A stretch of 64,000 nucleotides of DNA from Mytilus californianus. Taxonomy: Eukaryota. The stretch is taken from positions 64,232,001 through 64,296,000 of the forward strand of contig NW_026262690.1 in NCBI RefSeq assembly GCF_021869535.1. Reading direction: 5' to 3'. Positions 1-64,000 of the stretch are shown piece after piece. The notes under the pieces are model-generated. The model was not told where the DNA came from. It worked only from the letters and a program-made list of their open reading frames with translations, and did not search any database. The position numbers and the translations under genes were made by a program. How positions within the stretch are numbered: the first letter of the stretch is position 1; each line of letters starts with the position of its first letter.

Positions 1-284
1 ATGTCAATCAAAACAGTTCACTTCAATTATTACCTGTGGGGAAGTTCTCAAACCACTTTCCCAACTTAGTTTATTTTGTCACCTTCTGGAGGAATGAAAA
101 AAAGTGCACTGCAAAATCCGGTTAAGTTTTTAATTTTCTAAAACATAAAATATATTTGAATTTTATTTATCTAGGGCATGCTATGCCTTAAAACTTTTCC
201 AGATGCACAGGTTTGTCTGTACTCAGAGTAAATTTTGAGGTGAAAATGCAGCCATTTTAGACGAAGGGTCCACATGAACCTTAA
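1..284. mobile_element. Probable terminus of a non-autonomous DNA transposon (Kolobok-like CC|TTAA end)
   Basis: Ends ...CCACATGAACC followed by TTAA. The other end is outside the window, and the family assignment is from recall only. Confidence 0.3.
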
Positions 285-364
285 GTCTGCCTTTGAAAAA
301 GGAACAAGTCGGCAAGTAGATGGATACAGTTGGTTGCCATTAGGATGTCGTTTTCTATTAAAAA

Positions 365-629
365 GGGGCCTCAGTGGCCGAGTGGTCTAAGTAGTTACTA
401 CTGTAGTCACTAGCCAGTCAACACTGAGGTTGTGAGTTCGAACCCCGCTCGTGCGGGTGCACTCGACTCCAATCTTAATTGACTAGGATTGTCAGTTTTC
501 CTATCGAAGCTCGGTGGTTTTCTCCGGGCACTCCGGCTTCCTTCACCAATACAAACTGGCCGCCACGAAATAGCCCAAAAGCGGTGCTTAAATGTGGCGT
601 TAAAACACCAAAAATAAAAAAATAAAATA
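365..629 (+). mobile_element. tRNA-derived SINE (V-domain-like central core)
   Basis: A box TGGCCGAGTGG, B box GAGTTCGAACC, central GGTTTTCTCCGGGCACTCCGGCTTCC, and an A-rich tail. TATTAAAAA flanks both ends (356-364 and 630-638) as a possible TSD. Confidence 0.8.
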
Positions 630-3027
630 TATTAAAAAACACACCAGGTGCAAACGTAACAAATATGTTGTCAATTAAAAAATACAAGATCTTGATGGTT
701 TAAGTTTCAGTGAACATTTTGTTCGTAACAGAGTGGTTTTCAAACAAAGTATGGTTTGTCACTTCCTAACAATTCACCAAAGATGAGTTTTTGTATTTCG
801 TCAATATATATTAAACATATAATAAAAAAATGACTAAAAAGCTAAAACAAGATATTTGTACCTGCGTTGGCCATTCTGCTTTATGAAGTAAAGTTAAATT
901 AATTCTTTCAATCTAGATCTGTCTTGAAGTTTTTGGAAATTATTTAAAATTAAGGAATGTATCTCCCTCATGCAAAGCTCTGATTCCTTGCCCGGCTTTG
1001 GCTATACTTTTTTGTCTTTTTAATAAGCTTTGGATTTTCAAATATTTTAGCCTCGAGCATCACTGAAGAGACATTGATTGACGAAATGCGCATCTGATGC
1101 AAAAAATTGGTACTGTTTATCTTATTAGACAGATGAATAATAGTGTAAAGAAAAAAGGAGAGTCAAACGTTTTTATACTTTTGCATAAGGAGAAGGACTC
1201 AGATTGTAAGCACATTGTTTCAAATTTCAAAAGGAACACAAAAGCGACCTACAGAAGTTTTCTTCCTTCTAAATTATGATCATTGGTATAAATGAGTTAA
1301 AACGTCCATTGAAAAATTTGAATATAATTATCAAATCTCATTAACAGACTGACCCATTGGTGGCCTTGATATATTTCTGCTCTTTGGTCTTGATACATTC
1401 CCCATTTTCCATCCGCAATTCTATTTGATCAATGAATTGTTGAGAGAAGATTTTAACTTCCATATAGGATAATGCATCGGACCACCTAATGAAAATCTAT
1501 AAAACATAAAACAAAAGGGAAGCGAATGGTTGAAAACGTAATCTGATATAAAAATATATTGATTTGACAAAAAGGATCACATATATTGAAGAAATATAAA
1601 GTTTAAGAATATAAAATATAATGCAGCTATTCTCAGCTTGAATGCTTTCAACAGTACGGAAAAACGACACTATAGTAAGACCATAGTTGACCTTTGCTGC
1701 ACTTTGCTGCACTTTTCAATCAACATGGAGGTCTGCACACAAAACAATTTTCATTTGTAATTTACAGTTTGTTCTAATGTTGTGATGTTCACCACTGTCC
1801 CAGGATCTGCTCATTGTTGACGATTTTAGGGTGATCTATAATTGGTACATCCACTTTATTTGGACTCCAATGTATAGATCTCATTGATAATCATACCACA
1901 TCTCCTTATTTTTATATTAAAAGCATCACCAATTAACTCGCTTAAAAAACCGAAAAACTGCATTTAATACGTTTTCTTTTAGTTCATGTACGGATATAAA
2001 TGAGTTTCTTCAATGCCTGTGAGTACAAAATGGTCATTTATCTTAATAAGACTGGCCAGAAGCTCGGTCAGTATATGAAGTTATATAAGTTGTTTACATG
2101 AAAGTTTGCATTTAAACTCCAAGGTCAGTTTTACTACTATACAAAGGTTTCATGCTGATTTCAACTTTTAAACCTTTAGTATTTGCTGATACAGGCGATT
2201 TAAGAGTGTGGGCAAAATGTAATTTATAATACAGTATATTGAACACAAAGAAATGGTATTAGATTTATAAGCTGTATAAATATTAATATAATTTCCAATG
2301 TCAAATATATAGTAATAACCATCTCCTACAAAGTACTATGTAGATAATTCTTTGCTTATTGAAAGTGTACTAGATACTTTTTTTGTTTTACTGGTTAGAC
2401 TTGCTATCTTTATAATTATGTATTAAATTTAAGTTCAAACGGATTTAAGAAAAAAATACTTCAACTAATTGGATGCAACGTCTTTATTCTGATATTCTCA
2501 GAAACGCACATTTCATGAACTGAATATATCAATTTTTTCCCGATTTCAAACTAATTTTTGCTTTTCCTTTACCGATCGAGGGAGTATGAGTATGTTGAGT
2601 ATGATTATTGTAATTAAAATTTTCAAATATAGGAATTGTTACGTTTGAAATGCTTTCCAACGAGAATTCAGAATAAAAAAAAACTGGTGACAATGAAAAC
2701 ACACGGTGCAATAAAACCACGGAGGTTTATTGACGAACCACTTACCAAACATAACCACTGGCAACATTATGAAATAAGGAAAATATTAACAAATAATTGA
2801 GAGACAAGAATTATACGAAAGGTATTTTGTCAATTCGTTGTGTCCCTTTTCAAGGACAATGTCATACTAGCTTAATTTATCTATCAATAGTATTTTACAC
2901 GCAAAATCGTTACAAAAATGTCACGTATATTCAGGTTTCATTTCTAAGTGATTGTCCCAAAAGACAAACAATTGACAAATCGTTTAAATAAATCAACAAG
3001 GTGACTTGATATCCTATCAGCCTTTTT

Positions 3028-3070
3028 CGTCGGTCGGTCGGTCGGTCGGTCGGTCGGTCGGTCGGTCGGT

Positions 3071-3119
<49 letters not shown>
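3028..3119. repeat. Compound microsatellite (CGGT)n followed by (GA)n
   Basis: Directly visible: about 11 tetramer units abutting about 24 GA units. Confidence 0.97.
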
Positions 3120-3122
<3 letters not shown>

Positions 3123-6100
3123 AGTGGGAGAGTGTCAAAATATTTAAACTGTGTTCGCCATTTCATATGATTAATATCACGTCTATTTTATATGTAAGTC
3201 GCAATGTGTGCTGTCACTTGACGTTGACAATTCTTTTTTTACTAAATGGCACATTTGAGTCATCTCTAGTGGGTGAGTTTCAAAACTATTGTATTACTGG
3301 CGACTATTAAAAATTGCGCCTTGACTAAAAGTAGAATATTTGGTTAAATTCAACAAATATCAATAAATATAAATGAAGTAAAAAATGTTGATGGTTCATT
3401 TGAAAGATATACAGTCTATCAAAAACAGTTTAATATCTGACATAATTGATATAACATTCTTTAAAATCTTCTCCTTACGTCACTTTAGACACGTTCAAAG
3501 TGATTGAGTTAGGAAATATACACACTGTAAGAAGGGGCCAACATGAACATCACTGTCCAAAACAAAAAAGGGAAAATTTATCAGTTGGATAATTCACTTC
3601 AGTCCTTGAAATTAACCATAATCCAACCAAATTCGCAAAGTCCACAGAACATGAAGTTTAGCATTTTCTATTTTAGTTTTTGGAGTGACTTTTGTGGTTC
3701 TCATACGGAAACATAGACAGCCATTTCTGCTTATTCTATTTTGGGATAGCAGGCGACAATCGTCTTCCTTTCAAGACTCACACAATTTTTGGATTAAAAG
3801 TTCTTTCTTTTGATAAAGTTAGTGATCACATTGAATCATCAAAATAAATCATTTGAGTCTTGCATCTAAGTACACATGTTCTTACTTTATACAAGTAACT
3901 CTTATACTTTGCTAATAAATTCTATGGTTAGTTTTTCTCTTTAAATTGTCAAATAAATCAAAATAAACTTTGAGTATTATAAAGTATTATTCCCATGTTT
4001 TGTTCAGGTTAATCATATACATGTAATTATATTTAATTCCCAGACCATCTGTTTTATGAGGTCACTATGTACATTAATTTTTAGGGAAATTACGTTGAAA
4101 AAATGCCAATCCGTTGGAGTTATTTAAACACATTTAATTAATACCCTTCTTTTGTGGAATTATCAAGAGGGTACAATGCACCGACTGCAATATTTTGAAT
4201 CATGTCGAGGATATGTCACAGACACTCACACTAGAAGGATATAGTAGTTGAAAGATTGTTCTAGCTATTATCAAATATATTATATAATCGAACGGTTCAA
4301 ACAGAAGAAGAGTTTTCCCATTTAAATTTGTTGCTTACAAATTTAAACAACGCGTTATTGGCACAACACCAGTAAATCTTTATAACCAAAACAGATTGAC
4401 ATATCTGTATTCCGACAATCTGGATTTGCAAAATAAATTATGAAGAAATGAACGGAATGGAAAGTGTTGTGGGTTAAATGAGATAGCATCCAAATGAAAC
4501 AAATGACAAAAGACATCTTGAGGTCTTTAGCGATTGACAAGTATCAAAATAACATAGAAATCCTTAAATATTGAAATAAAACACAGAAGAACGTACAATA
4601 CAGACAAGTTAAAAAATCACTTAAGAAAATGAAAATAAAACTATATAAATTTTATGTCTGAAGCACTTTTTCTTAATTTACTCTTATCAGGAATTGTCAA
4701 AGCCGAATATTTTGAAACCCAAGAACTTTTAAAACAGTTGAAAAGCTTTATGACAAAAAAGGACATACAATATTCAAGGTCAACTTTGTCTGAGGAAGTT
4801 GGAACCTTAGTTTCTTAATGATTTTTTAATTTATAATTTGTACAATTTATACAATTAAGGAAATTTATGTAATACATCATGTCAGTAACTCTACAATCTG
4901 ATAAAATAAGAGCAAACACACGTTATAACATATCAAAGAAATGCTTGCAATAACTGGGTACACGGTCAAAATATTTGTACTTGTGTTTTGTCATTCATTA
5001 TACCTTTATGTACAAGTAAGAGGTTTTTTCTGAACTTATGACTTCTTGTACTATCTTCGATGTACCTTTCGGTTGTCCAAGAATAGCGATAAAAAGCCCC
5101 ATCCCCCTTTTCCAACAAAAAAAAAAAAAAGAAAAGAAAAAAAAAATTAAATAAAAATTGGAAACAATAGATTAACTCTGAAACATGTTAATGTTCCGTT
5201 TCAAAGTAGGATACCTCGTATTTCTGTAGTTACTAGTATTTTGGGCGTTATTTGTCCTTAAAAAAAATGGTGTTAATGCTAGATCTTGGTAGTCTCTATT
5301 AAATGTATTCACAATTTTGTCAAGAATCGAGACGATTTATATTCTGACTTATAGTATAGAAACCTGTATACTAGTGATGATCGTATTTGATTTTGATTTT
5401 TCCGTTGTTGGTTGCTGTCTTATTGACATATTCGCCAACTCTTTTTTATTAATAAAAATTCAACCCTTTACAACTGGTCATAGAGTCGACTAAGGCGGCA
5501 CTTAAGCTGCATTTGTCTTAGAAAAAAAGATTGTATTGATTTCGTGTTAAGATCAAAACCACGAATACGTGCTGTGTTATCCTTTCCTTGAATCTATACA
5601 ATCCGTATAAACATACGAGGTGATATCAAAGCAAGAACTAAAAAAGGTCAATGTAACATTTTTCAGGTTTTCCTAAGACATAAGTGCAGTCCTAGACAAA
5701 ATACGCATTTGCTTAATTCCTTGTAATAACTTGTCTGACCGGTTTACAAAACTTTCACTTTGTTTGTTTAAGAATTACATTAAAATAATATTTTGCAACT
5801 GTTTCAAATATAAAATTCTGACAACAATATCAGATTTCTGTGGCATTTTCTGGACAAGGTCATTTACAATATTACTGTTTATACTTGGCATGGGGTATGT
5901 CAATTTGACGGTATTGAATTTTATATAGTGAAAATTTACTTCACTTTACGAATTTAACAATGAGTCTTTTAGCGAAATCTGTCTAATTAAATAGTTAAAA
6001 ATCTTTTTTCAAAATAATTTAAATACTTAAGTTAAAAGTCCCCAGCAAAGGAATATGACATTTAAAAATCAATATACTACTGTTCTTCAATGTTAAACTG

Positions 6101-6789
6101 TTAATGTGACCTTACCTTGCAAGCTGTTTTGCTTTCGACCTTCTTTTTTTTTTTGCATTTGCAAAATGTGTTTTTTTATTTTCGTTTTTACAGAAAACCA
6201 CCCATATAAACTAATTTTTATGATTCTCACATTCATAGTTATTAATGTAAATGATATCAACGGTAAAAGACTGTTTTTTGAAGAAAAAACATCCCTCACA
6301 AGGGACATTTTTCTTGGCCAAATGGACCAATTTCCCATGCAGTCACATACAAAATAATATTTACGGACCGGAAACTCAAGATAACAGCTAGAAGTAAATT
6401 CATTTTCCGCTGCCTTGTAAATTAGAGAAAGAAAATCGAAATAGTTAGAAATGAATGTCGGCTATTTGTGTAACTATAGCGACAATTTTTGCAGAAAACT
6501 CTTTGTGATGAACTGAATTCTACACATACATTTTTGCAAGGGGTGTTTTTCATTCATACTACTTTGCAAAGTCCGGAGTCACACAGTACCTTAAAAAGGC
6601 ATTTTTTTTTACAAAAAAAGCTGCGGAACCATATGTTATTCGGATTTTTTCACACCCAGAGGTGTTGAAAATTCTGAATATATCTTTTTGTCGACGGATT
6701 TTTTAATAATGAAAACGCAGAGACAAAAATGCTACTACTGTCGCCAATGCAAATACTTACTTTCTTTTAACTTAAAAAGACAAGCTGAG

Positions 6790-7010
6790 TCTATACATAG
6801 ACTGCATGACCACCGAAAAAAACCAACACCAATGCCTCTTATCTAACAAATCAATTGCCGTATGCCTTAAAATGAAAAAAATGAAAACCACACGTTATAA
6901 ATTTCATGCGTCCTAAGCGCTTTTCTGGATTTATCTTCACCAGGAATGCTCAATGCCAAATATTTGAAAGCCAAGGATGTAATATAAGAATCGAAACAGT
7001 GTGCAATATA
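6790..7010 (+). repeat. Dispersed repeat family B (AAGCGCTTTTCTGGATTTA..CAGGAA.GCTCAA.GCCAAA)
   Basis: Related copies occur at ~940-1125 (minus), ~4640-4930 and ~38720-38930. Confidence 0.65.
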
Positions 7011-8790
7011 GTTATTAGGATGGAAACCAATTTTTAGTCAAATCCTTTTACCTTATTAATAGATCAATTATAAATACACCGCTTCAAAGGGAAGCACAAT
7101 TCAAAAGTCAAATATGAAATGACAAAAAGAGGAACATTATTTCAATTTATTTATAACAATAGTTATATACTTTTTATAAAAAAAATCATAATATATACAA
7201 ACTTTAAAAATGTTCTAGGTAAAACGAGGGAGACTAGAGAGTAAAATAGAATTACCAAACAGTTTTCAAATGCAATGCGGTCTGCAATGTATACGATTAA
7301 ATCCGTTGAAATTTTTTTGTATAATACACAGTTATTCATCAAACTTGCTTATCAAACATATTTAAATCCATCTGAATCTTCTTTTGATTGTAAGAAAAAA
7401 ATCATCACTATGTTTTGATATATATGTATATATCGATATTGATAATATCGATATTGATAAATCAATAATCTATGAATATAAGAAAAACACCAAATAATTC
7501 CAATTCTATTATTCCATAATATACTCAAATAAAACTATAATATAGTCAAACACTGAAAATTGCACTGAATATCCTAAAAAAACTCATCGCTAGTCCATTT
7601 ACAGAATAAAAATGATAGAACACAAACAAAATATAATATATATGTACATTAACCCCCTGTAGTTTTCTAAATTGAACAAACGGATACTATTACAACACCT
7701 ACCAGGATAACCAGCTAGATATTTACCACCTTTAGTCAATCAGTAGGTATATACATTGTTTTTGATCAGGCAAATACACCTTTTGTTTGAAGCCACGACG
7801 GTGATATTCGAGAGTTTCTGTTGGGCTAATAATATCTGATAGTCTAATAAAATGGAAACGAGTAATTCGATATATTTTGATGGTAAAATTATTCAATAAC
7901 CCCACTTGGACTATCATCGGCATATAGTTTCAGTAGAATTCCAGTTTAAGGTCAGACAGTGGGCCCTCATATAATGAGAATCCACAAAACAATCTTCATT
8001 CTATTTATACATATATAAACCATATTACATGTAAATTCTATCGGAGTTTGTAGAATCTACCACTTTAAATAGAAATTTTCGTTTGTGAACGGTATGTAAT
8101 TTGAAAACCCATTTATGCAGAAAATGAAGTGAAATTTGCACATCTACATGGCAAAAATTACCATCTAAATATTGTACCCATATGTTTTTAATCAGACACC
8201 AACGAATGTACATGTTCCATCGTTTAAAAATCACTGCCTGAGCTTAATATGCAAGCAATTTTATACTTATGTCAGACTTCTACTTTTATCAATTATGAAT
8301 TCCTTCATATGTTCAACAGACAACATACACAGTCTGCACTGAAAGGCATGTTTGTTAAAGTTGAGCAATGACATATGCCAATGGAACTCAAATTATTAAG
8401 CTATAATATTTTTGAAAAATGAGATCGGACTATGAAATCATCGAAAACTATTTTTAAAAATACAGTACATTGAAAAGATTTTCTCCTCCCATTTATCATG
8501 CTACCCTCCGTGCAAGGTAGAAACTAACGAGAGGAAAAGAGGAATTACAAAAGAAATTCATTTCAGGGGTATTGACTTATAATATAAGCTTTTTGACACT
8601 GAAAATTCAACATAGCATAACATTCGTGTTAGTTATTCTGTTTCAAAACAATAATTCATACGAAAACATAAAACGATGTTAACAAAATGTTGTTCTCTTC
8701 CAACACCGTATCGTATTACTATTATGTCTGGAGAAAAACTCGCCTATCGAAAAGTAAATATTTAGAAATTTCAAAATACTTTCCTATTCC

Positions 8791-8944
8791 TACCACATAG
8801 AGTGATTTGGACATATACGTAGTAACTCCAGGGGGGTAAATTTGATATTAACAGTGTGCACGAAAAAACAAAAGCATTATTTCTTTGCAGGGGATTTTAG
8901 GAACAATGTAATTATCCGACCGAACGACAAACGATCTATAAAAG
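8791..8944 (+). promoter_or_regulatory. g1 core promoter (TATAAAAG at 8937)
   Basis: TATA box 89 nt before the ATG, with ACCACA and CTCCAGGGGGGT motifs shared with paralogue promoters. Confidence 0.6.
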
Positions 8945-9025
8945 GGACATAGATTTTAACTATCTCTCATAACGACTATCTACTTACTCGTAATACATAT
9001 AAAGACTTGAAGAACAACTTCGAAA

Positions 9026-9833
9026 ATGGTTTGCAACGAGAACACTGTTTCCTGTGCCGTTGTTGGTGATGGAATGGTTGGCAAGACATGTCTTACTAAA
9101 AGATTTGCTGGAAGCCAGTTCTCTGAACAATATGTGGCTACAGTTGCAGAAACATCCAGTGGGTCTGTTTCTGCGTACGGTGACAAATACAGCGTCAATA
9201 TCTATGAGGTAAATATCTATCTTTTTAATAAAACATAATGCGTTTGTGATTGATTAATTATAGATAGATCTTTAAAATGAAAATTTTTTAACCAATTTTA
9301 AATTTTCATCAAACTAGATATCAAAAGTTAACTAATTGACTTCTCATCAATAAGATGAAATATTTTATTAGACAAATATGAAACCAATGTTAGCTTTTTC
9401 ACCAAACTAAATATTCACAATATTATCAAATTACTTATGATTTTTCTCTTTATCTTTTCAGCATGAAGATCAATCAGCAAGATCCAAAACAATAACAGAA
9501 TCTGACGTCATTGTTGTGTGCTACAGTGCAGTTGACAAAGAATCATTTGAAAACGTCAAATCTTTTTGGATTCCACTTGTCAGAAAGCTCAATAAGAAGA
9601 AACCAATTGTTTTAGTTGCTACCCATAGTGACATGCGTGATGAAAATAATACCGACCATGTGTCAGACTCTGCAGGACAAAACTTCATGAAATCAATAAA
9701 TGCTGACTATTACAACAAATGTTCTGCTGCTACAAATGAGGGAGTACAGAATGTCTTCGAAAGCGTCGCCTGCGCCGCTATTAGATATAGAAAAAAGAAA
9801 ACCAATGTGCTTAAACGTGTTTTCGCACGATGA
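9026..9833 (+). CDS. g1: atypical Rho/Cdc42-like small GTPase lacking the G3 motif (184 aa; exons 9026-9208, 9462-9833)
   Basis: P-loop GDGMVGKT, switch I YVATV, G4-like VATHSD, G5-like KCSA. Donor GAG|GTAAAT at 9208/9209 and acceptor TTTCAG|CAT at 9461/9462 join in frame (phase 0) into an uninterrupted ORF ending KRVFAR*. Confidence 0.92.
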
Positions 9834-10309
9834 ACTTGAACTTATCTCTGCCCTGAGATAAACCTATATTTTACACATCTTGAAAAAGTGTTTAGAATAG
9901 CAAAAAACTTGCTGTAAAAAGACTTTGAGATAGAGAGAGTTGGAGATGGAATGTACCACTGGTGTACATTCCTAAGACGGATTCAAATACTGCTGTCGCA
10001 TTACAGTGATTGAGATGGAGAATAAGTAGTTCCGGTGATTTTCAAGGACACAAACTTACAAAAACAATATGAAATCAGTCATGATGATGAACTTAGAGAA
10101 AATAACTAATTTAGTGAAAAGACACAAACAATACTTGTATATGATTGTAAAAATAATAACAGTTTTTACTCTAATTTATGTTGTAAAAATAAATTATCTT
10201 ACATGAAATATATTTGTTCTGTTAACCATTTACTTATAATATATTGAAGGGATGACATGTAAAAGTTGTTACAATCAGTAAACTTTTGATAAAAATCGAA
10301 GGAAATATA

Positions 10310-10455
10310 TAAATAAGAAGATGTGATATGATTGTCAATGAGACAGCTCTCCATAGGAGACCAAATGACACAAAAATTAACAATTATAGGTCACCGTACG
10401 GCCTTCAACAATGAGTAAAACCCATACCACATAGTCAGCTATAAAAGGCCCCGTA
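10310..10455 (+). repeat. Dispersed repeat family A (AGAAGATGTGGTATGATTGCCAATGAGACA..), insertion shared with the g2 unit (~17528-17674)
   Basis: Absent at the homologous position behind g3, g4 and g5. Further copies lie at ~1830-1915, 10888-11008, 28450-28497, 38265-38340, 42110-42200, 50590-50690 and 53250-53310. Confidence 0.8.
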
Positions 10456-11390
10456 TACATTTTGAAACAAAATAACAATGTTACTGGGTAACACGTTTTA
10501 ATTCAAAAGAAAATAAGAACAATCATTGGATACATCAAATCGATAAAGAAGAGACAACATCATGAATACTTAAAAAAAGACGAAAAGACAAACAAAAGTA
10601 CAAAAAAACTACAGAATAAAATTAAGGTTGTGGAGGTGATGGTAAACGTTTGTGCTCCAAATGGTTAAGCAATTCCTGTCAATATCCACTAGTTTTTATT
10701 ATGTTCGAATTAATTGTGCTAAACACTTTCAAGACAAGTTTTAAATTCATGCCATTTTTCAACACCTATGTCAAATGTTCATGTTTTAGGCATAAAAGAA
10801 GAGATCAAAGATGCAAAGCTGAAATTAAAAACTCAAAAGCGGAGGAGAAACTGACAACGTCATGGCAGAAACGAACAAACGACACATAGACAAACAAGGC
10901 TCCGTGCTGAAGGCCGTACTGTGACCTTTAATGGTTTACTTTTACAAATTGTGACTTGGATGGAGAGTTGTCTCATTGGCACTCATACCACATCTTCTTA
11001 TATCTATAAACAACAAATCAAACCATTACATAGAAAACTAAAGATTGAGCAACACAAACACCGCCAAAAACCGGAGATCATCTCGAGTTATGTGTATCCG
11101 ACTTATATCAGTCCTTCATCTTTCTGTGCCTACCTGGTTCTAGGGATACTTCTAAACTTCTAGTGACATTGGTTTACTTTCAATTTATCTTACGTTTGTG
11201 AAGTCAAATATAAGTGATTGTGCTCATTCAAAATCATGAAATCTTTGTAGTGGACAAAATCTCTTTAAAAGAGAACACATTTTAATATGAATTAATAAGT
11301 ATGTGCCCTTTGAAATGGAAAATTAGATGTTGTGGAAGCTGGAATCAACACGTTTTGTCTCCAAATGTTAACGAAAGAAATGCAAAAAAC

Positions 11391-11735
11391 CGCCTGCCTT
11401 TAAGAGAATATAATATAACTTGATCGCTCTGTTTCTTCTATTGTTTGACAAATATCTCCTGCAAAGTGACTATTCTATTGTTTGTAAATTTGCATGTTTG
11501 TGATCGTATTAGCCCCCTGGAGTTCTACGTATTTGACCATTTCACTGCTTGTGGTTGGTAAATTGATATTGTTTTATTTATTCCATTTTTAGTTGGTATA
11601 TTTGACACTTTTGTTTACTTTAAGTATCATATATTTAAACTGTAGACAATCTTAAGCCCTAGTATTAGTATTGACAAACTAATAAAAATTCTCTCTTTTT
11701 CAACTAACTACTAGATACTAGTTATTTCTGTTTAT
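11391..11735 (-). promoter_or_regulatory. Orphan inverted copy of the g5 promoter (no gene body; TATA mutated)
   Basis: Colinear with 37127-37460. The TATA position reads CTCTTAAAGG on the minus strand instead of CTATAAAAGG. Confidence 0.75.
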
Positions 11736-13249
11736 ATGTTTATTTGAGATAGAATGTATAAAATGTGTTAAATATATGATAACACAATTAAATACACAAA
11801 GTAAAGACAGATCCAAGAAACAAAAAATAATACTTATGAAGATATTCAAAGTAAACTCTCAAAACTTTTATGTAACAGTTTTAACAGTAATAATAAAAAA
11901 AATGAGAATGGAAATAAAAGAAAATAGCAGGTTTATAGCAATAACAAACCATATGTCTTTAGAAAATACCAGATCAAACGTCAGTTCAGAAAACATAGAT
12001 AAACAAAAGATTTATCAACATTTACAATATCAAAGATAAGGTTAAATTCAGTTCCTACTTCACTTATGGCACATGTTGTATTGCTCAAGATAGGTGATTG
12101 TAAGTTATAAATGCAGGAAAGAATATGGGATCACGGCTACGAAAAATAAAACATGTCTGGCGTCAACAATGTACTCTTATTCTGAGGCAGCAAAAACCTT
12201 CTATCACTGAAATCTTAAGCTTTTTCAGGGAGAAACACAAGCCATTTAACTAAAATTTTCCATACAGTTACTGCCTATGTTGCTACTTAAAGATGAAAAG
12301 ATTCTACTGGGAAAACTGTCTTCCTTTTGTCGATAAGGTTTGTTCAATGTCAAGGAGTCAACACGAAAGTCAGGATATGATGCCGATATTCGTCAATTAC
12401 GATATAGAGGAACATCAAGGATAATGTTATCTTCTTTTCAGTTATCCAGAAAAAAAACCTGTATGGAGTAAGCCTCAACAAAACGGAAAGGAAATGAATT
12501 CAGATAATCCTAATAGGAATTTCAATTCCCGTTTAAAAACACGTCGGTCAAAAGAATTAATTTATATATTAAAAAATTATATAAACTGTCATCATTTTCC
12601 ATTCTGTTTTGTCGGTCTTTCATCTTGCATAGCAGAAAAGTGGTCTGTTCTGAAATTAATCGACAATATTTTTTTTCGTTTTGTGAAATTTCTTACTGAG
12701 TCTGATTTCGCATGGCAGGTGAGTCCTACATAGCAGAAGATCCTTACCGTGTCAACGCACCGGTCTCGTTTAATTTTGTAATTCATTTGATACTCTAAGG
12801 GTTCTTTTAATCTTGGTTTGTGCATTCAAAATGGATTTACGGTTTTTTGATCATCAGTAAACTACTGCTGCTACCTTTCCCTTTAACTATGACCAAAACG
12901 CATAACATCTTGTAGGCTAGAAAAGAGCCGATATTTCAAAGGAAAAAAAATAACGGCCCGATGTTATGTAGCGTAGTTTTAACTGTACGAGGGTCATTAA
13001 AAATGGAAAGGGATGATTATGTAGGGCCAACGTGATTAAGACAGCAACCTAAGAAACAAATTCAGACAGAATAGACATATGGAGGTCATCCCAAGGCCTT
13101 CGATGCCAAAGTCCAACCATTTAGCTCTGTCTTCTTAGTCTCTTTCGCAGTTAATTTCTAGTAAATAAAATTGAACAACTCATATTCATGGGACAATACA
13201 CCATAAAAGCCAAAAGATCCCAAAAGAGTATTCGATAGACATAAGAACT

Positions 13250-13963
13250 TGAGATAAAGTAATACAACAGATACAGTTAAGTCTGCCTTATATCTTGACT
13301 TAGATCTAGACATTGACAATGAGGGTCGGTTGAAAGCAAAACTCTTCGACAAAAGAGATGATTCTAGCTTCCCAAATGGGAACTTTCCATTTCTATGTAG
13401 CAACATTCCAGCAGCGCCTGCATACGGAGTATGAATATCCCAGTTAATAAGTATTCCGGAGCTTGCATTTCCTAGCATGATTTCCTTGATAGTGGGTTAC
13501 TGCTCACAAGGAAAATATTTAACCAAGAGTTCCAAGTGGTGAAGTTGAAATCATCCCTTTGTACATTTTACGGACGCAATCACGACTTGATTGACCGTAA
13601 TGGAATATCTGTTTCACAGATGACGACAGATATGTTCCAAGCTACAATCCCGTCCTCTTTTCCCCGAATGTGACATTCCAAATTAGCCTGAATACCGAGT
13701 TGGTACTTACAAGATTAACACGACGGGTGCCACATACGGAGCAGGATCTGCTTACCCTTCCAGGAGTACCCGAGATCACTACAAGTTTTTGGTGGGGTTC
13801 ATGTTGCTCAGCCTTAACTTTTTTATGTTTTGTTTTTTGTAGTGTTGTTATCTGTTTGTCTGTTTGTCTGTTTGTCTGTTGGTGTTTTTCTTTTTTAGCC
13901 ATGGCATTGTCAGTTTATCGACTTATGACTTTGAATGTCCCTTTGGTATCTGTCGCCTCTCTT
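13250..13963 (+). mobile_element. 5'-truncated Penelope-like retroelement (RT thumb fragment plus 3' UTR), inserted only in the g2 unit
   Basis: Decayed frame reads LEIK..YLDLDLDIDNEGRLKAKLFDKRDD..NFPFLCSNIPAAPAYGV. The homologous empty site is present in the g4 unit (~30525-30540). Confidence 0.8.
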
Positions 13964-16100
13964 TTAATGCAGCAAATATACTGTCATATACTGTCATCTT
14001 TGCACAGTAACTTGAGGATAAGACTTTTGGTAAATTAAGATAAACTTTCGTCATTCAATCAACTAGGAGTTTCTCAAGGCTGAAATTAACCTCCTAATAC
14101 GAACAAAATAAACAGTAAACAACAAAAAGTATATGTTGATTATATTTATTTATGCATTTACTGTGAACATATGTATTTAGTATTTCATTTCATTTGCCAC
14201 ATATTTTGTCCTGTGATTAGATAGATTGTTTAATGAGGAACGACATATCACAGATAATGATATGTAGTGATACATTCTTCCTTTCTCTGATTCGGAGTCG
14301 TTTCCACATTTGATATTCCAAATCCTTATGTGTCCAATCAACTATTTAGCTGCAAAGGAAGAATATTTTTAACCCTTACCTGTTGTGTTTAGTCCTTTAT
14401 CAATTTTTGTAATGTTGTCCAGAAGAACCATTTTCGCTTATATTCAGTATGTCAATGTCATTGCAAATAAACAAATACATAAAACCAGAATATACATTAT
14501 GATCCAAGTTCATCTTCGATTGAAATACTAACCAAATGCAGCTTTAAAGGATGACATAGATTTCCTGTTTTCATTAAATTGGCTATGACCGTTCCAAAAA
14601 GGTACACAATCCACTTGAACCTATATTTAGAGCCTATTAACGCCAACCCGTCAGCAGTTAATGCAAAATAAAAGTAATCAAAAATTCAAAAAGAACTATA
14701 AAATCGAAAAAAAAAAATACTTGAATTTTACTGCAAGGAAATGCACCACATGAAAATTTAGATAACAGATATGAAAAATTAACAATTATTTTTCACGCAA
14801 TTGGTATATTTAAAACATTGACTACAATATGCAAATAAAGTCATAAAGCCATGTTGAAATCAGTGGATTAAACCCAATTGAAGAAAAAAATATATGTCTA
14901 CTGTATCACTTCTGCACTGTGAGTTTCCTTCTTTTTATATACGAATATTAACATTTTCGTTAGTTTTATATCCAAATCACCGAGCAATAAATTTGATGAA
15001 TTATATTTACATCTCCACATTCATTGTAGCATTTTTATTAGGCACAAAATACTTTTGGAAAACACTTGTTATACATACAAATGACTTCCGAACTACGTTC
15101 TTAGAGAAACTGTTTTTTGGAATAAAAAGGCAAAATGTTTAAAGCTTTATATATAGAGGAAATCAAGTTCAATTACATGTAAATATCACAAAATGCCCTA
15201 ATCTTGACAATATTACCAACTGGACGCCTCATGTTACTCCCAATGTAATATCTCTTTTGGGAATATGTTTCTTTGTTCAAAATCAAAACAATCCATTTGA
15301 TATCTTTCTGTGTGCCTGATACGATCAAAAGCAAGTTTACAATGAAAAGATACCCACTCGATGATTGGAGTGTACGCAAAAATGTGTATTCACTATAGTA
15401 AGGGAGTAATTATTTTTGAACATATGAATTGTTTATAAAAAAAATTTCATCTGTTGCTTGGGCATTTTTGTCTAGAGTTTGAATATTTAAGATTATATTC
15501 TAGATTCAAAGGCTTCCTGATATATGTGGCATTTGACAATATAATCTTCGTAACTATTTAAAGTGGCAATAAAGAGTCTTTGTCGTACTCATTAAATGTA
15601 AAATTATCTTCTGTTGATTACTTTTTCAAATCGTGAATGTGCAATAGATTATAAGGAAGACAGTTAAGGATCTGATGAAAATGAAATATAAAAATATTTA
15701 TTAGAACATCTTCAAGTAATAGTTTTTTCCTGATTTGAAAGGGTTTTCACTTTCGACAATATATTGTGATTCTAAATAAAAGCATACGGCATGTGAAGAC
15801 CTATCTTTTGATACATATAATTATAAAGTCATGAATTGTCAAAAATCTGTTATATTTTTCAAACTACATAATAAAATAGTATCCAGTTTTGTGTTTCCCT
15901 TTTTCCTTAATGCATTGCGTACTGGTAATGTACAATGTTTTACTGCATCGAGTTTACTAACTATCAAATATCAAAACAAAGAAAAATAGAAAACATCATA
16001 ATATTCAATTACATGAAGTTAACAAAGAATTGTTTCCTTTTAGCTAAAATGCGAGAGAAAAAAATCTAAAAATAAAACAACAAAAAAGTTTCATATTTCA

Positions 16101-16254
16101 GCCACAAACAGCGAGAGAGTTATCTAGGTTGAAACACTTGGGGGTATATTTGATCACACAGGGTTGCCAATTATAAACAATGGAATCTTCACTTAGTAGG
16201 AGATCTTTATTATCAATGGAATTACCCAGGCAAACGACTCGGGATCTATAAAAG
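16101..16254 (+). promoter_or_regulatory. g2 core promoter (TATAAAAG at 16247)
   Basis: TATA box 89 nt before the ATG, with GCCACA, TTGGGGGT, AAACAATGG and TAGGAGAT motifs conserved among paralogues. Confidence 0.65.
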
Positions 16255-16335
16255 GGCTGGAGATTTTACATTTGGCATAACACTTTTCTACTTACTTATC
16301 AAACATTCAAAGTTTTTAAAAAGAAATTGGAAAGC

Positions 16336-17054
16336 ATGGTTTGCTACGAGAACACTGTTTCCTGTGCCGTTGTTGGTGATGGAATGATTGGCAAGACATG
16401 CCTTGCTAAAAGATTTGCCGGAAGCCAATTCTCAGACAAGTATGTTGCTACAGTTGCAGAAACATCCACTGGATCTGTGTCTGCTTACGGTGACAAATAC
16501 AGCGTCAATATCTATGAGGTAAATATCTATTTTTTTATAAAAAAAAGTATTTGTAATTAGTTAATAATGAATAAAATGAAATATATTTAATGAGAAATTT
16601 AAAACCAATTTAAGCATTTTCATCAAACTAAATATCCACAATATTATCAAATTACTTATGATTTTTCTCTTTATCTTTTCAGCATGAAGATCAATCAGCA
16701 AGATCCAAAACAATTACAGAATCTGATGTCATTGTTGTATGCTACAGTGCAGTTGACAAAGAATCATTTGAAAACGTCAAATCTTTTTGGATTCCACTTG
16801 TCAGAAAGCTCAGTAAGAAGAAACCAATTGTTTTAGTTGCTACCCATAGTGACATGCGTGATGAAAATAATACCGACCATGTGTCAGACTCTGAAGGACA
16901 AAACTTTATGAAATCAATAAATGCTGACTATTACAACAAATGTTCTGCTGCTACAAATGAGGGAGTAAAGAATGTCTTCGAAAGTGTCGTCTTCGCCGCT
17001 ATTAGATATAGAAAAAAGAAAACCAATGTGCTGAAACGTGTTTTCGCACGATGA
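16336..17054 (+). CDS. g2: G3-less Rho-like GTPase paralogue (184 aa; exons 16336-16518, 16683-17054)
   Basis: Near-identical to g1 with an intact joined ORF and a GT-AG intron of 164 nt. P-loop is GDGMIGKT. Confidence 0.92.
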
Positions 17055-18487
17055 ACTTGAACTTATCTCTGCCCTGAGATAAACCTATATTTTACACATC
17101 TTGAAATGTGTTTAGAATAGCAAAAAACTTGCTGTAAAAAGACTTTGAGATAGAGAGTTGGAGATGGAATGTACCACTGGTGTACATTCCTAAGACGGAT
17201 TCAAATACCGCTGTCGCATAACAGTGATTGAGATGGAGAATAAGTAGTTCCGGTGATGTTCAAGGACACAAACTTACAAAAACAATATGAAATTAGTCAT
17301 GTTGATGAACTAAAAGAGAAAATAACTAATTTAGAGAAAAGACACAAACAATACTTGTATATTATTGTAAAAATAATAACAGTTATTACTCTAATTTATG
17401 TTGTAAAAATAAATTATATAACATGAAAAATATTTGTTCTGTTAACCATTTACTTATAATATATTGAAGAGATGACATGTAAAAGTTGATATAATCAGTA
17501 AACTTTTGATACAAATCATAGGAAATATAAAAATAAGAAGATGTGGTATGTTTGCCATTGAGACAGCTCTCCACAAGAGACCAAATGACAAAAAAATTAA
17601 CAACTATAGGTCATGGTACGGCCTTCAACAATCAGTAAAACACATACCACATAGTCAGCTATAAAAGGCCCCGTATACATTTTGAAACAAAATAACAATG
17701 TTACTGGGTAACACGTTTTAATTCAAAAGAAAATAAGAAAATCATTGGATACATCAAATCGATAAAGGAGAGACATCATCAAGAATACTCATAAAAAAGA
17801 CGAAGAGACAGGCAAAAGTACACAAAAAAAAAAAAACTACAGATTAAAATAAAGGTTATGAGGTGATGGTAAACGTTTGTGCTCCAAATGGCAAAGCAAT
17901 TCCTGTCAATATCCACTAGTTTTTTTTATAATGCTCGAATTAATGCACACTTTCAACACAAGTTTTAAATTCATTTAAATTTTTTCAACACCTATATCTG
18001 TTCATGTATTAGGCATAACAAAGAGATAAAAGATGCAAAGCGGAAATTAAAAACGCATAAGCGGATGAAAACTGACAACGTCATGGCAAAAACTAACAAA
18101 TGACAAATAGACAAACAACAAATCAAACCATTACATAGAAAACTAAAGAGTGAGCAACACTAACCCCGCCAAAAACTGGGGGTAATCTCGAGTTATGTTT
18201 ATCCGACTTATATCAGTCCTTCATCTGTCTGTGCCTACCTGGTTCTAGGGATACTTCTAATGACATTGGTTTACTTTTAATTTATCTTACGTTTGTGAAG
18301 TCAAATATAAGTGATTGTGCTCATTCAAAATCATGAAATCTTTATTGTGGACAAAATCTCCTTAAAAGCGAAAACATTTTGATATGAATTAATAAGTATG
18401 TGCCCTTTTGAAATGGAAAATTCGATGTTTGGGAAGCTGAAATCAACATGTTTTGTCTCTAAATGTAAACGAAAGAAATGAAAAAAC

Positions 18488-18827
18488 CGCATGCCTTTTA
18501 CAGAATTTAAGTTGATCTCTTGTTTCTTCTATTGTTTCACCAATATCTCCTGCAAAATGACTAATCTACTGTTTGTACATTCGCATGTATGTGATCGTAT
18601 TAGTCCCCTTGAGTTCTACCTATTTGACCATTTCACTGCTTGTGGTTGGTAAATTGATATTAATTTTTTTCATTCCATTTTTAGTTGGTATAGTTGACAC
18701 TTTTGTTTACTTTAAATATCATATATTCAAACTGTTTACAAACTTAAGCGGTAGTACAAGTATTGACAAACAAATCAAAATTCTCTCTTTTTTTAACTAA
18801 CTACTAGATACTAGTTATTTCTGTTTA
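18488..18827 (-). promoter_or_regulatory. Orphan inverted copy of the g5 promoter (TATA mutated to TGTAAAAG)
   Basis: Colinear with 37127-37460. Confidence 0.75.
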
Positions 18828-20280
18828 ACCATGTTTATTTAAAGATAGGTTGTATAAAATGTGTTAAATATATGTTAACACAATCAAATCCACAAAGTAA
18901 AGACAGATCCGAGAAACAAAAATAATCCTTATGAAGATATTCATAGTAAGCTATCATAATTTTTATATATCAGTTTTAACAGTAATTATAAGAAAAAATG
19001 GGAATGAAAATAAAAGAAAAAAGCAGGTGTATAGCAATAACAAACCATATTTCTTTAGAAAATACCAGATCAAACGGCAGTTCAGAAAGCACAGATAAAC
19101 CAACGATTTATCATCATTTACAATATCAAAGCCCAAGGTTAAACTCAGTTCCTACTTCACTAATGGCACATGTTGTGTTGCTCAAGATAGGTCATTATAA
19201 GTCATAAATGCTGGAAAGAATATGGAATCACGACTACGAAAAATAAATTATGTCTGGCGTCAACAATGGACTCTTATTTATAAGCAGCAAAAAACATTCT
19301 ATCAATGAAATCTTAAGACTCTTATTTTTAAGCAGCAAAAACCTTCTATCAATGAAATCTTAAGCTTTTTTGTTGTTTTTTTTTTGGGGGGGGACCCAAG
19401 CCATTTAACTAAAATTCTCCATGCAGTTACTGCTATGTTGCTATTTAAAGATGAAAAGATTCTACGGGGAAAATGTCTTTCTTTGTCAATAAGGTTTGTT
19501 CAAGGTCAATGACTCCATGTGAAAGTCAGGAAATGATGCCGACTTTCGTCATCGGTGGTACTTTAAATTCTTAGTTCAATTACGATATAGAAGAACTTCG
19601 ATGATAATGTTATCTTCTTTTCAGTTATCATGAAAAGACCCTGTATGGAGTAAGCCTCAACAAAACGGAAAGGAAAGGAGTAAAGATAATTCTAATAGGA
19701 ATTTCGATTCCCGTTTAAAAACACGTTGGTCAAAAGAATAAATGTATATGTCAAAACATTATATATACTGTCATCATTTTCCATGTTTCTCAACTTCTTT
19801 CTTCTATCTTGAAAAGCAGCACAGTGGACTGTTCTGTAAATTAACCGACAATATCCTTTTCCGTTTTGTGAAATTTCTTACTGAGTCTGGATTTGCATGC
19901 CACATGTGTCCTGCATAGCAGAAGATCCTTAGCGTGTAAACGCATTGGTCTCGTTTAATTTTGTAATTCATTTGATACTCTAAAATGTTTTTTTTTTTTA
20001 ATCTTAATTTTTGCATTCAAAATGGATTTACGCGTTTTGATCACCAGTAAACTACTGCTGCTACCTTTCCTTATAACTTTAACTATGACGAAAACGCGTA
20101 ACATCTAGTAGGCTAGAAAAGAGTCCATATATATAACAAAATGTGACACATTTCAAAGGAAATAAATAACGGCACGATGTTATGTAACGTAGTTTAAACT
20201 GTACGAAATTCATTAAAAATGGGAAGGGATGATTATGTAGGGCCAGCATTAATAAAACAGCAACCAAAATTCAGACATAA

Positions 20281-20484
20281 TAGACGTATTTACACTTGTA
20301 TGCAAACTTGTCCGCCATTACGTAAAATCACACAGGTTCCCGTAAACTTTGACATCATAATTCAAAACATTTGACGTCACAATTAAAAACTGATTGTTGT
20401 CTGACGTCAAAGGGTGATTCGGAATAGATCTAAGGTCATTCGGAGACAAAATATAGCTAAATACCAAAAGTGTAAATACGTTTA
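20281..20484. mobile_element. 204-bp MITE with 17-bp TIRs, only in the g3 unit
   Basis: TAGACGTATTTACACTT ... AAGTGTAAATACGTTTA (16/17 match), with TA at both ends. The empty site is at ~13070 in the g2 unit. Confidence 0.8.
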
Positions 20485-20694
20485 TAGACATCTGGAGGTC
20501 ACCCCAACGCCTTCGATGTCAAAGTCAAACCACTAAGCTCTTTCTGTTTAGCCTCTTTAGCAAATAATGTCCAGCAGATAAAATTGAACAACCCGTAATC
20601 ATGGGGCAATAAACCAAAAAAGCCAAAAAGAGCCTATGGTCATTCAATCAACTAGGAATTTCTCAAGGCTAACACTAACCTTCTAATACGAACA

Positions 20695-23400
20695 CGTTAT
20701 CTATTATAAAAAAATAATGGTAGACATCAAGTACTATGCAAACTGGGTCATATACCAATAAGTAGATTATATGCTATTTTTCAGGAGTGTGATAAAATTT
20801 CATTTTTTAGCCCGTTGTATGAATACATCCGTATTATTACAGCCTTTTGTCATCACAGGCTGTTTCCTATTATCGATGAACCTGAAAATCATAAAAGGCA
20901 TTTTCTTAAATTAAAATATATAAATAGAGGTATTGATTTTATTTACTTATCTAGTATATTCAATGACTCTACCATCTATAGCCAAATACCTCCATATTTT
21001 GATAAGACAGAACCACCTATTATTTCGTATTCTTATAAAAAAAACCAGCAGAAGTTTGATTTTTAATCATACGTCAGTTACATCAGACGTCAATATAGAA
21101 TATAATGCTCCTTCCACTTGAGACTGTGAAACATCTAGTTTTAGATATGTTCCCTATGGTCATGTCATTCCAGGAGACCCCAACATCGCCGAAGACCGTT
21201 ATGTTAAAACTTTTCTTAAGAAAGGACCTAAATATCGTCCTCCATCTATAATAGATTGGAAACATTGTCGTCAGATCATTAAAGACGCTTTGTCTGCCTA
21301 CTGTAAAAATTGGTGTAAAAGTCTAAAATCTGATAAAAAATCTCTAGACAGTTATTTGAATAACATTATGAAAACTGTTGATATTCGTATATCTCATTTT
21401 GAAAACAATTCTGAAATTAATAGTAGTGTCAATGATATACCCATTTCTAGAATAAAAAATAAACTCCGAGTACTCGCAAAGCGGTTTGTGTTCGTACCGC
21501 AGACAAGGCAGCCAATACTATACGGAAGTTCTCCAAAACGAAATTATCAATTCGTCTACATTCAGTTCCGAACGCTCCACAGAGAGTCAAATTGTAAACA
21601 AGCATATCACTGCCACTACCCAGCTTAAAGCCTTTTCCGAGAATTTGAAAGTCCCGACTATGTACTGGTTACCTAAATTACACAAACAACCATTTGAATT
21701 CCGTTTCATCTCCGCATCTAGTAAGTGTTCTACTACTAATCTGTCAGTGCTTCTAACTACCTCCCTTACTACTATCAAAGAACTTGTAATTAACTTTCAT
21801 AAAGCTTATCAAAATAATGGTATTAATTATTTTTGGAGTGTTAAAAATTCCTTAGAGGTTTTGGATAAAATACGTGTTTTATGGTCCTTTTAATTCTGTT
21901 AACAGTTATGATTGTTCTACTCTCTACACTACACTTTAATATAATCTTATCAAGAAATAATTTTAATATTCAATTAAATGGTCTTTTGAAAAATCTCATT
22001 ACAAATTTATTTGCTGTAACTCGTTTAAAGCCTTTTTCTGTAACGAAAAAGGAAAGTATGCTAGATACAATTACTGGAAATGTGAAGATATGATTGAAGC
22101 TTTAAATTTTCTCCTGGACAACATATATGTACATTTCGGCGATAAAGTGTATCGACAGGTAGTAGGTATTCCTATGGGCACTAACTGAGCCCCTTTAATA
22201 ACAGATTTATTCCTTATTGCTATGAATCTCAGTTTATGACCGAACTCAGTAAAGACACGTCATTGTTACATTTGGTTGATACATTCAACAATACCTACCG
22301 TTATCTTGATGATATTTTTTCGTTAAATAATCCAGAGTTCTCTAAATATACTACCGAAATTTACCCAAAGGAACTTACTTTAAATAAATCTAACATAAAC
22401 AGCAGTAGTTGTCCTTTTCTAGATTTAGACATTTCAATTTCTAAAGGGAAAATCCATACTAAAATTTACGACAAAAGAGACGATTTTTCTTTCCCTATTG
22501 TTAATTTTCCTTTTTTAGACGGCGATGTTCCTTTGGCTCCATCATACGGTGTTTATATATCCCAACTCGTTCGTTATGCCCATGTGTGTAGCGTTGTCAT
22601 AGATTTTAACGAACGTAATCAATACATCACTGGTGAATTATTAAGTCAGGTATTTCGTTACCATAAATTACATTAAACTTTTTCTAGATTCTTTCATAGA
22701 TATTTAAGTAAATTTGGCTGTACCTGTAGAAAACTTATTAAAAACAGAATTTCACATCCTAAATTTTACGGTAATATTGTACTAAAAGCGCGGAAAACAC
22801 TATGTGATCCGTGTAAACTCATCGAACTTTTAAACAAACTCATACCGCATCTTCTTATATCTATTTTTAGTAAAGGTTATCTTACCAATGTTGTAATAAG
22901 ATCTTTGAATTCCTGGGATGTGTTTTAGTTGATTTTAGTCTATGATGCATGATTTTTTATTATTAATTGTTTTTGGCTTTTAACTAGCTTTCAGTAACTG
23001 CGAGTACTCTCAAATCGTACTTCCGTGTTAATTTGACCTGTTTATACAATTTGTAATGCATTTTTGTTATTTAATGTTTACTTATCTAGTGTTATATCTC
23101 GTCTCACTATTTTTAATATTTTCCACCTTTGATAAGTGTTTGGTATGACGCTAAATTTTCACTTCTGTTCTCGTACTTTGAACAACAAAATTATTTATTT
23201 TGTAAAAAATATTTCCGTACTCCATGTATACCTTACAACAAAATTATTTTTATTTACCTGTGTACGTCATTTTATTTGGTGGCATTTTGTCCAAGGTTAT
23301 GGTTGTCTTTCTGATATTGTTTTACATCTAACCTCCTTGTTTTATTAATTTTGTATTTACATTGTGTCATAGATCAAATTTATTCGTTCAGTGTATGTTC
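20695..23400 (+). mobile_element. Decayed, 5'-truncated Naiad-type Penelope-like retroelement
   Basis: Fragments include a CxC-linker region (PST*DCETS..GHVIPGD..KGPKYRP), MYWLPKLHK, GIPMGTN*AP, YRYLDDIF, PFLDLDI, YDKRDDF, YGVYISQLVRY and a C-terminal ISHPKFYG. It has multiple frameshifts and TAA stops. The empty site is at ~14104 in the g2 unit. The 3' boundary is approximate. Confidence 0.85.
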
Positions 23401-23429
23401 ACTTGTTTTTGTTAATATGTCTTTTGATT

Positions 23430-23838
23430 GAGGTAAGCCATTTCAGTTAATATTTTATAGTGTGTCTTTCTATGGTGTGATGTTACACTATTGTTTCAGG
23501 TTAGGGCGAAGGTGGGCGCTTATTAAAACGTTTAAACCCGCTGCATTTTTTTTGCACCTGTCCTAAGTCAGGAACCTGTTGTTCAGTGATTGTCGTTTGT
23601 TGATGTGTTCATAAGTGTTTCTCGTTTCTCGTTTTTTATATAGATTAGACCGTTGGTTTTCCTGTTTGAATGGTTTTATACTAGTCATTTTTGGGGCCCT
23701 TTATAGCTTGCTGTTCGGTGTGAGCCAAGGCTCCGTGTTGAAGGCCGTACTTTGATCTATAATGGTTTACTTTTACAAATTGTGACTTGGATGGAGAGTT
23801 GTCTCATTGGCACTCATACCACATCTTCTTATATCTAC
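23430..23838 (-). repeat. Long copy of dispersed repeat family A abutting the Naiad
   Basis: CCTGTCCTAAGTCAGGAACCTG..GGAGAGTTGTCTCATTGGCACTCATACCACATCTTCTT. Similar sequence occurs at ~55200-55350 and 62440-63085. Confidence 0.75.
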
Positions 23839-25880
23839 AAATAAACAGCAAAACAGCAAAAAGTATATGTTGGTTATATTTATTTATGCATTTACTGTGA
23901 AAATATGTTTTTAGTATTTCAGTTCATTTGCCACATATTTAATTTCTCCAGTGATTGGATTAATTGTTCAATGAGGAACGACATATCACAGATAATGATA
24001 TGTACTAGTATTGATAAATTCTTCCTTTCTCTGATTCTGAATCGTTTCCACAATTGATATTCCAATCCTAATGTGTCTAATCGACTAATTTGGCGGCAAA
24101 GGAAGAATATTTTAACCCTTACCTGTTGTGTTTAGTCCTTTATCAATTTTTGTAATGTTGTCCAGAATAACCATTTTGCTTATATTCAGTATGTCATTAT
24201 CATTGGAAATAAACAAAATACATAAAGCCAGAATATACATTAAGGTCCAAGTTCATTTCGATTGAAATACTAACCAATTGCAGCTTCAAAGGATGACATT
24301 GAATTTCCTGTTTTCATTAAATCGGCAATGACCGTTCCAAAAAAGGTACACAATCCACTTGAAACTATATTTAGAGCCTATTAACATCAACCCGTCAGCA
24401 GTTAATGTAAAATAAAACCTACTATAAATTCAAATAAACTATAATTCGAAAAAAATATTTGAATTTTACTGCAAGCAAATGAACCGCATGACAACATAGA
24501 TAACAGATATGAGAAATTGAAAATTATTTTCACGCAATTATATATTTAAAACATTGTCTACAATAAGCAAATAAAGTCATAAAGTCATGTTTAAATCAAT
24601 GGATAAAACCCAATCGAAGAAAAAAAAATATATGTCTACTGTATCACTTCTTCACTGCAAGGTTCCTTATTTTAATATTCGAATTTTAACATTTTCGTTA
24701 GTTTTATATCCAAATCATCGAGGAATAAATTTGATGAATTTATATTTACATCTCCACATTCATTGTAGCATTTTTATTAAGCACAATAGACTTTTGGAAA
24801 TACACTTGTTAATCCAAATAATGACATACAAATGTCTTCCGAACTACGTTCTTAGAAAAACTGTTTTTTTGGAATAAAAAGGCAAAATGTTTAAAGCTTT
24901 TTATATAGAAGAAATCAAGTTTCAGTACATGTAAATATCACAATATACCCCTTATCTTGACAATATTACCACCTGGACGCCTCATGTTACTCCCATTGTA
25001 ATATCTCTGTAGGAAATATGTTTCTTTGTTCAAAGTCAAAACAATACATTTGATAGCTTTCTGTGTGCCTGATACGATCAAAAGTAAGATTACAAAGAGA
25101 AGATACCCACTCGAAGATTACAGTGTAAGCAACAATGTGTTTTCACTATAGTTAGGGAGTCATTATTTTTATATCATATGAATTGTTTATATAAAATATT
25201 TCATCTGTTGCTTGGGCATTTGTGGCCACAGTTCGAATATTCAAGATTATATTCTGTAGTCAAATGCTTCAAGATATATGTGGCATTTGACAATATAAAA
25301 AAATCTTCTAACTCGTAACTATTTCAGGTGGCAATAAAGAGACTTTGCCGTACTCATTAAATGTGAAATTATCTTCTGTTTATTACTTTTTCAAATCGTG
25401 AATGTGCAATAGATTATAAGGAAGACAGTTAAGGATCTAGTGAAAATGAAGTATAAAAATATTTAATAAAAACATCTTCAAGTAATAGTTTTTTCCTGGT
25501 TTGCAAGAGTTTTTAACTTTCGACAACATATTGTGATTCTGAATAAAAGCATGCGGCATGTGAAGACCCATCTTTTGATACATATAAAATCATGACTGTC
25601 AAATTTTAATTGTGAGTAATTAATCTGTTATATTTTTCAAACTACATTATAAAAGAGTATCTAGTTTTGTGTTTCCCTTTTTCCTTAATGCATTGCGTAC
25701 TGGCACAGTACAATGTTTTACTGCATCGGGTTTACAAACTATCAAATATCAAAACAAAGAAAAATAGAAAACATCATAATATTCAATTACATGAAGTTAA
25801 CAAAGAATTGTTTCCTTTTATCTAAAATGCGAGAGAAAAAAAAATCTAAAAATAAAACAATAAAAAAGTTTCATATTTCA

Positions 25881-26034
25881 GCCACAAACAGCGAGAGAGT
25901 TATCTAGGTTGAAACACTTGGGGGCATATTTGATCACACAGGGTTGCCAATTATAAACAATGGAATCTTCACTTAGTAGGAGATCTTTATTAACAATGGA
26001 TTTACCCAGGCAAACAACTCGGGATCTATAAATG
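25881..26034 (+). promoter_or_regulatory. g3 core promoter (TATAAAT at 26027)
   Basis: Homologous to the g2 promoter, with the TATA box 89 nt before the ATG. Confidence 0.65.
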
Positions 26035-26115
26035 GGCTGAAGATTTTACATTTGGCATAACACTTTTCTACTTACTTATCAAACGTTCAAAGATTTTAAA
26101 AAGAAATTTGAAAGA

Positions 26116-26833
26116 ATGGTTTGCTACGAGAACACTGTTTCCTGTGCCGTTGTTGGTGATGGAATGGTAGGCAAGACATGCCTTGCTAAAAGATTTGCTG
26201 GAAGCCAATTCTCAGACAAATATATTGCTACAGTTTCAGAAACATCAACTGGATCTGTATCTGCTTACGGTGACAAATACAGCGTCAATATTCATGAGGT
26301 AAATATCTTTTCATACAAAAAAAAGTTTTTGTAACTGATTAATTATAAATAGATTGATTTATATCAAATGATAAATTTGAAAACCAATTTGTGCTTTTTT
26401 ACCAAACTAAATATCAACAGTATTATCAAATTACTTATGATTTTTCTCTTTATCTTTTCAGCTTGAAGATCAATCAGCAAGATCCAAAACAATAACAGCA
26501 TCTGATGTCATAGTGGTATGCTACAGTGCAGTTGACAAAGAATCATTTGAAAACGTCAAATCTTTTTGGATTCCAATGGTCAGAAAACTCAATAAGAAGA
26601 AACCAATTGTTTTAGTCTCTACCCATAGTGACATGCGTGATGAAAATAATACCGACCATGTGTCAGACTCTGAAGGACAAAACTTTATGAAATCAATAAA
26701 TGCTGACTATTACAACAAATGTTCTGCTGCTACAAATGAGGGAGTAAAGAATGTCTTCGAAAGTGTCGTCTGCGCCGCTATTAGATATAGAAAAAAGAAA
26801 ACCAATGTGCTTAAACGTGTTTTCGCACGATGA
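26116..26833 (+). CDS. g3: G3-less Rho-like GTPase paralogue (184 aa; exons 26116-26298, 26462-26833)
   Basis: Intact joined ORF with a 163-nt GT-AG intron. The exon junction reads VNIHE|LEDQSAR. Confidence 0.92.
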
Positions 26834-28077
26834 ACTTGAACTTATCTCTGCCCTGAGATAAACATATACTAAACACATCTTGAACTGTGTTCAGAAAAGC
26901 TAAATAGCTGTAAAAAGACTTTGAGATAGAAGGAGTTGGAGATGGAATGTACCACTGGTGTACATTTCAAAGACGGGTTGGAATACTGCTGTCGCATTAC
27001 AGTGATTGAGATGGGAATAAATTGGTCCCGTGATGTTGAAGGACACAAACTTACAAAACAATATGAAATTAGTCATGATGATGAACTTAAAGAAAAAAAC
27101 TTATAAAATTATGGTGAAAAGACACAAACAATACTTTTATATTATTGTAAAATAATAACTGTTATAACTTAATATATATTATAAAAATAAATTATCTTTT
27201 ATGAAAAATTCTTGTTTTGTTACCTACAATACATTGAATGAATGACATGTAAAAAACAATGAAAAGTATGCATATTGAAACAAAATATCATTGTTACTGG
27301 GTAAAACTTTTCATTTGAAAGCAAAAAAGAACGTATCATTTGATAAAGGAGAGACAACATCACAAACTCTCAGAAGAAAATAAAAGCCGAAAAGACATGC
27401 AATAGACCACAAAAAAATAAAAAAAATATGCAGGTTATGGTAAACTTAGGTGTTCCCAATGATAAAGCTATTCCTAGGCATGATCCACTAGTTCTTTTAA
27501 TGTTTAATCTAATTATGCAGTACACTTTCAACATGAGATTGTTAATTATGCAACTATTTTTTAACATCTTTGTCAAATGTTCATGTATTAGAAAAAAAAA
27601 AGATCCAGAAAATACAAAAGGTACATTAAACTGTCATAAGTCGAGAAGAAACTGACAACGCCATGATAAAAAAAAAACCAAAACAAACGAGAAAAAGACA
27701 AATAAGTCAACAAATCACTACATAGAAAACTAAAAACTGAGCAAAATGATCCCCACCAAAAAGCGGGTGATCTCGGTTTATGTTTATTCGACTTATATCA
27801 GTCCTTCATCTTTCTGTGTACACCTGGTTCTTCGGATACTTTTATTGACATTAGTATACTTTCGTCTTATCTTTAAGTCAAATATTAGTGAATGTGCTCA
27901 TTCAAAATCATGAAATCTTTGTTGTGGACAAAATCTCTTTAGAAGCGATCAAAATTTAATTTTGACTGATAGCTATATGCCACTCCGAAATAGAAATTCG
28001 ATGTTTTGAAAACTTAAATCATAACGTTTTGTATCCAAATTTCAATGAAAAAATGTTTCATCTAAATTGCATTAAAA

Positions 28078-28447
28078 CAACAAATATGTTGTGAAAAATG
28101 CTTAAAACTGATTGCCTTTTACAGAACATAAGTTGATCGCTCTGTTTCTTCTATTGTTTGACAAATATCTCCTGCAAAGTGGCAATTCTATTGTTTATAA
28201 ATTCGCATGTATGTAATCATAATAGCCCCATGGAGTTCTACCTATTTGACCATTTCACTGCTTGTGGTGTGTAAATTGATATTGTTTTATTTATTTCATT
28301 GTTAGTTTTGTACAGTTGATAATGTTGTTTACTTTTAGTATCATATACATAAAATGTAGACAATCTAAGTGCTAGTTCTATTATTTACAAACAAATAAAA
28401 GTTTTTTCTTTTTCAACTTATTACTAAATATTAATTATTTCTGTTTA
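28078..28447 (-). promoter_or_regulatory. Orphan inverted copy of the g5 promoter plus ~40 nt of 5' leader (TATA mutated to TGTAAAAG)
   Basis: Colinear with 37097-37460. Confidence 0.75.
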
Positions 28448-29330
28448 ATAGATATAAGAAGATGTGGTATGAGTGCCAATGAGACAACTCTCCATCATAA
28501 CCATGTTTATTGGAGATAGGTTGTATAATGTGTTAAATATAAGTTAACAGAATCAAATACACAATGTAAAGGCAGATCCAAGAGACGAGAAATAAATATC
28601 CTCATAAAGATATTCATAGTGAGTTCTCAAAATTTTACATTAGTTTTAACAATAATCAAAAGGAAATAATGAGAAATAAAAAAAAAGAAAATAGGAAATG
28701 AGCTATAAAAATCATATGTCTTTAGAAAAAACGTGGCTCTAAAAAGAAAAAAATATTGCAGTTCAGAAAGCACACGATAGGTGATTATAAGTCATAAATG
28801 CAGAAAATATTTGGGATCACGGCTACAAAAATTAGAATATATTTGTCGTCGACAATGATTTCTTTTTTAAAGTAGCAGCAACCCTCTATCACTGAAATCT
28901 TAAGCTTTTTTGGCAAGACACAAGCCCTTTAATTCTATTTTAACTAAAAAAAAACTTAAATTTTCCATGTAGGTACTGCCTATGTTACTACATAAAGATG
29001 GAAAGATAACTATGTGAAAACTATCTGCGTTTTATCGATAAGGTTGGTTTAATGTCCACATGAAAGTGAGGATATGTTGCCAACCTTCTTCATCAGTGGT
29101 ACTCTTAATTGTACGTTCAATTGGATATAGAGGAATTACAAGGATTAGGTTATTTTCTTTTCAGCTATATTGAAAATACCCTGTAAGGAGGAAGCCTCAA
29201 CAAAACGTCAAAGAAGTGAATGCATTTAATTCTTATAGGAATTTAGATTCCCGTTTAAAAAAAAGACAAATTGTATAACTTAAATAACTATACATACTGT
29301 CATTATTTGCTATGTTTCACAGCCATCATT

Positions 29331-29824
29331 TAGCATCACCACCGGATATAGGTACCCCCGAAGCAAAGAAACAATGATAGCAAAAAGTACCTATTCTAAT
29401 CCCCGTACAATAAACAACCATTCGCCGTACAATTTATCCGCTTTATTTACGAGAATTTTTCTGTGTAAACAATAGTTTATTTCGAAGTACAGTGTTGTTC
29501 AAGCTTAAATATGAAATACCTTGTTCTACGAAAACGTCAAATGAATAGTTGAAGGATGAATGTGTTTTTATCAAGTTTGAACTCGTCCCATGCTTCGTTG
29601 AAAAGGTACCCCTTATCAGATTCTGATGATTTGAAGAGAGAGAGAAAGCCAATTAAGGATCATACACAGCCCTAAATTGTAGCTACATTAGGAATCAGTA
29701 TCACAAAACTGTATTCGTCAGCAAAACGTAGAATATAATAAAAACAAGAAGAATTTGACCCTACCTGACTTCACATTTGTTTTTTTCATCGCTCCGGGGG
29801 TACCTATACCCGTTGGTGATGCTA
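29331..29824. mobile_element. 494-bp MITE with 34-bp TIRs, only in the g4 unit
   Basis: TAGCATCACCACCGGATATAGGTACCCCCGAAGC versus the reverse complement of the right end shows 3 mismatches in 34 nt. The outer TA may be the TSD. Confidence 0.8.
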
Positions 29825-32676
29825 CACTGTGTCAACTGACGAGGAACATGTTTGTCGGTTTTCCTTCTTAAAAATGAGTATAATGGTGAGATCTTTAAAT
29901 TTACCGATAATATACCTTTCCGTTTTGTGAAATTTATTACTGAGTCTGGATTCGCATGGCAGATTATTCCTCCATAGCAAGAGACCCTTACCATGTTAAC
30001 GCACCGGTCTCGTTTAAGTTTGTAATTCAATTGATACCTAAGGTGTGTTTTTTTTTATCTTGGTTTGAGTATTCAAAATAGATTTACGGGTTCTGAACAT
30101 CAATAAACTACTGATGCTACCTTTCCCTATAGCTTTAACTATGATCAAAACGCATAATATCTAGTAAGTTAGAAAAAAGAACCCGTATGACAAAGTGAGA
30201 AACATTTCGAAGGAAAAAAAATAACGGCCTGATGTTATGTTTTCGTATATTAAACTGTATGAAGTTCATTGATGGAAAGGGAGAATTAAGTATGGCAAAC
30301 CTCAATAAGACAGCAATCTAAGAAAGAAATTCAGTCAGAATAGACATTTAAAAGTAATCCCAAGGCCTTCGAAATGTCAAAGTCAGCACATTAAGCTCTT
30401 ACTTCTTAGCCTCTTTAACAGTTAATTTCCAGTAAATAAAATGTAACAACCCATAATCACGGGACAATAAACCAAAAGGAACAAAAAGAGCCCCAAAGAG
30501 TGTTCGATAGGCTAAAGAACTAGGTTAATGTAGCAAATATACTGTCATTTTTGCACAATGGACTTGACTTTAAGTCGTAGGAAAATTTAAATAGACATTC
30601 GTCATTGAATCAGCTAGGAGTTTCTCAAGGCTAATATTTATTAACTAGTACTACCAATTAAACAGTAAAACAACAAAAGTACCTGTTAATTATATTTATT
30701 TATGCATTTACTGTGAAAAAATATATTTGGTATCTAATTTCATTTACCAAATTTTGTTTAACACCTGATACTATTCTCCTTTGATAGAATTGATTGTTTT
30801 CTGAGGAATGATATATCACAGATGATGATATGAATTGATAAATTCTTCCTTTCTCTGATTATGAGTCATTTCCACTATTGATATTCCAAATCCTAATGTG
30901 TATAATCGACTATTTTGGCGTCACGGAAGAATATTTTTTACCCTTACCTGTTGTGTTTAGTCCATTATCATTTTTTGTAATGAAGTTCAGAAGAACCAAT
31001 TTTGCATAAATTTCAGTGTGTCAATGCAATTGCAAAAACACACATACATTGAATAAGGATATACATTATGACCCAAGTTCATTTTCCATTGAAATTCTAA
31101 CCAATGCAGCTTTAAAGGGTGACATAAATTTTCTGTTTTCATTAAATTGGCAATGATCGTTCCAATAAAGGCACACAATACACTTAGACCTATTTCTAGA
31201 GCCCATTAACGCCAACACTTCAGCATTAAATGTAAAATTGAAGCCACTGTAAATTCAAAAAGAATTATATTTTTTTTTAAATAGTTGAATGTTACTGCAA
31301 GCAAATGTACCACAAGACAATTTAGATAACAAATATGAGAAATTAACAATTATTTTTCATGCATTGGATACATTTACAAAATTGTCTAGAATATGCGAAT
31401 AAAGTCATAAAGTCATGTGGAAATCAATTGATAAAACCCAATTGAAGAAAAAAAATATGTGTACTGTATCACTTCTGCACTGTAAATTTCCTTATTTTAA
31501 TGTTAAGAATATTAACATTTTTCGTTAGTTTTATATCCAAATCATCGAGAATTAATTTGATGAAATCATATTTACATCTCCAAATTCATTGTAGCATTTT
31601 AATTACGCACACACAAGACTGTACAAAATACACTTGTTAATCCAAAAAATGACATACAATTTACTTCCAAACTGCTTTCTTAGAGAAACTGTTTTTTTGG
31701 AATAAAAAAGCAAAATGTTAAAGCTTTATATATAGACGAAATCAAGTTCCATTACATATAAATATCATAAAATGCCCCTAATCTTGACAATATTACCACC
31801 TGGACGCCTCATGTTACTCCTATTGTAATATCTCAGTAGGGAATATGTTTCTTTGTTCAAAATCAAAACAATCCATTTGATAGCTTTCTGTGTGCCTGAT
31901 ACAATCATATAAAACAAAGGGAAGTTTACAATGAATAGATACCCACTCGATGTTTGAAGTGCAAGCCAAAATATGTATTAACTACTAGTATAGTAAGAGA
32001 GTCATCATTTTCATATTAATAAATTGTTTAAAGAAAATCTTTCATCTGTTGCTTAGGCATTTGTGTCCAAACTTCGAATATATTATTTCTTCTTTCATGA
32101 CTATATTCTTGAGTCAAAGGCTTCTTGATAATCTTCCAATTCGTAACTATTCCAGATGGTAATAAAGAGACTTTGCCATACTCATTCACTGTAAAATCAT
32201 CTACTGTTTTTTTACTATTTTCAAATCGTGAATGAGCAATAGATTATAAGGAGAACGTTTAAGCATCTAATAAAAATGAAATATAAAAATATTGAATAAA
32301 ATTCTTAAAGTAATAAGTTTTTCCTGGTTTGCAAGGGTTTTCACCTTTGACAGCCTATTGTAATTTTTAATAAAAGCATGCGGTATGTGAAGACCCATCA
32401 TTTGATGTATAAAAAAAATCAACTACAAACTTTACATATGAGTTATAAGTCTGATATATTTTTCCAAACTTCAGGATTAAAGAGTATCTAGTTTTGTGTT
32501 GGTTATACACAATGTTTTATTGCATCTAGTTCACAAACTATCAAATATCAAAACAAAGAAAACTAAACAACATCATAATATTCAATAACATGAAGTTAAC
32601 AAAGAATTATTTCCTGTTAGCTAAAAATGCAAGAAAAAAATGCTAGAAATAAACAATAAAAAAGGTTCATATTTCG

Positions 32677-32830
32677 GCTACAAGCAGTGAGAGAGCTATC
32701 TAGGTTGAAACACTTGGGGGTATTTTTGATCACACAGGGTTGCCAATTATAAACAATGGAATCTTCACTTAGTAGGAGATCTTTATTAACAATGGATTTA
32801 TCCAAGCAATAGACTCGGGATCTATAAAAG
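32677..32830 (+). promoter_or_regulatory. g4 core promoter (TATAAAAG at 32823)
   Basis: Homologous to the g2 promoter, with the TATA box 89 nt before the ATG. Confidence 0.65.
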
Positions 32831-32911
32831 GGCTGAAGATTTTACATTTGGCATATCACTTTTCTACTTACTTCTAACAAACGAAAAGATTTTAAAAAGG
32901 AATTTGAAAAC

Positions 32912-33708
32912 ATGGTTTGCTACGAGAACACTGTTTCCTGTGCCGTTGTTGGTGATGGAATGGTTGGCAAGACTTGCCTTGCTAAAAGATTTGCTGGAGG
33001 CCAATTCTCAGACAAATATGTTGCTACAGTTGCAGAAACATCCACTGGATCTGTATCTGCGTACGGTGACAAATACAGCGTCAATATCTATGAGGTAAAT
33101 ATCTATCTTTTTAATAAAAAAAATGTATTTTTAATTCAGTAATTATGAATAGATGAAATGTGAAGTTTAAAACCAATTTTAAATTTTTCAACAACTAGAT
33201 ATCAAAAGTTAATTAATTAACTACTTATTGAATCATATTTTGAAAGACAAATATGAAACCAATGTTAGCTTTTTCCCGAATCTGAATATCCACATTATTA
33301 TGAAATTACTTATGATTATTCTCTTTATCTTTTCAGCTTGAAGATCAATCATCAAGATCAAAAACAATAACAGAATCTGACGTCATTGTTGTGTGCTACA
33401 GTGCAGTTGACAAAGAATCATTTGAAAACGTCAAATCTTTTTGGATTCCAATGGTCAGAAAACTCAATAAGAAGAAACCAATTGTTTTAGTTGCTACACA
33501 TAGTGACATGCGTGATGAAAATAATACCGACCATGTGTCAGACTCTGAAGGACAAAACTTCATGAAATCAATAAATGCTGACTATTACAACAAATGTTCT
33601 GCTGCTAAAAATGAGGGAGTAAAGAATGTCTTCGAAAGTGTCGTCTGCGCCGCTATTAGATATAGAAAAAAGAAAACCAATGTGCTTAAACGTGTTTTCG
33701 CACGATGA
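32912..33708 (+). CDS. g4: G3-less Rho-like GTPase paralogue (184 aa; exons 32912-33094, 33337-33708)
   Basis: Intact joined ORF with a 242-nt GT-AG intron. The exon junction reads VNIYE|LEDQSSR. Confidence 0.92.
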
Positions 33709-36341
33709 ACTTGAACTTATCTCTGCCCGGAGATAAACCTATATTTTACACATCTTGAACTGTGTTTAGAATAGCAAAATACTTGCTGTAAAAAGACATT
33801 GAGATAGAAGGAGTTGGAGATGGAATGTACCACTGGTGTACATTCCAAAGACGGATTGAAATACTGCTGTCGCATTACAGTGATTGAAACGGAGAATAAG
33901 TAGTTCCCGTGCTGTTCAAGGACACAAACTTAAAAAACAATATGAAATCAGTTATGATGATGAACTTTAGGAGAACATAACTAATTTAGTGAAAAGACAC
34001 AAGAATACTTGTATATTATTGTAAAAATAATAACAGATATTACTTTAATTCATGTTATAAAAAAAATAAATTATCTTACATAAAAAAATATTTGTTCTTT
34101 TAACTATGTACTTAATGAAGGAATGACATGTAAAAATTGATACAATTAGTAAACTTTTGATACAAATGGATGGAAAGTATACATTGTTAAACAAAATATA
34201 AATACTAGTGAGTAACACGTTTAAATCTAAAAGCAAATAAGAACACATCATGGGATACAACACATTGATAAAATAGAGACAACATCATGAATACTACTAC
34301 TTAGGGGAAAAAAAGATGAAAAGACAAATAAAACTCCACAAAAAAATTACAGCGTAAAATAAAGGTTGAGGAGATAAAGTGATCGTGTATTGTCCCAATG
34401 GTTAAGCAATTTCTAGTCATTATCTACTAGTTTTTATCATGTTCAAATTAGTTGTACAGCACACTTTCAACGCTAGTTTTTAAATCATACAATTTCATAC
34501 AATGTCAAATGTTCATGTATTAGGGATAAAAAAAGAGGAAAAAGATACGAAGCGGATATTCAAACCAATATTGTATAACAAAATACAACAATAGAAAACA
34601 AGATACAAAAAATATATTTCCTCAGATCAACGTAAAAAAAACAACATTGATTACAAGTATCACGTTAATAAAAATTATAAAGAGGCAACAACAAAGAGAG
34701 GCGAAAGATACAAAAAGGACATCCAAACTCACAATTCGAAAATAAAATGACAACGCCATGGCAAAAAAAGAAAAAAAAAACATGTCGTAAAATGTATCTT
34801 GTCTTATGGGGCTTGTATATCAGATTGATTAAAATAATATAGTATTTGAGGCATTTAGCAGTTTTCTATAAATAATACATATCACTTTGCAAAGATTACG
34901 TTGCTTTGTTATCGTGCGTTATAGAAGTGCACATAAACACTGAAGAACGGTAAAAATTTATACATGGACTTTTAAGAAAAATCTGGAGGAAACTCCTTCT
35001 TTCCATTTTCTGTTCAATATATAGAGAAATTGAACCAACAAATAACCACTGCGACAAGACGAGACAAGCATCTTACCTACACAAACACCTCTCGGTTGAT
35101 ATTTTTTGACAAAAGAACACACAACGTGATAATTTCAGCTTCCAAATTTCCAATTTTCTATTTCGGAGTGGTACTAGTACTTCATATTAAAGTTTGGTCG
35201 CTTCTAATGAGATTTTCACAACAAATATTTCATGATTTTTAATGAGCGCAATCACTGATATATGACTACACAAATGTAATATAAGATGAAAGTATACCCA
35301 TGTCATTAAGGAATCCTGGTACAGACAGATAAAAGACTGATACAAGTCGGATAAACATAAGTTGAGATCACCCCCTATTTTTTGGTTAGGGTTCGTGTTG
35401 GTTAATCTCTAGGTTTCTATGCAATGTTTTGTTGACTTGTCTTTCTGTCTTTTGTTCGTTTTTTGCCATGTTGTTGTAAGTTTCTCCTCTAATTATAAGT
35501 TTTGAATATCCCCTTCGTATCCTTTGACTCTTTTTTAATTCCTAATTCATGAACATTTGACATTGGTCTTGAAAAAAATTGTATAATTTTAAAACTTGCG
35601 TTGAAAGTGTGCTGTACAACTAATTGAACATTATAAAAACTAGGACATCATGACTACGAATTTGTTTTATATGGGACCACACACGATAACTATAACCTCC
35701 TCAACCTTTATTTAACGCTGTAATTTTTTTGTGGACTTTTGTTTGTCTTTTCATCTTTTTCCCCCTGAGTAGTAGTATTCATGATGTTGTCTCTATTTTA
35801 TCAATGTGTTGTATCTTAAGATGTGTTCTTATTTGCTTTTAGATTTAAACGTGTTACCCAATAGCATTTATATTTTGTTTAACAATGTATACTTTCCATC
35901 CATTTGGATAAAACATTTACTGATTGTAACAATTTTTACATGACATTCCTTCATTAAGTACAAAGTTAACAGAACAAATATTTTTTATGTAAGATAATTT
36001 TAAAGTAATTATTGTTATAATGTTTCCAATATCATACATGTATTGTTTGTGTCTTTTCACTAAATGAGTCCTTTTCTCTTTAAGTTCATCATCATAACTG
36101 ATTTCATATTGTTTTTCTAAGTTTGTGCTCTTGAACATCACGGGAACTGCTTATTCTCCGTTACAATCACTGTAATGTGACAGCAGTATTTCAATCCGTC
36201 TTTGGAATGTACACCAGTGGTACATTCCATCTCCAACTCCTCCTATCTCAATGTCTTTTTACAGCAAGTATTTTGCTATTCTAAACACAGTTCAAGATGT
36301 GTAAAATATAGGTTTATCTCAGGGCAGAGATAAGTTCAAGT

Positions 36342-37055
36342 TCATCGTGCGAAAACACGTTTAAGCACATTGGTTTTCTTCTTTCTATGTCTAATAGACG
36401 ACACTTTCGAAGACATTCTTTACTCCCTCATTTGTAGCAGCAGAACATTTGTTGTAATAGTCAGCATTTATTGATTTCATAAAGTTTTGTCCTTCAGAGT
36501 CTGATACATGGTCGGTATTATTTTCATCACGCATGTCACTATGGGTAGCGACTAAAACAATTGGTTTCTTCTTATTGAGTTTTCTGACCATTGGAATCCA
36601 AAAAGATTTGACGTTTTCAAATGATTCTTTGTCAACTGCACTGTAGCATACCACTATGACATCAGATTCTGTTATTGTTTTTGATCTTGCTGACTGATTT
36701 TCATGCTAAAAATATAAAGAAAACAATCATAAGTAAGTTGCTAATAATGTAGATATTAAGTTTCGTGAAAAAGCTAAGCTTGGTTTTAAATTTCTTATCT
36801 TTAATATTTCGATATATTTTTAACTTATCAATCACAAATATTATCTTTTTATATAAAAAGAAATATATTTACCTCATAGATATTGACGCTGTATTTGTCG
36901 CCGTAAGCAGACACAGATCCAGTGGACGTTTCTGCAACTGTAGCAACATATTTGTCTGAGAATTGGCTTCCAGCAAATCTTTTAGTAAGGCAGGTCTTTC
37001 CAACCATTCCATCACCAACAATGGCACAAGAAACAGTGTTCTGGTAGCAAACCAT
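36342..37055 (-). pseudogene. g5: inverted G3-less Rho-like paralogue with an 8-bp deletion giving a premature stop (165 aa product; exons 37055-36873, 36705-36391; ancestral stop at 36342-36344)
   Basis: Compared with g4 (GTCGTCTGCGCCGCTATTAGA), g5 reads GTCGTCTATTAGA: GCGCCGCT is lost between 36396/36395, giving TAG at 36391-36393 and removing the basic tail. Splice sites and promoter are intact, so a truncated expressed protein is not excluded. Confidence 0.75.
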
Positions 37056-37134
37056 TTTGAGATATACTAAGATTGGTCCTCGTCAGTGTTATAAATCAAC
37101 AAATGTGTTATGAAAAAAGCTTACAATCGCCTGC

Positions 37135-37290
37135 CTTTTATAGAACCCAAGTTGGTCGCTCCGTTTCCTCTATTGTTTGATAAGATATCTCCTGCAAAGT
37201 GACAATTCTATTGTTTTTAAATTCCCATAAATGTAATCACATTAGCCCCCTGGAGTTCTACCTATATGACTATTTCACTGCTTGTGGTGT
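37135..37290 (-). promoter_or_regulatory. g5 core promoter (TATAAAAG, minus strand, 37142-37135)
   Basis: The minus strand reads ACCACAAGCAG ... CTCCAGGGGG ... GCAGGAGAT ... AAACAATAG ... TATAAAAG, with the TATA box 87 nt before the ATG. Confidence 0.65.
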
Positions 37291-38344
37291 GTAAATTGAT
37301 ATTGTTTTATTTATTTCATTGTTTGATAGTTTAGTTTCTAATTCTGTTTACAATTACATACTTGAACTGTTGATAATATTAGTGCTAGTACAAGTATCAT
37401 TCACAAACATAAAAATTATATCTTTTGTAGTGATTGAACTTCTAAATACTAATAATTGTTGTTTTAAACATTCTTTCTTGTGATATTATTATGAAAGATA
37501 CGTTAATATACACAAATTCTTATCACTACAAAAACCTTGTGTATACTCAGGTACTCTACAACGGTAATCATATTCTGCTCAACTTACGGGACCAATGGTG
37601 TTGCTCATGATAAACGAATACCAGCTGATAAGTCACATTCTGTGATGTTCTAATAGCGAGAAGACATTTAGAATCATGGCTATGACAATAATAATCTCGT
37701 TTAAATAAATTATTAGCCTGTTATCATTGATGAGTTCAATGAAATCACTGGGTCAATGCCACTGCTTGGCGTGAAATATCAATGATACGGTCAATTTCAT
37801 TAAATGTTCTGCTCACTATTTTTTTTTAACGTGAAACACTTAGGATTTTCTACTCCAGTCATATGTCCGTATTTTTGGTTACATTTTCGTTATTTGGTTT
37901 TCTATGCCGTCAACATTCTTTTTGATAAGGCCTTCCAACTGATTTAATTCGAGCGCCACTCACGAGCCTTATGTAAACGAAACGCACGTCTGGCGTAACA
38001 AATTACAAGCATGGTATCCTTGAGGAGTTTTTTAGCAGCCTTCCTATATTTTAGATTCTTTTTACGTTAAAACTCAGACCCTTGTATATTGTATCAATTA
38101 AAGTTGTAGATACAAATTTCTTGTTTTACGAAAAATCTTTTAGAAGAACTATACTGATTTTAACCCCAAAAATTACCAAAGGAGATATCAACAAAAAACT
38201 AAACTTTTTGATCGCCATTTTATTAGTCGTATTCAGTTAATTGATATTTCAACAAAAATGAAATAAAAAGCAGATGTGGTATGAAAGCTAAGGAGACAAC
38301 TATTAACCAGAGACCAAATATATTAGATGTAAATCAATACGCAT

Positions 38345-38660
38345 CCGGTTTCACCCTTTTCCCCTTTTTCCCTAATGTGACCTACCGAATTAGACTTATC
38401 ACCGGGTTTGTACTAACATGAGCTACACGACGGGTATCACATGTGAAGCGGGACCTACTTACCCTTCCGGAGCACCTGATATCACCCCAAGTTTTTTGGG
38501 AGGTTCGTGTTGCTCAGTCTTTAGTTTTCTATGTTGTTTTTTGTGTACTGTTGTTTGTCTGTTGGTCTTTTTCTTTTTAAGCCATGGCGTTGTAAGTTTA
38601 TTTTCGACTTATGAGTTTGAATTTCCCTTTGGTATCTTTCGCCTAGCTTTTTCTCTTTCT
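38345..38660 (+). mobile_element. 3' non-coding segment of the same Penelope-like family as 13640-13963
   Basis: Shares ACACGACGGGT..CTTACCCTTCC..TTGCTCAG..AGCCATGGC..GACTTATGA..CCCTTTGGTATC with 13720-13960. Reverse-strand remnants occur near 27640, 34700 and 45170. Confidence 0.7.
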
Positions 38661-41600
38661 TTGTGTTTTCAAAATATATTTATGAGTTTTGATAACTGTA
38701 AACTATTGTTGCCTCCTACTCAAAAAATTGAAAACAACACGTTCAATAATTCAATGCGTCCGAAGCGCCCCTCTGGGCCCACCCTCATCAGGAACGCCCA
38801 AAACCAAACATCCGAAATCAGGGGATGTACAAATACCAAAACAGCTGAAGAGCCAGACGACAAAAATACCCAAAAGAAATAGCCAAATCCATCCAAGGTC
38901 AACGACCTAAAATACGACCAAATACAAGTAAGTAAAGATTATTCTTAAAGATGAACTTTTGAAACTGATATGACACACACTCAAACAAAAGCAAGAGGTA
39001 AATGCATTTAAGTTATTATTTATCCAGAGATACTTGTGAATGTTTATTTTATGTTGAAATTGCAAATAAAGGGTCTTGAATATTGTTTTTCAATTTGATC
39101 GAATGATTCTAGAAAATTGCAGTGTTACCTTTTCAATTTAACCATGCCTAAATAGTAATTAAGTTCGTGTAAAATCAAAAAACAGAAATATCGCTATCAT
39201 TGTACAATAAGTAAAAAACATGAATGGAACAGCAAAAGGAGTGTTCGATAGACATAAGAACTAAATAAATGGATTCTATTTAAGCCAAAATAAATAGTCA
39301 ACCTACACATCATTTATTTTCATTATAATAATTCAAAAAGATTACTTATTTAGATGTGTTCGACGTCAATGTTTTTTTGTGAAATATTCAGACATCTTAA
39401 GTCAATGAATTTGCACATAAGTCTTAGGAAAACCTGAATTGTCATTTGGAATTTCGTTAACTAGGAATTTCTAGATGTCAACAATTCATTGTAAAAACGA
39501 ACAATAATAATTATAATAGTCAAGGATACACAAAATAACTGTTGATTATCATTTTTCGTGTTTAGGGAGTAAAAATAGATAATTCTGAACCTTTTATAAA
39601 TTAATATTTCCATTCCTATTCCTATTTCTATATTTTTACTCGACCATTCTGAGATTCCAAATATTCATCTACATTGTTCACTAGCGTATCAACGCTGAGG
39701 TTTGCGTTCGAGTGCTGAAAGTGGCGTTTAACATTAATAAATATATCAATATGTTAGCAAAGAAGGTTTTTTTTATGTCTTATGTTTTCTGTTTTTATCC
39801 CTTTATCATTTTTTTTTAAATTCAAAACAACACATTTAGCTTTAATTTCAGTTAGTCAATTTCATTGCAAATAAACAAATATGTAAAGCGAGAGTATACA
39901 TTATGATACAGGTAAATTTTCAAACGAATTCAATCTCGGATGCAGTTGTTGATTACAATATTAAAAATATGAAAACTTGAAAGAGTAGGAAAACTTTGAA
40001 TTGGTAACATAACACAGCATACATAAAACATTGTAATGGTATTCATATGTTTGTTGTCTTTTTTATCGAAAAAAAAATAGCCTATAAATACCTTTTTTCA
40101 ATCCAGAGATATCAATAATTAGCCAAAAACATAAAATTCGGTTGATAAATAGAATTTAAATAACCAAAATATCTATTAAAATTTTATTATATGATAGTAT
40201 CTAATAAATATAAAGTACCATTGAGCATTACAAATGGTTAACATTCAAGAGGAATGATAAGTTCATACAAAGTTACTCGGGCAATAAACATTATATCTTC
40301 AACATACATTGTCTGACATGGAAAAAAGGATAGAAAATACCAAGGGAACAATTTCAAACCAGTAGTCGCAAAAGACAGACAAACCCATGACAAAAACCAC
40401 AACAGTTTAAGACTCTACACAGAAAATGAAACATGAACAGCATTTTAAAGAAGGCTGAACTCAGCAGTTTCTGTCCTGCAATGAGAATTATTTGAAATAT
40501 AATATTTGTTCTTTATATGAACCATTAACCTTTTTGATATGTGAACTTTGACATTAGTGCCTGTACCAAGTCAGGTTATGGCAGTTGTTTTTACGCATAT
40601 GCGTTCCTTTGGTTGATATATCCTAAAGTTGGATGTTGTCATGGTTCCCCGTTTTGAATTTACCCTGTAGTTCACCTAGAAAGCACCTTGTTCCTAATGT
40701 GCATAGAACATTTGTGTTATCAAACGCTTTTGAAAATTTCCAAATGCAGCTGAAAGAGGTAACACATTTTATCTGTTTTTCTTTTAAATGGAAATGAACA
40801 TAACTAGAGAACACTCACATTTTAACCAGCCATTAGAACACATTAACACATAAATCTGCAATATCGCCGATAAGAATTCTAAATTGAGAACTGTTTAAAT
40901 TTTACTGAATGCAAATACATCAAATAACAATTTTGAAAAAAACTATAAAAAATACATTGTTCTATCAATATGTATATTCAGCCTTAAACCATGTCAAAAA
41001 CCAATTAATAAAATCCAATTTATGAAAATATCTGTCAACTGTTACACTTTTGCCGTTGAATAAAAAGAATATTTAAATACTTCCACTTTTATTATATCCA
41101 AAAACTTGACGCATTTAAATGTATATCACTACATTCCAACTAGCACTGTAATTACGCTCACAATTGTGTACAAAGAACACTTGCTTATAAAAAATTACAT
41201 CAAATTTACTCCGAACTACGCTATTCGAGGCACTGGTTTTGAAATGAAAAAAAGCAAAATGTTTCATGCTTTTTATATAGAGGAAATGAAGTTGCTTATT
41301 ATAGCAACTGTATATCCCATATGCTCCAAATCTTGACAATGTACTACCACCTGAACGCCTCATATTACTGCAATTATAATATCTCTGCAGGGAATAGATT
41401 CTTTTGTTCAAAATCAAAACAATAAATATGATACCTTTCTGTTGGCCTAATGTGTATATATTTTTCAAAACAAAGGCGAGTTTACAATGCATATTTACCC
41501 CCATAAAGATTGAAGAGTGTGCCGAAATGAATGAGCTGGAATATTTAGAGTACACATTTTTTGTATCAATGTATTGTTTATAAAAATTATAAAATCTGTG

Positions 41601-42457
41601 TAAAGGACACTTATGTCCTGAGTTCTATAAAATAGCTGTTCATGTATATTATTTCGTCCAAAGATTCCTCGTGGGTCTGTATATGGTCAATGACTATGTA
41701 AATATCCGATCCTATCCAATTCTTAACTATGTCCAATAGTAATCAATTGTCTCGGCTATAGTCATTTTATATTTGTGGTCACTTTTAACCTTATGGAAGT
41801 ATGATAAAAAGTTATTCTTTACTCGATCTTAAACTGTTATCTAGTTTCCCTTGATGGTGTCAACTAGAACTAATCTGAATAGTTCTATGAAAGATTATTT
41901 TGACAGTTCTTGAGAGAGGTAGAACTTTCTAAACTATATCTGTTATTCACTTTTCCAAAAGGAAATACATAAATCTATCTTTTCAAATATCTTACTAAAA
42001 TGTAATTACAATTTGCAAGAGTTGTCTCTTTGGTCAACAAAATGTAAAATGCGATGACCCACTGATGGCGTTAATTAAACATGAGTTACAAAGGTTTACT
42101 AACAATATAAGAATAATGTAGACGTGATATGATTGCCAATGACACAACTATCCACCTGGGGACCAAAGGATAAGGATATAAATAATTAAAATAGTCATAC
42201 CGTACAGTAAGCAAAGTCAGTTATTAAATAATATTCCTATTTGTTATTCCTGTTTTCTCTGTATTAACTGTGTACTGATAACGTATAGTATTTTTCTGTG
42301 TAGAGTTTAAAAACTATCAAATATCAAAACAAAACAACAACAAAAAAACAACATCAGAATATTCAATAACATGAAGTTAACAAAGTTTTTTTTTTCTTTT
42401 TAACTTCAATGAGATAAAAAGGGCTAAAAATAAAACAAGAATAAAGTTTCGTATTTC

Positions 42458-42612
42458 AACCACAAGCAGCGATAGAGTCACCTTGGTTGTAATACTTGGG
42501 GGTAAATTTGATCACCCAGTATTGACAGTTTTTAACAACGGAATCTTCACTTTGCAGGAGATCTTAATTAACAATGGATTTACCCAGGCAAACGACTCGG
42601 TATTTATAAAAG
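42458..42612 (+). promoter_or_regulatory. g6 core promoter (TATAAAAG at 42605)
   Basis: AACCACAAGCAG, TTGGGGGT, GCAGGAGAT and AACAATGG motifs, with the TATA box 87 nt before the ATG. Confidence 0.65.
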
Positions 42613-42691
42613 AGCTGAAGATTTTACATTCTGGCATAACACTTTTTCTACTTACTTTAACGTTTAAAGATTTGAAAAGAGATCGGAAAGA

Positions 42692-43462
42692 ATGGTTTGC
42701 TACCAGAATACTGTTTCCTGTGAAATTATTGGTGACGGAATGGTTGGCAAGACATGCCTTACTAAAAGATTTGCCGGAAGCCAGTTCTCTGATAAATATG
42801 TGGCTACAATTGCAGAAACAACCAGTGGATCTGTGTCTGCTTATGGTGACAAATACAGTTTGAATATTCATGAGGTAAAAATTGATTTGTTACATAGTAT
42901 TTTATAAGAATCTTTTCAATTCTCTATAAATAGAACTTGATATTTATTTAGATTTAATTAAATTAAGCGGAATATTCAATTTTATTTACACAAACATAAA
43001 TTACAAACATGCCTTTAGAGTATAAATGAAATAAATTGAAGATATTTTATTTTTTCGTTTACTTATCATTCTTTCATTTTATCTTTTCAGCAAGAGGAAA
43101 AATCAACAAGATTACAATCAATTACAGACGCTGACGTTATCATTGTATGCTATAGTTCAGTTGACAGGGAATCATTTGAGAATGCCAAATCCGTCTGGGT
43201 TCCAGAGGTTAGAAAACTTCACAAGAAAAAGCCGATTGTTTTAGTGGCAACTCAAAGTGACATTCGTAATGAAAATAACATTGATCACGTTTCCGACATT
43301 GAGGGACAGAATTTAATGAAATCAATAAATGCTGAATACTACAACAAATGTTCTTCCGCTACTAATGACGGAGTCAAAAATGTCTTTGAAAGTGTTGTTT
43401 GTGCCGTCATTAGATACCGCAAGAAGAAGACAAATGTACTGAAACGAGTTTTCGCACGATGA
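42692..43462 (+). CDS. g6: older, diverged G3-less Rho-like GTPase paralogue (184 aa; exons 42692-42874, 43091-43462)
   Basis: Donor GAG|GTAAAA at 42874 and acceptor TTTCAG|CAA at 43090. The junction reads LNIHE|QEEKSTR. The ORF is intact and the 3' UTR is unrelated to that of g1-g5. Confidence 0.92.
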
Positions 43463-44700
43463 AAAACTGCAGAATTCTCTCCCCCCAGAGTTGAATAACA
43501 TAAATATGAACAGAAATCAGTATGAAGATAGATTGAAGCTTGATAATTCAAATCCTCTTCTGTATGCATTGTACTACCGGCGTACATTTGCAATACGAAG
43601 CAGAGTGCATAGATGAAGTCGATACTACCATACTATTGAAATATGCGCACAGTGACAATTATATAGATCATTACGCCGTAATGGATCAAATTCGAACAAA
43701 CATTGTGAAATAAATAAGACATGATGAACTTTAGTATAACAATTGACACTTACAACGATTGTCAGCTGTCTGAAACTGACACTGATGATGTTTTATGAAT
43801 ATTGAATATTGCATGACAAACAGAACTCTTTCAAATTATAATCGAAGTGACAATGAATTGAATATGTAAAAAAATATAATGTATCAATTGTTTACGTATA
43901 ATGAATATTAAAAAAAATTAGAAGTACATATAGTGTTTTTATTTATAAAAATATATGATAATTATGTCAATTTGTAAATTAGATTCGCAAAAAAACATCA
44001 AAGTAACATACACGTACAAACTCTTAAAGATTAAAACTTTAGTAATGCAAATCTAAATACAGATATTACATTCTCAAAAAGACAGATTTAAATATGACTT
44101 AAACAACCAGTTAGTTGTCCTTTGTTTTTGTGGGTTTTTTTTTTTTTTTTTTTGGTGTACTAAAATAACTTAAAGTACACTGTCACCAAATTCTTTCTCG
44201 CAAATAACTTACAAAACAGGTTGTTTTACAACGCATGTGATGTAACTGAGATAAAAAAAACTGTTAAACCTACATAACAAGTCAATACTTCTAAAGCTTA
44301 CTAAAACAAATGTTCATCACAATTACCAGCAGGTGACTTACAGCGGTTTTTAGCTTTTCGGTTTAAGTTCCTTCTTTATTGTTTTTTTTTCTGTTTGCAT
44401 TCTTAATTTTAAATTTTACAAAATTTCCACGTAGGTTATAAATTGTGTATATCTTGATTTTTGTTTTATACATTACCTTTACGGACATTTACAGTTAAGC
44501 ATCAATAAGGAACAATACAACTTTGTGGCCCGTTTTATATAAAAAAAAATAAGCTTAGAACTCATCACATTTTTTTGGCAAGGAATCTCATGGTGTAGTC
44601 TCTTACTTCTTATCTAACATAAGACTTGAACGTCCAAGTTTAAATAGAGATTGACTTCATTCCTTATAATACATGTTTGGACCTATTGAGTGCTATTATA

Positions 44701-44842
44701 TAAATAACACATAGCTGAGAGGGGGATAGAGAAGATTGTTACCCCGAGAAAACATTGTCAACTTAGGCGAAGCCAAGGTTGACAATTACCTTTTCGAGGG
44801 GTAACAATCTGCTCTATCTCCCTCTCAGATATGTGCTATTTA
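44701..44842. repeat. ~142-bp imperfect hairpin centred on GGC-GAA-GCC (palindromic MITE-like repeat)
   Basis: Arms TAAATAACACATAGCTGAGAGGGGGATAGAG..GATTGTTACCCC and GGGGTAACAATC..CTCTATCTCCCTCTCAGATATGTGCTATTTA pair as a stem. Confidence 0.85.
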
Positions 44843-45587
44843 ATTTATTATACTGAATTTTCTGTTTTTACTGTCTATTAAATTTCAAATTCAAAGTAAT
44901 AAACTATGACGTCTTGTACATAACAACCGTCCGTATTTAATAAAGCGCACACTTGATCAAGCGTCTCCGTGAAGGGTAATAGAGTATTTACTATAGGGTA
45001 GAGTAAATTGTCTCCCTCGTATTAACCAATCAAAATCTGGCATTTTGACATGAAGTATAATAAATTCATTTATCAAATGCGAACATTGTCCAGTTTTGAA
45101 AATGTAATAAAACTGACGACGAATTGCATTTATCAAAATTATCACTGTTAAATAACGTTTCCAAAAGATAGGCGAAAGATACCAAAGGGACATTCAAACT
45201 CATGAGTCGAAAATAAACTGATAACACCATGGCTATAAAAGAAAAAGACAAACAAAGTCCCATATCAACCCATCCGTCCTGTTTTTAAGTGGCGGCGCTG
45301 ATATTAGGTTATCAACCAGAGCGTTGACGTTTAGTAGAAGCATGTGATAAACAATTTAATATCTGATATTTTGCATATCGGTCCGGATATTATCCCGAGA
45401 CTCCCATATTAGCCCACGGCGATTTCCTATATGGAAAATGTTTAATCTGTATACACAACTTTTTTTTACATGCAATAAAGATAATTTCAAATTTGATTAA
45501 TTCTTTCAAACTTCTTAAAAAAACTAATGTTTTTCTAATTAACACCTTGCTCCAAAATAAGGACAAGCAGGGAGTCTAAATTTTCAT

Positions 45588-45752
45588 GTCCACAAGCAGG
45601 CACTACGACATACTGGCTAGAAACTCCAGGGGGTTACTATATACAATGTATATTGACAAGATAAAACAATAGAAAATAATGTGATTTCACTTAGCAGGAG
45701 ATTTTTGTAAACAATAGAGTTCAATCAGGCAATTAGTAATTGTATATAAAAA
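45588..45752 (+). promoter_or_regulatory. g7 core promoter (TATATAAAAA at 45743)
   Basis: CCACAAGCAG, CTCCAGGGGG, GCAGGAGAT and GTAAACAATAG occur in the same order as in the paralogues. Confidence 0.6.
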
Positions 45753-45820
45753 GTTTAAATTAATAGCTGATAATCATTATTGTCATAGCCTTGTTAATAA
45801 ACGCTTATCGAGAAGTCAAG

Positions 45821-46538
45821 ATGGTTTGCTTCAGTCATGATGTATCTTGCACAATTGTTGGTGATGGACTTATAGGTAAAACATGCATGGCCAAAGCATT
45901 TGCTGGTGACTCGTTCCCTGATTGTTATGTAGCTACTGTAGCCGAGAGCTATACAGGTTATGTATCTGCTTACGGTGACCTGTACAGTGTGGATATAAAA
46001 GATACAAATGGTCAGGTATGAATTTTCTTAATTTTACACGGATTTTTTTTTATTGAAATTTTTATAAAATTAAAACCGGAGTCAATTGAATTTTAATACG
46101 GTATACATATGTTTGCTCCTTTTAAAACGCAATATTATACTTTTTTCAAATTTTTTTTCTATGCAGCATGAAGATGAAAACACTCGATCACAAATGATTT
46201 CTGATACTGATGTCATTATCGTCTGCTATAGTGTAGTAGAGAGAGAAACTTTTAACAATGTGCAGTCATTCTGGATACAAGAAATTCGTAAATTCAACAA
46301 AAGGAGGCCAGTTATCTTAGTGGCAACCCAGAGTGACATTCGTGATGAAGATAACATTCAACATGTTTCTGACTTAGAAGGACAACACATGACCAAACTT
46401 ATCGGTGCTGAATATTATAATAAATGTTCAGCTGCTGCACAAACCGGAATGAAAAATGTTTTAGAAAGTGTTGTTTTAGCTTCAATTAAATACAGAAAGA
46501 AGACAGCAAGCATTTTAAAACGTGTTTTCGGACGATGA
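45821..46538 (+). CDS. g7: atypical Rho-like GTPase retaining G3 as DTNGQ (188 aa; exons 45821-46015, 46167-46538)
   Basis: Motifs GDGLIGKT, YVATV, DTNGQ, VATQSD, KCSA. Donor CAG|GTATGA, acceptor TGCAG|CAT. Ends KRVFGR* with no CAAX. Confidence 0.92.
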
Positions 46539-47611
46539 ACACGGATTTATCACAGCCAAGGGATAAAATACCATAAAACGATATCCTTACGCGCAGCTCC
46601 TTTAACCTCGCTTTGAGAAAAGATTATCAATTGAACCTGCAATGTTCAACCGTTGTGCATTCATAGCACAAGTAAAAGGTGAGAAGATACGAACTATATA
46701 TGTGTTAGGACAGTGTTTCAGAGCAAACTAGTTAACGTTGATAATAAACTCTAAGGTAAATAACAGAACGTATTATAAAATAATGGGATATAAGATAAAG
46801 GTGTTAGAAACATGTGTTTAATTAAAAAGATTTGGAAATACAGTATTAAACTTCTGTCTTTCTAGAACTCCAGCAACGGACTGCCTAATAATAACATCCG
46901 AATAAGTTGTTTCCGGTCCGTGTGGGCTTGTATTGTCATGTTCAATGTACATGTAGATTTTGCAACAAAGATTATTTATACGTTTACAGTATTTACTAAT
47001 GTACAACATGATAAAATATCAATATAAGTGTTGACAGGATTTAATATCATATCGATTATGGTTATTTTATTATTTGAAAAAAGGGAATAACACGTTCATT
47101 AATTAAATGGAGAATACCAAAGAAAAATTTAAAAAAAACATAAGTCGCAGAAAACAGACGAAACCATGGTTTCTTATTTATTAACAATGTTTGTTTGTCC
47201 GGCTTGCACTTATTTGTTATATATTTTTATCATACCACATTTATCTATACTAATATAGATACTACGAGTAGAAAAGGAAATGTTCTACTTGAATGGAACA
47301 CTTATCCTGCCATACTGGATACTTGATATCATACGCAAAACTTTATAATAACTATTCTAATTTTATTAACAAACTAATATACTAAGACACCATTGTATAC
47401 ACAGTATACTAGTATCATATTCACAATCAGTTCTAAATCTATTATACGGAATACATATGAAAATAAAAATAAATGTATTATTTGGCTTTCTAGGGGGCTA
47501 CTCATTAAAACTTACAATAATACTAATTAAAATAATCAAATCAAAAACATTACCTACTCAACATAATTTTAAATTAATTAAAAAATAAAATGCCTAAATT
47601 ATGCAATTTTA

Positions 47612-47829
47612 AGAACCTGCAGTAGAGCCCTGACAGGTGAAAAATTTATTTTAGAACCTGACTGGTAGAACCCAGACAGGTATAAATTTGAAAAATGAGA
47701 ATACCTGCGGTAGATCCCAACAGGTACTTTTAGAACCTGAGTGGTAGAGCCCAGACAAGTATGAATTTTGAAAACTGAGAATTCCTGCGGTAGATCCCAA
47801 CAGGTACTTTTAGAACCTGAGTGGTAGAG
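47612..47829. repeat. Minisatellite of ~80-bp period built from ACCTG..GTAGA.CCC..CAGGT hairpin subunits
   Basis: TAGAACCTGA recurs at 47652, 47731 and 47811. Confidence 0.85.
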
Positions 47830-50800
47830 TCTTTTAATTTTATATTACTTTCTACTTTTGTATTCTTAAACCTGGTTTAACGCAACACTTTGAGTTTTCA
47901 GGGTGGAATGTGACAAGCGTTGTCCTGTAAGAACATAATTTATAGCGTTGTTTAAATGTTTGTTTTCTGTCTTACATCGCCTCATCACTTTATATAAAAT
48001 CAGTTCAAGCGCAATACTATGCTTGAATCTAAGGGTCTAAATTGAAACATGATCTTTTATTTTATTTTTCTGTTTGCATAACCAATGCAAGATCATCCAA
48101 TGCATGACTTGTGTTGATTAGACAGTGATATTAAATACTTTTTAAAAGCTGTTTATACGGAAGGTGATTTGGCATAGCAGTTTGTTGAGCATGATTTGAT
48201 ACACGAGAAACAAAACGCAGACTTTAAATATGAAATGCACGACAAAAACTATACTACCTATCGATAATGGAAAAATACGTACCATATTCTTTCAAAAATC
48301 GGAAAAATGAGACATGATGAAAATAAAAGAAAAAAAAGAAAGATCATGTCTTCGAAATCGCAAGGAGTTAAATGTTCCGATTGAATGTTATGCGATACAC
48401 AGAAGTAATGTAATGCATTAAATTAATCTACATGCAAATTTAACTGACATTTATTTTACTGAAACAATCTTATTGTAATAAATTAACGTAAAGTGTTCGC
48501 TATTTTGATGTTTGTGAGAAAAAAGATCCATACTTCCTTTCATTTAAGATATTTCAGGACTATTCATGTATTTTGAAAGTACAAATTATTACAAAATTTA
48601 CATGAAGAAAGCTCAGTGACCCTGTTGATGTTTACACTAAAATATTTAAAAGAATATTAATGACATTGCTGATTTTTAACTTAAATTCATTCATAAAAAA
48701 AATTGAGATAATGTGCAGTTCATGATCTGTCAGCTTGTCTAAAATTTCAACCTACTGTCATTACAAAAAGGAGATGTGGGGTATACGTCAATATGTCACC
48801 AACCCAACGACACAAATAACCAATTTAAAAGAAATCTAGGTCAACATATAGTCTTAAAAAATTGACACAATCTCTTACAAAATATGAAAAGCTATAAACC
48901 ACAAAGAATAGTTTAAACAAATTAAACAAAAACTTTCAATTCAATCAACATCAAATACTAAAAAAAAATCATGCTTATTAGTTTTCAAATGTAAAGTTGG
49001 TCTATTTGTTTACTAGTCTTATGCATGTTCTGTCTGAAATGCATTATAACATATACATACTCAGCAATATTATTTAGGAACGCGTACGTATTTTGTTATG
49101 TAAAAGGTCATTCCAATGTTAGATATGATCAGCCTTGACAAGAGAAACATCATAAATAAACAACGGGATCAAAAGATATATAATTTGAGGTCAGGATAGG
49201 GTTTTAAATAGCAGATATTGTTCTAATAACCCAAGAAGGTCGATATTTAATTCTGCTACAAGAGATATTGTTATTTTACTGAAATAACTATTTTATGTCT
49301 TCAACACAGGAACAAAAATTAACCATTACCGCATGGTTTTGACATATACAATTAATATTTTTGCAAACCTGTTTATCAAACTTCTTTAGACAAAATCAAT
49401 AAACGAACTACCCATGAGTCTAAATAGACTATGCAAAATTCGATAGAACGCATTTGAAGACCTGCTCATTAAACAAGACACAAAGTACACCAAACCGTAA
49501 AAGATAAAAAAGTTATAAAAATATATCGGTAATATAAATGTTAGTCCATGAATTGAATAAGGAACAATTGCCAGATATTCGACCGATTTTGCACACGTAC
49601 AATGGTCTGTTGAACAATATATTTATTTTTTCCTACCAAAATAAAATGATGTTTCACATGGTTTTACAGTACCAGAACATAGATATTGTTATACGATTAA
49701 AAGCCAAAACCTTTATTCTTTTTGCTTGCCCAGTTTGTTTCAAAGGGCATTCTTGTTTTTCTATGGGATAAGAATGTCTATGGAAATCTTATTCAGCATC
49801 GTACACACGTACGCCATACTGATGCTGCATTCGAAATCACGCATTTCGTATTTGAACTTTAAACATTTTGAATGGCACAGCCTTGAACGTTGTTAGTATG
49901 ATCAAGAGGTGATAACACCAAGGACATTGGTTATAATGACCAAAACAAGTATCTTTAACAGCATGTAGCGTTTATAAATATCTCAACTACAAAAGGAAAA
50001 AATTGATGATCATCATAAGTGACAGATTTATCCCTTGTTTGCCGTCATCTGTACTAGATGAGTACTATATATACAAGGTTACTGACCAGTAAAAATTGTG
50101 GAACAGTTTCAGTCCAGCTATAATAATAAATTCTATTTGATTCTTCTTTGCAATACAAGATTTAAAAAATACCTCTTTTATAATATTAGATCTGATTCTT
50201 TTGATATTCTAAAATAACCTTGACAAATGAAACATGTTAGTAGCATTATCTCTTATTGATTTAAACGAATGCACCCTTCTCAAACATCGAATGAATCATA
50301 ATGAAATAGTGAAAATATATGGCTCAAGTCCTTTCACACTGATTGTAACAAGTGTTTTTTGTTTTCCTTATATTGTGCTGTTCCACTGTCCCTGTTTAAG
50401 AGGACAACCAGGTTAAACATCGACACATTCTTTTTGTGTATGTCCCAAGTAAACAAGTGGATTTTGCAGTTTGCATTCTGTCATAAATTGTTTTTGTTTT
50501 TTTGGTTTTTTTTTATCATTTGAATTGTTTCAAATGTTATCTTGCCGGTGCCTTTTATATATCTTGCTGTACGGTAACGGGTTTTCTAGTTGTTTTTAAG
50601 ACCGAACGATGACCTGTTGTTGTTTTCTTCCCAACCCTTTTGTCTCTGGTAGATAAATGTCTAGTTGGTAACCATACCACATCGCCTTCCTTTCACAGAA
50701 ACACTTATCTATAAATATATCAGCAATGCCTAAGACAAACATGCTGCTAACACAAAGCAATGTGACAAAAGAAATAATTATATACATGAAGGGGAAGAAA

Positions 50801-52292
50801 TCATATCGGCAAATGTCAAAGACAAAAGGTTATTTACAAAAAAAAAAAAAAAAAATTAAGAAATGCCTAACTGCAACAAAATGAAAAAGCAAACTAAGGC
50901 AAAATATGATGATCAATAGAGACGCTGTTCAATTCAACGAAGGCCGTTTCAACTCAAAAATGTAGTATTTTAACAATATTAACTTCTGAATACTTTTCTT
51001 TTTGAGAATTTTGTGGTTTCCGTAAAGCAATTTTTTTGTCTCCCTAAAACAAAATGCGCATTTCTTCTTTCATCTTCCTTTGATGTATGAACACTTATTG
51101 ACAGTTTTTGTAACTTACATGTATCAGTGACTGCATTTTAGTTATTAATGACGAAAATGGATATATTTTCTGTGTTTACGTATTTGCCAGCATCGATCAT
51201 ATATTTCATAGTTGTTCTTGGATATACGAAACCCAAGAAATGTCAGCTGAGAAAGGTCAAATCATAATTAAACCGATTTGATATCTTCTTAAAATTCCTG
51301 TTCTTATTTCAAATATAGAAACTGGAAAACGAAAATAGAAATAAACCGATTACGCTTAATTTTAGCTGACGTCATATCTCTATGAAATATGTTGATTTCT
51401 TATGCTAGATTTACGCAGACTTAATAATAAATCTCCCAAAGTATTTTAATCGTCCATCGTTTTCAAACCAAAGCAGTAAACAAGAATTTCAATTTTGTTA
51501 AGTCATTGTATCAAAACTTTTTTGCTTTGAAGTGGAAATAAATATTTTTTTCAGTTATTTTCTGCTACCGTTTTTACGTCGATGATCTGGGAATATTTGA
51601 GTAAATCTGGTTGTGTTTGCATGTTTAAAAACAAATGTTAGCCAGAACTTGTTGTACGTCTATAATAATAGCTGGCCGATGGGTTCAGCGCAATCTAGAT
51701 TATTGTTTAAATTGACATGAAAACATTAAAGCTTTGTCCGTTATAACAACTCATAATAAATAAGGGTTTAATATTTAATAAAATTAAAGAAATTTAAGCG
51801 CCACACAATTTTTTTTCTGTATTCGTCAGGCTTTGTAGAATAATTTGTATTGTAACAATTTTCATGTTTTCTCTTAGTCATTAAATAATTATTTTAATCA
51901 AGATCTGAATTTTTAATGATGCTGTAATAGAAAGAAACTGAAATAACAGAATGCAAGTAAACGTGTTACAAAATAAAATCGAAAACTTACATCTATATTT
52001 GGATAATTACTAAAGGTTGAAAGAAACAAAGGCAAGAAAAATTAAGAAAACCTGTAGAATATATTAACATTAATATTTTCAAAATATCATTATGGTTTAC
52101 AATGATTGTTCATCGTTCTACATATGTATAAATATAGTACTTTGATATATATTTGAATAAAATTTCAGAAAAAATAGTTAATAATAAAAACTGACACGCA
52201 TGCGTTATTTTCATGAAACAAAAAAATGCCTACTCATGAATGAAATCGTACGTGTGAATATTTATTTATGGCTGTATGATTAAGGCAGTGAA

Positions 52293-54948
52293 CAATAAGA
52301 ATATTAATTTTTTGTCATGTTATTCCTGTGGTTTTTTTTCCATTGTCACAAAAGGGTATAGAGATGTAGGGTTTCCCCCCGACAGAGAACAATCATAAAT
52401 GGAATTGTTTGTAGCCAATACGGAAATGTCATTGCGTTGGTTAGCAATATTTTTTCTAGCATATCTTACATGTAAATTTTGGCAGTCCCATCACTCTCGA
52501 ACAAGAAATGTGTGTAGATAGAAAGCATGGGGGTGTTACGAATTGTACAAAGGAAAGTAAAGATGTCATTGAATTCAGGATCATGAACCATAAAGAAATA
52601 CAGTCTTTTAGCAAAGAGAGTGAAGTTAAACTAGAAAAAAAAACCAATCAAATCTACAAACTTCATCTTCCGCTGACGAATTTAAGCCAGCTTGCATGGA
52701 AAGAATATGACATTTGTCTCCCTTTTATATAACAACTTTTATTAGGAACGCGTGTCAGTACCACCTGAATACGTATATTAAGATGTATCAATCATTCAAA
52801 TTTAACAAACTAATAATTTCTACTTAGTTGTAAAATAGGTCCATGTCATATCATTTCCACATAAAACAAGTCGGGGAATTATCCTCTTTTTTGAATTACA
52901 ATTTACTTTTAAATATCTGCCACACACACACATATACTATATATACCATAAAAATAATTTAATGCAAGTTTGCACATTATAAAACACGACACAGACAGAA
53001 GTTTGCTGCATTTTGCTTAATTGAGGATATATATAATATATCGGCGCCAAAATAGGTTGAGTTCTATCATCATGATACAAAAATAATTAATTACTTCAGA
53101 ATATTAATCGTTGTGGTTTTTGGAGACGTCACTCTATTATATTATTTGTGTACACTCATGTGTAGGATATTTACTTTTATATTGTCGGTCATTGGGTTAT
53201 ATTTTATTGTTGCATTGTCTAAAAGTTTGACTGACTCTAGTTGTTAACTTCTACGTCATTTAGTGTCTGGTGGAGAGTTGTCTAATTGGCAATCATATAC
53301 CACATCTTCATAAAGTTTTCCATGTCGTTTCATGCTCAACTGTATGGTGAATAAAAATTTGCGAGGAAATAGATGATAAAGAGGTGAGGACACATTAATT
53401 TGCACAATAGTCTCCATATTTTCGTAAGACCTTATATAAAACTGAAATGAAGTCTGTAGTCATGAGATCATGATGGTATCGGGATTCATATGAAAAATGC
53501 CATGTTACAACCTAAATATATATATATGTTTTTAATCTTTAAATAATATGTCCTTTAACCTGCGAAGGTTTTCGTCAAATAGTGTTTGCTCGACAAAAAT
53601 TGATTTGTCCCTTTAATAAATATATGGAGAATATATTTCACCGCCGCTGATCACTATAAAGGAGTTTACGACACTTGACGAGAACATTTTCGCCACTCGA
53701 CCTTATCCTTCATAATCCTCTTTACCCTATGCCGTCTGACATTTTCTCCTTTGACTTTTGACGTTAGAATTTCAATTTTCTGGCATCATTTAAGGGTAAT
53801 GTGTATTGCTGTAATACAATACACGATCAAACATTGATGGTTTTGGAAGGTTTGGAGATATGAGTAGTGTTGAAACCCGTAGTTAATGCAATCAACAGTT
53901 AAAATACATAATTAATTTCAACCGAAGATTGTACAATTTCATTAAAATTTGAAGTTAAATGTATCAATACAGTTACAACTATTCCATATAAAACCTAACT
54001 TATGCTACTTTATCTCTTCCCGTCACATTTCTTGTTTTATAATCACCAGAATTGTGCATAGATAAAAGCTTGGCAAACCAAAGATATATAAAAAAAAAAG
54101 TGAAGCTAAGAGAGACTGAACTAGAAATTAACTAAAGCAATATAATGTCCACGTTGTCGCGGAGAACTGCAACCCAAGTTTTTGCAAAATAAACAAAATT
54201 GATTACTAGTAGATGATAATTGATCAAAATCATGGCAATTGTAAAACCACTGGTACTAAGTATGATGCGCATCACACGTGTTTCAATTGTCAAATCAATG
54301 GTGCTAAGTATGATGCGCATCACACGTGTTCAAATTGTCAAACCACTGGCACTAAGTATGATGCGCATCATACGTGTTTCTGGAAAAAAATACTTCCTGT
54401 ATTCTACAAACAATTCCATTCAGAAATTATAAGTTCAAAACATTTGATAAATTTGAATGATTGATACATCTTAATATACGTATTCAGGTGGTACTGACAC
54501 GCGTTCCTAATAAAAGTTGTTATATAAAAGGGAGACAAATGTCATATTCTTTCCATGCTAGCTGGCTTAAATTCGTCAGCGGAAGATGAAGTTTTGTTTT
54601 TTTTTCTAGTTTAACTTCACTCTCTTTGCTAAAAGACTGTATTTCTTTATGGTTCATGATCCTGAATTCAATGACATCTTTACTTTCCTTTGTACAATTC
54701 GTAACACCCCCATGCTTTCTATCTACACTTATTTCTTGTTCGAGAGTGATGTGACTGCCAAAATTTACATGTAAGATATGCTAGAAAAAATGTTGCTAAC
54801 CAACGCAATGACATTTCCGTATTGGCTACAAACAATTCCATTTATGATTGTTCTCTGTCGGGGAGAACCCTACATCTCTATACCCTTTTGTGACAATGGA
54901 AAAAAAAAACCACAGGAATAACATGACAAAAAATTAATATTCTTATTG
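52293..54948. mobile_element. Foldback-like element with ~520-bp near-perfect inverted arms (52293-~52810 and ~54443-54948)
   Basis: The arms are reverse complements with few differences. AA flanks both outer ends. No transposase ORF is seen inside. Confidence 0.8.
54235..54378. repeat. Three tandem copies of a 48-bp unit containing palindromes TGATGCGCATCA and ACACGTGT
   Basis: Directly visible repeat inside the foldback element. Confidence 0.95.
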
Positions 54949-56066
54949 AAGCTTTAAAACAACTGTACTATAAACATTGCCCTATAGTACAGTTGTTTTA
55001 AAGTTTCAAAACGGCCCAAAATTAACCTATGTCCTATATGCCTAATCTCCATTCCTTCAGACAGAATATGTGGTTTTTGTTGTGTTTTGGTTCCTTTTAA
55101 CCACTTGGCTCCTCGAATACTTAAACAGTCTGGCTTTCAAACTTTGGATGTGAACGTGAGACAATTCATACGAGAAAAACTAACGGCCTAATTTAAAACA
55201 AAACAATTTACGAAAAACAGATATGACTGACATGAACCAACGACAACCACTGAACTACATGCTCCTGACTTGGGACAGGCACATGAAGAATGTGGCGGGA
55301 TTAAACATGTTTGTGAGCGCTCAATCCTTCCCCTAACCTGGGACAGTGGTGAACAGCACAACATAAGAACAAACTTTAAAAATCAGTTGGAATTGGCTTA
55401 TCTCAAAAGTTCGGTACGAGGCACAAAAACAACTAACATAAAAACAATAGACACACAGCACCGAAATAAAGAGTACTCGCAGATACTAAAAACTATTTCA
55501 AAGCTTATTACAACTAATAAATAAATCATGTTTATTAATATAATATAAAAAAGTTATTTTCATTTGCTAAGTGACCATTAAAATGTTTGTTTATGAAGGT
55601 CATTATGACATACATTTATTTTTAATTATGTGTATTATTAATATTTTGATGGATTGACTACGTCTTAATGAGGGGGTGTCTTCATACAAATACACCTTTC
55701 AACTTGCGGTGAACTACTAACTGATTCATCACAAATGACAAAACCAATACATAAAAAATTGTCAAATTATTTTATTGGAAAACAATTTGCTTGTTCATGT
55801 TACTAATTACATATGTTTTGTTTTTCTTTGTCTTTATCTTAAGATCTTTATAATTTATATTTAAAAATAGCTTCTATTTCCATTGATGTTGTACATACAA
55901 TGTCACACGGTAGACATAGTAAGTTTCTATATTTGTATCTCTATCATCATACGTGCGGTTATCATGCGCTCGGACATTTCGAATTTCATCGAATGTGCCT
56001 AGTCTGATGTATTCAGAAGTTCATTTTGTACGTACAAGTCTCCGGGCAGAGACTTATATTTTGAGT

Positions 56067-57041
56067 TCAAGATCCAAATACTGGCTTCAGCCATTTTGCT
56101 TTACGCTTCTTGTTCATAACTAAGGCCTTCACTACAGTTTCAAATGCCTCTTTGACACCATCATTCTTAAAAGATGACGTTTCAACAAATTGTTCAATAC
56201 CCAATTCCTTGGAAAGTTTTAATCCTTCGGCTCTATTTATATGATCAGTATTATCCTTCTCTCGGAGATCAGACTGGGTAGCTACAAGCACAATAGGCAC
56301 TTTCTTGGAAAAGTTCTTAATCTCTGGAACCCACAGTGATTTTACACTCTCCATAGAATCCCTGTCTAAAACGCTGTAGCAGATGACACATACATTGGAC
56401 TCCTTGTAAACCATTTCTCTCATTTCAGAGTCTTCAAACTGTAAATGTAAGAAAAACCAATTAAATAAGATTTAATATTGATATCATAGACATACTAAGT
56501 ATTGCTAAAAAGAACTTTCATTTAAGGGGCAAATGAACTTTCCCTGAAAATTCCTCACAGATAAAGAGGACCATTTTAAATATGCTTTTGTAGATTTTTT
56601 CATTTATAGTAACTCCTAGACATACATCACATACCACATAAGAGTTTTATGGCTTTAATCTGGAGATGAAAGGTAGACTGTAACTTTGTACACATTTGAG
56701 AGATTCAAGCTAAGGCCTTTTAAAATCATTGTTGTATAAAATCATCGCTAACTCAATTTTCTTCCGTCTTTGAGTGTCAGCATATTGAGAGAAAGAAAGA
56801 CAAAACTGTAGTTATCCCTCCCTCCTAAAAAATACAATCAACCTACCTGTCCTGCAGTGTCTTTGATGTTAATTGTATATTTTTGTCCATAAGCTGATAC
56901 TGTTCCAGTAAAAGTATCCATAATGGTTGCAACATAATTATCTGCAATTTCTTGTCCACAAAATTTCTTAGCTAAGCATGTTTTTCCTACCATACCATCA
57001 CCAACAATTATACAACTGACAATATTCCTACTTAAACCCAT
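56067..57041 (-). CDS. g8: atypical Rho-like GTPase with canonical DTAGQ (188 aa; exons 57041-56847, 56438-56067)
   Basis: Motifs GDGMVGKT, YVATI, DTAGQ, VATQSD, ETSS. Donor CAG|GTAGGT, acceptor TACAG|TTT, 408-nt intron. Ends KWLKPVFGS* with no CAAX. Confidence 0.92.
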
Positions 57042-57124
57042 AGTAAAAAGTTAAATACTTTGATCAAGCGAAGTGAACAGGTGAGACTACTTTGATGTAA
57101 TGAAATAAATTGCAAAGTCATAGG

Positions 57125-57133
57125 ATTTATATA
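57125..57133 (-). promoter_or_regulatory. g8 putative TATA box
   Basis: TATATAAAT on the minus strand about 90 nt upstream of the ATG, matching the spacing in the other paralogues. Confidence 0.45.
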
Positions 57134-60100
57134 CCTGTGTACTTGTGTACTCAGGTGAACCACCGTTTCATCATTTGCCCTGAAGCACGAACAATGACTA
57201 GCTTAGCTTTTCTAATAGTTGATTCTTATTGTATATTGGTGGTTAGACTTGTATCACTGTTTGTTTATCTTATTTTCATTTATCTAAAGAAAGATTATAT
57301 GTGCTAATAGGTACGCTATTTTTGTTAAGATGAACGATAATTATATTAAAGTACAAAGCTACAGTTTTCAGTACGGGTTTGTAATCAACACTCTGGCCTT
57401 TGATGCCTTTGTGGTTTGTTTTTATAGTCGGAGAGTTCAAGAGCGTAACGTAAAAAAAGCTTAAGATTTATCGTAATGACAAAAATTTAAAACTGAGTAA
57501 AAAATATAGAGTAAAATGAATATTGAATAGTACACTAAGATGTTTTTAAACTAATTTGTTCAATTGAAATTATTTTTATTCAATTATTTTTTTCAAAATT
57601 GTCCCTTTTTTAATTAAACATGCCAATGTCCAATTGATATGCAGATGTTATCTTTAATCAACCTTCACTGATAATTGCAGATAATAATTAAAGGGTCATT
57701 CCGAAATTTGTGAAATGACTTTCCAGAAAATTAATGAATGACCTTACATTGGATTGCGTGAATTTTAAACATTTTATCATACTGATAACTGTCCATGATT
57801 ATCAGATATTAGAGCTCACATGATAACATTCTTGTGACCATATCACATGAATGTCATCATGGTCATTTGATTATTAAACACGATTTTCAGTCGGGAATGC
57901 TACTTTACATACAGCAGCAAATATTACAGATAATTTATGAACAAGATAAAGATATGTTTTCAAACATTAACGACTGGAGAGAAAAATAAACAGGAAAAAA
58001 CAAATCATTCGTCAAAAGGGATAATTCAGCTCCTTATAGCACGTATGCAAGTCAGTGCAAGTCAGTGAAAGGGAAAGAACTGTCATAAACAAGTGTGGTT
58101 ACCTGTAATTATTTTAACAAATACATGTGCAGTATGATTAATAATTTTACATTAGATACGTTATATTCATTCATAACTATTTTCCAAAAAAAAAAAATTT
58201 GAAAAATGAATGATGTAAAATTACTTGATACTGGACTGTGTTATGTAAAATGCACTAAGTATGACACCGTCCAAGGAAGTGTACTAAAAGTAAAGCTATT
58301 TCTAGTGTTCAAAACAAACACAAATCTCATTAATCAAATAGTTCAATGTTATATTGATGGTTTGAAATTTATTGCTTTATTAATAGTCAGTAAATCAAAT
58401 TTGTGAAAGGTGTCAAACTGAAAATATTGTTTCCAAAATAAGTTGAACAAATATCCGGCGGCCCATATAAACTACTAAGTGTGTACATGCACTTTGCCTC
58501 CAGTTCAAAACAATCTTTAATTGATCTAATACATATTTATTGATAATGTCAAAAGCGTATCGGTCTTTGTTCTTAAATGAACTTTTGTCATTTATAACCT
58601 GCTGTACCTTAACATAAATGAAAATAACAAACTGCATTCAATGCAATGAAATTCTTCGTGCAGCTATTTCCGCCGTACCTCAAAAAGTTATACGAACTAC
58701 TGTCATGAATTGAAACTTGTTGATAACAAAAAAAGTCAGCGGTTTTATTTGCCTCGAATTCCCGGGTCCACAATAGATTTCGCGTGCTTGCATATACAGC
58801 ATGTTCGTTTTTATTTGCAAATGCTTTCAAGTTAACGTAACCGATTTGATAGGTAGGTTCCCTCCGTAAAATATTCAGTATGCCCTCAAATACAGGACGG
58901 GTACCAGTCAACCGATTTAATAACTTTAATGAATTTTCCGTGATCATTAGCAAAGTTGCGAAATTATCCGTTATTATCTGCTCCTGCTACTGTATCATAT
59001 GCCCTTAATGAAAGATTCTTTTATTTGTTCGTAATTGTCTTTCAAGAAAAATAAAAATATTATGACTTTTGTATTTTAAAATGCTGAAGGGTGTTATTAG
59101 CTACAGGTAACCTTTCCTTTTCAACAATGATCTAAACCCATTCTGTTTGAGTCTATTCGCTTTTCGCTAAAAAGTCCTGAACATGCATGAAATATCTGCA
59201 ACTGGACGTACAGCAAAAATGTCTTCATATAACGGCAATTATACATTAACGATTTTACTGATACATGTACACATGAATGCATAAGAGTTGATCTAGTTTC
59301 AGGATAATACTTATCTACCCGAACATTTTGTGATACAGAATGAATGCAAGTACTGATTGCATGATAAAGCCTTCCTCGGGTATAATCTATTTTAGGTATA
59401 TTTGTGTAATACATTGTAAAATCTTGGCGACAAACTTTTTTTCCAAAATCACCGTACATAAACAATGTACCAAGTTTACCTTCTATCCGTAAATAAATAC
59501 TTTTGTTTATAAAGGAAATAGTCTTATGGAAAACAATGACATATAACTGCCACGATGACGGGGCACTACTAGATCTTATACTGATTTGCTTCAGTAGAAT
59601 TCATCCTGAGTTTCAATCTGATTGTTGTTATTACTAAAGTACATCTTTGAGTGAAAAGAATAATCCATGTGTGGGTTTTTTAGCGTCATGTCAAATTTAA
59701 GTTTGTATTCAATTATACCTACTTATAAATAAATGCAAACATATAGTGAAAGATTAACCTAATTTGTAATGCCTACAGTAGACTAGTACAAGCTTACAGT
59801 ACTAGTTGAATTGTAGTACTGTGGTTATTAAGTATACACTTCACAACCTTTCCTGATAAATTAAACATGCACTACATTAAACTTGGGGAAACCATCACTG
59901 TATTAATTATTTTTCTTAATATTTATTTTATATAATGACAAAAACAGAAAGTGTTTTGTGGTAACCTACATGTAAATGAACTCATTTTTCGGATATATAT
60001 TTCCTTGGTAGAACAGTTATTCGGGTGTAGTGCAACGTGCAGAGAGCGTGGTACGCACCAAATTCAGATGGAACGTCTCCATTTCAAGTAACCATTTTCT

Positions 60101-62439
60101 TTAATAGAAAATCAAAACTATTTTTCAAGTCGTTTTTTTTAATGAGAGGGTCATGTTTGAAATTTGCATATTGTGATTTCAATTTAGCGTTTTGCATTTT
60201 CAGTATCAAACAGTTAAAAATGGCTCTTCTGTAACGGAATAATGATTTACTCTGCATATTTGTATGCAATGTCTCATTTAAGGGACAAAAATCGAATTAC
60301 AGAAATCTGTATTTTTAAGGAAGTGATATTATTTGCAATATCGACTTCAGGATGTTCAGGAACTTTGATACTATTTGAATAGAAAATATTAATTGGGGAT
60401 CCTTAACTTTTTTGTTGAGTATAAAAAAAAAGTTAAATAACAAATGTACCGAACTCCAAGGAAAATTCAAATCGGAAAGTCCCTTATCAAATGGCAAAAT
60501 CAAAAGCTCAAACACTTCAAACGAATGGAAAACTACTGTCATATTCCTGACTTGGTACAGGCATTTCCTTATGTAGAAAATGGTGGATTAAACCTGGTTT
60601 TATAGCTAGGATAAAACTCTCACTTGTATGACAGTCGAATAAAGTTCCAAGATATTTACTACTTAGGACCATCTATTTTCACTACTGATGTAAAACTCAT
60701 AAGGAAACATCAACACCACAGCTTAAACTAACTTTGCAATTTAAACTTTCCTATATCATCATCATGACTTTGTGACATACTAGTAACAACCCATAGTTTA
60801 TTCAAGTTATCCGTATAAAAAAACATTTGGTAGTATCACATAAAATAACATTTATCTTATGCTCATTATGCAATAAATTGTACAATTGAATAACCCTATC
60901 AACATTTTCTTTAAAAGAATTCGTAACGGTTGCAGGTCTGCGTCAGCTGACGCATCTAGACAGTAAACAAAGTTCCGGATTATACTTGGACGTATATCAT
61001 TATTTCATCTTGCGTCACATTCACACTTAAAGGGAAACAAACTTGTCTATTTTTGTCATATTTGACAGCGGTTGAGGTGATCCAGTTTGTTTGTGTAAAC
61101 GGGATGACCAGTGGTCTCGGATGACTACACTTTAGTAATTATTGTAATAAAAAGAAAATCAACCTGTTTATTTGGATTGTGATATTTTGATATAGATGTA
61201 TCTGAATATTTCTCCTTGGAAATTCTTTCCTACAGTTTCTTTTCATAGCAAAAAGCCACGAGCTCCTTAAATGTAAAAAATAAAATAATAATTTAACAAC
61301 AAAAGGATGGTGAAATAGATGTGTCATTTTTGAAATATATATAACATAAAAAAGCATGTAGTTACATAGTAACGTAATACATTGTACTAAGGTGTAAAAG
61401 AAAATACTAACAGATACATCTTGAATGTGTCACCGTATTCCTGTTTTCACGAAAGTACCATCAGCCAAGTAGCCAAAATGCTATGACTCTGAACTGATAA
61501 AATTGTACATTTTCAGTTTATTTAGATAATTTACGCAATTGTGCAAGGATAAAGGTTGCAATTATCTTTCTTCGAAAAAGTAACTTTACAATTTTTGCTG
61601 TTCTGTCCCCGACCTTTTTGGTTTGGATGCTCTTTTTATGATTTTACAAACGTTAGGTATAAAGCGTACTTGAATGTATTTTGTATGTGCATATGTCGGT
61701 TTCATCATTGTTCATAGTTGTGTGTGTATTACTTGCACTATTGGTTGGCCGACAAATGTATCATCTATCCAGTAGCTAGTGTTCCGTCACTTGCAGGACT
61801 CAAATGACAAATATTGACTGTAAGTCTACAGTAACTCTTATAAATTATAATAGTTGCAAATCCCAAGCAAAATTTTGACTAGTTTTAATTGTTCTGTTTT
61901 GATAATTTGATTGCTTCCCAATGTCTTAATATTTTGTCTTTCCATACTTTTGGTTTCGAGCATAGCTGATAAAGCCATCTGTTAATACAGAAACACGTGA
62001 TGTGAACACGATATCAACTTCTTGCCTTTATATTATCACGAATTCGGTTCTCGTCTTTGTATTATCATTACGTTGGAAGGAAGTGAAAAATGTATTGACA
62101 AATCAAAAACAACACTTTTTAACAAGGCTAGCCGGACTGGAACCTTGATCCTTGTAAATGATGACATTCGGCTCGAAGGACGGAATTATGTGTTATTTCA
62201 GATCAGAAATCTACTGATCGATTAATTAGTTGGTTGTTTGATTGATTCAAGACGAAATTATTTCATGCATATTAAGGAAAATGTGTCTTTTAGATCGGTA
62301 CTTTGTGTATTTTGTCTTTTTGTTAGTTGTTTTTTTGTGTTTCGTGACTACATTGTATCTGATGACTCAAGCCTTTTCCAACTGATTTTTTACAGTATTT
62401 CTTATACTGTGCTCTTCAACCATTGTCCAAGGTTATGGG

Positions 62440-63085
62440 ATAGTTGAGGGCTCACAAATATGTTTAACACCCGATATTTTTTATTTGTCTATTTTAAGTC
62501 AGGAGCCTGCAACTCAATGGTTGTCGTTTGTTGCTGTATATCATACATGTGTATTTGTTATCGTTTATTGTTTTGTACATAACTCATGCCGTTAGTTTTC
62601 TCGTTTGAATTGTTTAACATTTTTTATTTCTGAGCCTTTTATAGCTTACTATGCTGTATGAGTTTTGCTCATTATTGAAGGCCGTATATACGGTGACCTA
62701 TAGTTGTATACGTCTACGTCATTTGGTCTCTGTTGGAAAGTGGTCTCATTGGCAGTCATACCACATCTTCTTATTTTTTATTAATCCAAACATTTTGTAT
62801 TTGCCTGTCCCAAGTAGTGGCCTGTATTTCACTGGTTTATTGCTGTCTACCGATTTGTTTTCGTTTTTTTTTAATTTTTTTAGCATGAAGTAGGTCGTCG
62901 GTTTTGTCGTTTGAATTTTTTTCACATTTTGTCATGATGTGACCTCTTCTAGCTTACTAAACGGTATGGGTTTTTCTCATTGTTAAGGCTGTAAGATGTC
63001 ATATAATTGCTTACATCCATGTCCTTGATCGCTGGTGGTGGAAAGTTGGCTCATTGGCAATCATACCTCATCTCCTTTTTTATAT
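62440..63085 (-). repeat. Two tandem decayed copies of dispersed repeat family A
   Basis: Each ends in CTCATTGGCA.TCATACC.CATCT.CTT (62745-62780 and 63050-63080). Confidence 0.7.
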
Positions 63086-63305
63086 AACTGTACAGATGAT
63101 TGTATTAAAAGCCCAATTCATGCACATTGTTCGAACAATAGTACACTTTCGTGAAATTAGGAGTGGAAAGTAGAATAATTTTTTTACATAAATATGGGCT
63201 GTTTTTTTACAATACAATGCACATGCATCAGGTACTAGCATCATTAATTCATGCAAAATCACTGAAATCTTCACAATTTTAGAATTTGTGCTAATTTTTA
63301 AACGA

Positions 63306-63446
63306 TTTTTGTCTAAAATTGTAGTGGCCGCACTTGTGTTCAGTCTTGATATTTAAATAAATATATGTTGTATTTGATGATAATACATAACATATATAAA
63401 GGTTGAGACTGAACAAGAATGCGGCCACTTCCATTTTAGACAAAAA
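63306..63446. repeat. Internal inverted repeat (~41-bp arms) within a probable non-autonomous DNA element (~63090-63640)
   Basis: TTTTTGTCTAAAATTGTAGTGGCCGCAC..TTCAGTCT pairs with AGACTGAA..GCGGCCACTTCCATTTTAGACAAAAA. Confidence 0.7.
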
Positions 63447-64000
63447 CAACCTGAAAAGTGATGTTTTGTGGCATATTTGAAGATTCTTTATATTTAAGCT
63501 TGAGTTTGACCAAATCAATTCAAATCTGTTACATAAACTAATTGAATCGACTGAAGTAGACACTAAGGTGTTTAAAAAATGTCAAAAATCTTTCATCAGA
63601 TGTACTTCAAATTTTAGGCCAAAATTAGCCCTTACCGGACCTTCTCCTTTGCATAGTAGCTCAATGTTAAGTCTGAAATATTACCAAACATCAATGATTT
63701 ATATAATTGAGCTGCAGCAGATCAAATATCGTCATAATTTTAAATTCTTCAGCGACAGTAATTGAAATATTTTTTTTATTGATAATTCGGTGAAATTAAA
63801 ATGCTGACAGCGTTCGATTTCTTTCCCGTTTCAGATTATAATGTACCGTCACCTGTCACCGGTGTCACTTTAAAGTGTTAAAACACATTTTACTTGTACC
63901 AATTATCCTTTTAGTGTTATTTTGGAAAATGTTTTATTTTCAGTGACTTTGCAATTTTGGACACATACTTTTGTGGTTTTAATTTCACGTAAATGCCTTA

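Follow-up and report, generated by a model that had tools for sequence, protein, structure and literature searches.

The window analysed here, a 64,000-nucleotide stretch of Mytilus californianus genomic DNA, contains eight two-exon small-GTPase genes (g1-g8), which were identified by tblastn and explicit gene models. The exons and one conserved hairpin are listed below (a slash within a sequence marks the exon-intron boundary).

9026..9208, + strand: g1 exon 1, 61 codons, ends NIYE, donor GAG/GTAAAT, TATAAA at -89
9462..9833, + strand: g1 exon 2, begins HEDQSARSK, stop codon included
16336..16518, + strand: g2 exon 1, 61 codons, ends NIYE
16683..17054, + strand: g2 exon 2
26116..26298, + strand: g3 exon 1, 61 codons, ends NIHE
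26462..26833, + strand: g3 exon 2, begins LEDQSARSK
32912..33094, + strand: g4 exon 1, 61 codons, ends NIYE
33337..33708, + strand: g4 exon 2, begins LEDQSSRSK
33823..33845, + strand: conserved 3'UTR hairpin (GAATGTAC-N7-GTACATTC), about 115 nt past the g4 stop
36873..37055, - strand: g5 exon 1, 61 codons, ends NIYE; g5 lies tail-to-tail with g4
36391..36705, - strand: g5 exon 2, shortened by an 8-nt deletion (..ESVVY-stop)
42692..42874, + strand: g6 exon 1, 61 codons, ends NIHE, donor GAG/GTAAAA
43091..43462, + strand: g6 exon 2, begins QEEKSTRLQ; orthologues P0010, P0031 and P0032
45821..46015, + strand: g7 exon 1, 65 codons, ends IKDTNGQ, G3 intact
46167..46538, + strand: g7 exon 2, begins HEDENTRSQ; M. 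coruscus orthologue P0264, 188 aa
56847..57041, - strand: g8 exon 1, 65 codons, begins MGLSRN.., ends IKDTAGQ, G3 intact
56067..56438, - strand: g8 exon 2, begins FEDSEMREM; the most divergent copy

The conceptual splices of g1-g4 are identical to RefSeq proteins of 184 aa named 'cdc42 homolog': XP_052105490 (P0027) for g1, XP_052105491 (P0004) for g2, XP_052105493 (P0002) for g3 and XP_052105494 (P0026) for g4. Together with g6, these genes form undamaged 184-codon open reading frames, which agrees with the five intact copies counted in an earlier note on this DNA. In g5, the 8-nt deletion lies near the 3' end and causes the premature stop, beyond which an out-of-frame remnant of the basic tail continues to 36342; g5 is thus a probable pseudogene in M. 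californianus, and its M. edulis orthologue is intact. Every gene has a TATAAA box, positioned at -76 relative to the ATG in g7 and between -87 and -90 in the other seven, and the g4-type 3'UTR hairpin recurs at 9949-9971 (g1), 17167-17189 (g2) and 36205-36227 (g5, a minus-strand gene). The longest other open reading frames of the region gave no Pfam match. The array is a tandem expansion beside G3-intact relatives and, as had been anticipated, automated annotation assigns its members to Cdc42, RhoQ or RAC1.

The distinguishing feature of the array is located at the exon junction. Exon 1 of g1-g6 comprises 183 nt (61 codons) and ends in ..N-I-(Y/H)-E, followed by GAG/GTAAA(T/A); that of g7 and g8 comprises 195 nt (65 codons) and ends in IKDTNGQ/GTATGA and IKDTAGQ/GTAGGT, respectively. 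All eight genes share the register of exon 2, which follows TTTCAG, TGCAG or TTACAG and opens with HED, LED or QEE in g1-g6, HED in g7 and FED in g8. A canonical G3 motif (DxxG plus the catalytic Gln) is thus missing from g1-g6, in which ..I(Y/H)E is joined directly to [HLQ]E(D/E). The earlier claim that the whole motif is absent holds for the T-x-G-Q portion but goes too far for the acidic first residue, which is retained as Glu.

Splicing does not account for this difference. The introns of g1-g4 contain no GG, nor does that of g5 as judged by eye, while the g6 intron holds one. The decisive evidence comes from orthologues: five genes in M. edulis and three in M. trossulus are uninterrupted single-exon ORFs of 549 nt that read ..YEDQSAR.. 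in conserved synteny, and one ENA contig (L001) carries an intronless 549-nt G3-less ORF of the same kind. Because these orthologues lack introns, no splice choice can restore DxxG, and an alternative donor, acceptor or micro-exon was ruled out. A processed retrocopy or transcript was also rejected as the source of L001, which shows synteny with the g5 locus in its promoter and on both sides; at its junction 6 extra coding nt are missing between two ATGA repeats, so a genomic microhomology deletion fits better than reverse transcription. In the favoured scheme, the last 12 nt of exon 1 would have ceased coding in one branch, either by deletion or through a new GT donor 12 nt upstream; this would have taken away the T-x-G-Q of D-x-x-G-Q (G3/switch II), with Asp replaced by Glu.

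The G3-less form is old, as had been proposed. In a codon tree its members, those of a second mytilid lineage included, group in one clade (UFBoot 96); that lineage is represented by two copies (L005 and L011A) from what is probably a cold-seep mussel. At locus L011 a G3-less gene lies 3.16 kb upstream of a DTNGQ gene, the same arrangement as g6 and g7. Intact G3-less ORFs were found in five Mytilus species and in the second lineage. The loss of T-x-G-Q would appear to have occurred once, before Mytilus split from that lineage, and the branch would then have multiplied into g1-g5 and g6 here and into at least five copies in each Mytilus species. Between g6 and g1-g4, dS is 0.80-0.97 and dN is 0.11, which bears out the heavy synonymous divergence described previously.

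These genes have also been maintained. A codon model fitted to 15 G3-less coding sequences gave an omega of 0.152, far below 1 (lnL -2114.5 versus -2229.5 with omega fixed at 1; 2ΔlnL 230), and pairwise dN/dS was 0.08-0.31 in all G3-less pairs, including the deep ones (dS 0.8-1.3). For the G3-intact g7 orthologue pair omega was 0.19-0.21; purifying selection on the G3-less branch is as strong as on this neighbour. An alternative view is that the G3-less copies lack a function of their own, being either duplicates in decay or artefacts of annotation, since g5 is frameshifted and Logan contigs yielded no transcript for the 90% clusters of the Mytilus G3-less proteins. These clusters consist of annotated genome proteins, one ENA contig of genomic origin (L001) and two partial ORFs (P0033 and P0034), with no full-length spliced transcript contig. 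The same approach recovered many such contigs for oyster relatives, but the absence in Mytilus is uninformative. However, five Mytilus species as well as the second mytilid lineage have intact ORFs; TATA boxes, splice sites and the 3'UTR hairpin are conserved; and the omega of 0.15, at 2ΔlnL = 230 against neutrality, rules out pseudogene decay. On sequence evolution this reading is already refuted, and we regard it as highly improbable.

Apart from G3, the nucleotide pocket is preserved. Both peptides match the Pfam Ras family (PF00071; 36.2 bits for exon 1 and 61.2 bits for exon 2, with a curated cut-off of 21.6). Across 32 unique G3-less proteins, G14, G16, G19, K20, T21, T39, T115, S117, C148 and S149 are invariant, D118 is present in all but one (31 of 32), and position 150 is Ala in 28 and Ser in four. 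The G1 P-loop (GxxxxGK[ST]) is GDGMVGKT, the G2 switch-I Thr is the invariant T39, and G4 ([NT][KQ]xD) and G5 (SA[KLT]) are represented by T[HQ]SD and C148-S149. At the second G4 position His is unusual and Gln is Cdc42-like. Changes in the binding motifs are confined to a few copies: TQSE in P0005, GEGMVGKT in one M. trossulus copy and GDEMVGKT in L005. Variability is concentrated at residues 59-75, the most variable stretch of the protein. AlphaFold2 predicts a six-strand, five-helix G fold (pLDDT 87, pTM 0.85) with the order beta1-alpha1-beta2-beta3-alpha2-beta4-alpha3-beta5-alpha4-beta6-alpha5. In the G3-less model the linker from beta3 (53-62) to alpha2 (65-74) is two residues long, versus seven in the g7-type model (beta3, 53-61; alpha2, 69-78); the fold is thus predicted to be kept while this loop is shortened from seven residues to two.

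The proteins had been described as Rho-like, which is correct by similarity but not in every hallmark. Among solved structures, those of Cdc42, Rac and RhoA come closest: all 60 listed solved-structure matches are Cdc42, TC10, Rac or plant Rac-like proteins, the best sequence match is Cdc42 (E 2e-27, ~30-35% identity), and the predicted model matches Rho, Rac and Cdc42 structures with a TM of ~0.8. With classical Rho proteins they share the GDGxVGKT P-loop, the switch-I Thr, a G4 of the Cdc42-like form TQxD/THxD, the CSA G5 and the Rho-typical C(Y/F)S..SFENV..W.PE pattern. Unlike Cdc42, Rac and RhoA, the mussel proteins lack T-x-G-Q, have a switch II four residues shorter and possess neither a Rho insert nor a CAAX box. 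The Rho insert comprises 10-15 residues between beta5 and alpha4 (PMC7600811, PMC4669188); here there is a 9-residue gap relative to Cdc42, and the insert is absent across the molluscan family. Every copy ends in ..RKKKTNVLKRVFAR, without Cys. The effector loop is ATVAETS, compared with PTVFDNY in classical Rho, so that F37, D38 and Y40 are changed.

Molluscan paralogues share this unusual architecture. Oyster XP_011427676 (DLSIE), Argopecten XP_069117253 (DCSSK) and oyster K1RHD5 (DIAGE, with a switch II four residues shorter) belong to the same two-exon, insert-less and CAAX-less family and resemble the mussel proteins in their RKKKxxxLKRxFxR tail, tandem arrays and eroded G3. The eroded G3 motifs of molluscan members, those of oysters and scallops included, read DLSIE, DCSSK, DNSAE or DxxGE/H, and spliced transcripts of the oyster DLSIE member were recovered. 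These paralogues substitute G3 positions, whereas the mytilid branch has physically lost four residues, including the Gly and Gln. The array is probably the M. californianus copy of a mollusc-specific Rho-like family with two exons, no Rho insert or CAAX box and a basic helical tail. The earlier note knew of no such subfamily, and our literature searches on pseudoGTPases, atypical Rho proteins and mollusc or Mytilus Rho likewise yielded no description of it or of the molluscan parent family. A bivalve Rho survey lists canonical subfamilies only and notes that some C. gigas models have 'incomplete G1-G3 loops' (PMC4669188).

As to function, we consider that the G3-less proteins are probably nucleotide-binding, non-switching pseudo-GTPase adaptors of a G3-deleted molluscan branch, the same overall explanation as that given above for the array. 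Nucleotide binding is most likely kept, given the conservation of the P-loop, switch-I Thr, G4 and G5 alongside a switch II that has shrunk to a two-residue turn. We infer a loss of GTPase function from the absence of Gly and Gln together with the shorter switch II, and motif chemistry suggests that the proteins are catalytically dead and do not switch: the gamma-phosphate would be uncoupled from switch II and the Gln-assisted hydrolysis mechanism would be unusable. The proteins would then be constitutively loaded, held at the membrane through the basic C-terminal helix, and controlled by the amount made rather than by GEF/GAP cycling.

In Ras and Rho proteins, Mg2+ is held in position by D57 via a water, and G60 is in contact with the gamma-phosphate. 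With the equivalents of both lost and switch II cut to a two-residue turn, nucleotide affinity could drop to the point where the mussel proteins are nucleotide-free, each serving purely as a G-fold interaction scaffold. The class i pseudoGTPases (p190RhoGAP pG1/pG2, CENP-M and AAGAB) provide normally folded precedents, keeping the G fold without switching or catalysis (PMC5593906, PMC12490416). Nevertheless, hardly any G motif survives in these examples, which bind no nucleotide, whereas G1, G2, G4 and G5 are conserved in the mussel proteins; the near-invariance of GxxxxGKT, the switch-I Thr, T[HQ]SD and CSA in 32 proteins at dS ~1 is hard to explain without a bound nucleotide. A nucleotide-free scaffold is therefore unlikely.

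Conversely, the proteins could be working switches that employ substitutes, with Glu61 in place of Asp57, Gln65, four residues on, in place of Gln61, and a shortened switch II. HMMER aligns E-L-E-D-Q of g3 ungapped to D57-T-A-G60-Q61 of Cdc42 and places the four-residue gap later in switch II, and E-[HL]-E-D-Q occurs in all of g1-g4. However, the register varies: in the 182-aa forms the sequence is Y-E-D-Q-S or F-E-I-Q-S, which brings the Gln nearer by two residues, and g6-type E-H-E-E-K and L011A E-N-Q-E-H have no Gln at that position. Moreover, Asp or Glu would occupy the Gly60 position, and residues 59-75 are the most variable of all, the opposite of a catalytic loop. A conserved substitute E-x-x-D-Q motif was rejected, as neither register nor Gln is kept among the G3-less lineages, and we consider a functional switch improbable.

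Among the roles suggested previously (scaffolds, GEF sinks or decoys), a GEF sink would be the least likely, because the switch II surface that docks Dbl-type GEFs is cut to a two-residue turn in the predicted model. A further idea is that naturally selected G domains, permanently holding a nucleotide with neither DxxG nor switch II coupling, expanded in mussels to act as decoys for, or sensors of, pathogen effectors targeting Rho-family GTPases for modification. This would suit proteins that keep the invariant switch-I Thr and a Rho-like surface while being stripped of Gln61, of GEF, GAP and effector contacts and of prenylation, but we give it only a slim chance.

For the favoured reading, that of nucleotide-bound non-switching adaptors, we propose Rnd1-3, RhoH and RhoBTB1/2 as a working analogy. 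RhoH and RhoBTB1/2 are nucleotide-bound, GTPase-deficient and abundance-controlled like Rnd1-3, yet all of them retain DxxG along with a switch II of full length, their changes being limited to the G12- and Q61-equivalent positions; Rnd and RhoH additionally carry the Rho insert and a CAAX box. RGK proteins (Gem, Rad and Rem) and Rit have a non-canonical G3 and bind membranes through a basic C-terminus without CAAX, but they belong to the Ras branch and have G3 substituted, whereas the mussel proteins are Rho-like and have it deleted. EhRho1 from Entamoeba, whose G3 is normal, is among the top fold matches (3reg) and, like the N-terminal GTPase of Miro, is a Rho-related G domain without the Rho insert. 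Unlike the mussel proteins, Miro is a large multidomain mitochondrial protein. The first G3 of its N-terminal GTPase is not DxxG (PMC7600811), and Rnd proteins are nucleotide-bound, non-hydrolysing and regulated by abundance rather than by GEFs and GAPs (PMC13236570).

The labels now assigned by genome pipelines, such as Cdc42, RhoQ, RhoU or RAC1, would misdirect bivalve pathway and expression studies. DxxG is among the most conserved motifs of P-loop GTPases and couples the gamma-phosphate to switch II. In these mussels it has been cleanly removed while the rest of the nucleotide pocket was kept, and many copies have been preserved by purifying selection across a deep mussel split, which probably makes them a natural 'non-switch' version of a molecular switch. 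The finding points to an undescribed mollusc-wide family of insert-less, CAAX-less Rho-like proteins with repeated G3 erosion. With G3-intact sister genes a few kilobases away as built-in controls, the 184 aa and 188 aa proteins, which share a fold and a tail, offer a comparative system for what a Rho-like G domain does when it is unable to switch.

Eight two-exon small-GTPase genes were located in the window by tblastn with the exon peptides of g4, and explicit gene models were built.

Two-exon small-GTPase genes (window coordinates)
9026-9833, plus strand, g1, tblastn and explicit gene model
16336-17054, plus strand, g2, tblastn and explicit gene model
26116-26833, plus strand, g3, tblastn and explicit gene model
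32912-33708, plus strand, g4, tblastn and explicit gene model
37055-36342, minus strand, g5, tblastn, intron read by eye
42692-43462, plus strand, g6, tblastn and explicit gene model
45821-46538, plus strand, g7, tblastn and explicit gene model
57041-56067, minus strand, g8, tblastn and explicit gene model

In the explicit gene models, exon 1 of g1-g6 spans 183 nt and ends ..AAT ATC/ATT TAT/CAT GAG^GTAAA(T/A) (^, exon boundary), and that of g7 and g8 spans 195 nt, ending ..GAT ACA AAT GGT CAG^GTATGA and ..GAC ACT GCA GGA CAG^GTAGGT, respectively. The acceptors of all copies are pyrimidine-rich (..CAG^), with a common exon 2 register (HED, LED, QEE, HED, FED) and intron lengths of 151-408 nt across the array. 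In seven copies (g1-g6, g8) TATAAA lies 87-90 nt upstream of the ATG; in g7 the distance is 76 nt. The reading frames of g1-g4 and g6 are intact. In g5 (window 36342-36400, minus strand), an 8-nt deletion takes out ..GCGCCGCT.. with the C-A-A codons; the resulting frameshift, ending ..ESVVY-stop, cuts the protein off ahead of the basic tail; the M. edulis orthologue (P0001) and the copy on the ENA contig L001 are intact. What the earlier note had observed of exon ends, register, introns, reading frames and TATA elements is borne out on each point. Its claim that the whole G3 motif is missing stands for T-x-G-Q but not for the motif in total, since the acidic first residue is kept as Glu. Between g2 and g3 (window 21290-22676, plus strand) lie overlapping ORFs of 112-146 aa, one of them containing ..YRYLDDIF.., which recalls the YxDD box of reverse transcriptase; the region may be a degraded retroelement, and Pfam gave no match for two of its ORFs.

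In conceptual translation, g1-g4 match RefSeq XP_052105490, XP_052105491, XP_052105493 and XP_052105494 (all 184 aa) at every residue, so the NCBI pipeline joins the same GAG^GT..AG^C(A/T)T. These proteins are named 'cdc42 homolog' or 'cell division control protein 42 homolog', and near-identical proteins in M. coruscus, M. edulis, M. galloprovincialis and M. trossulus are labelled CDC42, RAC1 or 'Ras homolog gene family, member Q'. Such mislabelling by automated annotation had been predicted, and the names are misleading. The G3-less feature was not described in the literature searched, nor did we meet there a Rho subfamily with such a deletion, in agreement with the earlier note, which knew of none.

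That no micro-exon can restore the G3 Gly, as had been argued, is confirmed by the introns of g1-g4 and g5, which contain no GG dinucleotide in the sequence read, and by intronless orthologues. The 5.2-kb contig L001 carries an uninterrupted 549-nt ORF at 2122-2670 (182 aa; ..SVNSYEDQSARSK..), and its promoter and both flanks align to the g5 locus. In the M. edulis assembly (region L002), five genes of exactly 549 nt lie inside 20 kb, one of them on the strand opposite to the remaining four.

M. edulis single-exon genes (L002 coordinates)
3772, plus strand, single-exon gene
6756, plus strand, single-exon gene
10001, plus strand, single-exon gene
16548, plus strand, single-exon gene
19426-19974, minus strand, single-exon gene

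Next in this array come a g6-type gene, whose intron measures 197 nt, and then a g7-type gene with the ending IKDTNGQ, which is the layout of the window; at least three single-exon genes of the same kind occur in M. trossulus (L003, at 823, 3683 and 10001). Throughout the M. edulis species complex the g1-g5-type genes all lack the intron and six coding nucleotides, so that single-exon genes for 182-aa proteins stand in an array that is otherwise syntenic. Because the ORF is continuous in these orthologues, no alternative splice or micro-exon can supply D-x-x-G there. M. californianus g1-g5 keep the intron, and proteins of 184-185 aa suggest that the M. coruscus genes also do. The intronless junction reads TAT GAA GAT, the intron and six coding nucleotides having gone from between two ATGA repeats (T-ATGA-G^gt.. 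and ..ag^C-ATGA-A). This arrangement points to a genomic microhomology deletion that later spread across the array, and it appears to have reached all copies via gene conversion or re-expansion. In the M. edulis g7-type gene (L004:13279-13985), an A-run near the 3' end is one A shorter (GGGATGAAAATG versus GGGATGAAAAATG), shifting the frame ahead of the basic tail; the difference reflects either a genuine lesion or an assembly error at the homopolymer.

Two further contigs extend the G3-less form beyond Mytilus. The ENA contig L005 carries a more divergent gene (exon 1 end ..SVNIQE^GTAAAT, P-loop GDEMVGKT). The other, the 8.9-kb scaffold L011, derives from a sea-water metagenome, the water being that directly over a mussel/crab community at the Site F cold seep, South China Sea (PMC9357000). 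On it, a G3-less gene (L011A; ..NIHE^GTAATT, then NQEHSARIQ..) lies 3.16 kb upstream of a G3-intact gene (L011B; ..DIRDTNGQ^GT), matching the order and spacing of g6 and g7 (3.13 kb). We infer a deep-sea (bathymodioline) mussel as the source of L011, and a mytilid outside Mytilus as that of L005. A codon-model tree places every G3-less gene in a single clade (UFBoot 96), with the topology ((g1-5 type, 100; g6 type, 100) 99, (L005, L011A) 95); L011B joins the g7 type (79), and the outgroup is g8. The four codons were thus lost once, after the g7-lineage duplication and before the split between Mytilus and the other mytilid, across which dS is 0.9-1.3. The proposed old age of the form is supported by this single clade spanning a second mytilid lineage.

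Exhaustive profile search and name look-ups define a mollusc-wide family (oysters, pearl oyster, scallops, a unionid, Solemya and Aplysia) marked by GDGMVGKT, Y(I/V)ATV and (V/I)VCYS.(V)DRESF, a short beta5-alpha4 connection without the Rho insert, no CAAX box and a C-terminal RKKKxxxLKRxFxR helix. Its genes have two exons and stand in tandem arrays (consecutive accession numbers in Magallana gigas). G3 is present in proteins of Solemya (DSAGQ), scallops (DSAGE, DPAGQ), oysters, Pinctada, Potamilus and Aplysia; its states across the family are DxxGQ, DxxGE, DxxGH, DNSAE, DLSIE and DCSSK, and switch II of one oyster member is already four residues shorter. The oyster DLSIE member is transcribed and spliced, since sequencing-run contigs carry it four times as an ORF of about 0.9 kb without interruption, whereas a 126-nt intron divides the genomic gene. 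A tandem array of the oysters' own occurs in Magallana gigas and M. angulata (L006:10001-10714, 18441-19223), and the oyster proteins P0200, P0214, P0065 and P0250 form a graded G3 series (DLSGQ, DIAGE, DFGGE, DLSIE). A survey of bivalve Rho proteins from 2015 includes 'CgRac-2' (110 aa, from an 894-bp gene with 2 exons), whose model may represent an oyster member in truncated form. The usual Rho-family criteria include the Rho insert and CAAX (PMC7600811); judged from sequence, the family is Rho-like by similarity but not a Rho family by these criteria.

Pairwise dN/dS (Nei-Gojobori and YN00) was 0.08-0.31 for G3-less pairs, 0.24 for the g6 orthologues of M. californianus and M. edulis, 0.09-0.31 for g1-g4 against M. 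edulis copies and 0.10-0.17 for L005 or L011A against Mytilus copies; g6 differs from g1-g4 by a dN of 0.11 and a dS of 0.80-0.97. For 15 G3-less CDS (182 codons), GY+F3X4 gave an omega of 0.152 (kappa 1.36, lnL -2114.51), and fixing omega at 1 on the same set gave lnL -2229.49 (2ΔlnL = 230, one parameter). This codon-model value, far from neutral, upholds the view that the G3-less form is maintained. As the G3-intact g7 orthologue pair has an omega of 0.19-0.21, constraint was not relaxed following motif loss.

The residues invariant across 32 distinct G3-less proteins are G14, G16, G19, K20 and T21 in the P-loop, T39 in switch I, T115 and S117 in G4, and C148 and S149 in G5; D118 is present in 31, and the basic tail R171-K180 is without variation. 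The most variable stretch is residues 59-75 (the beta3 end and switch II). This is the pattern that would be expected if the nucleotide pocket were still used and switch II were no longer a functional surface. It differs from that of class i pseudoGTPases, in which most G motifs are lost (PMC12490416). In single copies the nucleotide-binding motifs are altered (M. trossulus L003:10001-10549 and 3683-4231; L005:2167-2349); M. trossulus P0005 has the G4 sequence TQSE in place of TQSD, and another M. trossulus copy has the P-loop GEGMVGKT.

An AlphaFold2 model of g3 (P0002), run with a 40-sequence family alignment, has a normal G fold (pLDDT 87, pTM 0.85), with beta3 (53-62) and alpha2 (65-74) joined by two residues. 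In the M. coruscus g7-type protein (P0264), modelled with the same confidence, beta3 (53-61) and alpha2 (69-78) are joined by the seven-residue loop D-T-N-G-Q-H-E. The best solved-structure match was Cdc42 by sequence (E 2e-27) and RhoA, RhoB, RhoG, Rac1 and Cdc42 by fold (TM about 0.8). HMMER pairs g3 E-L-E-D-Q with Cdc42 D57-T-A-G60-Q61 and places the four-residue gap later in switch II. Thus, by homology T-x-G-Q is lost; structurally, switch II is four residues short with an acidic residue at the place of Gly60. A substitute catalytic motif is unlikely because the +4 Gln varies among G3-less lineages (replaced by Lys in the g6 type, displaced in the 182-aa forms, absent in L011A).

Ras and Rho proteins use Asp57 to place the Mg2+ water and Gln61 to orient the water that attacks; the amide of Gly60 binds the gamma-phosphate and brings about the change in switch II. 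With T-x-G-Q replaced by a two-residue turn, no GTP/GDP signal would reach switch II, and GTP hydrolysis by the normal route should fail; nucleotide would still be held, because the pocket is conserved. We therefore favour, as an inference, a constitutively loaded, non-switching adaptor, which would be tethered by its basic amphipathic C-terminal helix and its level set by expression and gene copy number. Rnd/RhoH proteins are a proposed working analogue, although their motif is substituted, whereas that of the mussel proteins is excised. Canonical partners seem unlikely, because the effector loop is altered (ATVAETS; F37, D38 and Y40 changed), the switch II residues that Dbl GEFs, GAPs and GDI use are missing, and the prenyl group for GDI is absent.

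A hairpin with a 9-bp stem, GGAATGTAC-N7-GTACATTCC, lies about 115 nt past the stop codon.

3'UTR hairpin copies
window 9949-9971, exact match
window 17167-17189, exact match
window 33823-33845, exact match
window 36205-36227, exact match
window near 26944-26972, g3 copy, one-mismatch form
L005:3015-3043, outside the window
L001 about 2810-2840, outside the window

Four exact matches occur in the window against none in shuffles, and the element has a folding energy of -13.2 kcal/mol (z -2.6). The hairpin is 93-97% conserved between Mytilus and the divergent mytilid contig, where the remaining 3'UTR is no longer alignable, and is possibly a post-transcriptional control element. The Mytilus G3-less protein clusters contained proteins annotated on genomes, a single genomic ENA contig and two partial ORFs but no transcript contigs, perhaps because expression is low or restricted, or because near-identical paralogues assemble poorly.

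The G3-less feature is real, old and selected. The finding, with its proposed functional reading, is relevant to GTPase biochemistry and bivalve genomics: the G3-less proteins would count among atypical or pseudo-GTPases, within a molluscan Rho-like family that the literature searched does not describe.
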